Assembly (NCBI GenBank): GCA_965279125.1
Contig: CBDIHL010000038.1
Coordinates: 124,302-188,301 of the forward strand
Direction of reading: 5' to 3'
DNA from: Dinoroseobacter sp.
Lineage (GTDB): Bacteria; Pseudomonadota; Alphaproteobacteria; Rhodobacterales; Rhodobacteraceae
Length of the DNA: 64,000 nucleotides
In this document: piece after piece, positions 1-64,000 of the stretch
How positions within the stretch are numbered: the stretch's first letter is position 1
Layout of the letters: every line of letters starts with the position of its first letter
Translations under genes and position numbers: made by a program
The notes under the pieces: model-generated
Seen by the model: only the letters and a program-made list of their open reading frames with translations
The model's database searches: none
Told to the model about the DNA's origin: nothing

Positions 1-435
1 GGCATTGCCGGTGGCGTTGGCGGCAATGCCGTTGGTCAGCAAGCCGCAGCGGCCAATCGCGAACTGGTTAAGCGCGATGAAGTGCTTGCGAACCTGCGGC
101 GCGTTTCAGGAGGTTTGACCGATGTCGAGCGTCAATTGCGGGCTGTCATTCGGTCGCAGAATTCGGAAATCCGGTCGTTGCGTCGCCAAGCCTCGGCAGG
201 TCAAATATCTGATTCTGCTGTGAGATCGCGGATCCGGTCGATCAACTCCAACCGCTCGGCAGTGTCGGCAACTCTTGGTCGGACCGAAGCAAACATGGCC
301 AACACAACGAACGAGATCAACCAAGCGCGTCAACAGGGCCAGCGAAACCTTGGCGCTCTGAGAAATGCATCGTCAAGCACCAAGAACCGGATCGCGCGTG
401 CGCGCAGCTCCATACGGACGGTTGCTGCCGACTAA
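1..435 (+). CDS. hypothetical Ser/Arg/Asn-rich coiled-coil protein; 5' end lies outside the window
   Basis: Frame 1 is open from nt 1 (GIAGGVGGNAVGQQAAAANRELVKRDEV...) through the listed ORF 82..435. Heptad-like R/S/N-rich sequence. The C-terminus (RSSIRTVAAD) resembles that of the next gene (RSSVRALAAS). Confidence 0.5.
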   Translation, partial: GIAGGVGGNAVGQQAAAANRELVKRDEVLANLRRVSGGLTDVERQLRAVIRSQNSEIRSLRRQASAGQISDSAVRSRIRSINSNRSAVSATLGRTEANMANTTNEINQARQQGQRNLGALRNASSSTKNRIARARSSIRTVAAD

Positions 436-524
436 GACGTGGCAATGCCTCAACCCAATCGCAGATTTTCAAAAGTCTGCGGTTGGCAAGACTCTCTTTA
501 ATCATAGGCAAGGATGGTGTCCCG

Positions 525-989
525 ATGGCTCCTAAACGTATTATTTTTCCGGTGGTCGCAACAGGATTTCTACTCTCAGGTTGTGTAACGGGCGATACGA
601 ACCCCGCAACGGCGGGATTGTTTGATAACATAAATAACTTGCGCAGCGGCGAATATGACCGACAAATTCGCGCCAAAGACGCCGAAGCCGCAGCGATTAC
701 GGCAGCCAATAATCGGAGCCAATCTAACGTCGCCGCCTTGCGCAGTGAGAGAGCCTCGAATGCCGCCTTGATTTCATCGCTGCGCGCAGAAATTGCTGGC
801 GTCCGCCAAGAAATCTCGCGGGTGCGTGCGCGGGTTAGGTCTGACCCAAGTAAGGTATCGCGTCTGAGCCAGTTTGAACGGCAACTCGGTGGCGTGGAAG
901 CGGATGTGAACCGTGGCAACGTCTCCCAAGCGACAAGTCGTGAGCTGAGCACAATTCGCTCGTCTGTGCGTGCTTTGGCCGCAAGCTAG
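525..989 (+). CDS. putative lipoprotein, coiled-coil
   Basis: Internal Met of ORF 483..989 gives MAPKRIIFPVVATGFLLSGC, a signal peptide plus lipobox (LLSG|C). The rest is Ala/Arg/Ser-rich and helical. Confidence 0.6.
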   Translation: MAPKRIIFPVVATGFLLSGCVTGDTNPATAGLFDNINNLRSGEYDRQIRAKDAEAAAITAANNRSQSNVAALRSERASNAALISSLRAEIAGVRQEISRVRARVRSDPSKVSRLSQFERQLGGVEADVNRGNVSQATSRELSTIRSSVRALAAS

Positions 990-1019
990 CGGGCAGATGA
1001 TGCGCGCCCATTCAGATTT

Positions 1020-2669
1020 TTGAGATATCGGAGCCTATCTGTGGAATACGCAAGAAAGTGCCTGCTTGGCATAACCGTAATTGCTGCTGCGTCCATTGCA
1101 TCTGCGGTTGGTGCCTTTGCGCAGGAACGTGTGACAACTGGCGAGCAGACCCGATATCCGGCCGAAGGGCTTGCCATTATTGATTGCGACCCGTCACCAC
1201 CTGCGCCCGAAGACAGTTGCGTCGTTCGGATGCCTCCGAAGAATATACGTCAGGGTGGCATTACGTTTTCCAATGCCGCCTCTGAGGGCGCGGGCTTCGA
1301 CTATTTTACAGGCGGAGATAACGGCTTTCCAAGCGAGCTCGTCGCCTCCGCAACGGCTATCGTTCTTGATATCACCTCCGGTCCGCGCGGTTTGCGGCAA
1401 GCGCGTTGGGAGACTGAGCGCGACTATGTCATAGAGTTTATCGAAGCACTGCCAGATGATGGCCTGGTCGCGGTCTATTTCCTAGATGATGAGTTGGACT
1501 TGCGTCTTGGCTTTACCAGCCAGAAGCGGCGCGCTGTCGACCTGATTTCGGGGCTAGATCAGCTTGAGGGCCGCAACACTGTTCTGGGAACGAACCTTGT
1601 GGACGTGATCGAAAGCGTTGGTCGACGTGACGATATCTTGCTGAAGAACGTCGTGCTGATTAGCGATGGTGAAGATGAAGCGCCTATCTTGTCCGGCACT
1701 GAAATCGCTGATGTGGCCATTCGCGAAGGCGTCACCTTGTCAACAATGGCAACGATTTGGCGGCGCGCTGGCGGCACCAGTTCAAACTCGGAAACACGCA
1801 GTACCGCGACCGCAACTTTGCGGGAAATGACGCGCAGGACATTGGGCACGCATGAAGTCATAGAGACATTCGACAGCACAGCCGGTGCCGAAGCCGCGAC
1901 GCGGTTTGCGAAAGATTTTGCCACTTCCATCGGTGAGTCTGGTCTGATTTTGCCGGATGGCGATCCCGTTTCTGCAGACATTAATCTGACTTATGGCACT
2001 CCGGTGATCGGGCGCCCCGGCGAGTTTGACACACAAGTTGCAACCGTATCGTTCGTTGCGTCTACGGCGAATACTGAAGCTACGCCTGAACCTACTGTCA
2101 CCGAAGCAGAGCCGGCTGAGGTAACGACTGGATTTGCAGGGTTTCCTTGGGGCTTTGAGGAGACAACTGTCTATGCAATCGCAGCTGCAATCGCGGCACT
2201 TTTGTTGTTCTTGCTTCTGTTTCTCATCCTTGGACGCCGCAATCGCGACGAGGCTGACGATAACGGCGTAGAGGATGGTGGTTTTGGTGATGGTCCGGGT
2301 TCAGACGAAACAAAAGACAAAACAGAAAGGATTGATGAAGATCCACCCGTATCGCCCCCTCCACCAGCGCGTGAACCTTGGGCCTACTTTGTCAGGCAAG
2401 ATACTGGTGACCGTTTGCCGATCTATGGGCGCAGGGCCAAAATCGGTCGAAGCTCAGAAAACGAGGTCGCCTTCCGAGATGACGACAACACTGTCTCGAG
2501 GTTTCACGCTGAACTGGATGTCACTGGGAAGAACCAGATGATGTTGTCGGACACCAACAGTGCAAACAAGACCTTCGTGAACGGCAAAGAAGTGAAATCT
2601 GCGACGCAGATCAAATCCGGAGACATCGTTGCCTTCGGAGACCGAGAAACGAAGTTCATCATTCGTTAA
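1020..2669 (+). CDS. bitopic membrane protein: signal peptide, periplasmic vWA domain, TM helix, cytoplasmic FHA domain
   Basis: N-terminal signal (LLGITVIAAASIASAVGAFA|QE). vWA-like core (AIVLDITSG ... VAVYFLDD ... VVLISDGEDE). TM AIAAAIAALLLFLLLFLILG. C-terminal FHA signature (KIGRSSENEVAFRDDDNTVSRFHAEL...NSANKTFVNG). Start is TTG 1020 or GTG 1041. Confidence 0.8.
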   Translation: MRYRSLSVEYARKCLLGITVIAAASIASAVGAFAQERVTTGEQTRYPAEGLAIIDCDPSPPAPEDSCVVRMPPKNIRQGGITFSNAASEGAGFDYFTGGDNGFPSELVASATAIVLDITSGPRGLRQARWETERDYVIEFIEALPDDGLVAVYFLDDELDLRLGFTSQKRRAVDLISGLDQLEGRNTVLGTNLVDVIESVGRRDDILLKNVVLISDGEDEAPILSGTEIADVAIREGVTLSTMATIWRRAGGTSSNSETRSTATATLREMTRRTLGTHEVIETFDSTAGAEAATRFAKDFATSIGESGLILPDGDPVSADINLTYGTPVIGRPGEFDTQVATVSFVASTANTEATPEPTVTEAEPAEVTTGFAGFPWGFEETTVYAIAAAIAALLLFLLLFLILGRRNRDEADDNGVEDGGFGDGPGSDETKDKTERIDEDPPVSPPPPAREPWAYFVRQDTGDRLPIYGRRAKIGRSSENEVAFRDDDNTVSRFHAELDVTGKNQMMLSDTNSANKTFVNGKEVKSATQIKSGDIVAFGDRETKFIIR

Positions 2670-2710
2670 GTGAACCAGCGCAGTCGACTGCGCAAATAAG
2701 GAACAAGGCC

Positions 2711-3355
2711 ATGGCTGGTAAGAAAGATGATCTTCACGACGAAACATCGCGTTGGATTTTCGACGACGATGAAACGGGGACCGACCGCGCCACGGAAGAT
2801 GCTGGCTTCACCAGCCATCTTGATGGTCCGCCGGATATGACACCACCTCCATTTGGGGGAGGCAGTTCCGCGTCCACGGTCGTCATTGGCGGCGGTTCAG
2901 ACGGCACCGTGATCGGAGGCCTCACAGGTCTGGGCGAGGACGAAGACAACGTTGCGGACGATCCTGTTGTAGGCTGGCTTGTCGTCGTCAAAGGCAAGGG
3001 CATTGGCCATTCGATCCCCCTTGGACCGGGTATTAACAGCGTCGGTCGGGATAGCTCAGAACGCGCACCCATCCCGTTTGGCGACACGCGAATTTCAAGC
3101 AAAGATCATGTGAAGATTGTCTATGACAATCAGGCGCGCGGCTTTTTGATTGCACCGGGATCCGGCAAAAACCCAACGCGTTTGGAACTTGCACCGACCG
3201 AGAAAGGTCCTCGTAGCACAATTGTCATGGTGGCGCAGCCTTTGGAAAGCTACGCGGTGATCCAACTGAGCGAGAAAACATCGGTGCGTTTTGTGGCCTT
3301 CTGCAACGAGGGTTTTGATTGGAGTGACGTGATCGACGAAGACGAGGCTAGCTAA
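2711..3355 (+). CDS. soluble FHA-domain protein with acidic/Gly-Pro-rich N-terminal region
   Basis: FHA signature GPGINSVGRDSSERAPIPFGDTRISSKDHVKIVYDNQARGFLIAPGSGKNPTRL. No TM segment seen. Confidence 0.8.
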   Translation: MAGKKDDLHDETSRWIFDDDETGTDRATEDAGFTSHLDGPPDMTPPPFGGGSSASTVVIGGGSDGTVIGGLTGLGEDEDNVADDPVVGWLVVVKGKGIGHSIPLGPGINSVGRDSSERAPIPFGDTRISSKDHVKIVYDNQARGFLIAPGSGKNPTRLELAPTEKGPRSTIVMVAQPLESYAVIQLSEKTSVRFVAFCNEGFDWSDVIDEDEAS

Positions 3356-3357
3356 GC

Positions 3358-4533
3358 ATGATCCCGGTCCATGGTCGGCAAAGCATCGGTCAACGAAAAT
3401 CTCAACAAGATGCGTATGAAATTGTTTTCGACAACGACAAGGATCCTGCGACCAACACGCTCATGCTGTTATCTGACGGCATGGGCGGACATGTTGGCGG
3501 TGAGATCGCCAGCAATATTGCGATAAAGTCGTTTGCAAAGCACTTCACCGAAATCTCCTCAGCAACACGTCCATCGGTGCGCCTGCGTGAGGCGCTCGAT
3601 TACGCGAATGCATCTATTGCGGGTCGGATAAAGGCAGAGCCAGACCTGTCTGGGATGGGATGTACCCTGATTGCCGGCCTGAAACTTGGCGATAAGTTTC
3701 ATTGGGTCAGCGTCGGGGACAGCATCGTCTATTTGTATCGAGGCGGAAAACTCAAGCGGATCAACGCGGATCATTCCGTCTATGGTGAACTGATCGAACT
3801 TGTCCGCCAAGGCAAATTAGACAAGGCCGAAGCGGATCAAAATCCTCGCAGACATGCTTTGCGGTCCGCATTGATCGGTGGCAAAATCTCACTCGTAGAT
3901 ACAAACGCAGTCGAACTTCAGCACAACGATCTTGTTCTCCTGGCGAGTGATGGGCTGGACACGCTTCAAGAGGCTGAAATCAAGCGATTGTTAGCGGCTG
4001 ATAAGTTAACGGATGTTCGCACGCTCTCGGCGCTTCTGCTGACTGCTGTTGAAGAGAAGCGTAAGCCACGCCAGGACAACACGACGGTTATCGTATATCG
4101 CCATCAGACTGGCAGTGCGAGCACGCTCGCAGGCTCTTCCGTTTGGAGCGGCGGCGCGTCCGATGATCCGCGTCCCGGCAAACGCGGCATGTTAATTGCG
4201 GGCATTGTTGGAAGTGCGCTCGCTCTGGCCGTGCTCATCTACCTGGTTGCCTTTGGCGGGCGTCAAGAGCCAGTCGTTATCGCCCCTCCGCCTGCTGTCG
4301 AGCCTACGGAAGAAAACAGTTTTTCCGGTGAGATTGGTGGATCTGACCGCGGCGATACGCAAACCGAAGGGATTGTGGGGGACGAAGAGTCCGCCGAGGA
4401 GGACATAGCACCTTCCGAGGACGCTGAAAGTGACGTTCAAGTTGCACCCGACACCGAGCAAGACCCCCCAGCAGATGCTGAGGGCGTGACGGCCGAAGAC
4501 GAAGAGACTTCTGCGGACGGTCAAGGAGAGTAG
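3358..4533 (+). CDS. PP2C-family Ser/Thr protein phosphatase, membrane-anchored, acidic C-terminal tail
   Basis: PPM motifs (SQQDAY, LLSDGMGGHVGGEIAS, LLASDGLD, DNTTVIV). TM MLIAGIVGSALALAVLIYLVAFGG. D/E-rich tail. Starts 2 nt after the preceding stop. Confidence 0.85.
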   Translation: MIPVHGRQSIGQRKSQQDAYEIVFDNDKDPATNTLMLLSDGMGGHVGGEIASNIAIKSFAKHFTEISSATRPSVRLREALDYANASIAGRIKAEPDLSGMGCTLIAGLKLGDKFHWVSVGDSIVYLYRGGKLKRINADHSVYGELIELVRQGKLDKAEADQNPRRHALRSALIGGKISLVDTNAVELQHNDLVLLASDGLDTLQEAEIKRLLAADKLTDVRTLSALLLTAVEEKRKPRQDNTTVIVYRHQTGSASTLAGSSVWSGGASDDPRPGKRGMLIAGIVGSALALAVLIYLVAFGGRQEPVVIAPPPAVEPTEENSFSGEIGGSDRGDTQTEGIVGDEESAEEDIAPSEDAESDVQVAPDTEQDPPADAEGVTAEDEETSADGQGE

Positions 4534-4536
4534 ACC

Positions 4537-5685
4537 ATGTCGATGGAACAGTCTCCTCCGCTGCCGATCGGAGAAGTCGTCGCTCAGGGGCGCTTTCGGA
4601 TTGCTTCCGTTCTTGGACGCGGCGCATTTGGAATAACTTATGAAGCGGTGCGCACAAGAGATGGAAAGCGTTTCGCGATAAAGGAATACCTGCCGTTCAA
4701 GACCTGCAGGCGGATGAACAAAGGTATTGTGCGTCCGTTGCCCGGCAAAGAAGCTGAGTTCGAGAAAGGCAAAGAAGTCTTTTATGAAGAAGCGCACATC
4801 TTAAGAAGCCTTCCGCGTCAGAGGGGGCTGGTAAAGGTTATTGGGGCCTCCGAGCGCAAAGGAACGTATTTGTGCATGATGGAGTTCATCGAAGGCAAGA
4901 CGATCAAAGAGCTGGTGCCAATGCTTGTTCAGCAGCATTCGCATGTCCCCGAAGAGATTATTCGCCAGTTCGTTTACCTGCTATCTGCCGCATTGCATTC
5001 CGTTCATACGAAAGCGCGACTGACCCACCGCGATATCAAGCCCGACAACATCATGATCCGCAAGTCGAACCGCGAACCGGTTCTCATTGATTTTGGTGCT
5101 GCGCGCCCCTTGGATCGGCATGTTGATATCCCTGACATGTATACGCCCCCCTATGCGGCGATTGAGCAGTTCAGCGTCCGCAAGACAGGCTACAATCAGG
5201 ATGCCAAAATAGGTCCTTGGACGGATCTTTTTGGCCTGTCCCTCGTTCTTTATGAAATGATGAGCCAAAGCTTGCCATTGCCGTCACATCAGCGGTGGGC
5301 TGCTTTGAAAGAAACCGGGAAAGATCCTTATGTTCCGATCCGAGAGAACCTCGCGCGCAATCGAATAAAGGCGACCTATTCTGACGACTTGCTTGATCTC
5401 ATTGATCGAGGGTGTCGATTGCTTCCGCATCAAAGGCCTCGCACTGCGAAAGAGTTTGCAAAAGCCTTGGGGCGCCCGCGCGAGACAGCCGAAGCCGGTG
5501 CACAGCACCAAAAGGAAGAAACGCGCATTATCGCAATTTGGACCGAAGGAGAGGCCGACGATAACCCGGTTGTCAGCCGTCTGCTTAGGATTTGGGAACG
5601 TGGCAAGCTTTTCTGGATCATTCTCATCCTCGCAGGTGCTGTGACCATCTTTTCCTACCTCTATGGTGCGGGGGTTTTTGAATGA
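4537..5685 (+). CDS. Hanks-type Ser/Thr protein kinase, C-terminal tail anchor, no extracytoplasmic domain
   Basis: GRGAFGITY Gly-loop, AIKEY Lys, HRDIKPDNIMI catalytic loop, DFGAAR. Single C-terminal TM LFWIILILAGAVTIFSYLYG, 5 residues from the end. Confidence 0.9.
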   Translation: MSMEQSPPLPIGEVVAQGRFRIASVLGRGAFGITYEAVRTRDGKRFAIKEYLPFKTCRRMNKGIVRPLPGKEAEFEKGKEVFYEEAHILRSLPRQRGLVKVIGASERKGTYLCMMEFIEGKTIKELVPMLVQQHSHVPEEIIRQFVYLLSAALHSVHTKARLTHRDIKPDNIMIRKSNREPVLIDFGAARPLDRHVDIPDMYTPPYAAIEQFSVRKTGYNQDAKIGPWTDLFGLSLVLYEMMSQSLPLPSHQRWAALKETGKDPYVPIRENLARNRIKATYSDDLLDLIDRGCRLLPHQRPRTAKEFAKALGRPRETAEAGAQHQKEETRIIAIWTEGEADDNPVVSRLLRIWERGKLFWIILILAGAVTIFSYLYGAGVFE

Positions 5686-6965
5686 TCAGGTCATTAGCGA
5701 TCTCCGTTGTGCTGTTTTTGATGTCGGTTATTCAGGTCTCGGGCCAAGATTTTGCTGAGCTGGGTCAGCGTGCTGAGAACGCTGTTGGTCGGGTGCTCAA
5801 TATCGTCGGAGACCGTGCGAGAGGATCCGGCACAGGTTTTGTGATCGGTGAGGCCGCGGAACGCGGCAGTTACTTCATGATTACCAACGAGCACGTCGTG
5901 GCGGATGCGTCTGCCTTGGTTGTTGGCTTTCGCAATGACGATGAGGTCGTCATTTTCCGGGCGCGCGTTCTTAGAGAATCCGTTGGATACGATCTTGCCT
6001 TGTTGCTGATCACCGCTCCATCCGATCCGTCGTTTCGGCCCGATAGTCTTAAGCTTGCAAACCGGGAGCTTGTGCGCGGCGAACCCTTGTTTGCGCTAGG
6101 CTTTCCGGGCGCATCACAAATTTTGGCGACTGGCCGAGATCAGGTTGGCGCGTACACACCGACCCTCACAACAGGCTCCATCAGCAAGGTATATGAAGGC
6201 ACATGGGGGCGGGGCCAGGCTCTCGAATTGGTTGAGCATTCGACAACGATCAACCCGGGCAATTCCGGCGGGCCGTTGATGGACGCCTGTGGGCATGTCG
6301 TTGGCGTGAACTCTGCGGGGCTGACTGAGCAGAACAATACGTTTTTGGCATCCTCACCCAATGCCGTTCGTGAGTTTCTGATCGGATCGAATGTCGCCTT
6401 TGATAACAGCAGTTCTTGCAACCCCGACAGCCTTTTAAGCTACCTATCGAACCGCAACGCGCTTTGGGTCGGATTGGCCTTCCTCGCCGTTGCAACCGTG
6501 ATGATGGTCGCGATTGATCGCGCAAATGGGGGCGGGGGAGCGCGCGCTGTGCGGCGCGTGTTGGTGATGCGGGTTCCGGCTCAAACCCCACGACGTGCCC
6601 CGAAAGCCGCGCCTAGAAAGACCCCCGAGCGGGCTGCCAAATCGACACGCGATAAGGCGGTTCTAAAGGTTGTAGCGCCGGGTCTTGGCATGACGGTTCC
6701 GCGCAAACTCACCAATCGAAATCTGGGCTCACAGGTCATCATCGGACGTTCATCAGAAGCCGATATTCAGATCGATAACTCACAGCTGAGCCGAAAGCAT
6801 GCGGCGCTCAGCCTGCAAGATCGCAAGCTTTTTATCGAAGACTTGGGCTCTTCAAACGGTGTGAGCGTGGATGGCGTTAAACTGGCCGCCAATGTTAAAC
6901 GCCAGATTAACACCAGCTCAAAGATAGAGCTGGGAGGGCAAGCGCTTGTCCTGTCACGGCCCTAG
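5682..6965 (+). CDS. bitopic membrane protein: signal peptide, periplasmic trypsin-like serine protease, TM helix, cytoplasmic FHA domain
   Basis: ATGA overlap with the kinase gene. Signal peptide (VVLFLMSVIQVSG). Catalytic-triad contexts TNEHVV, YDLALL, NPGNSGGPL. TM LWVGLAFLAVATVMMVAI. Basic Thr-Pro-rich linker. FHA signature IIGRSSEADIQIDNSQLSRKHAAL...GSSNGVSVDG. Confidence 0.8.
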   Translation: MIRSLAISVVLFLMSVIQVSGQDFAELGQRAENAVGRVLNIVGDRARGSGTGFVIGEAAERGSYFMITNEHVVADASALVVGFRNDDEVVIFRARVLRESVGYDLALLLITAPSDPSFRPDSLKLANRELVRGEPLFALGFPGASQILATGRDQVGAYTPTLTTGSISKVYEGTWGRGQALELVEHSTTINPGNSGGPLMDACGHVVGVNSAGLTEQNNTFLASSPNAVREFLIGSNVAFDNSSSCNPDSLLSYLSNRNALWVGLAFLAVATVMMVAIDRANGGGGARAVRRVLVMRVPAQTPRRAPKAAPRKTPERAAKSTRDKAVLKVVAPGLGMTVPRKLTNRNLGSQVIIGRSSEADIQIDNSQLSRKHAALSLQDRKLFIEDLGSSNGVSVDGVKLAANVKRQINTSSKIELGGQALVLSRP

Positions 6966-6974
6966 TGAATACGC

Positions 6975-7682
6975 ATGTCATACGCGTTAGAGATCAAAAA
7001 TGTCGGCGTTCACCTCAGTTCTACATTCGCGGTTGTGATTGAGGACTTTTCATTGAGCCGTGGCGAGACTGTTGTCTTAGATGCGCCAAGCGGAACCGGA
7101 AAAAGCACGGCCTTGGCATTGATTTCAGGCGCGATCGCGCATGATGAGTTCCCCAGTTGGCGTCATGTTATCGGTGGGAGACCGGTCACATCAGCGACCG
7201 CGCGGTCAGAATACGCGGCCTCCAAATCAATCGGGTTTGTGTTGCAAACAAGCAAGCTGGTTCCATTCTTATCGGTCCGCGAAAACATCGTCTTGCCAAG
7301 TCATGTGCAGGCCGAGCGATTTGAAACCTCTTGGTTTGAGTTTCTGGTTGGCAGCCTTGGAATTGCTGATTTGTTGGAACGCCATCCCAGCGAAATATCG
7401 ATTGGGCAGCGGCAGCGCGTCTCGATTGCACGCGCCATGCTGGGACAACCGACCGTTTTGCTGCTGGACGAGCCTGTTTCAGCTTTAGACCCCAACAACG
7501 TCACCAAAGTGGAGGAACTGATCCAATTGCTGGCCACCGAAGCGCAGTGCGGTGTGGTGTTGGCCAGTCACCAAGCCCACCGTGGAGTCTTCGACCAAGA
7601 ACCACGCGCGCACCATAGTGTCGTCGAACATGACGGCATCAGCTATAGCGTCTTTCGGCGCGATCCGGCTGGCCGCCAATGA
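6975..7682 (+). CDS. ABC transporter ATP-binding protein (LolD/MacB/TagT-like)
   Basis: Walker A APSGTGKST, degenerate signature ISIGQRQRVSIARA, Walker B LLLDEP, H-loop ASHQ. Confidence 0.85.
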   Translation: MSYALEIKNVGVHLSSTFAVVIEDFSLSRGETVVLDAPSGTGKSTALALISGAIAHDEFPSWRHVIGGRPVTSATARSEYAASKSIGFVLQTSKLVPFLSVRENIVLPSHVQAERFETSWFEFLVGSLGIADLLERHPSEISIGQRQRVSIARAMLGQPTVLLLDEPVSALDPNNVTKVEELIQLLATEAQCGVVLASHQAHRGVFDQEPRAHHSVVEHDGISYSVFRRDPAGRQ

Positions 7683-8866
7683 TGCAGGTCGCCGTCCAAT
7701 TGGCCGTCAAGGAATTGCGGCATGAATGGCGCGCGGGGCTCTGCCTCGTTGCGTCAATCGTCTCAATCCTCGCCCCACTTTTGGTTCTTCTGGCGCTCAA
7801 GAACGGAGTAATCGACGCTTTGGTCGAAGGACTTGTGGATGATCCAAGGAACCGCGAAATTCTATCGACACGCGCGTCCTCCCTAGATGCAGAGTTTTTT
7901 GCGAAATGGTCGCGAGATCCGCAAATCGACTTTATCAGCCCCCGGACGCGTGCCGTGAATACCCAAGTCAAAGCCGTTCAGAACAGCGCAAACCGCAAAG
8001 TCGTAGAGCCTGTTACGCTTTTGCCGTCTGGGCCAGGTGATCCGTTACTACCGAGCGGATCAACACAGCATGAAGGCGCGTATATTACGGAACGTTTGGC
8101 GCGCCAGATCGAATGGCAGGCCGGGGATGAAATTGTCCTGATCGCGGAGCGCACTATAAATGGCACCCTTGAGACCGCGCGCACGCGTCTGCCTGTTCAT
8201 GGAATTGTTCCAGAACGGTCTCTGCGCCAGCACGCGGTGTTTGTACCTTTGGACGTGTTGGTCGGCGTCGAGCGTTTTGTAGACGACCAATCGCTTGCGC
8301 CAGAGTTATGGATGACGGATGTCGAGATGCCCCAGGCATTTGCTAGCTTTCGTCTTTATGTGCGTGAGCTTGCCGACCTTGAAGAGGTCAATGAGCGATT
8401 GCGCGCCACCGGATTATCAACACGCCCCCTTGCACAAAATGCGGTGTCGCTGCTGGATTTCCGAACACGCTTGAACGGCCTGTATGCTGCAATTGCGGGT
8501 CTGGCCGTATTGGGATTTTGGGCCGCAATGGCTGCAAACCTAAGAGGTATGGTCGAGCGCCAACGCACGACGTTCAGCTTCCTCAACTTGATTGGCTATC
8601 AGCCGATCGTGCGTGCCAGTATGCCATTGATTCAATCGGTAACACTCGTTTTGCTTGGTATAGTCGCGTCCCTTGCAATCGTCTTACCGATGCTTGCGGT
8701 CGTGAATCTATTATTTCAGGATGAAGCTGACAATGTGGCTGTGTTGGGCTTGTGGGATATCGTGCTGACAATTGCTGTCGGCTTGTGTCTTGCATTGATA
8801 TCTTCAATTTGGGCGATCCGTGCTGCGGTTGCCGTTTCTGCGGACGAGGTACTTAGAAATGCTTAG
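7679..8866 (+). CDS. ABC transporter permease, FtsX/MacB type (LolC/E- or TagS-like)
   Basis: ATGA overlap with the ATPase gene. Topology is TM1, a periplasmic loop of about 220 aa, then 3 C-terminal TMs, as in the FtsX family. Confidence 0.75.
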   Translation: MMQVAVQLAVKELRHEWRAGLCLVASIVSILAPLLVLLALKNGVIDALVEGLVDDPRNREILSTRASSLDAEFFAKWSRDPQIDFISPRTRAVNTQVKAVQNSANRKVVEPVTLLPSGPGDPLLPSGSTQHEGAYITERLARQIEWQAGDEIVLIAERTINGTLETARTRLPVHGIVPERSLRQHAVFVPLDVLVGVERFVDDQSLAPELWMTDVEMPQAFASFRLYVRELADLEEVNERLRATGLSTRPLAQNAVSLLDFRTRLNGLYAAIAGLAVLGFWAAMAANLRGMVERQRTTFSFLNLIGYQPIVRASMPLIQSVTLVLLGIVASLAIVLPMLAVVNLLFQDEADNVAVLGLWDIVLTIAVGLCLALISSIWAIRAAVAVSADEVLRNA

Positions 8867-10475
8867 AAACGTGATGCAGATTTCGATTTGTTTTGGTTTG
8901 CTGTCGGTATTTGCCACACCTGCCATAGCCGAAATCGCCTGGAGGGACAGGCTGTACAACCCGGCGGCACTTGATGACGACGTCGTTCTACCAATGCCGT
9001 GCGACGGAGCGATGGTATTCCGCAAAGTCGAGACACCAAATAGGGATGGGGCCATCGGTGACGTTCCGTTTATCCTTGGCGAGGTCAATGAAGAGCAACC
9101 TTACCTAACCGGTCTGCGTCGCGCATTTGTGTCTGGACCGTTCTCATCAGCGGCGGACGGAACACAAAACCATTTCTACATGGCAAAATACGAGTTGGCA
9201 CAAATCCAGTTTGACGTCGTGATGCAACTGTTGAATGGGCAGGGATGCCCAGAAGGACGCGTGGGGCGTATTGACTTCCTACCCGTTGTCGATGTCAGCA
9301 AGTCAGAAATGGAGCGCTTTAGCGAGCTATATACGGTTTGGCTTCTTGAGAACGCGGCGGAGTCGTTGCCGCGATCAGGCAACACGACCGGATTTCTCCG
9401 CTTGCCGACAGAAGAAGAATGGGAGTTCGCCGCGCGCGGCGGCACGCGCTTGGAAGATGCCGCGTTTCGGGCCCCGCGTCCTCCGATCGAGCCTGGATCT
9501 GAGATCGCAGAATACATTGCCTATAATGGACCCGAAAGCGCGAATGGGGAAATACAATCCATAGGATTGCGCCGCGCCAACCCACTTGGCCTGCATGATA
9601 TGCTCGGCAATGTCGCTGAGATTGTGTCGACACCTTTCTCTATGGTGCGGCACGGGCGCCTGCATGGCCAAGCCGGGGGATACGTCAAACGCGGCGGTGA
9701 TGCACGCTCGCGTCTGGAACGGGTGACAAGTGCGACGCGGTTTGAAGTGCCTCCGTTCGATGAAATCTCGAAAAAGGTCTCGACGGATCGCTTTACGGGG
9801 GGGCGATTTGTAATTTCGGCGCAATCCATCACATCCCCCGAGCAGTTGGCCGCGATTGTTGCCAATCTAGAAGCATTGGCCCGGCCGGATGGTGCACTTG
9901 AGAATGCCGCATCAGAGGAAGAGGCAATGGCGCTTCTGGACGAAATCGCGGGCACGACCCCTTCCGCGCGCGAACGCCAGCAACTCGAAGTTGTCAAAAG
10001 CACAATTCTGGCGGGTCAAGCCGAACGGAACAGCCAGCGGGATCGGTCCATTCGCTTGGTCTTTGGTGCGACCACTTTGTTATGCGATCAAGCCATTCAG
10101 AGGTATTCAAATGCCTTGGCGATCGAGCCTTGGCTGGATGAATTTGCTGCAATGGAACAAACACCCGAAGTGCTTGAGGAAATCGAGTTTGCTCTGGACA
10201 GCATAAAATCACTTGAAGACCGTGCGCTTTCATCAAGTGCAGAATATGCTGATTTTCTGGAAGGAATGGCGGCTGATTACTCTCCGGCCTTGCTCGAGCG
10301 TCAGCTTCGTATCGTTATTGCAGATGTCGAGGATACGCAAACTCGACGCGGCCAGTGTTTTCTCGCGGCCGAGCGCCATCTTCTGGATCGCCTAAACCTT
10401 GGATACGCGAACATTCAGGCTATCGCGGAGGACTTTAAGTCCATTGCATTTGAACGCGCCCAAGCGCCGCAATGA
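8859..10475 (+). CDS. exported FGE-sulfatase (SUMF1/TagR-like) domain protein with helical C-terminal domain
   Basis: ATG 8859 overlaps the permease stop by 8 nt. Signal peptide MLRNVMQISICFGLLSVFATPAIA. FGE-family motifs RLPTEEEWEFAARGG and GLHDMLGNVAEIV. The listed ORF start 8820 (GTG) would lie inside the permease gene. Confidence 0.8.
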   Translation: MLRNVMQISICFGLLSVFATPAIAEIAWRDRLYNPAALDDDVVLPMPCDGAMVFRKVETPNRDGAIGDVPFILGEVNEEQPYLTGLRRAFVSGPFSSAADGTQNHFYMAKYELAQIQFDVVMQLLNGQGCPEGRVGRIDFLPVVDVSKSEMERFSELYTVWLLENAAESLPRSGNTTGFLRLPTEEEWEFAARGGTRLEDAAFRAPRPPIEPGSEIAEYIAYNGPESANGEIQSIGLRRANPLGLHDMLGNVAEIVSTPFSMVRHGRLHGQAGGYVKRGGDARSRLERVTSATRFEVPPFDEISKKVSTDRFTGGRFVISAQSITSPEQLAAIVANLEALARPDGALENAASEEEAMALLDEIAGTTPSARERQQLEVVKSTILAGQAERNSQRDRSIRLVFGATTLLCDQAIQRYSNALAIEPWLDEFAAMEQTPEVLEEIEFALDSIKSLEDRALSSSAEYADFLEGMAADYSPALLERQLRIVIADVEDTQTRRGQCFLAAERHLLDRLNLGYANIQAIAEDFKSIAFERAQAPQ

Positions 10476-10497
10476 CGCATATTCGGAGGATAACGGT

Positions 10498-10767
10498 ATG
10501 AGAGATACACTGAACAAATCCCTAGAGGGTCTCGTTTGGGTCGCAACCGGATTCTTGATTGTATTGTCTTGTTACCTAGGGGGCGTCTTCATCCGCGTCT
10601 CTGGTGAGTTAAACCTAGACATGATCTATGTCTTCGGTGGTCTGCTCTTCATCGTATTCGGCATAACAATGTCATTTGTGTTTGCAGGCCTGTGCTTTCA
10701 GATCATGGACATACGGAATTTTGCAAAGCACTCTGCGATTGGTTTGAAGAAAATTTCCCAGAAATAA
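10498..10767 (+). CDS. small hydrophobic membrane protein (89 aa), unknown function
   Basis: ATG 10498 is preceded by GGAGGA. Hydrophobic helices (VWVATGFLIVLSCYLGGVF; IYVFGGLLFIVFGITMSFVFAGLCF). The upstream part of ORF 10399 overlaps the FGE gene. Confidence 0.5.
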   Translation: MRDTLNKSLEGLVWVATGFLIVLSCYLGGVFIRVSGELNLDMIYVFGGLLFIVFGITMSFVFAGLCFQIMDIRNFAKHSAIGLKKISQK

Positions 10768-10804
10768 GCGCAGATGGGTTTGTGCACACAAGAAGGTAAG
10801 CGTG

Positions 10805-12214
10805 ATGACTGACGAACTCGACCTCGAACCTGGCACTGTCATTCAGGATACATACCGTGTGGATGAAATGCTGGGGCGCGGCGGCATGGGGGCTACGTTT
10901 CGGGGCGTGAACTTGGCGACGGGTCATGCGGTCGCGATCAAGATCATTATCCCGAGGCTTGCCGCAAACACGCGTGCGGTCGATTTGTTCAAACGAGAAA
11001 GCAGCATGTTGCGCACCGTACAGCATGACGCCGTCATCCGCTATGAGACGACATTGCAAGACCGAGACGGGCGTCTTTACTTGGTGATGGAATATGCTGA
11101 CGGTAAATCGCTCGCGGACTACATCAAAAAGGGCGCGCGCTTGCCAAGCGAAGGCGTCTTGAAGCTTGGTCTGCGACTTGCCGGCGGTCTGAGTGCAATT
11201 CACGGCTTGAACATCATTCACCGGGATGTGGCCCCCGATAATATCATCGCGCCAAAAGGGCAGATCGAGAAAGCGAAGTTCATCGACTTTGGTCTGGCCT
11301 CAGACACGGTCGGCACAGATCAGTCGATTATCGGCGATAGCTTTGCTGGCAAGATGAACTTCGCAGCGCCCGAACAGTTCGGCCTGTTTGGCAACAAGGT
11401 AACAAGCAAAACCGATTACTACGCTCTGGGTCTTGTTTTGATGAAAGTCGCAGGTCTTGCCATCCCCGGTGGCGGCAAAGGCATGGGCGCAGTCGAAGAT
11501 CGCCGGCAGGATGTCAAGATCGTGGGCTCGGATGCTTCCCCGGTCTTGGTGCGCACTTTGGAAATGCTGCTCAAAGCGGACCCTAATGATCGCCCCGATG
11601 ACGTTGTGCAGGTTTTCCGAGACGCACTCGTTGCACAAGAACGCGGCTCGGCGCCAGAAACGCCGACTGGCATGCCCGCAAAAGACACTTCCGACACTTC
11701 CAACGCTCAAGGCAGCCGTATCATGCTTGCCGGCGGGGGGGCTGTCGCCATCGTTGCGGTTGTGTCCGCCGCGGCGTTTTACATTCTTGGGCAAGGGGGC
11801 ACAGACCCGGTCCCGGTCGGTCCCGATAGCCTTGAACAGGCCGAAGCTGCACAGCAACTGCTTGCGGAAGATGACCCAATCGCACAGGCAAAGGCCACGA
11901 TCGAGAGCGGCGATAAAGGGCAGATTGGCGAGGTTTTGGGGGCAATGATCAAGCTCTTGGCCGACGAGAGCGCCGCGTCTGCTGTGCGCATTGAGGCCGC
12001 GCTGATCGTCGCGCGCATGTATGATCCCGAGACGTTTGATGCGCTGCGGTCTCCGTTTGACGAGCCAAATGCAACTGCGGCCCAACGGTATTACGAAGTG
12101 GCAGAACAACTTGGCTGGCAGGGCTTGCTTGAAACGCAAGACCGGGCAACCCGTTGGGCCGAACTGCGTGATAGCGTGTGGGACACAAAGACACTCGGAA
12201 AGGCGGAAACCTGA
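10805..12214 (+). CDS. Hanks-type Ser/Thr protein kinase with TM helix and a periplasmic helical domain of about 140 aa
   Basis: GRGGMGATF, VAIKII, HRDVAPDNII, DFGLAS, AAPEQ. TM IMLAGGGAVAIVAVVSAAAFYIL. The C-terminal region has a weak Sel1/TPR-like signature (AAQRYYEVAEQLGWQG). Confidence 0.9.
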   Translation: MTDELDLEPGTVIQDTYRVDEMLGRGGMGATFRGVNLATGHAVAIKIIIPRLAANTRAVDLFKRESSMLRTVQHDAVIRYETTLQDRDGRLYLVMEYADGKSLADYIKKGARLPSEGVLKLGLRLAGGLSAIHGLNIIHRDVAPDNIIAPKGQIEKAKFIDFGLASDTVGTDQSIIGDSFAGKMNFAAPEQFGLFGNKVTSKTDYYALGLVLMKVAGLAIPGGGKGMGAVEDRRQDVKIVGSDASPVLVRTLEMLLKADPNDRPDDVVQVFRDALVAQERGSAPETPTGMPAKDTSDTSNAQGSRIMLAGGGAVAIVAVVSAAAFYILGQGGTDPVPVGPDSLEQAEAAQQLLAEDDPIAQAKATIESGDKGQIGEVLGAMIKLLADESAASAVRIEAALIVARMYDPETFDALRSPFDEPNATAAQRYYEVAEQLGWQGLLETQDRATRWAELRDSVWDTKTLGKAET

Positions 12215-12215
12215 C

Positions 12216-14165
12216 ATGATGGGTCGAATGATCAGAGCACTTATCGCTGTAGCATTTGTAGTCAGCTTTCATACGGCGCCGCTTGCTGCGCAAGATGTCA
12301 GACCGCTGGTTATCGACGGGAAAGACACGCTGTTTCAAAGGGTTCTGTTGCGTAACAGAATACAAGCTCGCAGCGCACCGGATGGCGAGATCCTACGCAG
12401 CTTTGCGCCTCTGCAAGCGTTGTATGTCTATACGCGCCAACGCGACTGGCTCGAGGTTGCGCTTGGAACCGAGGGAGAGGACCGCGTTTGGATCCCTGAC
12501 GCCTCTGCGGTCGATTGGAACCAGAACATTGTTGCAACCTTGGAAGGCGGTGCCAATGTCGAGCGGCTGATGTTCTTTAGCGACGAGAACAGTGTCTACG
12601 ACATTATCGAAAGCGAAAACCCCGCCGCGGCAGCCGCACCATTTCTGGAAGCCGCATTAACGGCCGAGCAGGGGGGGGCTGCCTCGCAAGACGTTATTGC
12701 CTTGGGCCCGCAAGAAGCGATCGACCAGCGTAACAACCTTTATGTGATGCCCATTCTTGATGCGGAAAGGGCAATATTTGATGTTGGAGGCAGCGTAAAT
12801 GTCCTCAAAGTGGCCGTCGCCCGGTCTGACTTAGGCGGCCGGCTGCAACTGGATACCGAAAGTGCGACGACCGAGGCGGCCCGGCAAAATTTCAAAGCAG
12901 CTGTGGTGTTTGTCGTCGATACCACGATCTCGATGGAGCCTTACATCAACGCCACACGTGACGCGCTGGAAGAAGTCTATGCGCAAATTGCGCAGAAGAA
13001 TGAAACAGGCGTCGTCTCATTTGGCTTGATTGGATTTCGCGACAATGTCGATGCGGCACCGGGTTTGGAGTATGACGTCCAAACCTTTGTCAACCTTCAA
13101 GAAGGACGCGACGCCGATGCTTTTTTGGGCGGAATTTCTCGCATGACCGAAGCAAACGCGTCTTCGCGCAATTTTCGCGAAGATAGCTTTGCCGGGATCG
13201 AGTTCGCACTCACATCGCTGGATTGGTCCGATTTTGGGGCCAAGTATATCGTGCTGGTCACGGATGCGAGCCCGCGTGGCGCTGATGACGAACTCAGCGC
13301 AACCGGGCTTAGTCCGAGTGCCTTGAATTCCTTGGTCAAGGAACGGATCAAAGGCGTCATCGCGGCTCTGCACCTGCGCACGCCCAGAGGGGAGGCTGAC
13401 CATGCGCGGGCGGAAAACGCCTACACGGAGATGACACGGCAAACCAATGAAGCACCCCTCTACTTTCCTGTGGAAAATGGAGATGCCGAGATTTACCGAC
13501 AAACAGCGCGTGAGCTTGGGCGGTTCATTTCGGATCAGGTCATAAGCTTTCGCTCCGGGGACGCGCCTGAAGAGGCCGCTGATAGCTCCCTGTTTGCGGT
13601 GCAAGCATTGGCCTCTGCAGGCCGCACAATGCAATTGGCCTATCTCGGCAGCACCACAGGCACCGCGGCACCAGATGTCTTTGAAGCTTATGTCGTGGAC
13701 CGGGATTTTGATCGGCGCAGCCTCACGCCCCTGTCAATTCGAGTTTTGCTGAACAAGTCCGAGCTGAGCAACCTTGTCCAAGCTCTTGAAATCATTATCC
13801 AGAACATGGAAGAGAGCATCATCGCCCCGGACGAGTTCTTTTCGGGCGTGCTCGCCGCCGCCGCCGCGATGAGCCGCAATCCTGATACGCTCAACACGAG
13901 ATCTGATGCTACGCTTGCCGAGGCCGTGTCCATTTCCGAGTATCTCGATGGGCTGCCATATACCTCGGATGTGATGGGGTATACGCAAGAGGAATGGGTG
14001 CGCCTTACAATCCCTGAACAGGTCAACATCCAGAACGATCTCTATGCGAAGTTGCAGCTTTATCGCAGCTACAACCAGTCAACGGATCTGTGGGTCGATT
14101 ATCTTGGGGCCGGACCATCCTCGGAGAACTTGCTTTACCCGATGCCGGTCTCAAGCTTGCCTTAG
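12216..14165 (+). CDS. exported vWA-domain protein
   Basis: ATG sits 1 nt after the kinase stop. Signal peptide MMGRMIRALIAVAFVVSFHTAPLAA|Q. vWA core with MIDAS-like VVFVVDTTISME, GLIGFRDN, KYIVLVTDASPRG. The listed start 12021 would overlap the kinase by about 190 nt. Confidence 0.8.
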   Translation: MMGRMIRALIAVAFVVSFHTAPLAAQDVRPLVIDGKDTLFQRVLLRNRIQARSAPDGEILRSFAPLQALYVYTRQRDWLEVALGTEGEDRVWIPDASAVDWNQNIVATLEGGANVERLMFFSDENSVYDIIESENPAAAAAPFLEAALTAEQGGAASQDVIALGPQEAIDQRNNLYVMPILDAERAIFDVGGSVNVLKVAVARSDLGGRLQLDTESATTEAARQNFKAAVVFVVDTTISMEPYINATRDALEEVYAQIAQKNETGVVSFGLIGFRDNVDAAPGLEYDVQTFVNLQEGRDADAFLGGISRMTEANASSRNFREDSFAGIEFALTSLDWSDFGAKYIVLVTDASPRGADDELSATGLSPSALNSLVKERIKGVIAALHLRTPRGEADHARAENAYTEMTRQTNEAPLYFPVENGDAEIYRQTARELGRFISDQVISFRSGDAPEEAADSSLFAVQALASAGRTMQLAYLGSTTGTAAPDVFEAYVVDRDFDRRSLTPLSIRVLLNKSELSNLVQALEIIIQNMEESIIAPDEFFSGVLAAAAAMSRNPDTLNTRSDATLAEAVSISEYLDGLPYTSDVMGYTQEEWVRLTIPEQVNIQNDLYAKLQLYRSYNQSTDLWVDYLGAGPSSENLLYPMPVSSLP

Positions 14166-14192
14166 ACATTTGGGCCTGATGAGGCTGTCGAA

Positions 14193-14675
14193 CTAATCCC
14201 AGCCAAACGCTGGCAGTCTTACTTTGACCTCCTCGGGCACGGGCAACGCGGTAATGGGACGCGTATCCGTGCCGTGACCGGCCCAGATCCGGGTTTCTTC
14301 GCCGCGCGCGTAGATGGCCCCCTCGGGCCCGCGAAACTGGTGGCCGATCTGGAACGAGGTGCGGCCCCAATGAAGGATGCGGCTTTCAATCGTCAGAACC
14401 GTGCCTTGCTTGGCCGGGATCATGAACTCTGACCCGGTCTTGACCAGCGGATGACCCAACAGATCAAAGCGCGTGGCCAAAACTTCGGCGCTATAGCCCG
14501 CGCGCGCAAAGAGGCGCCACGTGGCTTGGTCGAACCAGCGAAAGTAGTTGGGATAAAAGACTATTGCCGCCGGATCGCAATCACCGAACTCTATGGTGAC
14601 GCTATGCACCGGGCTTGCGTAAATCTCGGGCAGGGCGGGCGGCGCGGTCATGCGCCCTCGGTCGGCAGTGTTCAT
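14193..14675 (-). CDS. hotdog-fold acyl-CoA thioesterase (4HBT/YbgC family)
   Basis: Motif context GDCDPAAIVFYPNYFRWFDQATWRLF is typical of 4HBT-type thioesterases. The gene lies 13 nt downstream of iorB on the same strand. Confidence 0.7.
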   Translation of the reverse strand: MNTADRGRMTAPPALPEIYASPVHSVTIEFGDCDPAAIVFYPNYFRWFDQATWRLFARAGYSAEVLATRFDLLGHPLVKTGSEFMIPAKQGTVLTIESRILHWGRTSFQIGHQFRGPEGAIYARGEETRIWAGHGTDTRPITALPVPEEVKVRLPAFGWD

Positions 14676-14688
14676 TCTTAACCCTCTT

Positions 14689-16227
14689 TCATTGCGCAGG
14701 CATTTGCTTCGGCGTCACCATGGCGGTGATCTGCGCATAGATGCTGGCGATGGTATCGTCGAGGCGTTCGCCCTCAGGATCCGCCAAAGCCGCCACCCGC
14801 GCGTTTGCCACGGCCTCGGCAACGACAGGCGCAGGCCAATCGGCGCTAAGGGCTTGGGCGATGACCTCGCGTTCGATCTTTTCGTAATTTGCCACGCCCC
14901 GCGCGAACGTATTGCCGTACCCCTTGATCAGGCGGGCCAGATCACACACCTCGCGCGCGAGGGCCAGATCGAGGCGCGCGCAATCGGCCACCAGTGCCAA
15001 CCATGCCTCGATCCGCTCTTGTTCCTCGACATAGCGCAGACTGCGCGGGCGCAGCCCCCTGAGCCGCGACAACCCGTAAACGCGCAGATAGCCCCACAAG
15101 CCCGTCGTGCGGATATGCATCCCCCAGTATTTCGTCCCCAGCCACCCTTTGCGTTTGGAATAGGCCAGCATCGGACGCGCAAGGCGGGGCGGCAGCAGGC
15201 TGCACACCTCCTCGATCCCCGGCTTGAAGTAGTCCACGATCTGAAACGGCGTGTCCGTGGCGCGGACCTCGCGCGCGACATCGCTAAACCGCTCGGCGCT
15301 GGCCTTGACTTGCGCCACACGGATGATGTCCTCGAACGACATGCGCACGGCCAGTTGGCGCGCCACCTCGCGGGTCAGTTTGCCGTCGCCGTTTTGTTCA
15401 ACCTCGACGGCTTGCAGTGCTACGAGCCGGTCGAGGTAGAGCGCCGCATATGTCGCCCCCTGATACGTCACCAACCGGCGCACCCCCTCATTGGCGATCT
15501 CGCGTGCGGGCGGCAGGATATCGCGATCCACGGCGGCTTGAAGCTCCGCAGGGGCGGCGCGGCCTTTCAAACTGGCAGGGGCTGTGCGCGCCGCAAGGGC
15601 GGTGACCTCGCCGCGTGCATGGGCCAGACCAAACCGAAAGCCCGCGAGGTTGCTATCGACCGCTTTGCCCTCGGCCCGGATACCGTCTTCGAGCGCCTCG
15701 GGCGCGATGGGCAAACGCCCTGATCCCGCCAGCGCCCCCAGCAAAACCGCGTTCAACACGCTGGAGGCTTCCTGCGCTGCCGCGTCCATATCAAACAGGA
15801 TGGCCTGTTGGGATTGCTCTTTCGCCGCCGTAAACAGCTTGCCCATATCAAAGCGCCCGTCGCCCATGGCCGAGCGTTCGGCAATCGCGAAAACCCGGTG
15901 GGTGGAGGCCACAAGCAAGGTCCGATCCGGTGTGACGAACCCCTTGGAGATCGCGCGCCCGGCTTCCAGAAATTCCGTGGCGACCATGATGTCCACATCG
16001 CCGGGCATCGGAGACAGGCAAAAGACCGGGGCAGGGTCGTCTTTATCGCGCGTCATCTCGATGTAATAAGTGGTCGCCCCGGTGCGTTGAGCGACGCCGG
16101 GGATCGAGGTCGATTGCACCTTCAAGCCTTCGCGCCGCGCGGCATTGACCAGCCAATTGGCCAGCACGCCGCCGCCTTCACCGCCCATGGCCGCGATCAG
16201 GATCGTGAGGGGTTGCTGGGCGCTCAT
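14689..16227 (-). CDS. iorB: indolepyruvate:ferredoxin oxidoreductase subunit beta
   Basis: N-terminus ILIAAMGGEGGGVLANWL is characteristic of the IorB/PorG family. About 510 aa. 4-nt overlap with iorA. Confidence 0.8.
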   Translation of the reverse strand: MSAQQPLTILIAAMGGEGGGVLANWLVNAARREGLKVQSTSIPGVAQRTGATTYYIEMTRDKDDPAPVFCLSPMPGDVDIMVATEFLEAGRAISKGFVTPDRTLLVASTHRVFAIAERSAMGDGRFDMGKLFTAAKEQSQQAILFDMDAAAQEASSVLNAVLLGALAGSGRLPIAPEALEDGIRAEGKAVDSNLAGFRFGLAHARGEVTALAARTAPASLKGRAAPAELQAAVDRDILPPAREIANEGVRRLVTYQGATYAALYLDRLVALQAVEVEQNGDGKLTREVARQLAVRMSFEDIIRVAQVKASAERFSDVAREVRATDTPFQIVDYFKPGIEEVCSLLPPRLARPMLAYSKRKGWLGTKYWGMHIRTTGLWGYLRVYGLSRLRGLRPRSLRYVEEQERIEAWLALVADCARLDLALAREVCDLARLIKGYGNTFARGVANYEKIEREVIAQALSADWPAPVVAEAVANARVAALADPEGERLDDTIASIYAQITAMVTPKQMPAQ

Positions 16228-18404
16228 TCCGCGGGCTCCAATGTCGTGGCGGCGGGGCGCAGATCGCTATGGCGGTTTTGCAGCCAGCCGATGATGCGGC
16301 GCGAAATCCGCATGCGCATCTCGTCCCAGCGGTTGGGGTTCTCGACAATTTCGGTGCGGTAGAACGACGGACAGAGCACCGCCGCATGGGCCACCTCGCC
16401 GCAATGCCCACACCCCACACAGCTATCGACCACGGTGGCCACCGGATCGGTGCGCAGCGGATCGCGGGTCGGCTTGATCGACAGGGACGGGCAGCCTGAC
16501 AGGCGAATGCAGCTGTGATCGCCCGTGCAGGTCTCGTCGTCGATGCCGTAGCGGACCCGGACCATGCGCTTGCCCTCAGCGCGTTTTTTGGCAACCTCGC
16601 CGCGCATCCGGCGTTGTTTGGCGAGCTGGCATTCGCCATCGGCAATCACCACCTTCAAACCCGGCTTGTCAGTCGTCATCGCCTCGCGCAGCGTGTCGCG
16701 CATGGTGGCCACGGAATAGCTGCGGATGCGTTTCAGCCAGCGCACCCCGAGATTGCGCAGGGTTTTCTCGATATTGGCGTGGCTCTCGCCGCCCAAATTC
16801 GTGCCATGGCGAGTCTCTCCGGACGAGGGCAACCACTGAATGCCCGTGGCCGAGGTATAGCCGTTCTGCATGATGACCAGCACGCCGTCGCCTTTGTTGA
16901 ACAGCGACGAGGATACGCCTGTGACCAACCCGTTATGCCAGAACCCGCCATCGCCCATGATCGCGATGGGGCGCTTTTCGGACATGGGACCGACGCCTGC
17001 CGCACTCGCAAGGCTCATACCGTAACCGAGGATGGAGTTGCCGAGGCTGAACGGCGCAAAGGTCGCCAGCGCGTGACAGCCAATATCAGCGGCGACATGA
17101 ACCTTGCCGATGTCGCGCTCTAGCAGTTTGATCGCGGTGAAGACGGGGCGTTCAGGACAGCCCGTGCAGAAGGTCGGGGGGCGCTCGGGCACGGGGCCGC
17201 CGAGCAGATCGAGCGATCCCGCGCGCCACGCATCAAGGCTGTCGAGGCGTTGCTCAAGGGGCAGGGGCACCACGTCGCCCGTGCGCTTGCGCATCTCTTG
17301 CAGCCCGCGCGTCAGCACTTCGATGGTGTATTCGCCCGCGACCGGAAAGACCTCCTTGCCGAACAGGCGTGTCTGGATATCGGCGCGGCGCAGGATGGTG
17401 TTGATCTCGTCCTCGATAAACTCGGGGTTGCCTTCTTCGATGACCAGCACTTGGCTTTTGCCTTGGCAGAAGCTGCGGATCTCATCCTTGGCCAGCGGGT
17501 GGACGACGTTGAGGACTTTGACAGGCCAGATCGGCGCGCCACTTGCATCGGTCAGCCCGTGATGATGCATCGCGCGCATCAAGGCGTTGTAAAGCCCACC
17601 TTGCACGAGGATGCCGGTCTCGCCTGCGTCTGGCCCCATATCCTCGTTCAGTTTGCGGTCCATGATGAAACGCTCGGCCTCGGGACGGCGCACTTCGACT
17701 TTCAGCTTTTCTTGGTTAAACGTGGCCGGCGGATGGGCGAGGCGCGCATAGTCGAACTTCGGCGGTCCCGAGGCGCGGTTTTTACGCGACACGCCCCCCT
17801 CGCGGTTCTCTCGTGCTTCAAACTGGCCTGTGACGTGGCAGGCGCGGATGCGCAACTCCATGAAAACGGGGGTGTTTGTGGCTTCCGACAGCTCAAACGA
17901 GGTTTCGACCATATCGACGATATGCCCAAGCTCGGGGCGCGGATCCATCAGCCAGATGCCGGATTTAAGGGCAAAGGCGTGTGTGCGTTCTTGGATAACG
18001 GAAGCGCCTTCACCGTAATCCTCGCCCACCACAATGAGCGCGCCGCCCATGACGCCCGCAGAGGCCAGGTTCGACAGCGCGTCGGAGGCCACATTGGTCC
18101 CGACGATGGATTTCCAGGCAACCGCGCCGCGCACCGGGTAGTTGATCGACGCGCCCAGCAGGGCGGCTGCGGAGGCCTCATTGGTGCAGGTTTCCAAATG
18201 CACGCCAAGCTCTTCCAGCAGGTCCGAGGAATCGACCAGCACGTCGATCAAATGCGAGACCGGCGCGCCTTGATAGCCGCCCACATAGCTGACGCCGGAC
18301 TGCAACAGGCCCTTGGTGACGGCTAGAATGCCTTCGCCCTCAAACACGTCGCCTGCACCGGCGCGCAGTTTCGTGACCTCTTTCTTGAACGATCTCTCAG
18401 CCAT
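16224..18404 (-). CDS. iorA: indolepyruvate:ferredoxin oxidoreductase subunit alpha (TPP and 4Fe-4S binding)
   Basis: TPP-binding GDGGFWHNG. Ferredoxin-type Cys clusters (CTGDHSCIRLSGCPS; CVGCGHCGEVAHAAVLCPS). About 725 aa, typical of IorA. Confidence 0.85.
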   Translation of the reverse strand: MAERSFKKEVTKLRAGAGDVFEGEGILAVTKGLLQSGVSYVGGYQGAPVSHLIDVLVDSSDLLEELGVHLETCTNEASAAALLGASINYPVRGAVAWKSIVGTNVASDALSNLASAGVMGGALIVVGEDYGEGASVIQERTHAFALKSGIWLMDPRPELGHIVDMVETSFELSEATNTPVFMELRIRACHVTGQFEARENREGGVSRKNRASGPPKFDYARLAHPPATFNQEKLKVEVRRPEAERFIMDRKLNEDMGPDAGETGILVQGGLYNALMRAMHHHGLTDASGAPIWPVKVLNVVHPLAKDEIRSFCQGKSQVLVIEEGNPEFIEDEINTILRRADIQTRLFGKEVFPVAGEYTIEVLTRGLQEMRKRTGDVVPLPLEQRLDSLDAWRAGSLDLLGGPVPERPPTFCTGCPERPVFTAIKLLERDIGKVHVAADIGCHALATFAPFSLGNSILGYGMSLASAAGVGPMSEKRPIAIMGDGGFWHNGLVTGVSSSLFNKGDGVLVIMQNGYTSATGIQWLPSSGETRHGTNLGGESHANIEKTLRNLGVRWLKRIRSYSVATMRDTLREAMTTDKPGLKVVIADGECQLAKQRRMRGEVAKKRAEGKRMVRVRYGIDDETCTGDHSCIRLSGCPSLSIKPTRDPLRTDPVATVVDSCVGCGHCGEVAHAAVLCPSFYRTEIVENPNRWDEMRMRISRRIIGWLQNRHSDLRPAATTLEPAE

Positions 18405-18491
18405 CTTGCAGTCCTCGATTGCAGGTCAAACACCGTCGCCGTGACGTGGACCATACCCCCAAAATCGGCAGGCGTGCCGACAAAATATAGT

Positions 18492-18516
18492 TTGACACCC
18501 AACTAAATTATGTCAA
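18492..18516. promoter_or_regulatory. inverted repeat TTGACA-N13-TGTCAA in the iorA/TRAP divergent region
   Basis: 6-bp arms only. TTGACA also equals a sigma-70 -35 consensus. Candidate MarR site, but the statistical support is weak. Confidence 0.25.
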
Positions 18517-18581
18517 CCATAAAGCAGTGCCACAGACATAGCTTCGTCGTGTGGCGGTATTTTCTGGGAGGAGGATCACTT

Positions 18582-19598
18582 ATGAAGACGATGCAAAAAG
18601 GACTTGTCGCAGGCGCGCTGATCGCCGCGACCTTTGGAACGGCGGCCACTGCTGCCGAGCTGCGCTTTGCCAACTGGCTGCCCGCGCGCCACTTCTTGAA
18701 CGTCACGGGCTTTCCGGCCTGGGTGTCATCGCTGGAAGAGGCCTCTGGCGGCGAGATCACCGTTGCCACATTCCCCGCGCGCCAATTGGGCAAAGCCGCC
18801 GATCACTATGATATGGCCGCCAATGGCATCGCGGATCTGACCTTCATCAATACAGGCTACCAGCCCGGACGCTTCCCGATGGTGGGCGTGGCCGAGCTGC
18901 CCTTCCTGATCGACGATCCGGCCACGGGCGAGACCGAGGCGTTTGACAGCTGGTATCGCCAATATGCCGAGGCCGAGATGGCCGAGGTGAAGTTCTGCCT
19001 GACCTTCAATGGCGGCTTGCAGACCGTCCATTCCAACGAGCCGATCTTTGGCCCGGAAGATATCGACGGCAAACGCATTCGTCTGCCCAACCGCACGCTC
19101 GCCAATTACTTCGGCGCAATGGGCGCGACAAACATCCAGATCCCGGCCCCTGAAGCCCGCGAAGCGCTGGAGCGCGGTGTGGCCGACGCCATCTCGTTTC
19201 CCTGGGCGAGCCTGTTTCCCTTCGGTCTGAACGAGGCGGTCAAGAACCATCTCGACGTGGATCTGGCCTTCAACAACTTCGCGTTTGTGATGAACCAAGC
19301 CACTTATGACGGCATGTCCGATCAGGCCAAAGCGGCCGTGGACAGCCATTGCACCAGCGAATGGGCCGCGAAAATCGCCAGCGATTGGCTGGCGGGCGAA
19401 GCGGCGGGCAAGCAGCGCATCATCGACGAAGGTGGAGCGTTGAACACACCCAGCGCGGCGCAGTTGCAAGGCTTCCTCGACGGGGTTGAGGGCGTACGCA
19501 ACGACTGGCTGGCCGCAGCGGACGCGGCAGGCCATGACGGCCAAGCCGCCTATGACGCGCTGATGGAGGCGTTTGCCGCAACTCCGATGAGCAACTAA
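18582..19598 (+). CDS. TRAP transporter substrate-binding protein (DctP family)
   Basis: ATG 18582 is preceded by GGGAGGAGG. Signal peptide MKTMQKGLVAGALIAATFGTAATA. Followed by DctQ- and DctM-type genes. Confidence 0.85.
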   Translation: MKTMQKGLVAGALIAATFGTAATAAELRFANWLPARHFLNVTGFPAWVSSLEEASGGEITVATFPARQLGKAADHYDMAANGIADLTFINTGYQPGRFPMVGVAELPFLIDDPATGETEAFDSWYRQYAEAEMAEVKFCLTFNGGLQTVHSNEPIFGPEDIDGKRIRLPNRTLANYFGAMGATNIQIPAPEAREALERGVADAISFPWASLFPFGLNEAVKNHLDVDLAFNNFAFVMNQATYDGMSDQAKAAVDSHCTSEWAAKIASDWLAGEAAGKQRIIDEGGALNTPSAAQLQGFLDGVEGVRNDWLAAADAAGHDGQAAYDALMEAFAATPMSN

Positions 19599-19602
19599 GC
19601 CT

Positions 19603-20112
19603 ATGGCCCGCCTCTTTCAGCGGGTCGTCGCCGCGGTGGAGAACACCGCGGCGGCCCTCCTCTTCGTGGTGACGGTTTTGTCGTTTTCGGCAGTGGTGGC
19701 GCGCTATGTGTTCAACACCGGCATTCCCGACGCCTTCGACGGGGCGCGCTACCTGCTTGGGGCGGTGATCTTTTGGGGGATCGCGAGTGCGTCGCACCGA
19801 GGCGAGCATATCACCATGGATGCGGTTTGGGCCGTCTCAGGCCCGCGCCTGCGCTGGGTGATTGACGTGTTTGCCAATGCGGTCGTTGTGCTGGGCCTTG
19901 GCTTTTTGCTGTGGAAATTCTCGGGCAAGGTTGTCGATACGTGGAATTCCAACCACGGCACGGTTGACCTCGATCTGCCGGTGGCGGCGTTCTACGCGGT
20001 GGCTTGGATCGGCCTCGTCGCGGCTTTGGTCTTTGCCACAGCCCGATTGGTGCGGATTGCGCGCGGGACCGAAGCGCCCCCTGCGGTGCCCGAGCCCCAT
20101 GGTGTGGAGTGA
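19603..20112 (+). CDS. TRAP transporter small permease (DctQ family)
   Basis: 169-aa protein with four hydrophobic helices, located between the DctP- and DctM-type genes. Confidence 0.8.
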   Translation: MARLFQRVVAAVENTAAALLFVVTVLSFSAVVARYVFNTGIPDAFDGARYLLGAVIFWGIASASHRGEHITMDAVWAVSGPRLRWVIDVFANAVVVLGLGFLLWKFSGKVVDTWNSNHGTVDLDLPVAAFYAVAWIGLVAALVFATARLVRIARGTEAPPAVPEPHGVE

Positions 20113-20136
20113 GCTTTTTGACTTGGGACGTGCCTG

Positions 20137-21444
20137 ATGGATCGTGACATGATCGCTGTGGGGGGCTTTGCGCTCCTGTTTCTGTTGATGCTTTTGCGGG
20201 TGCCGATTGGCTTTGCTATGGGCATTTCCGGCGTGGCGGGCTTTGCGGCAGTGACCGGGTTCAACTGGGGGGTGGCGCTGAACCTGCTGTCCTCGTCGCC
20301 AATCTCGACGGCCACCCAGTACAGCTTTGCGCTGATCCCGATGTTCATCCTGATGGGTGCCTTTGCCACCGCCTCAGGCATGAGCCGCGAGCTCTTTGGC
20401 TTCGCCAACGCCTGGATGGGCCACCGCAAGGGTGGGGTCGGGATGGCCACGATCGGGGCCTGCGCGGGGTTCGCGGCGATTTGCGGATCTTCCGTGGCCA
20501 CGGCGGCGACCTTTTCCAAGGTGGCTTTCCCCGAGATGCGCCGCTTGGGCTATTCCGAGCGTCTGTCCTCGGGCGTCATCGCGGCAGGCGGCACGTTGGG
20601 CATCATCATTCCGCCTTCGGTGCCACTGGCGCTTTACGGGATCCTGACCGAGCAGGATGTGGGCCGTTTGTTTATTGCCGCGATCCTTCCCGGCATCCTC
20701 GCGGCATTCATGTATATGGTCACGATCCGCATCATCGCCGCGTTTTCGGGCGAGCAAATGGCGACGGTAGACAAGCCCAGCTGGTCCGAGCGTTTGCGCG
20801 CGCTGCGCGGTGTTTGGGCGATCCTGTTGTTGTTCTTCTTCATCTTTGGCGGCATCTATGGCGGCGTGTTCACCGCCACCGAGGCCGCTGCCATGGGCGC
20901 GATGGGGGCGTTGATCATCGCCCTGGTGCGCCGCAAGATGAGCCGCGCGGACTTCTTCGAGGCCCTGCGCGAGACCGTGCGCACCACGGCGGCGATCTTT
21001 ACGATCCTGATCGGCGCGCTGATCTTCGGCTACTTCCTCGCCATCACCCAAGTGCCGCAGAACCTGACCAATGCGATCATCGAGACCGGGCTGAACCGCT
21101 ATGTGATCTTATGCATCCTGTTGTTCTTCTTCTTGCTGCTGGGATGTGTGCTCGACCCCATCGCGATGATCTTGCTGACCGTGCCGATTGTGTTTCCGCT
21201 GATCCTTGAGCTGGGCTTTGACCCGATCTGGTTCGGCATCATCATGGTCATGACGGTCGAGCTGGGCCTGATCACACCGCCCGTGGGAATGAACGTGTTT
21301 GTCATCAAGAGCGTGCTGCGCACCGTGGGGCTGACAACGATCTTTCTGGGGGTCGCGCCCTTTATCCTGACGGATGTGATCCGACTGGGCATCTTGATTG
21401 TTTTCCCCGAACTCGTCACCTTCCTGCCCGAGCGGATGAACTAG
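20137..21444 (+). CDS. TRAP transporter large permease (DctM family)
   Basis: 435-aa polytopic membrane protein with DctM-like sequence (GFAMGISGVAGF..., LIPMFILMG, IIPPS). Confidence 0.9.
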   Translation: MDRDMIAVGGFALLFLLMLLRVPIGFAMGISGVAGFAAVTGFNWGVALNLLSSSPISTATQYSFALIPMFILMGAFATASGMSRELFGFANAWMGHRKGGVGMATIGACAGFAAICGSSVATAATFSKVAFPEMRRLGYSERLSSGVIAAGGTLGIIIPPSVPLALYGILTEQDVGRLFIAAILPGILAAFMYMVTIRIIAAFSGEQMATVDKPSWSERLRALRGVWAILLLFFFIFGGIYGGVFTATEAAAMGAMGALIIALVRRKMSRADFFEALRETVRTTAAIFTILIGALIFGYFLAITQVPQNLTNAIIETGLNRYVILCILLFFFLLLGCVLDPIAMILLTVPIVFPLILELGFDPIWFGIIMVMTVELGLITPPVGMNVFVIKSVLRTVGLTTIFLGVAPFILTDVIRLGILIVFPELVTFLPERMN

Positions 21445-21457
21445 GAGCCAGCGAGAC

Positions 21458-21958
21458 ATGACCAAAGCCGCGCTGATGCCTAATCCGCATGTCACGCCTG
21501 CTTCCGATGATCTGGATTTCGGCATCCTGCCCGATTTCATCGGCTATGCGCTGCGGCGCACGCAAACCGCGCTCTTTACCGATTTCGCCCGCGCAACCGA
21601 AGGGTTTGATCTGTCGCCGGGTCAATTGGGCCTGTTGATCTTGATCGAGGCCAATCCGGGCATCAATGCGGTGGCGCTCGCGCGGGCGGTTGGGATGGAT
21701 AAATCCAGCCTGACCCCGTTTCTGGCGAAGCTGGAGCGGCGCGGTTTGGTGGCGCGGGAACGCTCGGTGACGGACAAGCGGTCCTACCACATCGCCTTGA
21801 CCGATTATGGGCTGACCTTCTTGGGCGATATCAAAGGGCAGGTGATCGCGCATGAGGCACACTTGGCGCAAAAGCTCGGCCCCACGAAGACCGCACGTCT
21901 GATCGCCCTTTTGGCCGAAGCCGAAGATATCCTGCGCGCGCGGGACGCGGGCACCTGA
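21458..21958 (+). CDS. MarR-family transcriptional regulator
   Basis: Winged-HTH region LSPGQLGLLILIEANPGINAVALARAVGMDKSSLTPFLAKLERRGLVAR...DKRSYHIALT. Confidence 0.85.
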   Translation: MTKAALMPNPHVTPASDDLDFGILPDFIGYALRRTQTALFTDFARATEGFDLSPGQLGLLILIEANPGINAVALARAVGMDKSSLTPFLAKLERRGLVARERSVTDKRSYHIALTDYGLTFLGDIKGQVIAHEAHLAQKLGPTKTARLIALLAEAEDILRARDAGT

Positions 21959-21970
21959 ATGAAAAGGCAA

Positions 21971-22000
21971 ATCCCCCGCCTCATTTCTGGGGCAGGGGAT
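21971..22000. terminator. hairpin between convergent marR and sugar-transferase genes (possible bidirectional terminator)
   Basis: ATCCCCcGCC ...loop... GGCaGGGGAT, an imperfect 9-10 bp stem with no clear U-tract. Confidence 0.35.
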
Positions 22001-22030
22001 ATCCTTTGGAAGGGGACCTTCGGCGCGCGC

Positions 22031-22738
22031 TTAGACGGCACCGCGCCGCAACAGCACGGTCAGAACCGTCTGCATCAGGATTTGCACGTCGCGCACAAAG
22101 CTGAGATTGCGGATATAGGCCACGTCCAAGGCAACGCGCTCATCATAGCTGGTGTCGCTGCGACCGCTGACCTGCCACAGACCCGTCACGCCGGGGCGGA
22201 TGGATTTGTAAGCGGCGAAGTGGTGGCCATAAAGCACGCCTTCCTTGCGGGTGATCGGGCGCGGGCCAACCAGCGACATATCCCCCACAAGCACGTTCCA
22301 AAGCTGGGGCAGCTCATCGAGGCTGGTCTTGCGCAGGAATGCGCCAAAGCGGGTGACGCGTGGGTCGTTGTCGAACTTGTAATTCGCGTTCCACTCTTCG
22401 CGCGCAATCGGGTCCGAGGCGAGGATCTGAGCGAGGATCTCCTCGGCCTCCGGCACCATGGAGCGGAACTTGAGACAGCCAAACTCCTGACCATCCTTGC
22501 CAATCCGGGTATGGGCGAAAAAGATCGGGCCGCCTTGCGTGGTGTACTGGATCAGCGCGATGATCGCAAAGACAGGCGACAGCAAAAGCAAGGCAATGGC
22601 AGCCCCGCAGCGATCAAGCGTGGTCTTCAAGATACCCGTGGGCAGCGGCATCACGCGGGCGGATTTGACAGCCCCAAAAGCGGCGGTTGCGTTGGTCGGT
22701 GCAGCGGAAATATCAGCGGGCATGGCGGTGGTCCTCAT
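22031..22738 (-). CDS. polyprenyl-phosphate sugar phosphotransferase (bacterial sugar transferase, ExoY/WbaP C-terminal type)
   Basis: [41 protein letters not shown] ... [21 protein letters not shown]. Size resembles ExoY. Confidence 0.85.
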
Positions 22739-22857
22739 AAACTTGGCACAAATACGATTTGCTTACGTCTACAATTTGACACGTTTTCGCCTCTTTCTAT
22801 TAGCCACTTAGTTGGAAACAGACTGTTGAGGTCGCCTCCCAGGATTTGGGCGCGCGC

Positions 22858-22882
22858 AAGAAAAAACCCCGCATCAGCGGGG
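22858..22882 (-). terminator. Rho-independent terminator after the GT2 gene
   Basis: Minus-strand reading: CCCCGC-TGAT-GCGGGG followed by TTTTTTCTT, about 40 nt downstream of the stop at 22920. Confidence 0.7.
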
Positions 22883-22919
22883 TCCAACTCAGGTCGGGGT
22901 TTTGAAGATGCAGGCCGCG

Positions 22920-23849
22920 TTAGTTTTGTGCAGGGGCCTGCCACATCTCGATCCGGCGGGGATCTGCCTGGCCCGACACAATGTCCCGGATCCCGATCAG
23001 GTTGCCCTTCAGGCGTGCCGCGCGATTGATCCAAGGCTCAGGCCGTAAGGATTTCGCCGTGTTGGCCGCAAGGTTCCGAGCCGCGCGCAACAGCGCATGT
23101 GTCCCGGTGATCGAGCCTTTGTGGTACAGATAATAGGGGTTCACGATCTGACTGTAGCCCAACCGCTCGCCATTGGTTTCACGCCCGCCAGTCGTGCCCA
23201 AATGCACGCCAGCAAAGGCATCGGTCAGCACTTTGCGCCCGGGCAATTGCGCCCCGAAATCGAGGTCTTCGAGCCAGCCATAGGCCGGCAAACGCTCGTC
23301 AAAGCGCAAGTCCATGATGGCTGCGCGGCGCACGGCCATGTTACAGCCATAGAGGCCAACATAGTCCGAGACCATAAATTCCTCTTTATTTTCAATGGCT
23401 TCGCGCGAACGGTCCCACGCATCGATCATCGCTTTGGCGTCAGACACCTTCACCCCTTGGGAATGAATGCCATCCGCAAGCAGATGCCCGGACATGCCCG
23501 ACACATCAGGTGAGTGCGCAAACGCCTTGGCGATGCCGTCCAGCGCAAAGCGCGACGGCAAGAAGTCGTCGTCAAAAAACACCACGATGTCGATATCCGC
23601 ATCCAAACGGTCCAATCCGGCGTTGCGTTGCTTGGTCAGGCCCGGCTTGGCATAGATCACTTCGCCGGGGATTTTGGGGTCCAGAAGGCTGTCCAAATCA
23701 AAGCGTGCATCATCGGGCGATGTGACCGCGAGGATCAGTTGCGCGGGTGTCTGAGACTGCGCGTTCAGGAACGGAATGAGACCTTGTAAGGTCTCAGAGC
23801 GGCCTTTGGAGGCGATGATAACGGCGGTCTTCAGGGCGGCAACGGCCAT
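22920..23849 (-). CDS. glycosyltransferase, GT-A fold (family 2-like)
   Basis: Start taken at internal Met (MAVAALKTAVIIASKGRSETL). DxD-type VVFFDDDF. The listed start 23960 adds a non-conserved-looking extension. Confidence 0.7.
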   Translation of the reverse strand: MAVAALKTAVIIASKGRSETLQGLIPFLNAQSQTPAQLILAVTSPDDARFDLDSLLDPKIPGEVIYAKPGLTKQRNAGLDRLDADIDIVVFFDDDFLPSRFALDGIAKAFAHSPDVSGMSGHLLADGIHSQGVKVSDAKAMIDAWDRSREAIENKEEFMVSDYVGLYGCNMAVRRAAIMDLRFDERLPAYGWLEDLDFGAQLPGRKVLTDAFAGVHLGTTGGRETNGERLGYSQIVNPYYLYHKGSITGTHALLRAARNLAANTAKSLRPEPWINRAARLKGNLIGIRDIVSGQADPRRIEMWQAPAQN

Positions 23850-24152
23850 ACTACGGTTCCTCGGACGGGGGTGTTCCCCAGTTATGAGTGGCGCGCATCT
23901 GCGGGCAGGGTCAAGACGATGACCTTGTGATAGCACCTGATTTCGGACCTGTGACGGCATAAGGTCAGCAATACTTGGGCAAAATTAATCACATTGCGAA
24001 AATCGCGTTTCATGCAGTGGATCGACAATCGCGGGATTTAACAAAAATTGTATTCAATCAGGGGATAGTCAGAGCGCGCCATGCGGGTAGCACCGCCTCA
24101 ATTATGTCAGCAATGAGTCGCGCTTGGTGCCCCCATGCCCGTCACAGTGTGG

Positions 24153-25427
24153 TTAATTCAAGGCAGCCGCATAGAGCGCGATCAAGCCCTCCGCCCAGCT
24201 GTCTTGCGTCATCGACAAGTTGGCCCCGGATGCAAAGCAACGGGCGCTCATCTCGGACATCTCAGCGGGTGGTAAGGCCATCAGCTGTGCGATCGCCGCC
24301 GCAACCTGATCGGCATCCTGAACGTTGAACGCAAACCCAAAGCCGCGGGCCTCGATCTCAGGCGCCATGAGGGCTGTGTCTGACACCAAGACCGGCAAGC
24401 CGCTTTGGATCGCCTCTGGCAGCACCAGCGCGAAGGGCTCGGGGTGGTGCGACGGCATGACCAACGCGCGCGCATCTTGCACCAGCGCCTCGATCTGATC
24501 GGGCGCGCACCAGCCCGACAAGATCACATCCGGAAATCGAGCGGCAATTTCAGCCCTCAAGGCGCCATCCCCGATCAGGCGCAGTTTCGTCTGCGTCTTA
24601 TAAGCGGCCTGCACCAAATCCAGCACACCCTTGTCGCGCTCCAGCCGCCCGACATAGACGAGCGTTTGGTTGTTCTCAGCGCGAATACGCGACAGGCTGT
24701 ACGGTTTTGCCGGATTGCGCAGCACGCGGATCACCTCGCGGGGATAGCCTGCACGCAGGAATTTTTCGCCCACATCGGGGTGGATGGTGATCAGCCCAGC
24801 CCAAGGCGCGCGGCGGTTCAGGTTTGAAAACAGGGAGGTGTGGCGCGCAACCCGCCAGAGTTTTTGCGGATAGGAGCGCTTGTCGCAATGGGTGGTGATG
24901 CAGGACGCGCTGAGCGGGCGGCGGGTGCAGACCTTACCGCGTTGATAGTCCATATACATCCCGTTGGGGCAGGCCAGAAAGGTGTCATGGGCGTGCAGGT
25001 AAGTGCGTGCGGCCAAGGGGCTCAGCGCGTTGAAAATGGCAGGCGACAGGATCTGCGCCCAGCCATGAACGTGGTAAATGGTGCTCGGGCTGTCTCGCCG
25101 CGCGATCACCTCGCGCACCAACGCCAAGGCCGCCCCATAATGCACACCGCGCAAGGCGGCTGTGCGACCGGGAAGGCTCAGAAGATCGGCGCTGCCCAGG
25201 GCGCAGACCTCGACCCCGAGCGCGTCGAGCTCGGGGTTTTCGCCTGCATCGCCACAGATGAAGGTCACCGGGATCCCTTGCGCGCGCAGATAGCGGATCG
25301 ACACCAGTGCCAGCGCCGCCGTGCCGCCATTGGAGGTGCTGTGATCATTGATCACCACAACGCGCGACGGCTGCGCTTGCTTTGGGTCCATCGCCTCGGG
25401 CGCGGACAGGGTGGCGTGCTGGTTCAT
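24153..25427 (-). CDS. glycosyltransferase family 4 (GT-B, group 1)
   Basis: C-terminal E-x7-E region SHHPEPFALVLPEAIQSGLPVLVSD. N-terminal GGTAALAL motif. Confidence 0.8.
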   Translation of the reverse strand: MNQHATLSAPEAMDPKQAQPSRVVVINDHSTSNGGTAALALVSIRYLRAQGIPVTFICGDAGENPELDALGVEVCALGSADLLSLPGRTAALRGVHYGAALALVREVIARRDSPSTIYHVHGWAQILSPAIFNALSPLAARTYLHAHDTFLACPNGMYMDYQRGKVCTRRPLSASCITTHCDKRSYPQKLWRVARHTSLFSNLNRRAPWAGLITIHPDVGEKFLRAGYPREVIRVLRNPAKPYSLSRIRAENNQTLVYVGRLERDKGVLDLVQAAYKTQTKLRLIGDGALRAEIAARFPDVILSGWCAPDQIEALVQDARALVMPSHHPEPFALVLPEAIQSGLPVLVSDTALMAPEIEARGFGFAFNVQDADQVAAAIAQLMALPPAEMSEMSARCFASGANLSMTQDSWAEGLIALYAAALN

Positions 25428-27097
25428 GACGCGTCCAAAATCGTGATGCGCAGCCGGGTCCAGTCCCCCTCGGGCGTCATGTTTGGACCAAGCAGCACAT
25501 CCAGATGGTCGCCCTCAGCCAGTTGAATGCCGTTGAGGTTGATCTTTTGCGGGCCAACAACGATCTGCGCATCGAGCAGCTTGCCATTCAGCATGGTCTT
25601 GATCGTCACGCCATCGGCGCTGAGCGCATCCGGGACCGCCTGAATGACGACCGATACAGTCGCAGGGCCGGTCGCGGTGTAGCGGTGGACCACCGCCAGC
25701 GGATCATCCGCCCCCCAAGCCGACGGAGAGGCCCAATCGGCGCCCGCACGCACGGTCCCGTCCAGATCAAAGCCGAGATAGGGGGTCCAGGGCACGCCAT
25801 TGGTTTCCTGGCCGGGGCGGGTTTGCATGGCGACCTGCTCGCCGCGGTGCAGGACATGGCGGGTGAAGGGGGCCGCGTCGGTATAGGTGAACTGATCAAA
25901 GCTATCGGCAAGCACCCGTTGCGGGCCAAGCATAATGGCCTCGCCAAGGGTTGCAGACGCGGTTTGGCTGCGCACCACCAAAGGATCGGTGCGTGACAGC
26001 ATGTAAGGCGGCTCAAGCGGACGGCCGCGGACGTCAAATACCTGCGCGTTTGGCTCAGCCAGAGCCATCTGTCGCGGTGCCCCCCAGATAACCAGGGTAT
26101 CTTGCCCAAACTGGCAGGCATAGGTGAACGGGTCGGGTGAGGCATCGCGCGCCGGTTTGCCTTCAAGCGTCTTGTGAATGAAGGCGTAGGTTTCGCCCAC
26201 ATCCGTGGCGCTGCCATCATCTTCCAGCAGCGGGATCAAGCCGTCGCCGCGATGGCTGAAAGGATACCAAACCGCGCCGCTCACCCCCGACAGGGCCATT
26301 TGGCAATACATCCGCATCAGGTATCCGGCCGCAATCTCGCCATCCGTTGTGCCGAACTCGGTCACCTCCAGCGGCATCTCTTCCATCCCCGGCACGGCCC
26401 GCATCAGGGCGATCTGGCGGGCGAGTTGTTCGGGCTCGGTCGTGTAGGGATGGATCACGAAAGCGTCCATATGTTTGGCCGCCCCTTGCCGCATCAAGGG
26501 CTCCACCCATGCGATGGGGATCGAATGGGCCGCCCCGCCGAGCATCCGAATGTCAGGATTGACCGCATGCACGGCCTCCTTGGTGGCTTTCAGCAGCGCG
26601 ATATAGGCGGCGGCACGGGTCTCGAAATCTTCGGGCCAGTCTTCGGCGGTGCGGAAGAAATCGGCGTTGAACTCGTTGCCGACCTCGACGCTGTGGATGA
26701 GCGGGAAGCGCTCCACGATACGGGCGGTGTAGTCCGCAAAGGCCGCGCGCCCGTCATCGGTCAAGGGCACGCGCCCACCTTCCCACTTGGGATGACCCGT
26801 ATAGACGAGGAACGTCATCGATGCATCGCGCGCGGTCAGAATTGTCGGATAGGCTTCGCGGCGCGAGCGGAAGACAAGGCTGCCATCGTCTTGTTCGATA
26901 TACTGCCATAAGATCTCGTCGCGGTACTCCGATATGCCAATATCGGCAGCACCTGACAGCGGACCCGGGGCCCATGTTTGGCTGAAATTGGAGGCCGCCC
27001 CAAGGGTCGGGCCGCGCAGCTCGAGCGCGAAGGCCGCCGGAGCACTCAGCGCGACAAGTGCGGTGATCAAGAATGTGTTAAGCCGTGGCATAGGCAT
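25424..27097 (-). CDS. exported clan GH-A-like (TIM-barrel) glycoside hydrolase, putative polysaccharide-processing enzyme
   Basis: Signal peptide MPMPRLNTFLITALVALSAPAAFA. Candidate acid/base VEVGNEFN and nucleophile LEVTEFG spaced as in clan A hydrolases. 4-nt overlap with the downstream GT4 gene. Confidence 0.55.
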   Translation of the reverse strand: MPMPRLNTFLITALVALSAPAAFALELRGPTLGAASNFSQTWAPGPLSGAADIGISEYRDEILWQYIEQDDGSLVFRSRREAYPTILTARDASMTFLVYTGHPKWEGGRVPLTDDGRAAFADYTARIVERFPLIHSVEVGNEFNADFFRTAEDWPEDFETRAAAYIALLKATKEAVHAVNPDIRMLGGAAHSIPIAWVEPLMRQGAAKHMDAFVIHPYTTEPEQLARQIALMRAVPGMEEMPLEVTEFGTTDGEIAAGYLMRMYCQMALSGVSGAVWYPFSHRGDGLIPLLEDDGSATDVGETYAFIHKTLEGKPARDASPDPFTYACQFGQDTLVIWGAPRQMALAEPNAQVFDVRGRPLEPPYMLSRTDPLVVRSQTASATLGEAIMLGPQRVLADSFDQFTYTDAAPFTRHVLHRGEQVAMQTRPGQETNGVPWTPYLGFDLDGTVRAGADWASPSAWGADDPLAVVHRYTATGPATVSVVIQAVPDALSADGVTIKTMLNGKLLDAQIVVGPQKINLNGIQLAEGDHLDVLLGPNMTPEGDWTRLRITILDAS

Positions 27098-28511
27098 AGC
27101 CTCCCGCTTGGGATCTGGATGGGCGTTGGGGCAGGGGGGCTGTGAAGGCACTGCGTGACAAACCGACCGACAGCCCGGCCAAGACATAAAAGAACGTCCC
27201 CAGATTTGGCGTGGGCGCGGTCAGCAAGGCGGCGATCAACAGCGCCAGACAGCCGATCTTGAGCGACTGGATCAGCGCATCGCGCATGTCATTGCAGGTC
27301 TGCGCAGGGGCGCGGGCGAACGACCCGAGAAAGGCAAGATAAAAGGCTGTTCCGATGATCCCGATACTGCCCAGACAAGACAGGAACCAGTTGGATGCGC
27401 GCACGCTGCCCAGCCCGGCGCCCAGGAAGTATGTGTCGGTGAAATTGGCCAGCGCCTGGGTGTTCCAACTTCCGCGTTCCACCCCGGAATCGCTTTCGAG
27501 CTTGTTCAGGAGGGTGTTGTCAAAGAAGGATGTAATCGGCTCAACCAATTGATACCCTGCGACAATCCCGATGGAGCACACCCAAAATCCAATTGCCCCC
27601 GTAAAGATCAGCACGGCCGCGCGCGGCGAAACCTTGCCGCGGCCCGCCAACAGCATCCATCCCAAGGAATAGACCGCCAACAGGGCAACAACCGCCACAT
27701 AAGCCCCTGAGGACGTTGAGCGCAGCACCGAGATTGTCGCCATCAGAAACATCACCGTCACCCATGGCGTCTTCGGCCCGGTGATCCAGTAATGCAGCCA
27801 AATCCCGAACAACCCCAGCGAGAACGCTCCGAAGGTCGAGGCCTCGGGCATCCCCCCGATCATCCGCTTGATCCCGGCCATGCGGTGATTGATCAGCATG
27901 TCGTAATTTGCCGTGCGGATCGGCTCCAGCAGCGCCTCCATCCCGGCGGCAAAGGTGATGACGTCAAGCCAGCCAAGCGCGAAATTGACGGTTGTCACGA
28001 TCATCAAGGCCTTCAGGACCGCCTTCTCGTCAGGGCGCACACGAAACAAGGTGGCGAGCGCCACGAAGCACAACGCCGCAAGCAAAAATAGCATGGATTG
28101 CGAGATGTTCCCGTTCGACGGTTGCAGCGGAACAGAGATGATCCCTTGGGTATTGAGCGCGCGCGACAGGCTGAAAATCTCGGTCTGGCCTGCAAAAATG
28201 CGCGGGAAAAAGAAGCTCGACAGCAGGCAGTAGAGGATCAGCAGCAAAAGCCAGAACCCGGGCTGGCCCGGTCGTAGCGTGCCGAAAAACTGGTTGGGGC
28301 CTTGGGGCATCAGGAAAACGGTCAGCATGAGCGCGCAGATCGCGAACTCCAACTGGCCGATGGTCACCCCGCCGACCGCAGGCAAGTTGAACGCGGCGGC
28401 GGCTCCGAAGGGGGCCACGACCATAAACGCCCACAACCCCTTATACGGCCCAAGCCGGAACAAAAGCGCTATCGCGGCGAGCGATAGAAAGGTGCTCGGG
28501 ACGATTTCCAT
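27078..28511 (-). CDS. O-antigen ligase/polymerase-like (Wzy/ExoQ-type) polytopic membrane protein
   Basis: About 11 hydrophobic helices plus one larger loop, in an EPS cluster context. ATG 28511 chosen over the upstream TTG 28547. Confidence 0.7.
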   Translation of the reverse strand: MEIVPSTFLSLAAIALLFRLGPYKGLWAFMVVAPFGAAAAFNLPAVGGVTIGQLEFAICALMLTVFLMPQGPNQFFGTLRPGQPGFWLLLLILYCLLSSFFFPRIFAGQTEIFSLSRALNTQGIISVPLQPSNGNISQSMLFLLAALCFVALATLFRVRPDEKAVLKALMIVTTVNFALGWLDVITFAAGMEALLEPIRTANYDMLINHRMAGIKRMIGGMPEASTFGAFSLGLFGIWLHYWITGPKTPWVTVMFLMATISVLRSTSSGAYVAVVALLAVYSLGWMLLAGRGKVSPRAAVLIFTGAIGFWVCSIGIVAGYQLVEPITSFFDNTLLNKLESDSGVERGSWNTQALANFTDTYFLGAGLGSVRASNWFLSCLGSIGIIGTAFYLAFLGSFARAPAQTCNDMRDALIQSLKIGCLALLIAALLTAPTPNLGTFFYVLAGLSVGLSRSAFTAPLPQRPSRSQAGGYAYATA

Positions 28512-28655
28512 GGAACTCCGGGACCTGGGCGATACAAACTCAAACAAAGGTAATGAACCGCCACTTGGCTGGAAAGATGGTCAAATTGTGACATCGGCTG
28601 GGTAACTGCGGGCATCAGGCAACGCTTCGCGCGGGGCGGTGATCAACATGCCTAT

Positions 28656-28810
28656 ATTTCAGAGGCTTACGGTAAGCGGTAGGCTGCCAGCCGGATCAAC
28701 CACGCGCTGAAATACACACCGCAAGCGCCATTTGGCGGGTTTTTGGCGAAACAAATAAGACGGCGACGTAGGGACTGTTTCCAAAACAACGTCAAATAAG
28801 CCTCTGAAAT
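28656..28810. repeat. 14-bp perfect inverted repeat pair (ATTTCAGAGGCTTA / TAAGCCTCTGAAAT) bracketing 127 bp
   Basis: Arms at 28656-28669 and 28797-28810, inside the 454-bp divergent wzy/wzc intergenic region. Confidence 0.6.
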
Positions 28811-28965
28811 GGCGATAAAATTGACAGATTGCCCTATTCCGGTCTCTTTCAAATGCCATGAAGGGCGCGAGCGAAAAGGAGATGTCGCGCAGCGTGCCCT
28901 GAAGGCGCGTTCTAAAAGCGGCATCGGTATGCCTGCGCAAAGTGGTGAGTAATGTTGGGTAACAC

Positions 28966-31098
28966 ATGAACAGCGGCCTTCTAAAGCCAGAGACGTTGCG
29001 CCTTGGCAGCCGCGTCAGCCAGCCTGTTGATCAAGGCGACCCCGATGCGATTGAGCTGCGGGCGCTGGGACAGGTGTTCCGGCGGCGCTGGATGCTGTTG
29101 CTTGGTGCGGCGCTGACGGCGGGAACGGTGGTCTATCTGCTCGTATCCTTGATGACGCCCAGCTACACCGCAATGGCCAAGCTGATCCTTGATCCGCGCA
29201 AAGCTCAGATCTTCACCGATGGCGAGGTTGTTGCTGATCTGGACCCATCCGTTCAGATCATGAATGGCGAGATCGCGATTTTGCAATCGAACTTGCTGAT
29301 GGAAGATGTCATCAATGCCATCGGCTTTGAGGCGCTGTCCGAGATTGATCCGTATGCTGGCAGCGGTCCGGTTGAAACGATGGACCCTGCCGAAGCATCC
29401 GAGCGGATGCATACGCTGGTCTGGGTGATCCAGGAAGACCTGAGTGTCTACGCCCAATCCGACAGCTATGTGATCGTGGTCGAATACACGTCCCAGTTCC
29501 CCGATCTGGCCTATGCCATCACCAACATGCTGGTAGACCGCTACATTGCGCTGCAGGTTGAAGGACGGCGCGACACGGTGGGTCAAGCGACGATCTGGCT
29601 GGAAGACCGGCTGGGAACCTTGGCAGACGAGGTTGCGGAAAAAGAAGAAGCCATCGCAATGATGCGCACCGAAAGCCTGCTGACCAATGGCGGAGCGCTG
29701 GAGAACGCGACACAACAGATCACCACTTTGAACAACCAACTGGTCGTGGCCAGTGGCGAGCGCGTGGCCGCGCAAGCGCAAGTCCAGTTGCTCGACCGTC
29801 TGTTGGCCGCCGACAGCTTGGACGAGGCCGTCACAGTCGTCTCCAGCCCCACGATTGAAGCCCTGCGCGTCCAGGCGGTGGAATTGCGCCGTCAGGATGC
29901 GGTCTGGGCCGAAACGGTTGGGCCAGAACACCCCCGGCGTGCACCGATCCTTGCTGATCTTGGCCGCATACAGGAGGGTATCGCCGCCGAAGTGTTGAAT
30001 GTGCGCGAAGTGCGCCGCAGCGAAGCCGAAGTGGCGCAGTTCCGTGAGTTGAGCCTGCGCGAAAGCATCGTGCAGATGGAAGAGCGCGTCTTGCAGATCT
30101 CGCGCGGCGAGATTGGCCTGCGCCAGTTGGAACGCGAAGCGGTGGCCGCGCGCCAAACCTATGAAACATTACTGGCCCGCCTGACCGAAACGCGCACGCA
30201 GCAGCGTTTGCAAAAGGCCGATGCCAAACTGATCGAACGCGCGACCTTGCCCACATCGCCCTCGGCCCCGCGCCCCAAGATGATGGCCGCGCTTGCCGCC
30301 GCTGTTGCCTTGTCGCTGGCCGCCATTGCCGTCTTTTTTAACGAGATGACCGCCACCACCTTCCGCACCGCCCGGGAGGTTGTGCGCGAAACCGGTCTGC
30401 CGGTGGTGGCGACCTTGCCGGCGGCCAAGTGGAACTCGCTGAAAGGGGCGATCAAGGATCTGCGCAAGAACCCATACTCGCCTTACGCCGAGCGCATCCG
30501 ACAATTGCGCACGACCGTGTTGATGCGCGATGAGACGCGGATATCGGAATCGGTGATGATCCTGTCCTCGGCCCCCGGCGAAGGCAAAACCATGACCGCC
30601 GTTGCCCTGGCCGAGATGGCCGCGAAGGTCGGCCGCTCGGTCATCATCGTGGATTGCGATTTGCGCCGCAGCACGTTGCAAGGCGCGTTTCGCTGGAAGA
30701 TGAAGCACGATATCGCAGACTACATCAGTGGCCGGGTCACGCTCCAGGACGCGATTTATTCGCCGAGCGAGTTGCCGTTTGACGTTCTCGTCGGGTCTGG
30801 CCCACGTCCCGATGTGGCGGAAGAGCTGTCGACGATCTGGCTCAAGCCAATGGTCGATGACCTCAAATCCATCTATGACGTGGTGATCGTCGATGGCCCG
30901 GCCCTTTTGGCTGTTGCTGATGCGGTCATCATCGCGCGCGCCGTCGAGACCCGCCTGTACCTGATCGAGCATGACGAGACCCAGCGCAGCGAAGTGCGCG
31001 ACGGTCTCAACATGCTCTATGAGATGTCGCTGGGGGTGGACGGTGTCATCCTCAACAAATCCCCGATCGAGCAGCAAGGATATTACCGGTATGACTGA
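28966..31098 (+). CDS. polysaccharide co-polymerase / BY-family tyrosine autokinase (Wzc/ExoP/GumC type)
   Basis: Two TMs flank a long coiled periplasmic region. C-terminal kinase with Walker A SSAPGEGKT, A' VIIVDCDLRR, B YDVVIVDGPA. Tyr-rich tail QQGYYRYD. Confidence 0.85.
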   Translation: MNSGLLKPETLRLGSRVSQPVDQGDPDAIELRALGQVFRRRWMLLLGAALTAGTVVYLLVSLMTPSYTAMAKLILDPRKAQIFTDGEVVADLDPSVQIMNGEIAILQSNLLMEDVINAIGFEALSEIDPYAGSGPVETMDPAEASERMHTLVWVIQEDLSVYAQSDSYVIVVEYTSQFPDLAYAITNMLVDRYIALQVEGRRDTVGQATIWLEDRLGTLADEVAEKEEAIAMMRTESLLTNGGALENATQQITTLNNQLVVASGERVAAQAQVQLLDRLLAADSLDEAVTVVSSPTIEALRVQAVELRRQDAVWAETVGPEHPRRAPILADLGRIQEGIAAEVLNVREVRRSEAEVAQFRELSLRESIVQMEERVLQISRGEIGLRQLEREAVAARQTYETLLARLTETRTQQRLQKADAKLIERATLPTSPSAPRPKMMAALAAAVALSLAAIAVFFNEMTATTFRTAREVVRETGLPVVATLPAAKWNSLKGAIKDLRKNPYSPYAERIRQLRTTVLMRDETRISESVMILSSAPGEGKTMTAVALAEMAAKVGRSVIIVDCDLRRSTLQGAFRWKMKHDIADYISGRVTLQDAIYSPSELPFDVLVGSGPRPDVAEELSTIWLKPMVDDLKSIYDVVIVDGPALLAVADAVIIARAVETRLYLIEHDETQRSEVRDGLNMLYEMSLGVDGVILNKSPIEQQGYYRYD

Positions 31099-31183
31099 GT
31101 TACGTGGCGCTGCCTCTTTGTCTCATCTCGGCTCGGTGCCCGTTGGCGGGCTGTCGCGGCCAAATCTGTCGCGGGGCACACCG

Positions 31184-32317
31184 ATGAAGGTGGCCCTGAT
31201 CCATTACTGGCTGGTGGGGATGCGTGGTGGCGAGAAGGTGCTGGAATCCTTGTGCCGCATGTTCCCACAGGCGGATATCTTCACCCATGTTTATGACCCC
31301 GATCGCGTCAGCCCATTGATACGACGCCATAAAGTGACCACCACGTCCATCGCGCGGCTGCCGATGGCCAACAAGATGTACACCAAATACGTCTCCAAAA
31401 TGCCCCGCGCTTTGGAGGAACTGGACCTGTCGGGCTATGATCTGGTGATCTCATCGGAATCCGGGCCCGCAAAGGGCGTGATCGTCCCGCCAGAGGCCAA
31501 GCATCTGTGCTATGTGCATTCGCCCATGCGCTATATCTGGGATCATTACGGGGTCTACCGCGCCAATACTGACCCGGTAACGCGCCATATGATGTCCAAA
31601 CTGACCTCGGATCTGCGCACATGGGATGTGGTCAGCGCCGCGCGCGTGGATGACTTCGCGGCCAATTCCCGCTTTGTCCAGAACCGGATCGAGAAATACT
31701 GGCGCCGCCCGTCGCGCGTGATCCACCCGCCTGTCGATGTGGCCGGGTTTGCGCCAACGCCAAACACCGAGTTGGGGTCGTTCTACCTCTATGCGGGCGA
31801 GTTGAACGCCTATAAGCGCGCCGATTTGGCCGTGGAGGCCTTTACCAAGCTTGGCTTGCCGCTGGTGGTGATCGGTGGCCCTGACAAAGCCGCCCGCGAA
31901 TTGGCCCAGAACGCTGGGACCAATGTGCGCTTCTTGGGCCGGGTGTCCGACGAAAAGCTGCGCCGCTATTTTGCCGCCTGCCGCGCGCTGATTTTCCCCG
32001 GCGAAGAGGATTTCGGCATTCTTCCGGTCGAGGTCATGGCCGCTGGTCGTCCGGTGATCGCCTATGGAAAGGGCGGTGTGCTCGACACGGTTATTGATGG
32101 CGAGACGGGGCTATATTTTGAGGAGCAAACGCTCGACAGCTTGATGACGGCCGTCCGCACCTTCGAAGATGAGCGCCGCTATGAAGTCGATGCGTCCAAG
32201 CTGATCGCCCATGCGCAACGGTTTGATGAAGACAATTTCCGCTCGGGCATGACCGGATTGCTGGCCTCCCACGGGATCCGCCCGGGGCAGATGGCCGCGC
32301 TATCGGTCGCGGGCTAA
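31184..32317 (+). CDS. glycosyltransferase family 4 (GT-B)
   Basis: MKVALIHYWLVGMRGGEKVLE N-terminus and E-x7-E region PGEEDFGILPVEVMAAGRPVIAYGKGG. An alternative ATG at 31091 overlaps the Wzc stop. Confidence 0.8.
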   Translation: MKVALIHYWLVGMRGGEKVLESLCRMFPQADIFTHVYDPDRVSPLIRRHKVTTTSIARLPMANKMYTKYVSKMPRALEELDLSGYDLVISSESGPAKGVIVPPEAKHLCYVHSPMRYIWDHYGVYRANTDPVTRHMMSKLTSDLRTWDVVSAARVDDFAANSRFVQNRIEKYWRRPSRVIHPPVDVAGFAPTPNTELGSFYLYAGELNAYKRADLAVEAFTKLGLPLVVIGGPDKAARELAQNAGTNVRFLGRVSDEKLRRYFAACRALIFPGEEDFGILPVEVMAAGRPVIAYGKGGVLDTVIDGETGLYFEEQTLDSLMTAVRTFEDERRYEVDASKLIAHAQRFDEDNFRSGMTGLLASHGIRPGQMAALSVAG

Positions 32318-32335
32318 GATCAGCGGTCCGATGCC

Positions 32336-33757
32336 ATGAGCGCGCTGTCTTCCTTGTTTTCGCCCTATGCGGTCGGTGTGGCCGCGCGGGTTGGTGCCCA
32401 GATCAATGGATTTGCGCTGATTATGGTCGCCTCGCGCGCCCTCGATCTGGGGGCGTTCGGCAGTTATGCGATTGCATGGGCGGTCTCAACGATCTTCACG
32501 ACGCTGGTGTATACCGGGATTTACCATGTTCTGCTGCGCACCAAGGAATTTGAGCGCAATGTTGATACTTATTTCTGGCTGCAATTGGGTATGGGGCTGC
32601 TGGGCACGCTGGTGATGGCCTCAGCCGGCCTGATGATCGGGGATATCGGGGCAGGGGGCGCAGCCTTCGCCTTGCTGTGTTTGGCCCCGATCCCTGCAAT
32701 AGCGACCTTAAGCGCATGGAATGAGGCGCAACTGATGCGTCGGGGATGGCTGCGTGTGACAAGTCTGTCGGTGTTGGCGTCCGAGGTCACAGGCCTGGTC
32801 GCGGCGTTGGCGATGTTTCGCATCGGCTACGGGATCGAGGCATTGGTCGCGTCGCGCTACGCCTCAACTTTGTTTGCCGTGCTGCTGTCGAGCGCCTTCG
32901 TGCGCCGCCTTCCACGTTTGAGCCTGCGCCGCGACGTCAGCCGTGCGTCCTTGGGCGAGGCGTGGCCGCTTTGGGGATCCGCTACGTTGGGCATGTTGTC
33001 CAATTACGGTGCAGATCTGATCCTTGGGGCATTCCTGAACTCGGGCGCTGTCGGGGCTTACCGCGCAGGCTCGCGCGTTGCCAACACCGCCGCCGATGTC
33101 GTCTTGCAACCGCTAGCCGCGATCAGCTGGGCGCGGTTCGCGCGGCTTGAGGCGCAAAGTGCTCAAGGCGAAATTCGCGATGCATGGGTGCAAAACATGG
33201 CGCTTGGCTTTGCCTTGATTACCCCGGTTATGGTCTCGATCAGTTTGCTGGCCGAGCCGATCGTGGCCGCCCTGTTCGACCCAAGCTGGGGGGCGGTGGC
33301 CGTGATCGTATCGATCCTCGCCTTAGGGCGCGCGACCGATAGCATGACCTTCCTGCTTGAGCCGACAATGACCTGCCTCGGGCGCACGCGGGTGCAGTTC
33401 TACGTGCAAGTGGCCGGGGCGGCTTTGATGGCAACAGCGCTGTTGTCCTTCGGGCGCAGTTCGGGCGAGGCGGCGGCCTTCGCGGTTCTGATCAGCAACC
33501 TCGCGGTTGCACTGCTCGCCGTCAGCTTGATGATGTCGGCCACGAAACTGCGCGTATCCGAGGTGTTCGAAGCCTTACTGCCCGGCCTCGGCCTCACGGC
33601 GGTCTGTGTTCTGGTGATCTATGTGCTGGACCCCGCGCGCGAGATGATGAGCCCGGTTGCAGGCCTTGCGATGACCATCGCGGCGCTCGCGGTGCTCTGG
33701 GGGGCAGTTGTCGGAACGCTACTAAAGCGCAAAGTTCTTGTGTTGCCAACGCCTTAG
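32336..33757 (+). CDS. polysaccharide flippase (Wzx / MOP superfamily)
   Basis: 473-aa protein with about 12-14 TMs and a Wzx-like hydrophobicity pattern, in an EPS cluster context. Confidence 0.75.
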   Translation: MSALSSLFSPYAVGVAARVGAQINGFALIMVASRALDLGAFGSYAIAWAVSTIFTTLVYTGIYHVLLRTKEFERNVDTYFWLQLGMGLLGTLVMASAGLMIGDIGAGGAAFALLCLAPIPAIATLSAWNEAQLMRRGWLRVTSLSVLASEVTGLVAALAMFRIGYGIEALVASRYASTLFAVLLSSAFVRRLPRLSLRRDVSRASLGEAWPLWGSATLGMLSNYGADLILGAFLNSGAVGAYRAGSRVANTAADVVLQPLAAISWARFARLEAQSAQGEIRDAWVQNMALGFALITPVMVSISLLAEPIVAALFDPSWGAVAVIVSILALGRATDSMTFLLEPTMTCLGRTRVQFYVQVAGAALMATALLSFGRSSGEAAAFAVLISNLAVALLAVSLMMSATKLRVSEVFEALLPGLGLTAVCVLVIYVLDPAREMMSPVAGLAMTIAALAVLWGAVVGTLLKRKVLVLPTP

Positions 33758-35277
33758 CGATAGCGCACATCCACAATAACGCGGTCTTTGTCGATGCGGT
33801 CGATATGGTGGCATCCAATGATCCCGGGCGCGTCTGAGGGCGTGATATGGCGGACACGTCGCTCGGCATATGTATCCAGCGTCAAATCCTCGATCTCCAT
33901 GATGTTCAGTCCATAGCCATAGGTGCTGTGCGTGTTGTCTTGCGAGGGTCGGTACAGCTTGCCGTCCTGCTGGAACACACGCCCCGCGCCGCGCGCCCTG
34001 TCCGCGCCGACAACAATCGGGTTCAGTTGATGCGGCTCGAGCCTGTTCAGGGCAGGACTGTCAACGCGGAAGGCGTAAAGCTCGCCACAGAAATCCGAAA
34101 AACTGTCGCGGCAGATATTGGTGAACAGCCACCAAGCGCCGTCATACTGAAACAAGGTCGTGTCAGCGCAGCGCACATCTTCGAGGAGCGTTTTCTCGAG
34201 CGCCCATTTCAACGGATAATCGGTCGCGCGCCATAGCTCTTGCCGCGCGATCTGGCCGCTTTCCATAAGCATGTAAACTGCGCCCTCATAGTCAAAAACA
34301 TGGGGGTAGGACAAATGATGCGCGGGGCAGTGGGTGTCGCCAAGCACGTGCAGATCTGCGCCATCCAATCGGGCGACCGCAAGATGTCCCAGGCCACGCA
34401 CATAATCGAAGTCTTCATAAAAAACATGGGTTTCTGCGCCTGATGTATGGCTGAATGGATCAGCCCAAAAGTGACCCTTTGGCGCGTCAAGCTGATGACC
34501 AGAAGCAAGGTCGAAATTGAGCGGAGAGCCATCGCAGACCCGCAATTCAAAGCGGCCCGGGCGACCGCCGAAGCGTGCGCGAAGTTTATCGCGCAAGCGG
34601 CGCAGGACCTCAGTGACGACCCGGCCTCCATAGGCGATGAAAGCCAGCGGTTTTGGTACAGCAGGACGCGGGTCGACCTCTTGCGGGCAAAGCGGTGCGT
34701 CTAGATTGGCAAGCGCGTGCAGCACAAGATGCACAGCCTTGTCGCGAAGATAGGCCCGGTTGCGTGTGGCCAAGAATTTGACATCGTAATTGGCCGCGAC
34801 GCGTCTATACCACGCGCCCTTATTGCGGGACGTCAGACTAATTTGCGACATTGAGGCCCCTGAAAAGGACGCCTCGAGCCCCGCGATCTGCGACGTAGTT
34901 GAGACCCGCCAAAGCCCGTGCGTTGCCATATCGGCCAAAGTATCTATGTCCGTGCCACAGGCCTCTGCAAGGTCAAGGATCACGTCGATACCCTGCAACG
35001 CGCCATTGGCAATGGGTCCGACTTCTGGCCTTACCTGATCAAAATTGGGCGTCAGAACCTCGGCACAAGGCACGCCAAACCGTGCCTCAATCGCAAGATA
35101 GCCATCGATTATGCGACCAAAGGGATTAGCGTCGGTTTCGGAATACTCCAGCCTTACTAAATCGAACCTTGGATCTTCACAAAGCGCCTCCAGCAACCGG
35201 AGTTGACCTGGATCCCACCGACCTTCGGGCGGAACAATCGCTGCGATACGCAAGGGGGGGGATTCAGCTTTCAACAT
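33754..35277 (-). CDS. conserved-looking hypothetical protein (function unknown; possibly a polysaccharide-modifying enzyme)
   Basis: Long uninterrupted ORF, 14-nt overlap with the upstream DUF707-like gene. Motifs HFWADPF, YEDFDY, DGAWWLF. I recall similar proteins being annotated formyltransferase-like or GINT1-N-like, but cannot verify this here. Confidence 0.4.
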   Translation of the reverse strand: MLKAESPPLRIAAIVPPEGRWDPGQLRLLEALCEDPRFDLVRLEYSETDANPFGRIIDGYLAIEARFGVPCAEVLTPNFDQVRPEVGPIANGALQGIDVILDLAEACGTDIDTLADMATHGLWRVSTTSQIAGLEASFSGASMSQISLTSRNKGAWYRRVAANYDVKFLATRNRAYLRDKAVHLVLHALANLDAPLCPQEVDPRPAVPKPLAFIAYGGRVVTEVLRRLRDKLRARFGGRPGRFELRVCDGSPLNFDLASGHQLDAPKGHFWADPFSHTSGAETHVFYEDFDYVRGLGHLAVARLDGADLHVLGDTHCPAHHLSYPHVFDYEGAVYMLMESGQIARQELWRATDYPLKWALEKTLLEDVRCADTTLFQYDGAWWLFTNICRDSFSDFCGELYAFRVDSPALNRLEPHQLNPIVVGADRARGAGRVFQQDGKLYRPSQDNTHSTYGYGLNIMEIEDLTLDTYAERRVRHITPSDAPGIIGCHHIDRIDKDRVIVDVRYR

Positions 35278-36181
35278 GAGAAACCTGCGTCCGTTCTGAA
35301 TACTGCACAGAGGGTATATTTTTCGGCCGCGCCGTCGCTAGATGCTTCCAATGGGTCAGGATTTTACGCAACCGACCTGCGTCACCGGGCGGGTTGGGCA
35401 AAGCGCGTGTAATGCGCAACGCAAAAGCAAACAAAGCAATACGCGACGAGATCCGCCGCCCGCTCATAGTAACAGCACTGTAGGGTAAGCAGGGCAGCCA
35501 TGGCAGATCGAAACCACTCAATAAGGCATAGATATCATCCTCATAAACACGCCCCTCACCAAAGCCATTCTCTGACATTTGGGCCCCGACGGGATGTGTG
35601 TGGCGCACGGGGCACGCGTCAATAATGGCAAAATCATCTGGTCCGCTGAAGCACTGGTTGCACCAGATAAGATCGATCCCAGACTCGAAGCCGAGCTCGA
35701 ACAGGGGCCGCACTTGTTGCAACACATCCGTCCGGAAGACCGGCGCCATCATCTCAATAAAGGTCGCATAACGCAGTTCCAACCCTGACTGCTGTAGAAC
35801 CCCCGCATAGGAGAAATAGCTGTCATGTGTGAGCGCGGGTTGCGCGATCTTCAAGTTCCTGTCCGCGCAAACCGTGAACAACTTCGATATGGTTTCTGGC
35901 GAGGCTGACAGATCATCATCAAACAGAGCAACAAAGCCGTAACTCGAGATCAGATCAGCATGATCGTGCAAAATCTTGGCCAAACCTGCGACCTTGGGGC
36001 CTGGGCGATATTCCGACAGAACACCCGGCCCACACGGAAGATCGATTTGATCGCTGTAAGCTGATAAAAACACGTCGAAATTTCGTGCCGCGTTTGGCAC
36101 AATCCATTCGGAGTGCAAGCTCTGCGGTCCGACACGCGACAGAAGAAGGAACCGTGCCAACCTTGTTTTGCTCCCGTCCAA
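35264..36181 (-). CDS. DUF707-like protein (GT-A-like fold family)
   Basis: YGFVALFDDDL...LKIAQPALTHDSYFSY resembles the conserved DUF707 core (..W/FDDDL...L.I.QPAL). Start uncertain: TTG at 36181, with no nearby ATG. Confidence 0.5.
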   Translation of the reverse strand: MDGSKTRLARFLLLSRVGPQSLHSEWIVPNAARNFDVFLSAYSDQIDLPCGPGVLSEYRPGPKVAGLAKILHDHADLISSYGFVALFDDDLSASPETISKLFTVCADRNLKIAQPALTHDSYFSYAGVLQQSGLELRYATFIEMMAPVFRTDVLQQVRPLFELGFESGIDLIWCNQCFSGPDDFAIIDACPVRHTHPVGAQMSENGFGEGRVYEDDIYALLSGFDLPWLPCLPYSAVTMSGRRISSRIALFAFALRITRALPNPPGDAGRLRKILTHWKHLATARPKNIPSVQYSERTQVSHVES

Positions 36182-36198
36182 AATGTCATCGTGACATT
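36182..36198. promoter_or_regulatory. palindrome AATGTCA-TCG-TGACATT in the DUF707/gcdH divergent region
   Basis: Perfect 7-bp arms with a 3-nt spacer, about 80 nt upstream of the gcdH start. Confidence 0.35.
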
Positions 36199-36277
36199 AC
36201 AGGTCGGCGGGCTATGGTCAATTCTGGTTTGGTCTTCCCGACCTTGTTTATGACCTACACCCCAACAAAGGCACGCC

Positions 36278-37513
36278 ATGCTATCGTCTCACGATCATTC
36301 CCCCAAATCCACGCCAGAGCAGGCCCGCGCAAAAATGGCACGGATGGCTTGGGAAGACCCGTTCTTGCTAAACGAAGCGCTTACGGACGAAGAGCGAATG
36401 ATACGGGACACCGCTGCTGCCTATTGCGCCGATAAATTGGCGCCCCGTGTGGTCACAGCAAACCGAGAAGAGCGCTTTGACCGCGAGATCATGTCTGAAA
36501 TGGGCGAGATGGGCCTGTTAGGTGCGACAATTCCAGAAGAATATGGCGGTGTGGGCGCGAATTACGTGTCCTACGGGCTGGTCGCGCGCGAAGTAGAGCG
36601 TATCGATTCCGGCTATCGGTCTGCAATGTCCGTTCAATCGAGCCTCGTGATGCACCCGATTTTTGCCTTTGGGACAGAAGACCAGCGCCAAACCTACCTG
36701 CCAAAACTCGCAAGCGGCGAGATGGTGGGCTGCTTTGGGTTGACCGAACCCGATCACGGATCCGATCCTGGTGGCATGATCACACGCGCCAAGCCCGTTG
36801 ACGGCGGTTATCTGATTTCAGGCGCTAAAAATTGGATCACCAATTCACCAATTGCCGATGTCTTTGTTATCTGGGCAAAGTCTGATGCCCATGACGGAAA
36901 GATCAAAGGCTTCTTGCTCGAAAAAGGCATGATGGGGCTTAGCGCCCCAAAGATCGAGGGCAAAATGTCCTTGAGGGCCTCTATCACGGGCATGATTCAG
37001 ATGGACGAGGTGTTTGTTCCCGAAGCGAACTTATTGCCACATGTCAGTGGGCTTGCCGGGCCATTTGGATGCCTTAATCGCGCGCGCTATGGTATTTCCT
37101 GGGGTGCGATGGGTGCCGCCGAAGCGTGCTGGCACGCGGCGCGCAGCTATACGATGGACCGCAAGCAATTCGGCAAACCACTGGCGGCGACCCAACTGAT
37201 CCAAAAGAAACTGGCCGATATGCAGACCGAGATTTCGCTGGGACTGCTTGGCGCGCTGCAGTTAGGCCGCCTGTTTGATGCGCATACTGCGTCAGCAGAA
37301 ACCATTAGCTTAATGAAGCGCAACAACTGCGGGAAGGCCCTCGTAATTGCGCGCGAAGCCCGCGACATGCATGGTGGCAACGGGGTCAGTGACGAGTATG
37401 GTGTAATCCGCCACGTTATGAACCTTGAGGCCGTAAATACCTATGAAGGCACTCACGACATTCACGCCCTAATCTTGGGGCGCGCACAAACAGGTTTGCA
37501 GGCTTTCATGTAA
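36278..37513 (+). CDS. gcdH: glutaryl-CoA dehydrogenase (acyl-CoA dehydrogenase family)
   Basis: [35 protein letters not shown]-terminus is typical of GCDH. ACAD motifs [14 protein letters not shown] and [14 protein letters not shown]. Confidence 0.8.
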
Positions 37514-37907
37514 GCAGGATCATTAGAACCAATCTACTGACCCAAGTTGATATGGCTCTGTGGGGGGCGCGCGAGGACACGGCAATATCATTATTTGCGT
37601 GACCGGAGATACGCTCGCGCAGATCTGACAGTCGAATTTGTGTAATAAGCACGTCGAGATCAACACCGGGGCTCGCAAGGCCCGTCAACACCAAGGCAAG
37701 ATTGTTTAGAATCTGGCGCACTCGGTCGAGGTCTTGCAATTCTATAACCAAATTTTCCGAAGCTGGACGACTTCCACGTATTGCTTTGCCCAATGCACTT
37801 TCAATCCGGGTGCACGAGCGCGCAAGATCTTCCACTTCATGCCCGCAGGCGCTCAGTATCATCTCGCGGCTAAGCGGTCTTTTTGAAGCGTTTTGTTTGC
37901 GTGTCAT
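37506..37907 (-). CDS. hypothetical protein, last gene of the che operon
   Basis: ATGA start/stop overlap with the upstream cheY indicates translational coupling. No recognisable motif. Confidence 0.5.
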
Positions 37908-38290
37908 AATCGACCAACCACGGCTTCGATACAGTGGCGCAAATCGAGCGGTGTGAACGGCTTTGCCAAGTAGTTGTTCAAACCGAGGGCACGCCCGCGC
38001 TCCACAAGTTCCTTTGTGGCCCGTCCTGTGATCATTATGAACCCGGTGGACTGGGTCTTGGCATTCTGTCGCACAGCCTCAAGCAGCGCCAATCCATCCA
38101 TGCCGGGCATGTTATAATCCGATAGGACCAAATGAGCAGGCGCGCGTGTGAGGCTTTCCATCGCTTGTGCCCCGCTATCAGCGGTTTCAACATGCTGTAT
38201 TCCAAAGTCTTCGAGCGCCTGCGTGATAAGACCTCGACTTGTGGACATGTCATCCACAACCAGTAATTTGAGCTGATCACGAAGCGCCAT
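37904..38290 (-). CDS. cheY: chemotaxis response regulator CheY
   Basis: Single REC domain (LLVVDDMS, LSDYNMPGMDG, KPF). Confidence 0.9.
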   Translation of the reverse strand: MALRDQLKLLVVDDMSTSRGLITQALEDFGIQHVETADSGAQAMESLTRAPAHLVLSDYNMPGMDGLALLEAVRQNAKTQSTGFIMITGRATKELVERGRALGLNNYLAKPFTPLDLRHCIEAVVGRL

Positions 38291-39194
38291 GGCTTATTTC
38301 CTTCTGGAATATAGGGAAGTCACTCGAAGCCTCCATTTGAAAGGCCGAAAGACCAATTGAGCGATATCCGAGGCTTTCACATTCGATAAGTCGCTCTGAA
38401 TGGCCCAAAAAGAGCAGCCCGCTTTCTGCAGTTGCCGCCGCAAACTTTGGCCACAAAAGAGCCTGTGTTGTCTCGTCGAAATAGATCACCACATTTCGGC
38501 AGAAGATCGCATCAAACTTGTGTCTCATCGGCCAAGCTCCGATCAAGTTGTGTGTATTAAAGGTTACGAGCCCTCGAATTTCAGGCCGAACAGTGACACT
38601 AGGTTGGCAACCTAAGGCCGTGGGGTCCATACTCCGGTTTTTCCGTCGCTCGAGCATCGTTTGCCGCATTGGCAAGGGAATGTGTCTCACACTCGCTTGA
38701 GGATAGATGCCTTGGCGCGCCTGCTCGATCATTTCATGATCTATATCTGTCGCCAAAATACGTATGTCCCACTTTTGAAAATCAGGCAAAACGTCCGCAA
38801 TAGTCATGGCAATCGAATAGGGTTCCATACCGGTAGAGCAGCCTGCAGACCAAAATCGCAAAACGTGCCCTTGGCGTGCGCGCTTAGACCATCTATCCGT
38901 CATATGGCTGCGTAAGAGATCGAAATGATGCGGTTCCCGAAAGAACTGCGTTACGTTTGTCGTCAGCGCACTGACTAGATTTCCGAGTTCAACCGGGTCG
39001 GTGCTGTGCTTTAAGTCTTGGATATAGCCGTCCACATCTTGCAAACCGAGCACGCGCATGCGTTTGACAAGCCGCGAAAACACCATTGCGTTTTTGCTCG
39101 GGCTTATGGCCAATCCAGCTTCCCGAAATGCAATCTCGGCAACTGTTTGAAACTGCCCCATTGATAGGACACCGTTTTCCGGGGCGACCTTCAT
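38277..39194 (-). CDS. cheR: chemotaxis protein methyltransferase CheR
   Basis: CheR N-terminal helical and SAM-binding regions (LRFWSAGCSTGMEPYSIAM, DAIFCRNVVIYFD). ATG 39194 forms an ATGA overlap with the cheW stop. Confidence 0.9.
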   Translation of the reverse strand: MKVAPENGVLSMGQFQTVAEIAFREAGLAISPSKNAMVFSRLVKRMRVLGLQDVDGYIQDLKHSTDPVELGNLVSALTTNVTQFFREPHHFDLLRSHMTDRWSKRARQGHVLRFWSAGCSTGMEPYSIAMTIADVLPDFQKWDIRILATDIDHEMIEQARQGIYPQASVRHIPLPMRQTMLERRKNRSMDPTALGCQPSVTVRPEIRGLVTFNTHNLIGAWPMRHKFDAIFCRNVVIYFDETTQALLWPKFAAATAESGLLFLGHSERLIECESLGYRSIGLSAFQMEASSDFPIFQKEISHGAS

Positions 39195-39676
39195 TTCCAA
39201 GGGACTTGATGTTGTGGTTGGTCGACGGATACCGCAAGCACCGCGTCAAGGTTCATTACCTTGACCAAGCCGCGCTCCAAAACAGTCAAGGCTTTCAGAA
39301 AGGATGCCGCATAGTCGCCTGCCGTGTTTGGAATGGCTTTCATATCAGCCTGAGAAATCGAAAGAATATCGGACACGGCCTTCACGAGCAGCCCAACAGG
39401 TCCCGTCTCGCTTTCAACAACGACAATCACCGCACGCGGATCATCGGGTAGCGCCCCCATCCCGAGGCGGCGCGCAAGGTCTATGATGGGCAAAACAGTG
39501 CCCCGCAAATTTATTACACCGCGTATATATGCAGGTGCCTGCGGCAAAGGCGTTACCGGCGCACCACTGCGAATTTCTCTGACATGGCTGATATCCAGGC
39601 AAAAATCCTGCTCGCCAACGCAGAAAGATAGATAATCCCGTGTGGATATCTCATCAGGGGTGGCATCAAGGGTCAT
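39191..39676 (-). CDS. cheW: chemotaxis coupling protein CheW
   Basis: CheW-domain sequence (YLSFCVGEQDFCLDISHVREI..., IRGVINLRGTVLPIIDLA). ATGA overlap with cheA. Confidence 0.9.
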   Translation of the reverse strand: MTLDATPDEISTRDYLSFCVGEQDFCLDISHVREIRSGAPVTPLPQAPAYIRGVINLRGTVLPIIDLARRLGMGALPDDPRAVIVVVESETGPVGLLVKAVSDILSISQADMKAIPNTAGDYAASFLKALTVLERGLVKVMNLDAVLAVSVDQPQHQVPWK

Positions 39677-41709
39677 GCGGCAGACTCCAACTCGCTAATT
39701 GCGTTAGGCACCAATGCGCTGGGATCAATGATAAAGGAAACGTTGCCGTTACCGAGAATGGTGGCTGCAGAAACGCCTGCAGGGTGCTGAACTGCGCCTG
39801 GCAAACCTTTGATGACAACCTGTCGCTGATCTTCGATTGCATCGACCCGCACTGCGATACGCTGATCTCTTTCGGTGCTAATGAGCATCGCAATCCCGGC
39901 AGGTCTTGCAACGCCATCGGGCCTAAGCCCAAGCATGGTGCCAAGATCATAAAGGGGGAAAACTTCGCCGCGAAGTATGAAGACGATGGTATCCGGATCG
40001 AGCCGATCGATGCATCCATCCTCTATGCGGCAGGTTTCATGGACAACCGCAAGCGGCAGGACCAAAACTTCGCCAGCCACTTTGACAATCATGCCGTCCA
40101 TAATGGCGAGCGTCAGCGGAAGCGATATGGAAATGAGGGTCCCATTTCCCGGGTCTGAACTGATACGAACACGCCCACCTAGACCTTGGATAGCGCGCTT
40201 GACCACGTCCATACCAACCCCGCGACCGGATAAATCGGTCACTTGGGAAGCGGTCGAGAAACCCGGTTTAAAGAGCAGCGCATTAATCTCAGCATCGCTC
40301 ATAACAGCATCTGCCTTAATCAAACCGCGCGAGACAGCCTTTGCTGTGATGCGTGCTCGATCCAAACCTACACCATCATCATGCATCTCCAATACCACGC
40401 GACCGGATTTATGCTCGGCGCTCAACGTCACCCGCCCTTTAGGCGGTTTGCCGGACGCAACTCGCAGCTCAGGGACTTCCAAGCCGTGGTCGAATGCATT
40501 GCGTATCATATGGGTCAAAGGTTCAGCCAACTGCTCCAGCACGGTTTTGTCGATTTCGGTGGTTTCTCCTCGGGTAATGAAGTCGACCTCTTTTTCGGTC
40601 TTACGCGCCACTTCGCGAACCGTCCGTGCAAGTCGCTGGAACAGAGATTTTACCGGCTGCGCGCGGATAGTCATGACGCTGTCTTGGATGTCGCGGGTCA
40701 ATTGCAGAAAATCATCCAAACCAGACGCGACCTCAGGGGCTTGCATGACGCTTGTCTCGGACAAGTGTTGCGAGAGCATGGATTGATTGATGACCAGCTC
40801 TCCTACGAGGTTCACCAACCGATCAATACGATCAAGATCAACCCGAACGGTATTGGAATGCAGTGTGCGCAAAGGCCCAGGTGCGCTATCTTGATCACTC
40901 GACATAGGTGTCCCGATGGTTTCCACATCGGGATTTTCAGGCGTCACATCGACCGGAGAAATCGTTAAGCAGCATAGGCCTTCCATGAACTGGAAGACGC
41001 TTTCGATGTCTGCCCGACACACCCCAGGCAGGGTACGAAAGCCCCATTCGAGGTAACTTTCTTCGACGGTCATATCTTCGAGCATGGGAATTGAATCTGT
41101 CTTACATTTCAGCGTTCTAACTTCATCAGAGTTCAGCTGAGACAGGGCGGGCATTGGATCGTTGCCGTTTTGATAGAGAGCTGCGCTTGGCGTAAATGTT
41201 ACATCCAATTCATGGGCGTCCATTTGCGCTTGAAGCGTATCTTTTGCGCACGGCTCGATGCTGTCAGGCAATGCAAAGCTCAACGGCTGAGGTGTAAATG
41301 CAAGTGTCGCATCCGCTGTTGGAGCAACAAACGCGTCAAGCTTCGACAGGAGTGCACCGACATCTCCCGAATTGGCCGGCGTCCCCAGTTCTGCGCTTTG
41401 TATCAAGTCGCCCAGCACATCTGCTGCTTGCAGAAACACGCGACATTCATCGCTGTTTGGAGTAAATTGCCTTGATCTCACCGCGTCCAGCACATTTTCA
41501 AACCCATGCGCGAAGAGCACGAGTGCGTCAAACCCAAATGCGCCAGCACCGCCCTTGATTGAATGGACCGCCCGAAAGATTGTGTTGACCGTTTCCGCAT
41601 CGGTTTGGCCTGCGCAAAATGTATCCAGCCGGTCAACGAGATCTTCCATCAACTCCGCGCATTCTAGGAAATAGGTTGTGCGAATGTCTTGCATTGGGTC
41701 ATGCGGCAT
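39673..41709 (-). CDS. cheA: chemotaxis histidine kinase CheA
   Basis: Hpt (FRAVHSIKGGAGAFGF), dimerisation, HATPase (HMIRNAFDHG, DDGVGLD, GRGVGMDVV) and C-terminal CheW-like domains. Confidence 0.95.
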   Translation of the reverse strand: MPHDPMQDIRTTYFLECAELMEDLVDRLDTFCAGQTDAETVNTIFRAVHSIKGGAGAFGFDALVLFAHGFENVLDAVRSRQFTPNSDECRVFLQAADVLGDLIQSAELGTPANSGDVGALLSKLDAFVAPTADATLAFTPQPLSFALPDSIEPCAKDTLQAQMDAHELDVTFTPSAALYQNGNDPMPALSQLNSDEVRTLKCKTDSIPMLEDMTVEESYLEWGFRTLPGVCRADIESVFQFMEGLCCLTISPVDVTPENPDVETIGTPMSSDQDSAPGPLRTLHSNTVRVDLDRIDRLVNLVGELVINQSMLSQHLSETSVMQAPEVASGLDDFLQLTRDIQDSVMTIRAQPVKSLFQRLARTVREVARKTEKEVDFITRGETTEIDKTVLEQLAEPLTHMIRNAFDHGLEVPELRVASGKPPKGRVTLSAEHKSGRVVLEMHDDGVGLDRARITAKAVSRGLIKADAVMSDAEINALLFKPGFSTASQVTDLSGRGVGMDVVKRAIQGLGGRVRISSDPGNGTLISISLPLTLAIMDGMIVKVAGEVLVLPLAVVHETCRIEDGCIDRLDPDTIVFILRGEVFPLYDLGTMLGLRPDGVARPAGIAMLISTERDQRIAVRVDAIEDQRQVVIKGLPGAVQHPAGVSAATILGNGNVSFIIDPSALVPNAISELESAA

Positions 41710-41714
41710 GTCGG

Positions 41715-42095
41715 CTATCCTGCAACCATATCGACCGCGCGCAGCAGCTTTGCGGGATCAAACGGCTTTACGATCCAGCCCGTTGCACCGGCTTCGCGCG
41801 CCTGGTTTTTGAGGTCGTCTTCACTTTCCGTGCTTAGCACAAGGATCGGTGTCAGCCGCGTCTCGGGCAAGGCGCGCACACCCCTGATAAACTCGATCCC
41901 ATTGAGCCTGGGCATATTGATGTCGGTAATTACTGCGTCCGGCGCGCCATGTGCGCTGACATGCGCGCCAAGAACGGCAAGACCGTCTTCACCATCTTCC
42001 GCCACCAAAGTGGTGTGGCCAGCGCCCTCAAGGGTCAGACGCAACATATCGCGGATGGTTCGGGAATCATCGACTGCAAGCACATAGAGTCCCAT
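41715..42095 (-). CDS. cheY: chemotaxis response regulator CheY
   Basis: Single REC domain (VLAVDDS, ITDINMPRLNG, KPF). Confidence 0.9.
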   Translation of the reverse strand: MGLYVLAVDDSRTIRDMLRLTLEGAGHTTLVAEDGEDGLAVLGAHVSAHGAPDAVITDINMPRLNGIEFIRGVRALPETRLTPILVLSTESEDDLKNQAREAGATGWIVKPFDPAKLLRAVDMVAG

Positions 42096-42385
42096 CAGAC
42101 CGTCCCCGTCTCAAACTGAGCACTGGTCAAGCCGATCTGCGCTAACTTTACCGACATCAGGTCGGACGGATTGGACAGGCTTAAGCTTTTGCCATCCGCG
42201 ATCCATGTTTTGCGCGCCGCCAAAAGGACTTGCACGCTAAGCGTTCCGATTTTCGTCACAGCGCTTGCATCGAGCCGCAAGGACGCACCTTGTTTGGCCA
42301 GAAGCATGTCGCGCAACATGGACGCCGCCGCATTGTCGATGCGCGCGGGCAGGGACAGCACCGCTACCATCGCGTCGCCCCCCAA
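42095..42385 (-). CDS. STAS-domain protein, CheS-like (first gene of the che operon)
   Basis: About 96 aa, with the same size and position (immediately upstream of cheY-cheA) as Sinorhizobium CheS. TGATG stop/start overlap with cheY. Confidence 0.55.
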   Translation of the reverse strand: MGGDAMVAVLSLPARIDNAAASMLRDMLLAKQGASLRLDASAVTKIGTLSVQVLLAARKTWIADGKSLSLSNPSDLMSVKLAQIGLTSAQFETGTV

Positions 42386-42408
42386 GAATTATGATCCCAC
42401 TTTAGCAT

Positions 42409-42440
42409 GTCCCGATCCCGTCTGCCCCCGGTCCCGATCC
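42409..42440. repeat. 10-bp perfect direct repeat GTCCCGATCC x2, 22 bp apart, upstream of the che operon
   Basis: Copies at 42409-42418 and 42431-42440, located 24-55 nt upstream of the first che-operon start codon. Confidence 0.55.
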
Positions 42441-42483
42441 TTTCTGCCTGCGAGATGCTAACAAATTCTGAATAAATAAAGCT

Positions 42484-43485
42484 TTAGAGAGTTTGCCCCA
42501 CAGCCCCATCCTGCATCACATAGGCAAGACAGCCAGACAGGGCGGCATAGTCGTCCTCGACCACCGTGATCGGGAAGTTCTGCATGAACCCCGCAAACCG
42601 CCCTTTGTCGAGGAAGGCGGTCTCGAACCCGAAGACGTCCAGATACGGCGAAAAGGCCCGCGCGACGCCGCCCACCAGATAGATGCCCCCGAAAGGCAAG
42701 TGGATCAGCGCCAGATTGCCCACAACCGTTCCAAGAAGCTTGACGAAGAGCCGCCCCGTCGCTTCGGCCATCGGATCGCCTTCGCCCAAGCGCTCCATAA
42801 TGATCGCAGCGCTACAGTCTTCCTGTGCCCCGGCCTCCAGGGTCAGAAAGCTGAACAACCGCTCGAGCCCGCGCCCGGACAGCAAGTCCTCGATGGCCGG
42901 GAAGCCGTGGGCGGTCTCGACGAACCGGCACAGACGCAACTCCTGCTCGGACCGGATCGGCAAATTGGCATGGCCGCATTCGGACGGAGCAACAAGGAAG
43001 TTGCCGCCGACCTTATGCACGGGCGCTGCGTTAAAGCCCGTCCCGACACCGATCACCAATTGGCGATCGGATGCCTCGTTCAGCGGTGCGTTCGCGGTGT
43101 CGCTGCCCGCCACGATCAGATGGCGTGCGTCGTCAGTCAGATGGGGCAGGGCGTAGCCTTGGGCTTGTAGATCGTTCAGCACCGCTGCACGACTGGCGCC
43201 CGTTGCCCGGCGCAGCGCGTCTTCATCAATGGTCCAATCGAGGTTGGTCATGATGCCGACGCCATCGCGCACCGGGCCCGCCATCGCGATGCAGGCCGCG
43301 TCGCACGGGCCTTTGTCCACTGTCGTCAGGTAGTGGCGCAGGATCGGGTCGAGCCCGGCATAATCGGCGTTGCGGTGCCGCGCGATGGTGCCGGGATCAA
43401 GCACTCCATCAATGGCGAGCCCGACGCGGGTATTGGTGCCGCCAACATCTGCGACCAAGGAAATGACAGGGTTTGATGCGGACAT
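42484..43485 (-). CDS. glk: glucokinase
   Basis: N-terminal LVADVGGTNTRV ATP-binding motif. Glk-family length and sequence pattern. Confidence 0.85.
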   Translation of the reverse strand: MSASNPVISLVADVGGTNTRVGLAIDGVLDPGTIARHRNADYAGLDPILRHYLTTVDKGPCDAACIAMAGPVRDGVGIMTNLDWTIDEDALRRATGASRAAVLNDLQAQGYALPHLTDDARHLIVAGSDTANAPLNEASDRQLVIGVGTGFNAAPVHKVGGNFLVAPSECGHANLPIRSEQELRLCRFVETAHGFPAIEDLLSGRGLERLFSFLTLEAGAQEDCSAAIIMERLGEGDPMAEATGRLFVKLLGTVVGNLALIHLPFGGIYLVGGVARAFSPYLDVFGFETAFLDKGRFAGFMQNFPITVVEDDYAALSGCLAYVMQDGAVGQTL

Positions 43486-43535
43486 GGGGGGCCTCCGGCT
43501 GGGACCGAAGCGACACGGCCCCGGCGATGTTTGCG

Positions 43536-44864
43536 CTAACGCTTTAACGCAGCTGCGAGTGCAAGGTAAGACGCTTTTGGGGTCCGTTTGAGCGTCTCGA
43601 AGTCCACATGCACGAGGCCGAAGCGTTTGTCATAGCCCAAGGCCCATTCGTAATTGTCCATCAAGGACCAGATAAAATAGCCCTTGAGCGGCGCACCATC
43701 GGCAATCGCGCGTTTGGCAGCGGCAAAATGCTGGTTCAGATATTCCTGACGCGCGAGGTCAGAGACCGCACCGTCCTCGACCGTATCATACGAGGCCATC
43801 CCGTTTTCGGTGATCATGATCGGCAAATCGCCCGTATAGTCGCGCGCGAGCCAGGTGATGAAATGGTACAGGCCGTCTGGATAAATCTCCCAGTCCATGG
43901 CGGTTTTGGGCAGGGGGCCTTCAACCTCCTTATGAGAGGGCCAGCTTGTGTCGTCGGGCGCGATCAGTTTGCGGGTGTAATAGTTAATGCCCACCCAATC
44001 GAGGGGTTGTGCAATCGTGTCGAAATCATCCTGCCATCCGTCGGGCAGATGCGGCCCCAAGCCTTCAAGCACATCTTCGGGGTAGCTTTTCTTGAACAGG
44101 CCCGAGATGAAAAACCGGTTGTAATAGCCATCATAGAGCTGGGCCGCGGCCTTTGCTTCAGGCGTGTCATCAGCGGGCTGCGCATATTCAAAATTGCAGA
44201 CAGCACCGAGGTTTGTCATGCCAAGTTCACGCATCACTTTAATTGCACGACCATGGCTCAGCAGCACATGATGCATCGCGCGCGCGGTGGCCCGGATATC
44301 GCGCAGACCCGGCGCGTGGTGACCGAGAAAATGGCTCAGCCAGCCGACGCACCAAGGCTCGTTAATCGGCGCGACCGAGGCCACCCGATCCCCGATCCGG
44401 CCCATGATGATGGCGGTGTACTCTGCGAACCAATTGGGCATATCGGCATTGCGCCACCCCCCCTTATCGGCGAGCACGCTTGGCAATTCCCAATGATAGA
44501 GCGTGGCGTGAGGCTCGATCCCGCGCTCCAGCAGACCGTCCACGAGACGCTCATAAAAATCCAAGCCTTCGACGTTGGGCGCACCGGTGCCACCGGGCAA
44601 GACACGGGCCCAGGAGGTCGAGAAGCGGTAACAATCAACCCCTAAATCCCGAATAAGATCAAGGTCTTCGTCCATGCGGTTCAAGTGATCGCAAGCCAAA
44701 GCTCCGTTCTCGGCCCGCACAACATTGCCCGGAGTTTGTGCAAAATCATCCCAATGGGTGCGCCCTGCGCCACCCATCGCATGGCCTTCGATCTGATAGG
44801 CAGAGGTCGCGGTTCCAAACAGGAACCCCTCGGGAAAGTCGGAGCGTTTGTGGTCAAATGTCAT
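43536..44864 (-). CDS. GH1 beta-glucosidase
   Basis: FLFGTATSAYQIEG N-terminal signature, acid/base INEPW (NEP), nucleophile ITENG. Confidence 0.9.
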   Translation of the reverse strand: MTFDHKRSDFPEGFLFGTATSAYQIEGHAMGGAGRTHWDDFAQTPGNVVRAENGALACDHLNRMDEDLDLIRDLGVDCYRFSTSWARVLPGGTGAPNVEGLDFYERLVDGLLERGIEPHATLYHWELPSVLADKGGWRNADMPNWFAEYTAIIMGRIGDRVASVAPINEPWCVGWLSHFLGHHAPGLRDIRATARAMHHVLLSHGRAIKVMRELGMTNLGAVCNFEYAQPADDTPEAKAAAQLYDGYYNRFFISGLFKKSYPEDVLEGLGPHLPDGWQDDFDTIAQPLDWVGINYYTRKLIAPDDTSWPSHKEVEGPLPKTAMDWEIYPDGLYHFITWLARDYTGDLPIMITENGMASYDTVEDGAVSDLARQEYLNQHFAAAKRAIADGAPLKGYFIWSLMDNYEWALGYDKRFGLVHVDFETLKRTPKASYLALAAALKR

Positions 44865-44888
44865 GCTGTCTTTCGGGGCTTGAAATGA

Positions 44889-45914
44889 TTAACGGGGTGC
44901 GTGGCTTGTGGATTGGCCGAGGATTAATTCCGCCTCCCAAAGCTCTTGCATCATTCGGTTTTCTTGGCTTATGACCTGCGCAATCAACAGCTCCGCACAG
45001 CGCATCCCGGCGTCGCGCACGGAAGACCGCGTGGCGGTAAACAGCGGCAGCTCGTCGCCATTGCGCAAATACGACAGCGCATCATCATGGGTCACGACGG
45101 AGACATCCCGCCCCATTTCCAGCCCAGCTTCGCCGATGGCGCGCTGCACACCGATGGCCAGCAAGATGGAGGACACGATGATCGCTGTCGGGCGGTTGGG
45201 CAGCTTCAGCAGGCGCTGCGCGTGATGAAAGCCAAAGCTCTCCGTCATCTCGCCGGCGGCTTGCAGATCGGCGGTCACGGCGAGACCGCGCGCCTCAAAC
45301 GCCTCGATAAAGCCGTGGCGACGGCGGCGCGCGAAGTCCATCGTCTCATGCCCATTGATCAGTGAAATGCGGGTGTGCCCGAGATCCAACAAGAACTCCG
45401 TCGCACGGCGAAACGCGCGACGATTGTCCATGTCGAGCCACGCGTAATCCTCGACCCGTTCAGGCACGCGGCCATGTACCACAAAGGGCAAGCCAAGCTC
45501 TTTGAGCAGATCGGGGCGCGGATCGTTGAGGCGCGGCGCATGGACGATCACCCCGTCGACGCTGCCCTTGGAGGCCATCTCGCGGTAGGCTTTCTGCTCG
45601 TCCTGTTGGCGCACGACCGACAAGAGCATGTCATACCCTTCGCGCGCATAGGCCTCGCCTGCGCCTGCGATGAAGTCGCCAAAGACGGGGTTTACCATTT
45701 CATGATCGGTCGAGAGGGGAATCACATGCCCAATCGACATCGAGCGACCGGTTGCGAGGCTTTTGGCGCGGGTATTGGGTTGGTAATTGTAACGGTCTGC
45801 TGCGGCGACGATTCGCGCTCTGGTTGCCTCAGAGACCTCTGGATAGCCGTTCAGCGCACGGCTGACCGTGGTCTGGCTGACCCCCAGTTTCTGTGACAAC
45901 TCCCTAAGATTCAT
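44889..45914 (-). CDS. LacI-family transcriptional regulator (AglR-like)
   Basis: HTH MNLRELSQKLGVSQTTVSRALNG plus a periplasmic-binding-protein-like core. Divergent from the agl operon. ATG 45914 chosen over the listed 45953. Confidence 0.9.
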   Translation of the reverse strand: MNLRELSQKLGVSQTTVSRALNGYPEVSEATRARIVAAADRYNYQPNTRAKSLATGRSMSIGHVIPLSTDHEMVNPVFGDFIAGAGEAYAREGYDMLLSVVRQQDEQKAYREMASKGSVDGVIVHAPRLNDPRPDLLKELGLPFVVHGRVPERVEDYAWLDMDNRRAFRRATEFLLDLGHTRISLINGHETMDFARRRRHGFIEAFEARGLAVTADLQAAGEMTESFGFHHAQRLLKLPNRPTAIIVSSILLAIGVQRAIGEAGLEMGRDVSVVTHDDALSYLRNGDELPLFTATRSSVRDAGMRCAELLIAQVISQENRMMQELWEAELILGQSTSHAPR

Positions 45915-45928
45915 TGCAAACTTAGCTT

Positions 45929-45943
45929 TCCAAAGCGCTTTCA
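45929..45943. promoter_or_regulatory. second LacI-family operator (TCCAAAGCGCTTTCA), likely autoregulatory
   Basis: Shares the 13-mer TCCAAAGCGCTTT with the 46094 site. Lies 15-29 nt upstream of the regulator's ATG on the minus strand. Confidence 0.5.
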
Positions 45944-46093
45944 ATCCCAGCACACTAGGCGCAGTCGGCCCCGAACGTCAAAAGCAAATATGTCTGACGC
46001 TAACAAACCGAATACAAAGAGAAGTGGGAAAAACTTCAGGGTGACACGTCACGGTGATTGACATGAAGCCTAAGGTGGGGAACTGTCCACGCA

Positions 46094-46109
46094 TCCAAAG
46101 CGCTTTGGA
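46094..46109. promoter_or_regulatory. LacI-family operator, perfect 16-bp palindrome TCCAAAGCGCTTTGGA
   Basis: Perfect dyad with a central CG, as in LacI/GalR operators. About 65 nt upstream of the aglE ATG. Confidence 0.65.
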
Positions 46110-46173
46110 AATGAGTCCTTTGCGCGCGGAAATATCGTGGTGGGCCAGGAATAGGTCTCAACGGGAGGAACTA

Positions 46174-47460
46174 ATGAAAAAATCGTTTTACACAGGGGCT
46201 GCCGTCCTTGCATTGACCGCGGGCATGGCGCACGCAGAAGGTCATCTCGCAGGTGAGCAAGTTACCGTTTTCGGTCCATGGCTCGGCCCGGACCAAGAGA
46301 TCGTTGAAGAAGTGCTGGCAGGCTTTGCTGCCGCGTCCGGCGCGGATGTGCGCTACGTAGGCTCCGACAGCTTCGAGCAGCAGATCCTCGTCGATGCCGA
46401 AGCGGGCTCTGCCCCCAATGTCGCCGTGTTCCCTCAGCCCGGTCTGGCCGCAGACATGGCATCGCGCGGTTTCCTGACGCCTTTGGCAGATGGCACCGGC
46501 GAGTGGATCAACGAGAACTACGCTGCAGGGTCGTCCTGGGTCGATCTGGGCACCTATGCCGACGAGAACGGCGCAGACAACCTTTACGGCTTTTTCTACA
46601 AGGTCGACGTGAAGTCGCTTGTGTGGTTCTCGCCTGAGAACTTCGAGGATGCGGGCTACGAAGTCCCAACCACCATGGAAGAGCTCAAAGCCCTGACAGA
46701 TCAGATCGTCGCCGATGGCGGCACCCCATGGTGCATCGGTCTGGGTTCGGGCGGTGCGACCGGCTGGCCAGCAACCGACTGGGTTGAGGACATGATGCTG
46801 CGCACGCAGGCCCCAGAGGTCTATGACGCGTGGGTTTCCAACGAGATCCCGTTCAACGACGAGCGTGTTGTTGCGGCCATCGAAGAGTTCGGCGCATTTG
46901 CCCGTAACGACGACTATGTCGCCGGTGGCGCAGGTGTTGTGGCCTCCACGGACTTCCGTGACAGCCCCAAAGGCCTCTTCTCGTCGCCCCCACAGTGCTA
47001 CATGCACCGTCAGGCATCGTTCATCCCGGCCTTCTTCCCTGAGGGCACCGTTGTTGGCGAAGATGCAGACTTCTTCTACTTCCCTGCCTACGCTGAAAAA
47101 GACCTCGGCGCACCGGTTCTGGGGGCAGGCACGCTCTGGGCTATCACCAATGACAGCCCTGCGGCCCATGCTCTGATCGAGTATCTGCAAACGACTGAGG
47201 CGCACGAGACATGGATGGCGCGCGGCGGCTTCCTGACACCCCATAAAGGTGTTGATAGCTCGAAGTTCGCAGATCCTGCGACCGCGAAGATGAACGACAT
47301 CCTTCTGGGTGCCACCACCTTCCGCTTTGACGCCTCTGACCTGATGCCAGGTGGTGTTGGTGCAGGCTCGTTCTGGACTGGCATGGTTGACTATGCAGGC
47401 GGCGCAGACGCCACTGAAGTCGCAACCGGCATCCAGGAAAGCTGGGACGCATTGAAGTAA
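46174..47460 (+). CDS. aglE: ABC sugar (alpha-glucoside) substrate-binding protein
   Basis: ATG 46174 follows GGGAGGA. Signal peptide MKKSFYTGAAVLALTAGMAHA. Gene order and sizes match the Sinorhizobium aglEFGAK operon. Confidence 0.8.
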   Translation: MKKSFYTGAAVLALTAGMAHAEGHLAGEQVTVFGPWLGPDQEIVEEVLAGFAAASGADVRYVGSDSFEQQILVDAEAGSAPNVAVFPQPGLAADMASRGFLTPLADGTGEWINENYAAGSSWVDLGTYADENGADNLYGFFYKVDVKSLVWFSPENFEDAGYEVPTTMEELKALTDQIVADGGTPWCIGLGSGGATGWPATDWVEDMMLRTQAPEVYDAWVSNEIPFNDERVVAAIEEFGAFARNDDYVAGGAGVVASTDFRDSPKGLFSSPPQCYMHRQASFIPAFFPEGTVVGEDADFFYFPAYAEKDLGAPVLGAGTLWAITNDSPAAHALIEYLQTTEAHETWMARGGFLTPHKGVDSSKFADPATAKMNDILLGATTFRFDASDLMPGGVGAGSFWTGMVDYAGGADATEVATGIQESWDALK

Positions 47461-47554
47461 GCCACGGCTTACGACAAACCTGAGTGGTCCGCGTGCAACG
47501 ACATGCGGGCCACTCCCATAAAGATAAATGCGATCAGTGCCTTGGGAGGGGACA

Positions 47555-48556
47555 ATGCATCCAGCATTACTTGGTCTGGTGACCATAATCGTCGGTGTAG
47601 GAGCCTGCGTTGGCTACTTCTACTTCGCCAACCAGCTTCTCGATAAGGTACTGTTTCCGGCCAAGGGGCCGAATACGGGGCGCAATATTAACCGCCGCGA
47701 AATGATCCGTCCTTGGGTCTTCCTGTTTCCCGCGCTTTTCGCGCTTGGCCTGTATCTGGCCTATCCGGTGGTCGAGACACTGCGCCTGTCTGTAACCGAC
47801 CGAGATCAGGACGGAGCCTTTGTGGGGCTGGCCAATTACCAACAGATGTTTGGTGAGGACAAATTCTGGGAAGCGCTGCGCAATAACTTCCTGTGGCTGC
47901 TGATCGTGCCTGCGATGTCCACCGCATTTGGCTTGATGATAGCGCAGCTGACCGACCGCATCAAATGGGGTGGGATCGCAAAGTCACTGATCTTCATGCC
48001 GATGGCGATCTCGTTTGTGGGTGCTGCCGTGATCTGGAAGCTGATCTACGACACCCGGCCCGTCGAGCAGGATCAGATCGGTGTACTGAACGCGATCTAT
48101 ATGTTCTTCGGCGGCACGGACCCGCAGACCTGGCTGACGATCCCTCTGTGGAACTCGATCTTCCTGATGATCGTGCTGATCTGGATCCAGACGGGCTTTG
48201 CCATGGTGATCCTGTCGGCTGCACTGCGCGGCATTCCTGAAGAAACCATCGAGGCCGCGATCGTCGATGGCGCGGGCCCGTTTCAGGTCTTCTTCAAGAT
48301 TAAGATGCCGCAAATCTCGGGCACCATCGTGGTCGTGTGGACCACGATCACCATCACCGTCCTGAAGGTTTTCGACATCGTCTTTGCCATGACCAACGGC
48401 CAATGGGGCACGCAGGTTTTGGCCAATTACATGTTCAACCAACTGTTTGTCGCCAATGATTGGGGCGTGGGCTCGGCCTCGGCCATGGTCATCATGCTGA
48501 TGGTGTCGCCCATTCTGGTCTGGAACGTCTACAATGTCCGTAAGGAGATGAAGTGA
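47555..48556 (+). CDS. aglF: ABC sugar transporter permease (MalF-like)
   Basis: EAA-loop region AALRGIPEETIEAAIVDGAG. 6 TMs. ATG 47555 follows GGGAGGGG. Confidence 0.8.
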   Translation: MHPALLGLVTIIVGVGACVGYFYFANQLLDKVLFPAKGPNTGRNINRREMIRPWVFLFPALFALGLYLAYPVVETLRLSVTDRDQDGAFVGLANYQQMFGEDKFWEALRNNFLWLLIVPAMSTAFGLMIAQLTDRIKWGGIAKSLIFMPMAISFVGAAVIWKLIYDTRPVEQDQIGVLNAIYMFFGGTDPQTWLTIPLWNSIFLMIVLIWIQTGFAMVILSAALRGIPEETIEAAIVDGAGPFQVFFKIKMPQISGTIVVVWTTITITVLKVFDIVFAMTNGQWGTQVLANYMFNQLFVANDWGVGSASAMVIMLMVSPILVWNVYNVRKEMK

Positions 48557-49704
48557 TGGATAACATCGCAGGAACCAAATCCTCGCTGACATGGGCGGTG
48601 CATCTGTCGGTCATTTTTCTTGTCTTCCTGTGGGTCTTTCCGACCTTCGGATTGCTCGTATCGTCCTTTCGGACCGCGGACCAGATCTCGACCTCGGGCT
48701 GGTGGAAGGCGATGTTCCCGTCCGAGCAGAACCTGACATTGCGCGCGGCAGGACCCGATGCGCAAACGCTCGAAGGCACGCTTTACGTGATCGAGGGCAA
48801 CTTGTTCGAAGAGGGCTCCGAGGCAGTGATCTCGCGCTGGGGCACATCCTCGCGCGCCATCTCGACATATGCCGCAGGCGAGGTCGGCGAGTTTAACTCC
48901 GGCGAGCAGGTCACGGTCAGCGAAACCGGCGCCTACCGCATCACCTCGCCAGAGGAGATGACCGGAAGTCGCGGCAAACGTATATTCGTGACCGCGGAAT
49001 CCCCGCCTGAATTTACCTTCGACAACTACAATAACATGCTGTTTGACGGCAGTAATTCCGAAGGCATGGCCAAGGCGTTCTTCAATACGCTGACGGTGAC
49101 CATTCCAGCCACGATCATCCCAATCCTGATCGCAGCTTTCGCGGCCTATGCGCTAGCATGGATGGAGTTTCCGGGCCGCGCACTTCTCGTCGCGGCGGTG
49201 GTTGCGCTGTTGGTGGTGCCGCTGCAACTGGCGCTGATCCCACTTCTCAAACTGCATCTCGGTATTGGGATCGGCAAAGGCTATCTGGGGGTATGGCTCG
49301 CCCATACCGGCTTTGGATTGCCGCTCGCGATCTATCTTCTCAGGAACTACATGGTCGGATTGCCGCGAGATATCATTGAGAACGCGCGCGTTGATGGCGC
49401 GACAGAGTTCCAGATCTTTACCAAGATCATCTTGCCGCTGTCCTTCCCGGCGCTCGCGTCCTTCGCAATCTTCCAGTTCCTGTGGACATGGAACGACCTG
49501 CTGGTGGCGCGTGTGTTCCTGATTGACGCAACAGGCGAGACAACGGTGATGACGATCCAAATCGTCGAGCTGTTGGGCACCCGGGGCGGCAATTGGGAAA
49601 TCCTCGCCACGGCGGCCTTCGTGTCCATCGCGGTCCCGTTGGCGGTGTTCTTTGCGATGCAACGCTATCTCGTGCGCGGTCTTCTGGCCGGGTCCGTCAA
49701 ATAA
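48553..49704 (+). CDS. aglG: ABC sugar transporter permease (MalG-like)
   Basis: EAA loop LPRDIIENARVDGATEFQIF. ATGA overlap with the preceding permease gene. Confidence 0.8.
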   Translation: MMDNIAGTKSSLTWAVHLSVIFLVFLWVFPTFGLLVSSFRTADQISTSGWWKAMFPSEQNLTLRAAGPDAQTLEGTLYVIEGNLFEEGSEAVISRWGTSSRAISTYAAGEVGEFNSGEQVTVSETGAYRITSPEEMTGSRGKRIFVTAESPPEFTFDNYNNMLFDGSNSEGMAKAFFNTLTVTIPATIIPILIAAFAAYALAWMEFPGRALLVAAVVALLVVPLQLALIPLLKLHLGIGIGKGYLGVWLAHTGFGLPLAIYLLRNYMVGLPRDIIENARVDGATEFQIFTKIILPLSFPALASFAIFQFLWTWNDLLVARVFLIDATGETTVMTIQIVELLGTRGGNWEILATAAFVSIAVPLAVFFAMQRYLVRGLLAGSVK

Positions 49705-49727
49705 TACTCTGGTAAGGCTTTACGACA

Positions 49728-51416
49728 ATGAATGTGGCCCTTGATACACGGGCGTCAAAACTGGCGCCGACGGTCGACAAGGATTGGTGGCGCGGGGCGG
49801 TGATCTATCAGATCTACCCTCGCAGCTACCAAGACAGCAACGGGGATGGGATTGGCGATCTGTTGGGGATTGTCCAACGCTTGCCCTATGTCGCCTCGCT
49901 GGGTGTAGACGCGATCTGGATTTCGCCGTTCTTCACCTCGCCCATGCAGGATTTCGGCTATGACGTCAGCGACTATTGCGACGTTGATCCGATGTTCGGC
50001 AGCCTGTCGGATTTCGATGCGGTGATCGAGACGGCCCATGCTTTGGGTCTGAAAGTGATGATCGATCTGGTGCTGTCGCATACGTCCGACCAGCATCCGT
50101 GGTTTGCCGAAAGCCGTGCGGATCGGACCAATGACAAGGCCGATTGGTATGTCTGGGCTGACCCGAAGCCTGATGGCACACCTCCCAACAATTGGCTGTC
50201 GATCTTCGGCGGCTCGGCCTGGACTTGGGATGCGCGGCGGTTGCAATATTACCTGCATAACTTCCTGACCTCGCAGCCCGATCTGAACCTACACTGCGAG
50301 GCCGTCCAAGATGCGCTTCTCGATGTGGAGCGGTTCTGGCTGGATCGCGGCGTCGATGGATTCCGTCTTGATACGATCAATTTCTACTTCGCGGACAAAG
50401 AGTTGCGAGACAATCCTGCGCTTCCCCCTGAAAAGCGCAACGCCACGATCGCGCCTGCGGTGAACCCGTATAATCACCAAGAACACCTCTATTCCAAGAA
50501 CCAGCCCGAGAATATCGCCTTCCTCAAGCGCTTCCGCGCGGTGATGGATGACTACCCGGCGATTGCCTGTGTGGGCGAGGTTGGCGATGCGCAACTGGGC
50601 CTCGAGATTTTGGGCGAATACACCAAGGGCGAGGACCGCGTGCATATGTGCTACGCATTCGAGTTTTTGGCAGCCGAAAAGCTGACGGCCGCCCGTGTGG
50701 CCGAAGTTCTGGAACGTGTCGCCCGCGTGGCCGAAGATGGCTGGGCCTGCTGGGCGTTTTCCAACCACGACGTGCAACGCCATGCCAGCCGCTGGAACCT
50801 GTCGCCCTCGGCGACGCGTGGGCTGATCACACTGCTGATGTCCTTGCGCGGCTCGGCTTGTATTTATCAGGGCGAGGAGCTGGGGCTGCACGAAGCAGAT
50901 GTGGCCTTTGAGGACCTGCAAGACCCATATGGCATAGAGTTTTGGCCCGAATTCAAAGGCCGCGACGGCTGCCGCACGCCAATGGTGTGGGAGACCGACA
51001 ATATGAATGGTGGCTTCTCGGCGGTGCGTCCTTGGCTGCCGGTATCCTCGGAGCATCTGCGCTCTTCTGTGGCCGAGCAGGAGGTGCATCCTGATGGCCT
51101 TCTGCATCACTACCGCCGCGCGATTGCGTTCCGGGGGGCCAATTCAGCGCTGGCCAAGGGGGCGTTGAACGCCCTGAAGGTCGACGGCGATGTGTTGTCG
51201 TTCGAGCGTCAAGACGACACTCAAACGCTGTTTTTCGCCCTGAATATGAGCGAAACACCCAGCCCGCTCAGCCTGCCAGCGGCCCCGAGCACCGCAACAG
51301 GTCCGGGCGAATGGCTGCATGTGGGCGCCGAGTTGAACAGCGCAGGCACCGGGCCGGAGGGTCATTGCACCTTGGGTCCATGGCAACCCTGCATCGTACT
51401 CTGGCATCCGGCGTAA
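49728..51416 (+). CDS. aglA: GH13 alpha-glucosidase
   Basis: WWRGAVIYQIYPRSYQDSNGDGIGDL, DLVLSHTS, GFRLDTINF, GEVG: the conserved GH13 regions. Confidence 0.9.
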   Translation: MNVALDTRASKLAPTVDKDWWRGAVIYQIYPRSYQDSNGDGIGDLLGIVQRLPYVASLGVDAIWISPFFTSPMQDFGYDVSDYCDVDPMFGSLSDFDAVIETAHALGLKVMIDLVLSHTSDQHPWFAESRADRTNDKADWYVWADPKPDGTPPNNWLSIFGGSAWTWDARRLQYYLHNFLTSQPDLNLHCEAVQDALLDVERFWLDRGVDGFRLDTINFYFADKELRDNPALPPEKRNATIAPAVNPYNHQEHLYSKNQPENIAFLKRFRAVMDDYPAIACVGEVGDAQLGLEILGEYTKGEDRVHMCYAFEFLAAEKLTAARVAEVLERVARVAEDGWACWAFSNHDVQRHASRWNLSPSATRGLITLLMSLRGSACIYQGEELGLHEADVAFEDLQDPYGIEFWPEFKGRDGCRTPMVWETDNMNGGFSAVRPWLPVSSEHLRSSVAEQEVHPDGLLHHYRRAIAFRGANSALAKGALNALKVDGDVLSFERQDDTQTLFFALNMSETPSPLSLPAAPSTATGPGEWLHVGAELNSAGTGPEGHCTLGPWQPCIVLWHPA

Positions 51417-51492
51417 GCGCGCGGGTGCCCCATCACAACAGGCTCGCATGCGGGCTCAAAAGACCAAGAACGGGACCAGGGAGGGGACCAGA

Positions 51493-52584
51493 ATGGCTGA
51501 TCTAGTACTTAAAGATGTCGAGAAGACATATGGGGGCACGGTCAATGTGCTCAACAACATCGATCTGGACATCAAGCAAGGCGAGCTGATCGTCTTTGTC
51601 GGCCCCTCGGGCTGCGGCAAGTCCACGCTGTTGCGGATGATCGCGGGGCTGGAAAAGATCACCTCCGGCACGCTGGAAATCGACGGCGTTCTGGTCAATG
51701 ACGTGCCTCCCGCACAGCGCGGCATCGCGATGGTGTTCCAGTCCTACGCGCTTTATCCGCATATGACCGTGCGCGATAACATGAGCTTTGCGCTGAAACT
51801 GGCCAAGAAAAGCCCCGAAGAGATCGATGCTGCCGTCAGCAAGGCCGCCAAGATCCTGCAACTGGACGAATATCTCGACCGTTTGCCAAAAGCTTTGTCG
51901 GGCGGTCAGCGCCAGCGTGTGGCCATCGGGCGCTCGATCGTGCGCGACCCGAAGGTTTACCTGTTTGACGAACCGCTCTCGAACCTTGATGCCGCCTTGC
52001 GCGTCGCCACCCGGATCGAGATTGCGCAGCTCAAAGAGTCGATGCCGGAATCGACCATGATCTACGTGACCCATGACCAGGTCGAAGCCATGACGCTTGC
52101 CTCCCGCATCGTGGTTTTGGCCAATAAAGGCATCGCGCAGGTCGGATCCCCGCTGGAGCTCTACGAGCGTCCAAACTCCGAATTTGTCGCCCAGTTCATC
52201 GGCTCTCCGGCAATGAACCTGCTGCAAGGCGAGATCACCGGCACCGGCAAGACCACCACCGTCAAGATCGATGGCGGCGGACAAGCGGTGTCGAACTACC
52301 CGACCGAGGCCGGCGATATAGGCGCACGCGTCAAGGTCGGCATCCGCCCCGAAGATTTCGTGCCCGCCACAGAAGACAATTATGCTTTCTCCGGCGAGGT
52401 GAACATTACCGAAGCCTTGGGCGAGGTGACGCTGCTTTACTTCAAGACCACCGGCGATGAAGAACCTGTCATCGGCAAGCTGCAAGGCATCCATGCTGAT
52501 CTGCGCCACAAGGCGGTCAAGCTGACGGCTGATCCGGCCAAGGTGCATATCTTCAAAGACGGTGTGTCGCTGCTCTATCGTTAA
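51493..52584 (+). CDS. aglK: ABC sugar transporter ATP-binding protein (MalK/UgpC type)
   Basis: Walker A GPSGCGKST, LSGGQRQRVAIGR, Walker B LFDEPLSNLD, C-terminal TOBE-like region. ATG 51493 chosen. Confidence 0.9.
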   Translation: MADLVLKDVEKTYGGTVNVLNNIDLDIKQGELIVFVGPSGCGKSTLLRMIAGLEKITSGTLEIDGVLVNDVPPAQRGIAMVFQSYALYPHMTVRDNMSFALKLAKKSPEEIDAAVSKAAKILQLDEYLDRLPKALSGGQRQRVAIGRSIVRDPKVYLFDEPLSNLDAALRVATRIEIAQLKESMPESTMIYVTHDQVEAMTLASRIVVLANKGIAQVGSPLELYERPNSEFVAQFIGSPAMNLLQGEITGTGKTTTVKIDGGGQAVSNYPTEAGDIGARVKVGIRPEDFVPATEDNYAFSGEVNITEALGEVTLLYFKTTGDEEPVIGKLQGIHADLRHKAVKLTADPAKVHIFKDGVSLLYR

Positions 52585-52608
52585 GTGTGAGTAGAAATGC
52601 GTAACAAA

Positions 52609-52634
52609 GCCCCGCCCTTGTCGGCGGGGCTTTT
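52609..52634 (+). terminator. Rho-independent terminator after aglK
   Basis: GCCCCGCC-CTTGTC-GGCGGGGC followed by TTTTGTGTT, 25 nt after the stop codon. Confidence 0.8.
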
Positions 52635-52709
52635 GTGTTGTCGGCCTGCGGCACGTTTCATATAGCCCGGTGGGACAAGGGACGCAGCAAAGAGGGGCGA
52701 GCAGATCAG

Positions 52710-53480
52710 ATGGGCGAGAACCGGATCAAGGCGCGGTTGCGCGCGGGGCAGATGCAATGGGGTCTTTGGCTGGCGATGAGCAGCCCGACCGCGGCCGAGA
52801 TTGCCGGGCGTGTCGGCTTTGACTGGGTGTTGATCGATGGCGAGCACGGCCCGAACCTGTTGACACAAGCGCTGGAGCAAGCCCGCGCCCTGGGAGGCTC
52901 GGACACCGATGTGGTGCTGCGCGTGCCCGCAGGCGAGGATTGGATGATCAAGCAGGCGCTCGATATCGGGATCACGACATTGCTGGTGCCGATGGTGAAC
53001 TCCGCCGCAGAAGCCGCGCGCATTGCCGCCGCCTGCAAATACCCGCCTGAGGGCACGCGCGGGATGGGCGCGATCCTTGCGCGCGCCAGTGGCTATGGCG
53101 ACGAGGCTGATTATGCGGCCCGCGCCAATGACCGGGTCTGCCTGATCGTGCAGGTCGAAAGTGCCGCCGCTCTGGACGAGCTGGAGGCGATTGCCCAGAC
53201 CCCCGGTGTCGATGCGGTCTTTGTCGGGCCTGCCGATCTGTCCGCTGATATGGGCTATCCCGGCAATATGGATGCGCCCGAGGTTCAGGGCGCGATTGCA
53301 ACGGCTTATGCGACATTGAAACGGCTTGGCGTGCCTTCAGGCACCGTCACCTTTGATCTGGCCGATGTGCCAGACCTGACCGCGCAAGGGGTGCGCTTCC
53401 TGGCCGTGGGCGGTGATGCGGTGCTGTTGCGCCAAGCCATGGGCGCGCAATTGGCGCAAGCCAAGGCAGCGGCGACATGA
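52710..53480 (+). CDS. HpcH/HpaI-family 2-keto-3-deoxy-acid aldolase
   Basis: GLWLAMSSPTAAEIAGRVGFDWVLIDGEHGPN and VRVP...QALDIG are typical of the HpaI/GarL/YfaU class II aldolases. Confidence 0.8.
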   Translation: MGENRIKARLRAGQMQWGLWLAMSSPTAAEIAGRVGFDWVLIDGEHGPNLLTQALEQARALGGSDTDVVLRVPAGEDWMIKQALDIGITTLLVPMVNSAAEAARIAAACKYPPEGTRGMGAILARASGYGDEADYAARANDRVCLIVQVESAAALDELEAIAQTPGVDAVFVGPADLSADMGYPGNMDAPEVQGAIATAYATLKRLGVPSGTVTFDLADVPDLTAQGVRFLAVGGDAVLLRQAMGAQLAQAKAAAT

Positions 53481-54493
53481 GCGACAAGAAACCCCCGTAT
53501 TTCCCGCCGCCACCGATCGCACCAGCGAAAGTGGCGATCTTTGCGCGCATGCCCCCGGCGGTGTTCCCGTCGATCATGGGCGCGTTCGGGATCGGGCTGG
53601 CCTGGCGCGCCTATGCCGAGACCTTCGCCAAAGAGCCGGTGATCTCGGAAATGATCCTCGGGGCGGTGTCGCTGCTGTTTTTGTTTGCGCTGCTGGGCTA
53701 TCTCGCCAAGCTGGTGCGCCGCCCGTCGGTGATTGCCGATGATCTGCGCGTGCTGCCGGGACGGGCAGGGGTCACGGCGGGGTCTTTGTGCATCGCGCTG
53801 TTTGCCGCCACCCTGGTGCCCTACGCGCCCGAAATTGCGCGGATCGTGCTTGGCCTTGCGATCTCTACCCAGTTGGGTCTGGCTGTGTTGATCATCTGGG
53901 TCTTTGCAAGCGGTCCTCCCGAGCAGCGCCAGGTTACGCCCGTATGGCATCTCAGCTTCGTGGGCTTCATTCTGCTGCCGCTCTCGGCAATCCCGCTTGG
54001 GTTTCTGGCGCTGGCGCAGATCCTGTTTCTGGGAACAGTGCTGGCCGCGTTCCTGATCTATGCCATCAGTCTTGGCCAGGTGATCCGGCGCGACCCGCCA
54101 CCGCCTTTGCGCCCGCTTCTCGCAATCCATCTGGCCCCCGTCAGCCTGTTTGCAACCGTCTCGCTGTTGTTCGACTATCCGCAGATTGCGTTGGCCAGTG
54201 CCAGCCTTGCCACGCTTTTGCTGGCCGTTTTGGTGGTGAAAGCCCGCTACCTGACCGCCGCCGGGTTTAGCCCGCTTTGGGGGGCTTTCACCTTCCCGCT
54301 CGCGGCCTATACGGGGATGCTGTTGATGCTGGGCGGCAGAGGCCTCGGCCCCCTTTATGGCGATGTGGCCCGGATTGCGGGGGTCTGTCTGTTGGTCGCG
54401 GCAAGCGGTCTGATCGGCTATATCCTGTTTCGGGTGCTCAAGATGTGGGCCAAAGGAACGCTCGCGCCAAAAACAAATGCTGCGACTGCATAA
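53477..54493 (+). CDS. TehA/SLAC1 (TDT) family anion channel/transporter-like membrane protein
   Basis: About 10 TMs. N-terminal FGIGLAW and C-terminal WGAFTFPLAAY motifs are characteristic of the TDT family. ATGA overlap with the aldolase gene. Confidence 0.65.
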   Translation: MSDKKPPYFPPPPIAPAKVAIFARMPPAVFPSIMGAFGIGLAWRAYAETFAKEPVISEMILGAVSLLFLFALLGYLAKLVRRPSVIADDLRVLPGRAGVTAGSLCIALFAATLVPYAPEIARIVLGLAISTQLGLAVLIIWVFASGPPEQRQVTPVWHLSFVGFILLPLSAIPLGFLALAQILFLGTVLAAFLIYAISLGQVIRRDPPPPLRPLLAIHLAPVSLFATVSLLFDYPQIALASASLATLLLAVLVVKARYLTAAGFSPLWGAFTFPLAAYTGMLLMLGGRGLGPLYGDVARIAGVCLLVAASGLIGYILFRVLKMWAKGTLAPKTNAATA

Positions 54494-54536
54494 CGGTGCC
54501 GCACAGCCTTTCCTTTTCCCCGATCCCGTGAAATAG

Positions 54537-56027
<1,491 letters not shown>

Positions 56028-57197
56028 GTGACGCCCGCCGCGCGGGTTGCTGCCGCGATCGAGGTGCTCGACAGTGTGATTGCGGGTCAGGCGAGCGAGG
56101 CGGCGCTGCTCGCGTGGGCGCGGGGCAGTCGCTATGCGGGCTCCAAAGACCGCGCCGCCGTGCGCAATCTGGTGTTTGAGGCAAGGCGCAAATGGGCGTC
56201 GAGCCGCGCCTATGGCGGCGCGGAGACCGGGCGCGCGATCATTTTGGGGCTTCTGCGCCAGTCCGGGACCGATATCGCCCCGCTTTTTTCCGGGGCAGGC
56301 TATGGGCCTGATCCGCTGACCGAGGCAGAGGTCGCGCAGCTGGACGCACCGGTTGCGTTAAGCGATGCGGACCGGCTTGATCTGCCCGAATGGCTGTGGA
56401 CGCGGTTGGCCCACCAATATACCGACGCGGCGGAGGCGATTGCAGCCTCGCTGCGGGACCGCGCGACGGTGTTCTTGCGGGTCAATACCGCAAGGATCAC
56501 GCGCACGGAGGTCGTCGAAACCCTGCGCGAAACCGGGATTGAGACGCGGCCACATGCGCTTGCATCCACGGCGCTCGAGGTGATCTCCGGCGCGCGCCAA
56601 ATTCGCAATTGCCAAGCCTATCTGGACGGATTGGTCGAGCTGCAAGACGCCGCGTCGCAAGCGGTTGTCGAGGCTCTTGGCCCCACCGACGACACCACAG
56701 TGCTGGATTACTGCGCGGGTGGGGGCGGCAAGGCCTTGGCGCTCGCAGCCCAGGGGGCACGGGTCAGCGCCCATGACATCGCCCCCGAGCGCATGTCCGA
56801 CGTGCCGGTTCGGGCCGCGCGGGCAGGGGCTGAGGTGCGGTGCATGGGTCCAGATGACCTCGACAGATCGGCGCGCTATGATCTGGTGCTCTGCGATGCG
56901 CCTTGTTCGGGATCTGGCGCATGGCGGCGCAGTCCCGATGGCAAATGGAAGCTGTCCGAGGCGGATCTGGACAATCTGCACCAGACGCAAGCGGATGTGC
57001 TGGGGGCTGCACAAACGCTCGTCGGGGATGGGGGGCGGTTGGCTTATGTGACCTGCTCGATCCTTGAGGGTGAGAATGACGCGACCGTTGCCGGTTTTCT
57101 GCGCGATCACCCCGATTGGGAGCCTGACACGCGCGCAAGCTGGCTGCCGACCGAGGGGGCTGACGGCTTCTTTCTGCAAATTTTGAAACGCGCTTAA
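56028..57197 (+). CDS. RsmB/Sun-family SAM-dependent RNA m5C methyltransferase
   Basis: DYCAGGGGKALAL SAM motif, DAPCSGSGAWRR catalytic Cys motif, YVTCS. GTG start directly after the guaB stop. Confidence 0.8.
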   Translation: MTPAARVAAAIEVLDSVIAGQASEAALLAWARGSRYAGSKDRAAVRNLVFEARRKWASSRAYGGAETGRAIILGLLRQSGTDIAPLFSGAGYGPDPLTEAEVAQLDAPVALSDADRLDLPEWLWTRLAHQYTDAAEAIAASLRDRATVFLRVNTARITRTEVVETLRETGIETRPHALASTALEVISGARQIRNCQAYLDGLVELQDAASQAVVEALGPTDDTTVLDYCAGGGGKALALAAQGARVSAHDIAPERMSDVPVRAARAGAEVRCMGPDDLDRSARYDLVLCDAPCSGSGAWRRSPDGKWKLSEADLDNLHQTQADVLGAAQTLVGDGGRLAYVTCSILEGENDATVAGFLRDHPDWEPDTRASWLPTEGADGFFLQILKRA

Positions 57198-57245
57198 CGC
57201 GTTTTATCGGACTACCCACAACCCAAGATTGCAATCGTTCGGCTG

Positions 57246-57260
57246 TTAAGGCATGCTTAA
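57246..57260. promoter_or_regulatory. CtrA-type box TTAA-N7-TTAA
   Basis: TTAAGGCATGCTTAA lies about 55 nt upstream of the CckA-like kinase start. Confidence 0.4.
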
Positions 57261-57314
57261 GAGGTCTGCCGCCATACCTGTATTTTCAGGGATGGCCCTG
57301 AACGGAGGGTCTTT

Positions 57315-59639
57315 GTGACACCAAACGCCACGCTCAAGCGGCCCAATTGGCGCGCTGTGCATGCTCTTTTCCGGCGCTCAAGCGTGCTGCTTTGGGCGGC
57401 CGCAATCTTTGCGCTCGGGGCTGCGATTGCTGTGGATGACATGTTGCGCCTTGCTCTTATGACTGCCGCGGGTACCCTTTTGGCCCTTGTTGGCTTGTTG
57501 CGCGGTATCTCGTCGTTCACAGACCACACCCGCAGCCATGACGAACAAGTTTTACAACAGTTCCTCGACACAGAAAGCGCACCCAGCATTCTGTTTGATC
57601 CCAACCATGTTGTTGTCTGGGCCAACCAATCAGCGCTGAGCGCCTTTCCTCGTTTGTATGATGACGGCATGGCAAAGGGCCTCAAATCGCTGTTGCCTGA
57701 TCCTGCATCCTTACTGCGTCAATTGCAGGCGCGCCTTGGATCCCGTGACCGGGTGAGCGAAGACGTGGTTACCCGTAAAGCCCATTTTCGGGCTGCCTTG
57801 CATAGAATGAGCCTTGGACGGTTGCTGCTGCGGCTTGAACATATTTCGGAAAAAGTGGGCGAGACCGCGTCTGGCGGCCCTATGACAGCAGTTCCGCTCA
57901 TGACCATCAGCGCCAAAGGCACCGTGCTCTCGATGAACGAGGCGATGCGTCAGATTGTTGGCAAACGCGTGCATCACGTAGACCGAGTTTTCCCAGCCCC
58001 ATTGCCGGAAACGGGGGAGGTTGCGTTGATCCGTAACGCGGCCGGCACGACGGACCGTGTGCGTGTCTACCATACGGCATTGGCCGGAGATCGCCGCGAA
58101 GTAGCTGTGATGGTCGACGGACTTGGGATCGATGCGCCAGCGTCTGGGTTTAGCGCGGACGACCTGCCTGTGGCTTTGCTCCACTTAGGACGCGGCGGCC
58201 AGATTATAGATGCAAACGAGCCTGCCCGCACGCTTTTGCGACTGAACGAGAGCCAACCTTTAGGCACGTTGGGCGAAGTGGTCACTGACCTTGGGCGATC
58301 TGTCGCAGATTGGGTCAATGAAGCAATCGAAGCGGCAGCGCCAGCAAAGCCCGAAATTGTCCGATTGCAAAAGACGGCCGAGGACAACTTCATTCAGATC
58401 AGCTTATCTGCAGGACGACAAGAAGGCGTTCCGGAAGTCACGGCGGTGCTGCATGACGCAACCGAGCTGAAAACCCTCGAGGCGCAATTTATCCAAGGCC
58501 AGAAGATGCATGCCATAGGGCAGTTGGCAGGCGGTGTGGCGCATGATTTTAACAATCTTTTGACTGCAATTTCAGGACATTGCGATCTCTTGTTGTTGCG
58601 CCATGACCAAGGTGATGGCGATTATGCTGATCTTGAGCAGATCAATCAAAACGCAAACCGCGCCTCGGCACTTGTGGGACAGTTGTTAGCATTTTCTCGC
58701 AAACAGACCTTGCTACCAGAGGTGATTGATCTGCGCGACACACTTGCCGATCTCACCCATCTTCTTAATCGCCTGGTGGGCGAAAAGATGATCTTATCCC
58801 TTTACCATGATCCAGATCTTCCCTCAGTGCGCGCCGACAAACGCCAGTTGGAACAAGTGCTTATGAACCTTGTCGTCAATGCACGTGATGCCATGCCAAA
58901 CGGAGGCGACATTACAATTGAAACCAAGCGCGTGGTCTTGACCGAGCCATTAAACAAAGCGCGCGCGGTTGTTCCGATTGGCGAATACGCCTGTATCTCG
59001 GTCTGCGATCAGGGGATCGGAATTCCGCCGGACTTGCTCGCGAAGATATTCGAGCCGTTCTATTCGACCAAACGCGTGGGCGAGGGAACCGGCCTTGGAT
59101 TGTCCACCGCGTACGGCATCGTTAAACAGTCTGGTGGCTTCATCTTTGTTGACAGCAATGTGGGAAAAGGCACTGAGTTTACGCTATTTTTTCCCAGTTA
59201 TCACGGTGCGATCACCGTCGCTCCGAAAGCCATTGAGGCAAAACTGCCACCGACGCCCAAGATCGACCCCGGCGATGCGGTCATCTTGCTGGTCGAAGAT
59301 GAAGCCCCCGTGCGTGCCTTTGCGGCTCGGGCACTCAGGTTGCGAGGGTTCACTGTGTTGGAAGCGGCAAGCGCCGAAGAGGCGCTCGATACGCTCGCCA
59401 GCGATGGGCTACATGTGGACCTGTTCGTCAGTGATGTGGTGATGCCAGGTATGGACGGGCCAAGCTGGGTCCGAAAAGCCCGCGAAGTGCGCCCGGACAT
59501 CCGGGCTGTCTTTGTGTCAGGTTATGCAGAGGACCTGCTGACAGGCAACGAATCGAGCATGGAGAACGCGGTTTTCCTTCCCAAGCCGTTCTCACTTCAA
59601 CAACTGACCGAAACTGTCCAAGCGCAGTTGGAAGCTTAA
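57315..59639 (+). CDS. hybrid sensor histidine kinase/response regulator, CckA-like architecture (2 TM, PAS regions, HisKA, HATPase, REC)
   Basis: H-box LAGGVAHDFNNLLTAISG, N-box NLVVNARDAM, G-boxes DQGIGI and GTGLGLS, C-terminal REC (ILLVEDE...SDVVMPGMDG...KPF). GTG 57315 follows GGAGGG. Confidence 0.8.
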   Translation: MTPNATLKRPNWRAVHALFRRSSVLLWAAAIFALGAAIAVDDMLRLALMTAAGTLLALVGLLRGISSFTDHTRSHDEQVLQQFLDTESAPSILFDPNHVVVWANQSALSAFPRLYDDGMAKGLKSLLPDPASLLRQLQARLGSRDRVSEDVVTRKAHFRAALHRMSLGRLLLRLEHISEKVGETASGGPMTAVPLMTISAKGTVLSMNEAMRQIVGKRVHHVDRVFPAPLPETGEVALIRNAAGTTDRVRVYHTALAGDRREVAVMVDGLGIDAPASGFSADDLPVALLHLGRGGQIIDANEPARTLLRLNESQPLGTLGEVVTDLGRSVADWVNEAIEAAAPAKPEIVRLQKTAEDNFIQISLSAGRQEGVPEVTAVLHDATELKTLEAQFIQGQKMHAIGQLAGGVAHDFNNLLTAISGHCDLLLLRHDQGDGDYADLEQINQNANRASALVGQLLAFSRKQTLLPEVIDLRDTLADLTHLLNRLVGEKMILSLYHDPDLPSVRADKRQLEQVLMNLVVNARDAMPNGGDITIETKRVVLTEPLNKARAVVPIGEYACISVCDQGIGIPPDLLAKIFEPFYSTKRVGEGTGLGLSTAYGIVKQSGGFIFVDSNVGKGTEFTLFFPSYHGAITVAPKAIEAKLPPTPKIDPGDAVILLVEDEAPVRAFAARALRLRGFTVLEAASAEEALDTLASDGLHVDLFVSDVVMPGMDGPSWVRKAREVRPDIRAVFVSGYAEDLLTGNESSMENAVFLPKPFSLQQLTETVQAQLEA

Positions 59640-59739
59640 ATCAGCATCCAAAATTCAAGCACTCTGATCGCTTTATATATTCTGTTTACCTGCCATTAAC
59701 CGGTGGCAAGCCAAAGTATGCAAACAATATGCTTGAAAT

Positions 59740-59754
59740 GTTCTTCATTTGATC
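59740..59754. promoter_or_regulatory. possible second, imperfect SOS half-site pair (GTTC-N7-GATC)
   Basis: GTTCTTCATTTGATC lies 16 nt upstream of the perfect box, with one mismatch to GTTC-N7-GTTC. Confidence 0.3.
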
Positions 59755-59769
59755 TCATAACGAACAAAA

Positions 59770-59784
59770 GAACAGGTCAAGAAC
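59770..59784. promoter_or_regulatory. LexA (SOS) box, alphaproteobacterial type GAAC-N7-GAAC
   Basis: GAACAGGTCAAGAAC lies about 50 nt upstream of the recA ATG. A further GAAC at 59762-59765 sits 4 nt upstream. Confidence 0.7.
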
Positions 59785-59833
59785 AAACCATAGATTGCCG
59801 CCCCAAGGGCGGTCTGACATAAGGGGCAAGACA

Positions 59834-60919
59834 ATGGCTTTAGCGGATTTAATGGATGTGACCGACAAACGCAGCAACGACAAGAAAGCAGCCGAGAAGC
59901 AAAAAGCACTCGACGGAGCCTTGGCTCAGATCGAGCGTCAGTTTGGCAAGGGCTCCATCATGAAGCTGGGCGGCGAGAACGCCATCCAGCAAATCGAAGC
60001 GACGTCCACGGGATCCTTGGGTCTTGATATTGCGCTTGGGATTGGCGGTTTGCCGAAAGGGCGCATCATCGAGATCTATGGCCCGGAATCTTCGGGCAAG
60101 ACAACGTTGACGCTGCACTGTGTCGCCGAAGAGCAGAAAAAGGGCGGCGTGTGCGCGTTTGTCGACGCGGAACACGCGCTCGATCCACAATATGCCCGCA
60201 AGCTTGGCGTCAATCTGGACGATCTCTTGATCAGCCAGCCCGACAATGGTGAACAAGCCCTTGAAATCACAGACACATTGGTGCGCTCTGGTGCGGTTAA
60301 TGTGGTTGTGGTGGACTCAGTGGCAGCCCTGACACCGCGCTCTGAGCTTGAAGGCGATATGGGCGATGCGTCTGTTGGAGTGCACGCGCGCCTTATGAGC
60401 CAAGCCATGCGCAAGCTGACCGGATCCATCGCGCGGTCCAATTGCATGGTGATTTTCATCAACCAAATCCGGATGAAGATTGGCGTTATGTTTGGCTCGC
60501 CTGAGACAACAACAGGTGGCAACGCGTTGAAGTTCTACTCATCGGTGCGCCTTGATATCCGTCGTATCGGCGCGATCAAGGACCGCGACGAGATTGTCGG
60601 CAATGCAACGCGTGTCAAAGTCGTCAAGAACAAGGTCGCCCCTCCGTTCAAGCAGGTAGAGTTCGACATCATGTATGGCGAAGGCATCTCTAAGATGGGC
60701 GAATTGCTTGATCTAGGTGTCAAAGCGGGCGTTGTTGAGAAGTCCGGCAGCTGGTTCTCCTACGGGGATGAGCGGATCGGGCAAGGGCGTGAAAACGCAA
60801 AAGGATTTCTGCGCGACAACCCAAAGATTTCCTACGCGATCGAGGATAAAATCCGTGCGGCCCATGGCCTCGACTTCGATATGCCTCCGGGGGATGAAGA
60901 CGCGGTGACGGAAGACTAA
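59834..60919 (+). CDS. recA: recombinase RecA
   Basis: [22 protein letters not shown], Walker [10 protein letters not shown], and full-length RecA sequence. ATG 59834 follows AAGGGG. Confidence 0.97.
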
Positions 60920-60954
60920 GCGCATCAGGCGCAGCACATCTCACATTCTGGAAA

Positions 60955-60982
60955 GGCCCCGCATTTTGCGGGGTCTTTTCGT
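60955..60982 (+). terminator. Rho-independent terminator after recA
   Basis: CCCCGC-ATTTT-GCGGGG stem-loop followed by TCTTTTCGTTT. Confidence 0.75.
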
Positions 60983-61068
60983 TTCAAATCAAGCGCTGCC
61001 ATAGACAGCGTCGCAGCGCATCGCTACATCGGCACTACGTTCAAAATTGTCCGATCCAGAGTAGCCAA

Positions 61069-63720
61069 ATGCCAAGCCTGAATGATATCCGAGCCACCTT
61101 TCTCGACTTTTTTGAGCGTAACGGCCATGCGGTTGTAGACAGCTCACCGCTTGTTCCGCGCAATGATCCGACCCTGATGTTTACCAACTCCGGCATGGTG
61201 CAGTTCAAGAACGTGTTCACCGGGCTTGAGCATCGCGACTACACCCGCGCGACCACCAGCCAGAAATGCGTGCGCGCGGGCGGCAAACACAATGATCTCG
61301 ACAATGTTGGCTATACCGCACGCCACCATACCTTCTTCGAAATGCTCGGAAATTTCAGCTTTGGCGATTATTTCAAAGACGACGCGATCCCGTTTGCCTG
61401 GAACTTGATCACCGGCGAATACGGGATCGACAAGGAAAAGCTATTGGTCACGGTCTATCACACCGATGACGAGGCGGCGGCCATCTGGAAGAAGGTCGGT
61501 GTGCCAGAGGACCGCATCATTCGGATCGCAACCTCTGACAATTTTTGGCAGATGGGACCGACGGGGCCATGCGGGCCATGCACCGAAATCTTCTACGATC
61601 ATGGCGATCACATTTGGGGTGGTCCTCCGGGAAGTGCCGATGAAGATGGCGATAGGTTCATCGAGATTTGGAACGTTGTGTTCATGCAGAATGAACAATT
61701 CGCAGACGGCTCAATGACGCCTTTGAACATGCAATCCATCGACACCGGCATGGGGCTTGAGCGGATCGGCGCGCTGCTGCAAGGAAAGCATGACAATTAC
61801 GACACTGACTTGATGCGTGCCCTTATCGAAGCCTCTGCGCATGCGACCAGCGCAGATCCAGATGGCCCCGGCAAGATGCACCACCGCGTGATCGCGGATC
61901 ACTTGAGGTCTTGTTCGTTCCTCATCGCAGATGGTGTGATGCCGTCGAACGAAGGGCGCGGATATGTGCTGCGCCGGATCATGCGCCGTGCGATGCGCCA
62001 TGCCCATCAATTGGGGGGAAAAGATCCGGTGATGCACCGGCTGGTCCCATCGCTTGTGGCGCAAATGGGTCAAGCCTTTCCCGAATTGGGGCGTGCCAAG
62101 GCTTTGATAGAAGAGACACTTCTACTGGAAGAGACGCGTTTCAAGCAAACCTTGGATCGCGGCTTGAGGTTGCTCGATGATGAACTGGCAGGTTTACCAG
62201 AAAAGGCCGCTCTGCCTGGTGAGGCCGCGTTCAAGCTTTATGATACCTACGGATTCCCGCTCGATCTGACGCAAGACGCATTGCGTGAAAAGGGTCGCGA
62301 TGTCGATGTTGCAGGATTTGACACGGCAATGGCAGAACAAAAAGCGAAGGCGCGGGCCGCCTGGTCCGGGACCGGAGAGACGGCAGATGCCGCCATTTGG
62401 TTTGACCTCGCCGAGCAACATGGCCCGACCGAATTTCTGGGATACGACACCGAAAAGGCGGAAGGGCAGATCCTTGCGCTGGTTATGGACGGAACGGATC
62501 ATGCAGGTGTGAACCAAGGCGATGCAGTTCAGATTATAGTGAATCAGACGCCATGTTATGCCGAAAGTGGGGGACAGGTTGGCGATCAGGCAGTGCTGAA
62601 AACTGATACCGGAACCGCGCGTATCACCGACACGAAGAAGGCCGAAGGGCTATTTATCCATGTCGCCGAAATCACCGAGGGCAGCTTGGCTCGCGGGCAA
62701 GGTGCAGAATTAGCCGTTGACCACGCGCGTCGTTCAACAATAAGGGCCAATCACTCGGCAACGCATTTGTTGCATGAAGCGTTGCGACAAGCCTTGGGCG
62801 ATCATGTTGCGCAGCGCGGATCGCTGAACGCGCCGGATCGTCTGCGGTTTGATTTTAGCCACGCGAAAGCTCTGAGCCCCGAGGAATTGGCGCGCGTTGA
62901 TGCGGAGGTAAATGCCTATATCCGGCAAAATGCGCCGGTTGATACACGGATCATGACCCCTGATGAGGCTCGTGACCTGGGCGCGCAGGCTCTGTTTGGC
63001 GAGAAATACGGTGACGAAGTACGTGTCGTGTCCATGGGCACTCAAGATGGGACTGGCAAAGGGCGCGAAAAAAACACCTATTCGCTAGAGCTATGCGGTG
63101 GCACCCATGTCCAGCGCACCGGTGATATCGGTCTGTTTGTTACCCTTGGCGACAGCGCATCCAGCGCGGGTGTTCGACGTATTGAGGCTTTGACAGGGCA
63201 GGCGGCCTTTGACCACCTTTCCATGCAAGATCAACGGCTTGCCGACACAGCAGCTAAGCTTCGCGCACAACCATCAGATGTGCCCGAGCGTGTGCAGAGC
63301 CTTCTGGACGAGCGCAAGGCTCTTCAGAATGAGATCGCAAGCCTCCGGCGTGAGATCGCGATGGGCGGCGGTGGCGGCACAGAGGTTGAAATCCGCGAGG
63401 TTGGCGGAACGAAACTGATCGCTCAAGCCCTCGACGGCGTGTCAGGCAAAGAATTGCCCGCCCTGATCGATGCCCACAAAGACAACATCGGCAGCGGCGT
63501 TGTTGTCATGATTGCCACGAATGACGACAAAGCGGCTGTTGCGGTCGGTGTGACGGATGATCTTTCCGGCGCACATACGGCCGTCGATATTGTCAAAGTT
63601 GCTGTGCAAGCGCTTGGCGGCAGAGGCGGCGGTGGTAAAGCCCATCTGGCGCAAGGCGGTGCTCCGGCCGGCGACACAGATGCCGCATTCGCCGCTGTAG
63701 AAACCCTTTTGAAAGGATAA
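61069..63720 (+). CDS. alaS: alanine--tRNA ligase
   Basis: [10 protein letters not shown]...SSPLVP N-terminus, [18 protein letters not shown], editing-domain HSATHLLH...CGGTH, C-terminal DHHA1 [12 protein letters not shown]. Confidence 0.97.
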
Positions 63721-63723
63721 CAT

Positions 63724-64000
63724 ATGTCTGCGTTTTGGATTGCCCATGTGACCGTCACGGATGAAGAAGCTTACGCGAAATACGCAGCCCTCGCGACGCA
63801 AGCCATTGCGGCCCATGGCGGAACGTTTCTGGCGCGTGGCGGCACGGCAATCCAAAAAGAAGGCCGTGCACATGCTCGCAATGTCGTTGCAACATTTCCG
63901 AGCTTGGATGCGGCAAACGACTGTTATGAAAGCAAAATCTATCAAGAAGCGCTCAGCCATGCGAAAGATGCGTCCGAACGGGATTTGGTCTTGGTTGAAG
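63724..64000 (+). CDS. DUF1330-domain protein (3' end cut by the window edge)
   Basis: My own translation from ATG 63724: MSAFWIAHVTVTDEEAYAKYAALATQAIAAHGGTFLARGG... It is open to nt 64000 and not in the ORF track because it is unterminated. Confidence 0.7.
   Translation, partial: MSAFWIAHVTVTDEEAYAKYAALATQAIAAHGGTFLARGGTAIQKEGRAHARNVVATFPSLDAANDCYESKIYQEALSHAKDASERDLVLVE

Follow-up and report, generated by a model that had tools for sequence, protein, structure and literature searches.

Two described systems are related to the locus analysed here. The threonine phosphorylation pathway of the H1 type VI secretion system (H1-T6SS) of Pseudomonas aeruginosa runs from TagQRST to PpkA and on to Fha1 (PMC13584744, PMC3953482), and Tag-like genes without a T6SS, lying beside srfBC, were noted in 2013 (PMC3608642) and again in bioRxiv 10.64898/2026.09.18.752743. 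The present locus lies at positions 1-14165 of the window, by which we mean the whole stretch of 64,000 nucleotides of Dinoroseobacter DNA that was analysed, and consists of 13 tightly packed plus-strand ORFs, numbered g0 to g12, with g0 truncated at the window start. On homology and gene order, the operon is a predicted fusion of module B (g0, g1, g7-g12) with module A (g2-g6), and we give slightly better than even credence to the view that it unites two phosphothreonine (pThr) modules in one signalling machine that spans the envelope and works with no T6SS linked to it. The features, each with its main evidence, are as follows.

1..435, plus strand: g0, C-terminal 144 aa of a glycine-zipper and coiled-coil lipoprotein (TagQ-like), cut by the window start (orthologues, HMM)
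525..989, plus strand: g1, coiled-coil lipoprotein; the ORF opens at 483, the likely start is M525, and there is an LSGC lipobox (lipobox, orthologues)
1020..2669, plus strand: g2, signal peptide, periplasmic vWA, TM, cytoplasmic FHA (FHA 57.8 bits)
2711..3355, plus strand: g3, small cytoplasmic protein with a disordered N-terminus and a divergent FHA domain (alignment, hhalign)
3358..4533, plus strand: g4, PP2C phosphatase, TM, acidic C-terminal tail (PP2C_2 44 bits; NCBIfam Stp1-type 155 bits)
4537..5685, plus strand: g5, Ser/Thr kinase of Hanks type, anchored by a C-terminal TM; kinase of module A (Pkinase 109.5 bits)
5682..6965, plus strand: g6, signal peptide, periplasmic trypsin-like serine protease, TM, cytoplasmic FHA (Trypsin_2 88.5 bits, FHA 56.6 bits)
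6975..7682, plus strand: g7, ABC ATPase, TagT-like, of LolD/DevA type (ABC_tran 84 bits)
7679..8866, plus strand: g8, 4-TM permease of FtsX/LolE type, TagS-like, whose periplasmic loop is large (FtsX 25.2 bits, PDB profile)
8859..10475, plus strand: g9, exported protein of FGE fold, TagR-like, whose C-terminal domain is helical (FGE-sulfatase 73 bits, signal peptide)
10498..10767, plus strand: g10, small 2-TM membrane protein, 89 aa (two hydrophobic segments)
10805..12214, plus strand: g11, PpkA-type kinase, TM, periplasmic Sel1/TPR-like domain; N-terminal half of a split PpkA (Pkinase 126.7 bits)
12216..14165, plus strand: g12, exported vWA protein, 649 aa; extracytoplasmic half of the split PpkA (L097 homology, AF2/Foldseek)

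The first-pass annotation had listed 13 packed same-strand genes, and all 13 plus-strand ORFs were found, with most gaps short and several overlaps. The spacing is 47-89 nt for g0/g1, set by the choice of g1 start; 30 nt for g1/g2, 41 for g2/g3, 2 for g3/g4 and 3 for g4/g5 (from the coordinates); -4 for g5/g6 (ATGA), 9 for g6/g7, -4 for g7/g8 (ATGA) and -8 for g8/g9; and about 22 for g9/g10, about 35 for g10/g11 and 1 for g11/g12. The first-pass count of two Hanks kinases and one PP2C agreed with the Pfam matches (Pkinase 109 bits for g5 and 127 bits for g11, PP2C_2 44 bits for g4), the trypsin-like protease (g6), the FGE protein (g9) and the small membrane protein (g10) were upheld by profile or topology prediction, and the LolD/FtsX-type ABC pair was recovered as g7 (ABC_tran 84 bits) and g8, which is just below the FtsX cutoff with PDB profile and 4-TM topology in agreement. 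Three further entries call for detail. Of the three FHA domains, those of g2 and g6 are strong by Pfam, and that of g3 is divergent and was seen only by hhalign and PDB profile, without a Pfam match; the two vWA proteins were recovered through orthologues (g2) and AF2/Foldseek (g12), both being sub-threshold by Pfam in the window; and the single lipoprotein is g1 with its LSGC lipobox, beside a second one, g0, that is truncated by the window edge. All products except g3 and g7 (11 of 13, g0 judged from full-length orthologues) carry a signal peptide, lipobox or TM segment that directs them to the envelope. Upstream of the cassette, the orthologous loci hold two extra conserved, divergently transcribed genes, for a 5-TM protein and an RDD-FHA protein, and the whole unit therefore probably comprises 15 genes, reaching about 2 kb beyond the window edge.

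For the T6SS homology tests, L097, an H1-type T6SS locus with the gene order Fha-TssJ-TssK-TssL-TssM-TagF-PpkA-ABC-FtsX-FGE-two lipoproteins-TssA-TssB-TssC-Hcp, was used as the reference in place of the P. aeruginosa proteins. The results showed that the resemblance to TagQRST/PpkA noticed at first pass is true homology: g7, g8, g9, g11 and g12 are 33-42% identical to their L097 counterparts, mostly over full length, and g0 and g1 are connected by profile, so that by these comparisons eight genes (g0, g1, g7-g12) are assigned as homologues of the T6SS threonine-phosphorylation sensor. The ABC gene is 34% identical to g7 (E 3e-29; 33-35% for the Srf-linked copies), the FtsX gene is 34% identical to g8 over 344 aa (E 2e-36), and the FGE gene is 34% identical to g9 over 512 of 538 aa (E 2e-83), the ABC-FtsX-FGE order of TagT, TagS and TagR being identical in the cassette and in L097. 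The g0 orthologues (235-272 aa, about 236 aa) share 43-54% identity with the fragment in the window. They carry an L-x-[AG]-C lipobox and match Rick_17kDa_Anti and Gly-zipper at 19-24 bits, which is sub-threshold (PF05433 19-23 bits, cutoff 24.2). An HMM built from them scored the 255-aa lipoprotein encoded after FGE in L097, at the TagQ position, at 45.7 bits and the Srf-linked counterpart at 43.4 bits. The g1 orthologues are 44-53% identical; g1 itself is 36% identical over 61 aa to the 173-aa lipoprotein of L097, and its HMM scored 29 bits on that protein and 33 bits on the Srf-linked homologue. The glycine-zipper lipoprotein character of TagQ is found in the g0 orthologues, which are putative outer-membrane proteins, and g0 is a better-fitting candidate TagQ counterpart than g1 alone.

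PpkA is here split between g11 (kinase) and g12 (vWA part). L097 encodes a PpkA-like protein of 995 aa, whose kinase domain is 42% identical to g11 over 270 aa (E 8e-63) and only 26% identical to g5, and whose residues 354-995 are 33% identical to g12 over 651 aa (E 8e-107). The single polypeptide of PpkA is replaced by two genes that are 1 nt apart in the window and adjacent in every other cassette; kinase-fused members do occur in the g12 family (P0391, P0394), and more than a dozen g12 homologues among the matches listed are annotated 'PpkA' by JGI. In g11 the TM spans residues 306-324, and the portion in the periplasm shares 39% identity with the Sel1 protein encoded ahead of the vWA gene in Srf loci. 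The vWA domain of g12 falls below the Pfam threshold; its AF2 model (pLDDT 81) matches integrin I/vWA domains by Foldseek (E 1e-8 to 1e-6, TM 0.70 to 1aox), and g12 is 33-34% identical to Srf-linked vWA proteins over full length.

Module A contains intact catalytic and pThr-binding motifs. In g2 (TM 386-404), the FHA motifs GR, SxxH and N-T are kept in seven orthologues, the MIDAS motif is incomplete, and the vWA domain (VWA_2 22.6 bits) is sub-threshold in the window copy and clear in orthologues. In g6 (TM 260-278), 20 relatives share the catalytic His71, Asp104 and Ser195 without exception, and likewise G355, R356 and H373 of the FHA domain, S370 being nearly invariant. The kinase g5 (TM 358-376) has conserved AxK, HRD and DFG motifs, and the PP2C g4 (TM 279-297) keeps DGMGGH, NADHS, ASDGL and QDN in seven orthologues. 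Thr34, Thr56 and Thr66 are invariant in the alignment of the g3 N-terminus; its relation to FHA domains comes from hhalign against the g6-family FHA (73% probability, E 3e-5) and from top PDB profile matches that are FHA domains (E 0.08-0.2), Pfam giving no match. Of the g3 relatives, 461 are in metagenomes, and in all 27 loci that are 9 kb or longer a PP2C gene comes directly next, g4 always accompanying g3 in module A. The first-pass proposal that the FHA readers are bitopic and carry a vWA or protease domain in the periplasm is borne out by the domain calls and TM predictions; the idea that they were rebuilt from the T6SS switch is not, because module A is separate, widespread and found without Tag-like genes.

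The claimed detachment from T6SS also held in the DNA analysed. A tblastn search with 11 T6SS proteins against all 64,000 nt found no T6SS gene in the window, none of the 20 largest ORFs downstream of the cassette matched a T6SS family, and the 50 kb downstream hold housekeeping genes. The 16 other copies show none either: across the 17 cassette loci, the upstream flanks (0.5-7 kb) and the downstream flanks (up to 50 kb) contain no T6SS homologue. The Fha-like entry in the original parts list needs amending, in that no Fha1/TagH-type protein is present: TIGR03354 reached 18.6 bits against a cutoff of 120, on g2 only, PF20232 was unmatched, and g2, g3 and g6 gave no BLAST match to the L097 Fha protein. 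In comparison with the H1-T6SS pathway (TagQRST-PpkA-PppA-Fha1), the cassette likewise has a PP2C and FHA readers, but it has no T6SS genes in view, no TagH/Fha1-type FHA protein and no TagF, its PpkA lies in two genes, its gene order is different, and it adds a second kinase, a PP2C with a membrane anchor, and fusions of FHA to periplasmic vWA and protease domains. These observations bear on the possibility that the cassette is an ordinary unlinked T6SS regulatory arm, which would sense envelope damage and act in trans on a T6SS encoded elsewhere. Module B has its homologues in the PpkA/TagT/TagS/TagR/lipoprotein set embedded in the T6SS, reviews place TagRST in Rhodobacter T6SS loci, and module A once adjoins tssABC (2.4 kb from tssA-tssB-tssC in metagenome locus L172). 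We nevertheless regard this as unlikely, given the 17 loci without a T6SS gene in view, the lack of TagF and of an Fha1/TagH-type protein with T6SS_FHA_C, the four or five FHA proteins, equipped with periplasmic domains, that the cassette itself supplies and a T6SS switch does not need, and the use of the same sensor module in T6SS-free srfABC loci (PMC3608642).

This SrfABC-linked vWA-ABC-FtsX-FGE module adjoins srfABC on many plasmids and is carried by Klebsiella, Leclercia and Enterobacter plasmids, Haematospirillum and Cereibacter sphaeroides pA. Its counterparts of g7, g8, g9 and g12 are homologous over full length (28-37% identity); it also holds homologues of g0, of g1 and of the periplasmic Sel1 part of g11, a serine protease is encoded nearby, and T6SS is absent there too. 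Its partners, however, are SrfA/B/C and not active kinases, PP2C and FHA proteins; its vWA gene never adjoins a kinase gene, and tblastn with L091 SrfA, SrfB and SrfC found none of them in the window or the cassette loci. As this sensor module was known beside srfABC and T6SS-free Tag-like genes were noted in 2013, the cassette forms no new category, and the first-pass statement that no such system had been described went too far (PMC3608642, bioRxiv 10.64898/2026.09.18.752743). A literature search found no published description of this particular cassette; what is new is the fused cassette, and what was already known is the T6SS-free Tag-like genes.

The structural relatives of g8 and g9 bear on a second alternative, that the cassette is an export or maturation machine in which ABC/FtsX and the FGE-fold protein process or release the g0/g1 lipoproteins or vWA proteins to the surface, with the kinases only tuning. 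The g8 protein, with Pfam FtsX at 25.2 bits against a cutoff of 25.5 and a predicted 4-TM topology, matched LolE/LolC/LolF/YtrF/FtsX by profile against PDB (E 7e-6), LolE, LolC and LolF being its nearest solved relatives. The g9 family counts more than 100 homologues of full length, 42-58% identical and almost all from Rhodobacterales; among 23 homologues, R278-G279-G280 and the Cys at 48, 409 and 500 are invariant. The catalytic Cys pair of FGE/SUMF1, which sits after the RGGS motif, is absent, with no conserved Cys past the RGG motif in those 23, and among solved structures g9 is nearest to PorK/GldK and SUMF2, which are not enzymes. The g9 product is probably a binding protein rather than an enzyme such as a catalytic FGE. 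An export function would suit the LolE-like permease and the two lipoproteins of the operon and has been proposed for the Srf-linked module (bioRxiv 10.64898/2026.09.18.752743), yet it appears rather improbable: in the one relative that has been studied, the P. aeruginosa TPP, TagQRST is a signal input to PpkA and not an exporter (PMC13584744, PMC3953482), g9 resembles PorK/SUMF2 without the catalytic pair, and the kinase-vWA fusion in T6SS relatives argues for signalling.

Other systems share parts of the design. A TerY-P triad is reportedly an operon of vWA, Ser/Thr kinase and PP2C genes. The vWA proteins of TerY-P and DRA0331-0334 are cytoplasmic and stand-alone, whereas the vWA and protease domains of the cassette are predicted to be periplasmic and FHA-tethered across the membrane. 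The triad is mentioned in passing in PMC10542128, and Deinococcus DRA0331-0334 is an operon of vWA, Ser/Thr kinase and PP2C (+FHA) genes (bioRxiv 10.64898/2026.01.23.701218); both have the same domain types in one operon and the same pThr writer-eraser-reader logic as the cassette. Although vWA, PP2C and kinase genes co-occur, the TerY family was unmatched in profile searches of the cassette products. The actinobacterial FhaA-FhaB(FipA)-PstP-PknA/PknB cluster likewise has membrane-anchored FHA, a PP2C with TM and two Hanks kinases, and the best NCBIfam FHA matches are FhaB/FipA (38-55 bits, under the 125 cutoff). This is a resemblance only, the cassette having no RodA/PbpA or PASTA, a Gram-negative envelope, and periplasmic vWA/protease domains. 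Mechanotransmitting ABC systems of MacB/FtsEX/BceAB type have the same 4-TM FtsX-fold permease, large periplasmic domain and cytoplasmic ATPase, and some signal to membrane kinases; the cassette differs in the partner, having in place of a histidine kinase or an amidase activator a Hanks-type kinase that is accompanied by vWA and FGE-fold co-receptors.

The co-occurrence expected across Rhodobacterales was found: the gene order of the fused cassette is kept in 17 loci, for example in Rhodobacter capsulatus, Cereibacter sphaeroides and Tabrizicola, and all 13 genes are collinear in L001, L002, L004, L006, L086, L096 and 10 metagenome loci, despite identities of 30-58% and differing flanking genes. 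Even g10, which matched no family in the profile search, has orthologues at 54-58% identity in L004 and L086, is called as a gene in L096, and was found by tblastn in most metagenome cassettes. The fastest-evolving and least conserved genes are g2 (31-35% identity among cassettes) and g6 (30-38%). It is very unlikely that the cassette belongs to the conflict or anti-phage systems that combine vWA, kinase and PP2C, with FGE-fold/vWA proteins recognising an invader at the envelope and the protease as effector, for although vWA, FGS and trypsin domains recur in conflict systems (PMC7159879), g2 and g6 evolve fastest and some copies are flanked by toxin-antitoxin genes or phage remnants, PADLOC matched no system-specific model and only generic kinase (PD-T4-6, mad6), trypsin-domain and coiled-coil ones (LmuB, 25 bits on g1), there is no MoxR, STAND or GTPase core, the GC content follows that of the host, and the gene order is stable across the whole order, unlike typical defence islands.

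Most likely, the cassette would function as a phosphothreonine switch that is autonomous, spans the envelope and acts on periplasmic proteins tethered to FHA domains, with putative signalling direction, substrates and output (periplasmic proteolysis or binding) as follows. Module B would be the sensor, made of two outer-membrane-type lipoproteins, the FGE-fold protein, the large periplasmic vWA protein and the LolCDE-like ABC/FtsX pair. An envelope change detected by it would activate the PpkA-type kinase g11 via its periplasmic Sel1-like domain and g12, just as TagQRST activates PpkA in the Pseudomonas H1-T6SS. Module A (g2-g6 and the RDD-FHA protein encoded upstream in other genomes) would be reader and output: in g2 and g6, the cytoplasmic FHA domains would bind phosphothreonines written by g11 and the tail-anchored kinase g5, and the periplasmic vWA and serine-protease domains may then be clustered or re-positioned. 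The soluble FHA protein g3, with its invariant N-terminal threonines, may serve as a phospho-switch or adaptor, and the membrane PP2C g4 would reset the system.

Signal flow from the cytoplasm to the periplasm is an alternative direction.

More tentatively, the PpkA/TagQRST sensor might serve as an envelope alarm for general use, with an ancestral or alternative output other than T6SS. In Rhodobacterales it would drive an inside-out switching of a periplasmic serine protease and a vWA binding domain, through cytoplasmic pThr marks that are read by the FHA domains of bitopic proteins. If true, periplasmic proteolysis would, with no described precedent in Gram-negative bacteria, be controlled from the cytoplasm.

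The 13 genes at window positions 1-14165 all lie on the + strand, with a spacing of 1-89 nt and three overlaps (4, 4 and 8 nt), and the first of them, g0, has its 5' part cut by the window start, the window beginning about 0.3 kb inside it. A scan for promoter-like and terminator-like sites within the block gave no excess over shuffled sequence, and a single operon is thus plausible. The genes, in order (module A being g2-g6 and module B being g0, g1 and g7-g12), are as follows:

g0: lipoprotein, 5' part cut
g1: lipoprotein
g2: vWA-TM-FHA protein
g3: small FHA protein
g4: PP2C
g5: Hanks kinase
g6: trypsin-TM-FHA protein
g7: ABC ATPase
g8: FtsX permease
g9: FGE-fold protein
g10: 2-TM protein
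g11: Hanks kinase, PpkA-type
g12: vWA protein

Pfam and NCBIfam identified the two kinases, the PP2C, the ABC ATPase, the FGE-sulfatase domain of g9, the Trypsin_2 domain of g6 and strong FHA domains in g2 and g6. The weaker assignments were settled by other means: g8 scored 25.2 bits against an FtsX cutoff of 25.5, has a 4-TM topology and matched PDB profiles of LolE/LolC/LolF/FtsX (E 7e-6); the vWA domain of g2, weak at first, was clear in orthologues; the AF2 model of g12 (pLDDT 81) matched integrin I and vWA domains in Foldseek (E 1e-8 to 1e-6); and g3, the third FHA protein, aligned with the g6 FHA domain in hhalign (73% probability, E 3e-5), had FHA domains as its top PDB profile matches and keeps the GR and SxxH motifs. 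These results bear out the domain calls and the tight same-strand block proposed in the first-pass annotation. The vWA domain of g2, the protease of g6, g9 and g12 are predicted to be periplasmic and the FHA, kinase and PP2C domains cytoplasmic, and the catalytic and phosphothreonine-binding residues are kept in orthologues.

The same annotation had likened the cassette to the TagQRST/PpkA regulators of type VI secretion, and for module B the likeness proved to be one of homology. An exhaustive search with g12 returned proteins of about 1000 aa in which the C-terminal 630 residues match the whole of g12 and the N-terminus is a protein kinase, which is the PpkA architecture. As comparator for the Tag and PpkA proteins we used, in place of the P. 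aeruginosa sequences, a syntenic metagenome T6SS locus (L097) that encodes one of these PpkA-like proteins and has the order Fha (with T6SS_FHA_C), TssJ, TssK, TssL, TssM, TagF, PpkA-like, ABC, FtsX, FGE, two lipoproteins, TssA, TssB, TssC and Hcp, which we take to be that of the P. aeruginosa H1 locus, PA0070-PA0085.

Table. Module B proteins compared with the T6SS locus L097
g7 and ABC ATPase: 34% identity, E 3e-29
g8 and FtsX permease: 34% identity, E 2e-36
g9 and FGE protein: 34% over 512 aa, E 2e-83
g11 and PpkA kinase domain: 42% over 270 aa, E 8e-63
g12 and PpkA residues 354-995: 33% over 651 aa, E 8e-107

The other kinase, g5, shared only 26% identity with the same PpkA kinase domain. 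The g0 and g1 profiles specifically matched the two L097 lipoproteins (45.7 and 29 bits), and the g0 orthologues are glycine-zipper lipoproteins, which fits TagQ, for which a resemblance to the Rickettsia 17-kDa antigen has been published (PMC3608642). JGI applies the label 'PpkA' to more than a dozen of the g12 homologues listed. Based on these identities (33-42% for g7-g9, g11 and g12), profile matches and labels, module B is composed of true homologues of TagQ/T/S/R and PpkA, the latter split here into two genes, g11 and g12, lying 1 nt apart. The periplasmic vWA part is joined to a cytoplasmic domain in yet a third manner in a metagenome protein of 1041 aa (P0401), whose g12-like region carries an AAA_22/ExeA-like ATPase at its N-terminus in place of a kinase.

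The cassette is conserved in Rhodobacterales. Through relatives of g6 and g9, the two anchors that had been suggested for a neighbourhood comparison, we reached six loci in which all 13 genes keep their order:

L001, L002: marine MAGs
L004: metagenome contig
L006: Tabrizicola sp. M-4 chromosome
L086: Cereibacter sphaeroides
L096: Rhodobacter capsulatus

Orthologues of all 13 genes were found by BLAST in all five loci compared, at 30-58% identity, with conservation lowest for g2 and g6 and highest for g10-g12. Among complete genomes, Litoreibacter roseus and Yoonia algicola carry the cassette as well as Tabrizicola sp. M-4 (NZ_CP128606) and R. capsulatus. A metagenome scan seeded with g3 added 10 copies of the cassette, full or end-truncated, and the g9 and g12 families each have more than 100 full-length members, nearly all from Rhodobacterales. 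A search with the protease motif [NS]PGNSGGPL yielded mostly HtrA-like loci, the Tabrizicola locus being the only useful one, and a more distant g6 relative (P0008) was set aside as its neighbourhood is unrelated. The genes flanking the cassette vary between loci: phage-type genes (Tail_completion_gp17, HK97-gp10_like, Phage_connect_1) lie directly 3' of it in R. capsulatus (L096:15205-16832), and a PhdYeFM antitoxin gene lies upstream in both marine MAGs, in L001 next to an NTP_transf_2 gene. A genomic island, considered for the low GC of positions 1-14000, was rejected; the GC of the cassette tracks that of the host in six other genomes (0.52-0.70), so that the low GC of the window is no evidence of recent transfer. 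A second ground for the rejection was that the whole 64-kb window holds no tRNA gene.

In most cassette loci two further genes lie directly upstream of g0 in divergent orientation, one for a 5-TM protein (about 190 aa, matching no family), the other for an RDD-FHA membrane protein (263-267 aa):

L001: 2445-3832, divergent pair
L002: 2016-3403, divergent pair
L004: 2547-3910, divergent pair
L006: 2330-3699, divergent pair

The pair is expected directly beyond the window start, and since it is conserved in most loci the real unit probably comprises 15 genes.

Module A has a wider distribution. In all 27 loci that measure 9 kb or more, a PP2C gene directly follows g3, and the g3-PP2C pair has 461 relatives in metagenomes; outside Rhodobacterales its partners are g5-like kinases and proteins of the trypsin-TM-FHA and vWA-FHA types, and module B is absent (for example in L094, L122, L141, L151, L163, L164 and L173). 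Module A is thus an independent, widespread system, which Rhodobacterales fused with the PpkA/TagQRST sensor. The earlier view that the FHA readers had been rebuilt locally as transmembrane proteins does not hold, because the FHA-tethered periplasmic proteins occur without module B and so are not a local remodelling of Fha1. A distant relative of the g6 cluster (L094:8106-17896) consists of trypsin-FHA, vWA, FHA, MotA/ExbB, FHA, an unknown protein, PP2C and a kinase of 1056 aa with Sel1 repeats; it holds no ABC, FtsX or FGE genes.

The absence of T6SS genes reported at first reading was confirmed: tblastn with 11 T6SS proteins matched nothing in the 64 kb of the window, nor in the cassette loci, of which six extend 5-7 kb upstream of the cassette. 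TagF is absent from the cassette, and none of its FHA proteins is a TagH/Fha1 (TIGR03354, 18.6 bits in comparison to a cutoff of 120; no BLAST match to the L097 Fha). The 20 largest ORFs downstream in the window are housekeeping genes, including an indolepyruvate-oxidoreductase-like pair, a TRAP transporter, an exopolysaccharide cluster, CheA, sugar-utilisation genes, IMPDH, a hybrid histidine kinase, RecA and AlaRS. The exopolysaccharide-type cluster (a Wzz/GNVR tyrosine-kinase-like protein, two GT4 glycosyltransferases, a flippase and a GINT1_N-like protein) and the CheA gene, the latter in a lower-GC stretch (0.52-0.56), lie within 22000-36000 and 38000-42000; two long minus-strand ORFs, 25424-27187 and 27078-28547, had no Pfam match. 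Regulation of a distant T6SS in trans by the cassette is an explanation we hold to be unlikely. What keeps a T6SS link among the possibilities is one metagenome locus (L172:53-20072), where 2.4 kb, with an opposite-strand GYF/Yip1 gene, separate tssA-tssB-tssC-impE from module A, which here has three tandem trypsin-TM-FHA genes, one vWA-FHA gene, a g3-like FHA gene, two PP2C genes and two kinases; as a single case in 27 loci, this proximity may be chance.

The sensor genes also occur in other T6SS-free settings. By tblastn of g9 and g12, a vWA-ABC-FtsX-FGE block was found on plasmids, directly 3' of srfA-srfB-srfC in the records found; g0 and g1 homologues follow it, and before it comes a gene for a Sel1 protein akin to the periplasmic portion of g11. 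The block is present in 114 Klebsiella plasmids and in plasmids of Leclercia, Lelliottia, Enterobacter, Haematospirillum, Tistrella, Thiodictyon and Cereibacter. The order in L088 (K. pneumoniae pPM48TC_140, locus 1775-16087), L089, L090 and L091 is srfA-srfB-srfC-(TPR/Sel1)-vWA-ABC-FtsX-FGE-two small proteins; a serine protease gene lies nearby in C. sphaeroides pA and Haematospirillum, and a second VWA gene in Leclercia and Haematospirillum. On an Azospirillum brasilense megaplasmid (L095, NZ_CP059450, about 17000-27100, minus strand; a record without annotation), a divergent block (25-33% identity) precedes genes for an S41 peptidase and for large proteins without a family assignment, and a check of this variant for T6SS genes found none; about 11 kb from the block are the Wadjet gene JetA and an SMC-like Wadjet gene. 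Two papers had earlier noted genes of this kind next to srf genes and with no T6SS, as Tag-like or as 'Lol-like + vWA + SUMF1' (PMC3608642; bioRxiv 10.64898/2026.09.18.752743), so T6SS-free use of the sensor was already known in outline. The first-pass remark that no described system was known is therefore too strong as regards Tag-like genes without T6SS; of the kinase/PP2C/FHA cassette itself, our literature search found no description.

What the analysis shows of the cassette is its homologies, predicted topology, motif integrity and synteny; its stimulus, substrates, signalling direction and output we infer. From homology with the Pseudomonas pathway (PMC13584744, PMC3953482), a periplasmic sensor made up of the two lipoproteins, the FGE-fold protein g9, the vWA protein g12 and the ABC/FtsX pair would activate the PpkA-type kinase g11. 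In g9 no Cys is conserved at what we take to be the place of the FGE catalytic pair, and the solved structures nearest to it are those of PorK/GldK and SUMF2, so that g9 is probably a binding protein and not an enzyme. Kinases g11 and g5 would write phosphothreonines, and g2, g3, g6 and the RDD-FHA protein encoded upstream would read them through their FHA domains; since g2 and g6 span the membrane, such binding might cluster or switch on the vWA and protease domains that they carry in the periplasm, and g4 would reset the system. With three invariant threonines in a variable N-terminus followed by an FHA domain, g3 looks like a GarA/OdhI-style phospho-switch. Thr34, Thr56 and Thr66 (window 2711-2960) are invariant in seven orthologues within a poorly conserved segment and are candidate phospho-acceptor sites, Thr66 sitting in a [DE][KR]T-x-I motif. 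To this general model, from periplasmic sensor through g11/g5 phosphothreonines to FHA-tethered outputs, we give slightly better than even chances. A Lol-like export or maturation machine, for which the Lol-family profile matches of g8 would speak, is a shade less probable than control of a distant T6SS, and a conflict or defence system is the least probable, PADLOC and NCBIfam having returned no system-level identity for the cassette proteins.

The core idea of an orphan TagQRST/PpkA-like cassette was thus largely right; the cassette is built from families already known, and Tag-like modules without a T6SS had been seen before. Three features appear not to have been described: that PpkA is split, that the sensor is fused with a module of FHA-tethered protease and vWA proteins, and that the arrangement is conserved across the order, model phototrophs included. 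To our knowledge, envelope-damage sensing by TagQRST/PpkA has been studied in Pseudomonas only, with T6SS firing as the only read-out; triggers of the pathway there are polymyxin B, EDTA and T6SS or T4SS attack. A conserved T6SS-free version in the genetically tractable R. capsulatus and C. sphaeroides would open the sensor to study without the secretion machine and, with kinase and vWA co-receptor as separate proteins, would make the cassette a clean system for asking what the sensor detects. It also points to unexplored outputs of Ser/Thr phosphorylation in bacteria, with FHA domains tethered across the membrane to protease and vWA domains, and the srfABC-adjacent copies suggest a shared envelope-sensing unit plugged into at least three different partner systems.

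Follow-up and report, generated by a model that had tools for sequence, protein, structure and literature searches.

The locus lies in a 64-kb window, meaning the whole stretch of DNA that was analysed, from a Rhodobacterales alphaproteobacterium. A 12-gene operon joins a vWA/FHA/PP2C/kinase module to a lipoprotein/FGE-like/ABC-FtsX/kinase/vWA cassette. Within it lies an open reading frame (5682..6965, plus strand, 427 aa), here called protease-FHA, whose product begins with a signal peptide and an HtrA-like S1 protease; a single TM helix and a disordered, basic linker lead from there to a canonical C-terminal FHA domain. The genes and the parts of protease-FHA are as follows.

1..435, +: lipoprotein gene with a glycine zipper, TagQ-like in type; 3' part only, cut by the window start
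483..989, +: candidate coiled-coil lipoprotein, 168 aa (hydropathy; lipobox FLLSG↓C)
1020..2669, +: signal peptide, vWA domain, TM helix (aa 386-404) and FHA domain (aa 474-540) (Pfam FHA 57.8 bits, weak VWA_2)
2711..3355, +: soluble 214-aa protein with an acidic Thr-rich N-terminus and a divergent FHA-like C-terminus (GR, SxxH and N motifs visible)
3358..4533, +: PP2C Ser/Thr phosphatase with one TM helix (aa 279-297) and an acidic extracytoplasmic tail (PP2C_2 43.9 bits)
4537..5685, +: Hanks-type Ser/Thr kinase 1, with a C-terminal anchor TM helix at aa 358-376 (Pkinase 109.5 bits)
5682..5744, +: signal peptide of protease-FHA (aa 1-21; hydropathy 2.09 over aa 1-19, cleavage predicted at VSG↓QD)
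5784..6419, +: HtrA-like S1 protease domain (aa 35-246; Pfam, PDB sequence matches, AF2, Foldseek)
6459..6515, +: single TM helix (aa 260-278; KD 2.44, AF2 helix aa 248-282)
6516..6728, +: basic disordered Thr/Pro-containing cytoplasmic linker (aa 279-349; charge count, pLDDT)
6729..6962, +: FHA domain (aa 350-427; Pfam, PDB match to ArnA, AF2, residue conservation)
6975..7682, +: ABC ATPase of TagT/LolD-like type (ABC_tran 84.3 bits)
7679..8866, +: FtsX/LolC-E-type permease, TagS-like in type, with four TM helices and a big extracytoplasmic loop at aa 41-267 (FtsX match, TM map)
8859..10475, +: secreted FGE-sulfatase/SUMF1-fold protein, TagR-like in type (FGE-sulfatase 73.1 bits, signal peptide)
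10802..12214, +: Ser/Thr kinase 2, with a TM helix at aa 307-325 and a helical-repeat extracytoplasmic domain (Pkinase 126.7 bits)
12216..14165, +: secreted protein with a vWA domain; 649 aa when counted from Met66 of the listed ORF (weak VWA matches, signal-like N-terminus)

In frame 1, the truncated lipoprotein gene (1..435) encodes a sequence with 42% identity to residues 106-236 of a 236-aa protein from another genome (L001), which has a lipobox N-terminus and weak Gly-zipper and Rick_17kDa_Anti matches. L001, L002 and L009 have orthologues of the second lipoprotein candidate in the corresponding place. The vWA-TM-FHA protein shares with protease-FHA a predicted plan of periplasmic domain, TM helix and cytoplasmic FHA domain, and its Azospirillum counterpart has clear VWA and FHA domains. 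The small Thr-rich protein had no Pfam match of its own and showed 40% identity over 141 aa to L004:7880-8506, itself an FHA match at 37.7 bits. The catalytic motifs of the PP2C phosphatase are intact (Stp1/IreP model 155 bits, below the NCBIfam cut-off), and kinase 1 has all of the motifs GRGAFG, FAIK, HRDIKPDN and DFG. The catalytic loop of kinase 2 reads HRDVAPDN, and this Lys-to-Ala change is conserved in four orthologues; without the catalytic-loop lysine, part of the pathway may be non-catalytic. The best NCBIfam matches of the ABC ATPase were DevA and LolD, both below cut-off, and the permease scored 25.2 bits for FtsX, just under the gathering cut-off of 25.5; its plasmid cassette homologues are annotated as 'FtsX-like permease'. 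The FGE-like protein, which also has cassette homologues on plasmids, probably starts at Met14 of the listed ORF 8820..10475. The final vWA protein is 52-54% identical to the products that end the operons of L001, L002 and L009. No operon protein reached an NCBIfam equivalog cut-off. By hydropathy, the signalling proteins of the operon are all membrane-anchored and every partner has an extracytoplasmic segment. The first-pass annotation of this DNA had left out the vWA-TM-FHA sister protein and the TagQRST/PpkA-like cassette downstream.

That annotation had read the protease-FHA gene as overlapping the upstream kinase gene, and indeed the ATG at 5682 shares 4 nt (ATGA) with the stop of 4537..5685. 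The protease-FHA gene is tightly co-transcribed between the kinase 1 and ABC genes, its reading frame overlapping or nearly abutting those of its neighbours. All the sequence strings quoted earlier were found again in the protein: TNEHVV (aa 67-72), YDLALL (aa 103-108), GNSGGPL (aa 193-199) and the linker segment AQTPRRAPKAAPRKTPERAAKST (aa 300-322). The signal peptide and single TM helix described there agree with the hydropathy profile, which gave only two hydrophobic segments, aa 1-19 and aa 260-278, the first of them signal-peptide-like and ending in ..IQVSG↓QD. The 70 residues after the TM helix contain 18 K/R versus 2 D/E. The AF2 model is confident for the protease and FHA domains; between them it has a helix (aa 248-282) and a disordered stretch (aa 286-338, pLDDT <50). 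Protease-FHA is predicted to be a bitopic inner-membrane protein with an HtrA-like serine protease in the periplasm and an FHA domain in the cytoplasm, a topology read from hydropathy, charge bias and a conserved Cys pair rather than from a dedicated predictor. 'Periplasm' is the correct term for the protease side because the host is a Rhodobacterales alphaproteobacterium. The earlier reading of a phosphothreonine reader inside the cell and a protease outside is thus backed, at the level of prediction, by the signal peptide, the outside Cys pair, the one TM helix and the positive-inside bias. Placement of both domains on the same side of the membrane, named beforehand as a refuting outcome, was not supported, as hydropathy, charge bias and the Cys pair place them on opposite sides.

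The protease domain matched Pfam Trypsin_2 over aa 50-209 (88.5 bits, cut-off 27.6). Its PDB sequence matches were Deg1, DegQ, AlgW and DegS, and its triad contexts align with those of Deg1. The AF2 model of the domain (pLDDT ~90) matched DegS-dPDZ, HtrA1, Deg1, DegQ, MucD and Rv3671c in Foldseek with E ~1e-13 to 1e-15, and the target-normalised TM-score of ~0.8 against DegS-dPDZ/HtrA1 indicates a chymotrypsin double-barrel fold. Loss of triad residues on alignment, which would have spoken against the first reading, was not seen: His71 (nt 5892-5894), Asp104 (nt 5991-5993) and Ser195 (nt 6264-6266) are invariant in 31/31 aligned relatives. The extracytoplasmic cysteines C203 (nt 6288-6290) and C246 (nt 6417-6419) form a putative disulfide, as their co-conservation and location suggest. 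We considered whether the protein is a canonical HtrA (DegP/DegQ/DegS) or a member of the MarP (Rv3671c) family. There was no Pfam match to a PDZ domain in protease-FHA, the C-terminal half being TM helix, linker and FHA domain, and the NCBIfam scores fell far below cut-off for the Do/HtrA model TIGR02037 (64.4 bits, cut-off 416), the DegS model (35.5, cut-off 423) and the MarP model NF033740 (47.3, cut-off 250). Its anchor, a single helix C-terminal to the protease, also sets it apart from MarP, whose polytopic membrane anchor is N-terminal and whose protease is C-terminal. Both assignments were rejected.

The FHA domain matched the full PF00498 profile (1-67) over aa 352-418 at 56.6 bits against a gathering cut-off of 20.7, so it did not fail the HMM threshold as had been allowed for. 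The predicted phosphothreonine-binding motifs are G355-R356, S370-R-K-H373 and N392-G393. AF2 modelled aa 345-425 entirely as beta strands (pLDDT >90), giving a beta-sandwich, and the best solved relative by PDB sequence comparison was the ArnA FHA domain (E 1e-11). Similarity to FhaB/FipA was below the NCBIfam threshold (54.7 vs 125 bits). The main paper on FipA function is marked as retracted, and we did not build upon this likeness.

A profile search recovered at least 150 clusters at 50% identity, nearly all of them end-to-end matches and all with E <= 4e-90. This recurrence places the protease-FHA architecture far beyond chance, and it is no one-off fusion. Among 149 diverse members, from which the family statistics were taken, exactly one TM helix lies between protease and FHA in 148, a positive-inside bias is seen in 144, and an N-terminal hydrophobic segment at KD >= 1.3 is present in 123. 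The triad is kept in 145-147 members and the Cys pair in 148. In the FHA domain, the phosphothreonine-binding Arg is found in 140 and the Ser in 148, with motif counts of 140-149 for GR, 142-148 for SxxH and 117-142 for NG. The conservation of the triad, FHA residues, Cys pair, single TM helix and charge bias indicates that selection maintains both activities, one on either side of the membrane. The linkers are disordered, basic and Ser/Thr-rich, with lengths of ~20-193 aa, and family alignments showed no alignable conserved position for a linker Thr as a candidate phospho-site; the variable length and the lack of a conserved position argue for a tether. The basic linker rich in Thr-Pro that had been described is present in this protein, but the Thr-Pro richness is peculiar to it and not family-wide. 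The linker threonines may, as proposed there, serve as intramolecular ligands of the FHA domain. The first-pass annotation also knew of no characterisation of this domain combination. We found no paper on the fusion architecture in the literature, but the combination is not rare: it defines a large family, annotated in databases in generic terms only. Tandem arrays of 2-5 protease-FHA paralogues occur, and so does the reverse-order fusion FHA-TM-protease, showing that the pairing of protease and FHA arose more than once. Cultured sequenced strains with members include Tabrizicola sp. M-4 and Azospirillum lipoferum 4B (WP_014189772.1). A GTDB genome scan used the pattern [NS]PGNSGGPL, which is generic to HtrA proteases and not family-specific; 79 of the 80 listed loci were ordinary HtrA genes, and the useful one was L009 (Tabrizicola).

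The operon is syntenic in three other alphaproteobacteria, including the cultured Tabrizicola sp. M-4. Counting L005 as a duplicate of L004, there were 11 distinct contexts, and in 8 of them protease-FHA adjoins further FHA, PP2C, kinase and/or vWA genes, with the full operon in 4 of those 8. The vWA/Hanks kinase/FHA/PP2C module (genes 1020-5685 here) recurs beside protease-FHA in L001, L002, L004, L009, L091 and L094. No adjoining kinase, PP2C or extra FHA gene was seen in L007, L092 and L090, so the partners may be encoded elsewhere or may not be obligatory. In Cereibacter, a protease of the same lineage that has neither TM helix nor FHA, and in which the Cys pair aligns, adjoins a vWA/ABC/FtsX/FGE cassette, which ties the outside role of the protease to the cassette.

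The surroundings of the operon could also be read as those of a conflict or defence effector, a mobile stress or anti-invader operon whose self- or invader-directed protease would be released by kinase signalling. The operon has a G+C content of 0.54-0.56 against 0.61-0.63 next door, its flanks differ between genomes, an integrase and transposases surround the Azospirillum copy, and the paralogue arrays fit such a role. Trypsin, FGS and vWA domains also recur in described conflict systems, and the vWA-centred ternary systems among them were considered for this reason; these are defined by a MoxR AAA+/STAND/GTPase core with a VMAP or iSTAND component (PMC7159879). However, the operon has no MoxR, STAND or GTPase core and no VMAP or iSTAND component, and for lack of the core we rejected it as one of these ternary systems; everything in it is built for the envelope rather than for nucleic-acid or NTP-centred conflict. 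PADLOC gave only generic matches to the kinase and trypsin domains, so that assignment to a known defence system was rejected as well. We consider a conflict role very improbable.

Instead, we tentatively favour a reading in which the FHA tails gather on phosphothreonine marks, by recruitment or clustering, and the periplasmic protease is thereby positioned or activated. The operon is proposed to be an envelope-spanning Ser/Thr phospho-signalling system, and our account of the direction of signalling, the FHA ligand and the protease substrate is a conditional one. The two lipoproteins, the FGE-fold protein, an ABC/FtsX complex of mechanotransducer type and the vWA proteins would act as sensing parts in the periplasm and outer membrane and set the activity of the membrane Hanks kinases, which the membrane PP2C would counteract. 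Phosphothreonine marks might be placed on the juxtamembrane regions of the kinases, in the FHA proteins' own linkers or on the small FHA protein rich in Thr, and the FHA tail of the protease would bind them. Because the linker is long, disordered and of variable length, the signal could not pass by rigid allostery, only by recruitment or clustering. Phospho-dependent FHA binding would then gather protease molecules at the active signalling complex, with the vWA-TM-FHA sister protein gathered beside them, and gathering would localise and/or oligomerise the protease, leading to its activation in the periplasm. Kinase-dependent clustering or activation of this kind is plausible given the precedent of Rv1747 (PMC8339232). 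A broader proposal is a general 'inside-out' route, in which an FHA tail reads cytoplasmic Ser/Thr phosphorylation, clustering through a floppy tether gives localised activation of a periplasmic protease, and sister proteins carry a vWA adhesion or interaction domain outside; we regard this generalisation as somewhat doubtful.

Recruitment could also serve feedback or reset, with phosphothreonine bringing in the protease solely for the degradation of periplasmic portions of the signalling complex itself, for example the vWA domains, the kinase 2 ectodomain, the FGE-like protein or the acidic tail of PP2C. This would end or ratchet the signal, with no external substrate. The tight co-transcription with kinase 1 and the ABC gene, the extracytoplasmic segment in every partner and the linkage of the protease to the cassette even without an FHA domain are all consistent with this, but for orphan members of the family, which lack the cassette, there would be no substrate of this sort. 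This reading, which we find improbable, is a special case of recruitment and clustering and not an exclusive alternative.

Another possible explanation reverses the direction, making protease-FHA a co-receptor and the input of the pathway, as TagR is for PpkA, rather than its output. The protease would be the sensing end, and substrates (damaged envelope proteins, or a processed vWA, FGE or lipoprotein partner) would oligomerise it, bringing FHA tails and docked kinases together for kinase trans-autophosphorylation. The strict conservation of the triad means that catalysis matters, HtrA proteases are oligomerised by substrates, and the FHA-less lineage beside a periplasmic cassette shows a periplasm-autonomous role to which the FHA domain was added later. 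FHA domains dock on kinases and modulate them (bioRxiv 10.64898/2026.01.23.701218), and the tail-anchored kinase 1 has almost no extracytoplasmic part and so needs a partner to sense the outside. Nevertheless, the operon already has sensor-type parts in its lipoproteins, FGE-like protein, ABC/FtsX complex and kinase 2 periplasmic domain. In addition, an FHA domain needs pre-existing phosphothreonine, which puts it downstream of at least basal kinase activity, and arrays of 2-5 paralogues look more like diversified outputs than a single co-receptor. An outside-in role seems rather unlikely to us.

The outputs of bacterial Hanks-kinase/FHA signalling are known mainly from the cytoplasm, as in metabolism, division, and T6SS or T3SS assembly, and periplasmic HtrA-type proteases are known to take their regulation from the outside, through PDZ domains and unfolded substrates. 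With its predicted topology, the protease-FHA family physically couples kinase/FHA signalling and envelope proteolysis across the membrane. The family nearly always adjoins Ser/Thr kinase, phosphatase and FHA genes, suggesting that kinase signalling controls envelope proteolysis. Well over a hundred diverse lineages keep both active sites, which indicates that kinase signalling and envelope proteolysis are functionally linked. If the 'inside-out' route is true, regulated extracytoplasmic proteolysis would be a direct Hanks-kinase output, and a TagQRST-type envelope-damage sensor would gain a T6SS-independent effector arm at the site of damage. The TagQRST/PpkA-type cassette appears as a portable module with at least three partners: T6SS, SrfABC and the protease/vWA-FHA set. 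To our knowledge, the signal that it senses in Pseudomonas is still unknown, and a simpler, T6SS-free cassette could help find it. The family is large and unstudied, and its members in cultured sequenced strains make the question directly testable.

The protease-FHA operon is a variant, with a new architecture, of known kinase/FHA signalling. It shares with TagQRST-PpkA-PppA-Fha1 of the Pseudomonas aeruginosa H1-T6SS a parts list, at the level of domain families only: an outer-membrane-type lipoprotein, a periplasmic FGE/SUMF1-fold protein, an ABC ATPase with an FtsX/LolCE permease, a membrane-bound Hanks kinase associated with a periplasmic vWA domain, PP2C, and FHA proteins that read phosphothreonine (PMC13584744, PMC7817224). 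TagR belongs to COG1262 and TagT/TagS to COG1136/COG4591 (PMC13584744), and the likeness is known from such families rather than from direct alignment with the Pseudomonas proteins. Here, in contrast, kinase and vWA are separate proteins, there are two kinases, one with an altered catalytic loop, and the FHA readers are membrane proteins with a periplasmic protease or vWA domain instead of a cytoplasmic T6SS scaffold. No T6SS families were found among the annotated ORFs of the window or within 10 kb in L001, L002 and L009, and no operon protein matched T6SS-specific NCBIfam models at E <= 0.001.

The protease shares with HtrA/DegS (MEROPS S1C) and MarP the chymotrypsin fold, the His-Asp-Ser triad in TNxH, DLA and GNSGGP contexts and the extracytoplasmic site, and DegS and MarP are also membrane-anchored. 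It differs in having no PDZ domain, a family-specific Cys pair and an anchor C-terminal to the protease that continues into a cytoplasmic FHA domain. Rv1747 of Mycobacterium tuberculosis is likewise a membrane protein with cytoplasmic FHA, a disordered Thr-containing linker and an adjoining Hanks kinase gene. Phosphorylation of that linker by PknF drives FHA-mediated clustering of the transporter, which is thought to control its envelope-directed activity (PMC8339232). In Rv1747 a pair of FHA domains precedes an ABC exporter, whereas protease-FHA has a single one C-terminal to a periplasmic protease. The same four families (vWA, Ser-Thr kinase, FHA and PP2C) are co-encoded in Sulfolobus ArnA-ArnB, where the FHA protein binds the phosphorylated vWA protein (PMC6509490; bioRxiv 10.64898/2026.01.23.701218), and in Deinococcus DRA0331-0334. 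Those are cytoplasmic regulators, without a protease, of archaellum expression and the DNA-damage response, whereas here vWA and protease are predicted to lie outside the membrane, and each has an FHA domain of its own fused to it. Finally, the cassette of Lol-like ABC, vWA and SUMF1/FGE-enzyme genes flanking srfABC has the same vWA/ABC/FtsX/FGE block, with 32-38% identity to the FGE-like protein (bioRxiv 10.64898/2026.09.18.752743; PMC3608642), and Cereibacter sphaeroides has this cassette, too, in linkage with a protease of that lineage. That cassette accompanies SrfABC rather than Hanks kinase, PP2C and FHA genes, and its protease has no TM helix and no FHA domain, whereas here the protease is joined to both.

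The open reading frame at 5682..6965 (+) was found to encode a protein of 427 aa with two Pfam domains. Trypsin_2 scored 88.5 bits over aa 50-209 and FHA 56.6 bits over aa 352-418, each far above its gathering score. Kyte-Doolittle analysis gave exactly two hydrophobic segments. The first, aa 1-19, is N-terminal and signal-like and is followed by VSG|QD, while the second, aa 260-278, is followed by 70 residues with 18 K/R and 2 D/E. A signal peptide, a single TM helix and this strong positive-inside bias all point to an external protease and a cytoplasmic FHA domain, as the first-pass annotation had proposed. It had also called the protease periplasmic, and this is apt since the host is an uncultured Rhodobacterales alphaproteobacterium and is, therefore, diderm with a periplasm. 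The AlaRS of the host shares 79% identity with those of Meridianimarinicoccus and Roseicyclus. Every sequence string quoted there was found in the translation, and the ATG shares 4 nt (ATGA) with the stop codon that ends the kinase gene before it, the overlap that had been described. The catalytic triad, H71, D104 and S195, survived proper alignment and was invariant among 31 members. The FHA phosphothreonine-motif residues G355-R356, S370-x-x-H373 and N392-G393 were all present and conserved, in line with the FHA assignment. C203 and C246, two invariant cysteines in the protease-side part of the protein, probably form a disulfide, which would suit an oxidising compartment.

In an AlphaFold2 model (mean pLDDT 81.5), the protease domain and the FHA beta-sandwich were both confident, a helix spanned aa 248-282 and aa 286-338 were disordered (pLDDT <50). 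With the protease, Foldseek matched DegS-deltaPDZ, HtrA1, Deg1, DegQ, MucD and MarP/Rv3671c (E ~1e-13 to 1e-15, target-normalised TM-score ~0.8).

The protease-TM-FHA protein is a family member and not a one-off fusion. Among the 120 top-scoring database matches, roughly half combined Trypsin_2 with FHA, under generic names only, such as "trypsin-like peptidase domain-containing protein". A family profile run on 1.84 billion representatives found 3,819 proteins at E <= 1e-30; among the matches listed, all 150 had E <= 4e-90 and nearly all aligned end to end. Named sources were Litoreibacter, Hyphomicrobium, Rhodospirillales, Tabrizicola and Azospirillum. Residues, TM segments and linkers were counted over 149 diverse representatives among the matches listed. 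H71 was kept in 145/149, and D104 and S195 in 147/149 each. In 148/149, exactly one TM segment separated the conserved Cys from the FHA domain, and basic residues outnumbered acidic ones right behind it in 144. The linker is Ser/Thr-rich with a median of 67 aa and a maximum of 193 aa, and no Thr position in it was conserved across these representatives. The basic, Thr-Pro-rich linker noted in the first-pass annotation is thus real but peculiar to the window protein and is not a family feature. Three proteins (P0058, P0065 and P0068) had the reverse order, FHA-TM-protease, so the pairing of protease and FHA across the membrane has been selected more than once.

The protease-FHA gene is the seventh of twelve tightly packed genes, all on one strand. 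Since the window begins inside the gene for the glycine-zipper lipoprotein, the operon reaches past the 5' end of the window.

Genes of the operon in the window
1-435, +, glycine-zipper lipoprotein, truncated by the window start
483-989, +, coiled-coil lipoprotein candidate
1020-2669, +, signal peptide, vWA, TM and FHA
2711-3355, +, small protein of 214 aa (p214), N-terminus acidic and Thr-rich, C-terminus FHA-like but divergent
3358-4533, +, TM-anchored PP2C
4537-5685, +, Hanks kinase 1, tail-anchored, motifs intact
5682-6965, +, protease-TM-FHA
6975-7682, +, ABC ATPase
7679-8866, +, FtsX/LolCE-type permease, large loop on the outside
~8859-10475, +, FGE/SUMF1-fold protein, secreted
10802-12214, +, kinase 2 with a TM and a helical-repeat domain on the outside
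12216-14165, +, vWA protein, secreted

Mechanical ORF starts at 8820 and 12021 lie 47 and 194 nt inside the genes before them. Orthologue alignment and signal-peptide positions point to true starts near 8859 for the FGE-like gene and 12216 for the vWA gene. The 1020-2669 product has a periplasmic vWA domain, one TM (aa 386-404) and a cytoplasmic FHA domain. It shares the plan of the protease-FHA protein, so the design of outside domain, TM and FHA is used twice in this operon; the vWA version was seen again in L004, a further locus with a family member, and in Azospirillum. p214 has no Pfam match but shares 40% identity with L004:7880-8506, a genuine FHA protein. Its acidic Thr-rich N-terminus recalls switches of the GarA/OdhI type, in which the phosphorylated N-terminus is bound by the protein's own FHA domain. 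In the PP2C, a TM (aa 279-297) is followed by an extremely acidic low-complexity tail of ~95 aa, predicted to be extracytoplasmic. Kinase 2 has HRD[V/I]APDN in its catalytic loop instead of HRDxKxxN, with the loop lysine changed to alanine and VAIK and DFG retained. This change is common to the window and all three orthologues (L001, L002 and L009), and, judged by sequence, kinase 2 may be an atypical or non-catalytic kinase.

The full operon was syntenic in two MAGs (L001 and L002) and in a cultured strain with a complete genome, Tabrizicola sp. M-4 (L009); protein identities were 32% to 56%. Elsewhere, family members had the following neighbours.

Neighbourhoods of family members in other loci
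L004 (MAG), vWA-FHA, FHA, FHA, PP2C and PP2C, then the protease-FHA gene
L008 (metagenome), FHA, PP2C and PP2C, then five tandem paralogues (3848-11572)
L094 (Azospirillum lipoferum 4B, replicon p4), vWA-FHA, FHA, PP2C, PP2C, protease-FHA gene, FHA-kinase-DUF805 and a second kinase
L091 (metagenome), vWA, FHA, MotA/ExbB, FHA, PP2C and Sel1-kinase near the protease-FHA gene
L089 (MAG), one small FHA gene near the protease-FHA gene
L006 (metagenome), reverse-order P0068 at 10001-11641, adjoining another FHA gene and a Ser/Thr kinase gene with PD40 repeats

Phospho-signalling partner genes were not found near the genes in L007 (Hyphomicrobium MAG), L092 and L090 (both MAGs). Altogether, with the four full operons included, the protease-FHA gene was linked to the phospho-signalling toolkit in 8 of the 11 distinct contexts. 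The tandem paralogues of L008 (five) and L090 (two, 6511-9476) are followed immediately by a gene for a PAS hybrid histidine kinase and then, at a greater distance, by recA and alaS. At 57315-63720 the window has a similar hybrid kinase, then alaS, and an unannotated ORF (59795-60919) at the recA position; there were no protease-TM-FHA genes in this region.

The G+C content was 0.54-0.56 in the operon (window 1-14000) vs 0.58-0.63 over the next 20 kb (14000-34000), the genes flanking the operon are unlike those in L001 and L002, and the Azospirillum copy is bordered by an integrase and transposases. Together, these features suggest horizontal mobility of the operon. Along with the paralogue arrays, they also favor reading it as a mobile conflict system, but PADLOC returned nothing specific and the operon has none of the NTPase cores that define described vWA conflict systems, which makes this explanation less likely. 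Apart from the operon, the window encodes ordinary metabolism, chemotaxis and sugar uptake, along with a polysaccharide cluster, IMPDH, AlaRS and a hybrid histidine kinase. The polysaccharide cluster (22000-36200) includes a Wzz/GNVR tyrosine-kinase-type co-polymerase, GT4 glycosyltransferases, a flippase and a GINT1-like transferase, with Pfam-less ORFs of 346-587 aa at 21959-23029, 22920-23960, 25424-27187 and 27078-28547.

Mechanisms were weighed on the observed architecture, topology signals, gene linkage and purifying selection on both active sites. Because the linker is disordered and varies about ten-fold in length, a rigid allosteric signal across the membrane is implausible, and we infer that tethering or clustering is all the FHA tail can do. 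In the best-supported scheme, phosphothreonine marks made by the kinases, possibly on kinase juxtamembrane regions, linkers or p214, would recruit or cluster FHA tails. Through clustering, the protease would be positioned at the active envelope complex and/or oligomerised there, and the vWA domain of the sister protein would be gathered likewise. The closest mechanistic precedent is Rv1747, a membrane transporter whose FHA-mediated clustering is driven by PknF phosphorylation of a disordered linker (PMC8339232). The main rival runs outside-in, with substrate-induced oligomerisation of the protease outside clustering FHA-docked kinases inside. Less likely, the protease is a feedback or reset device acting on periplasmic parts of its own complex.

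Several operon genes have counterparts, at the domain-family level, in the T6SS threonine phosphorylation pathway (TPP). TagR is COG1262 (FGE-like), TagS is COG4591 (FtsX/LolE-like) and TagT is COG1136 (ABC ATPase) (PMC13584744). The lipoprotein TagQ and TagR act through TagTS on PpkA, which phosphorylates Fha1, PppA reverses this, and the pathway senses envelope damage (PMC7817224). TagQ has been likened to the Rickettsia 17-kDa glycine-zipper antigen (PMC3608642), and the first operon gene in the window is also of the glycine-zipper lipoprotein type. The vWA/ABC/FtsX/FGE block adjoins srfABC on Leclercia (L093), Lelliottia and Enterobacter plasmids and on Cereibacter sphaeroides plasmid p.A (L095, CP031752.1, 15508-31650); 114 Klebsiella plasmid records carry the FGE-like gene, a count for that gene alone. 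Both tagQRST + ppkA next to srfABC in T6SS-less genomes (PMC3608642) and a "Lol-like ABC + vWA + SUMF1" cassette flanking srfABC (bioRxiv 10.64898/2026.09.18.752743) were reported previously. In the Cereibacter cluster, a protease aligns with the window protein at TNFHVV, DFALL and GNSGGPLVDMCG motifs and at the second Cys. It belongs to the same Cys-pair lineage and has neither TM helix nor FHA, which ties the outside job of the protease to the cassette. The TM-FHA tail is the part that connects the protease to kinase signalling.

Membership in the HtrA, DegS or MarP families was rejected since the window protein lacks a PDZ domain and its NCBIfam scores are far below the cut-offs. Neither a T6SS nor any other secretion machine was found in the 64-kb window, and, since there is no T6SS linkage, the operon was rejected as a T6SS TPP. 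A literature search found no paper describing a protease-TM-FHA fusion, in keeping with the first-pass annotation, which knew of no characterisation of this combination. The individual domains are ordinary, and FHA fused to many outputs is already known. The family is large, has both active sites conserved, is accessible in cultured strains and bridges two well-studied fields. We rate the system as Hanks-kinase/FHA envelope signalling in which the output or co-receptor is, without precedent, an extracytoplasmic protease. Its outside protease resembles the HtrA/DegS type, its inside FHA domain resembles an FHA adaptor, and the operon as a whole, at the domain-family level, resembles a TPP-type pathway.
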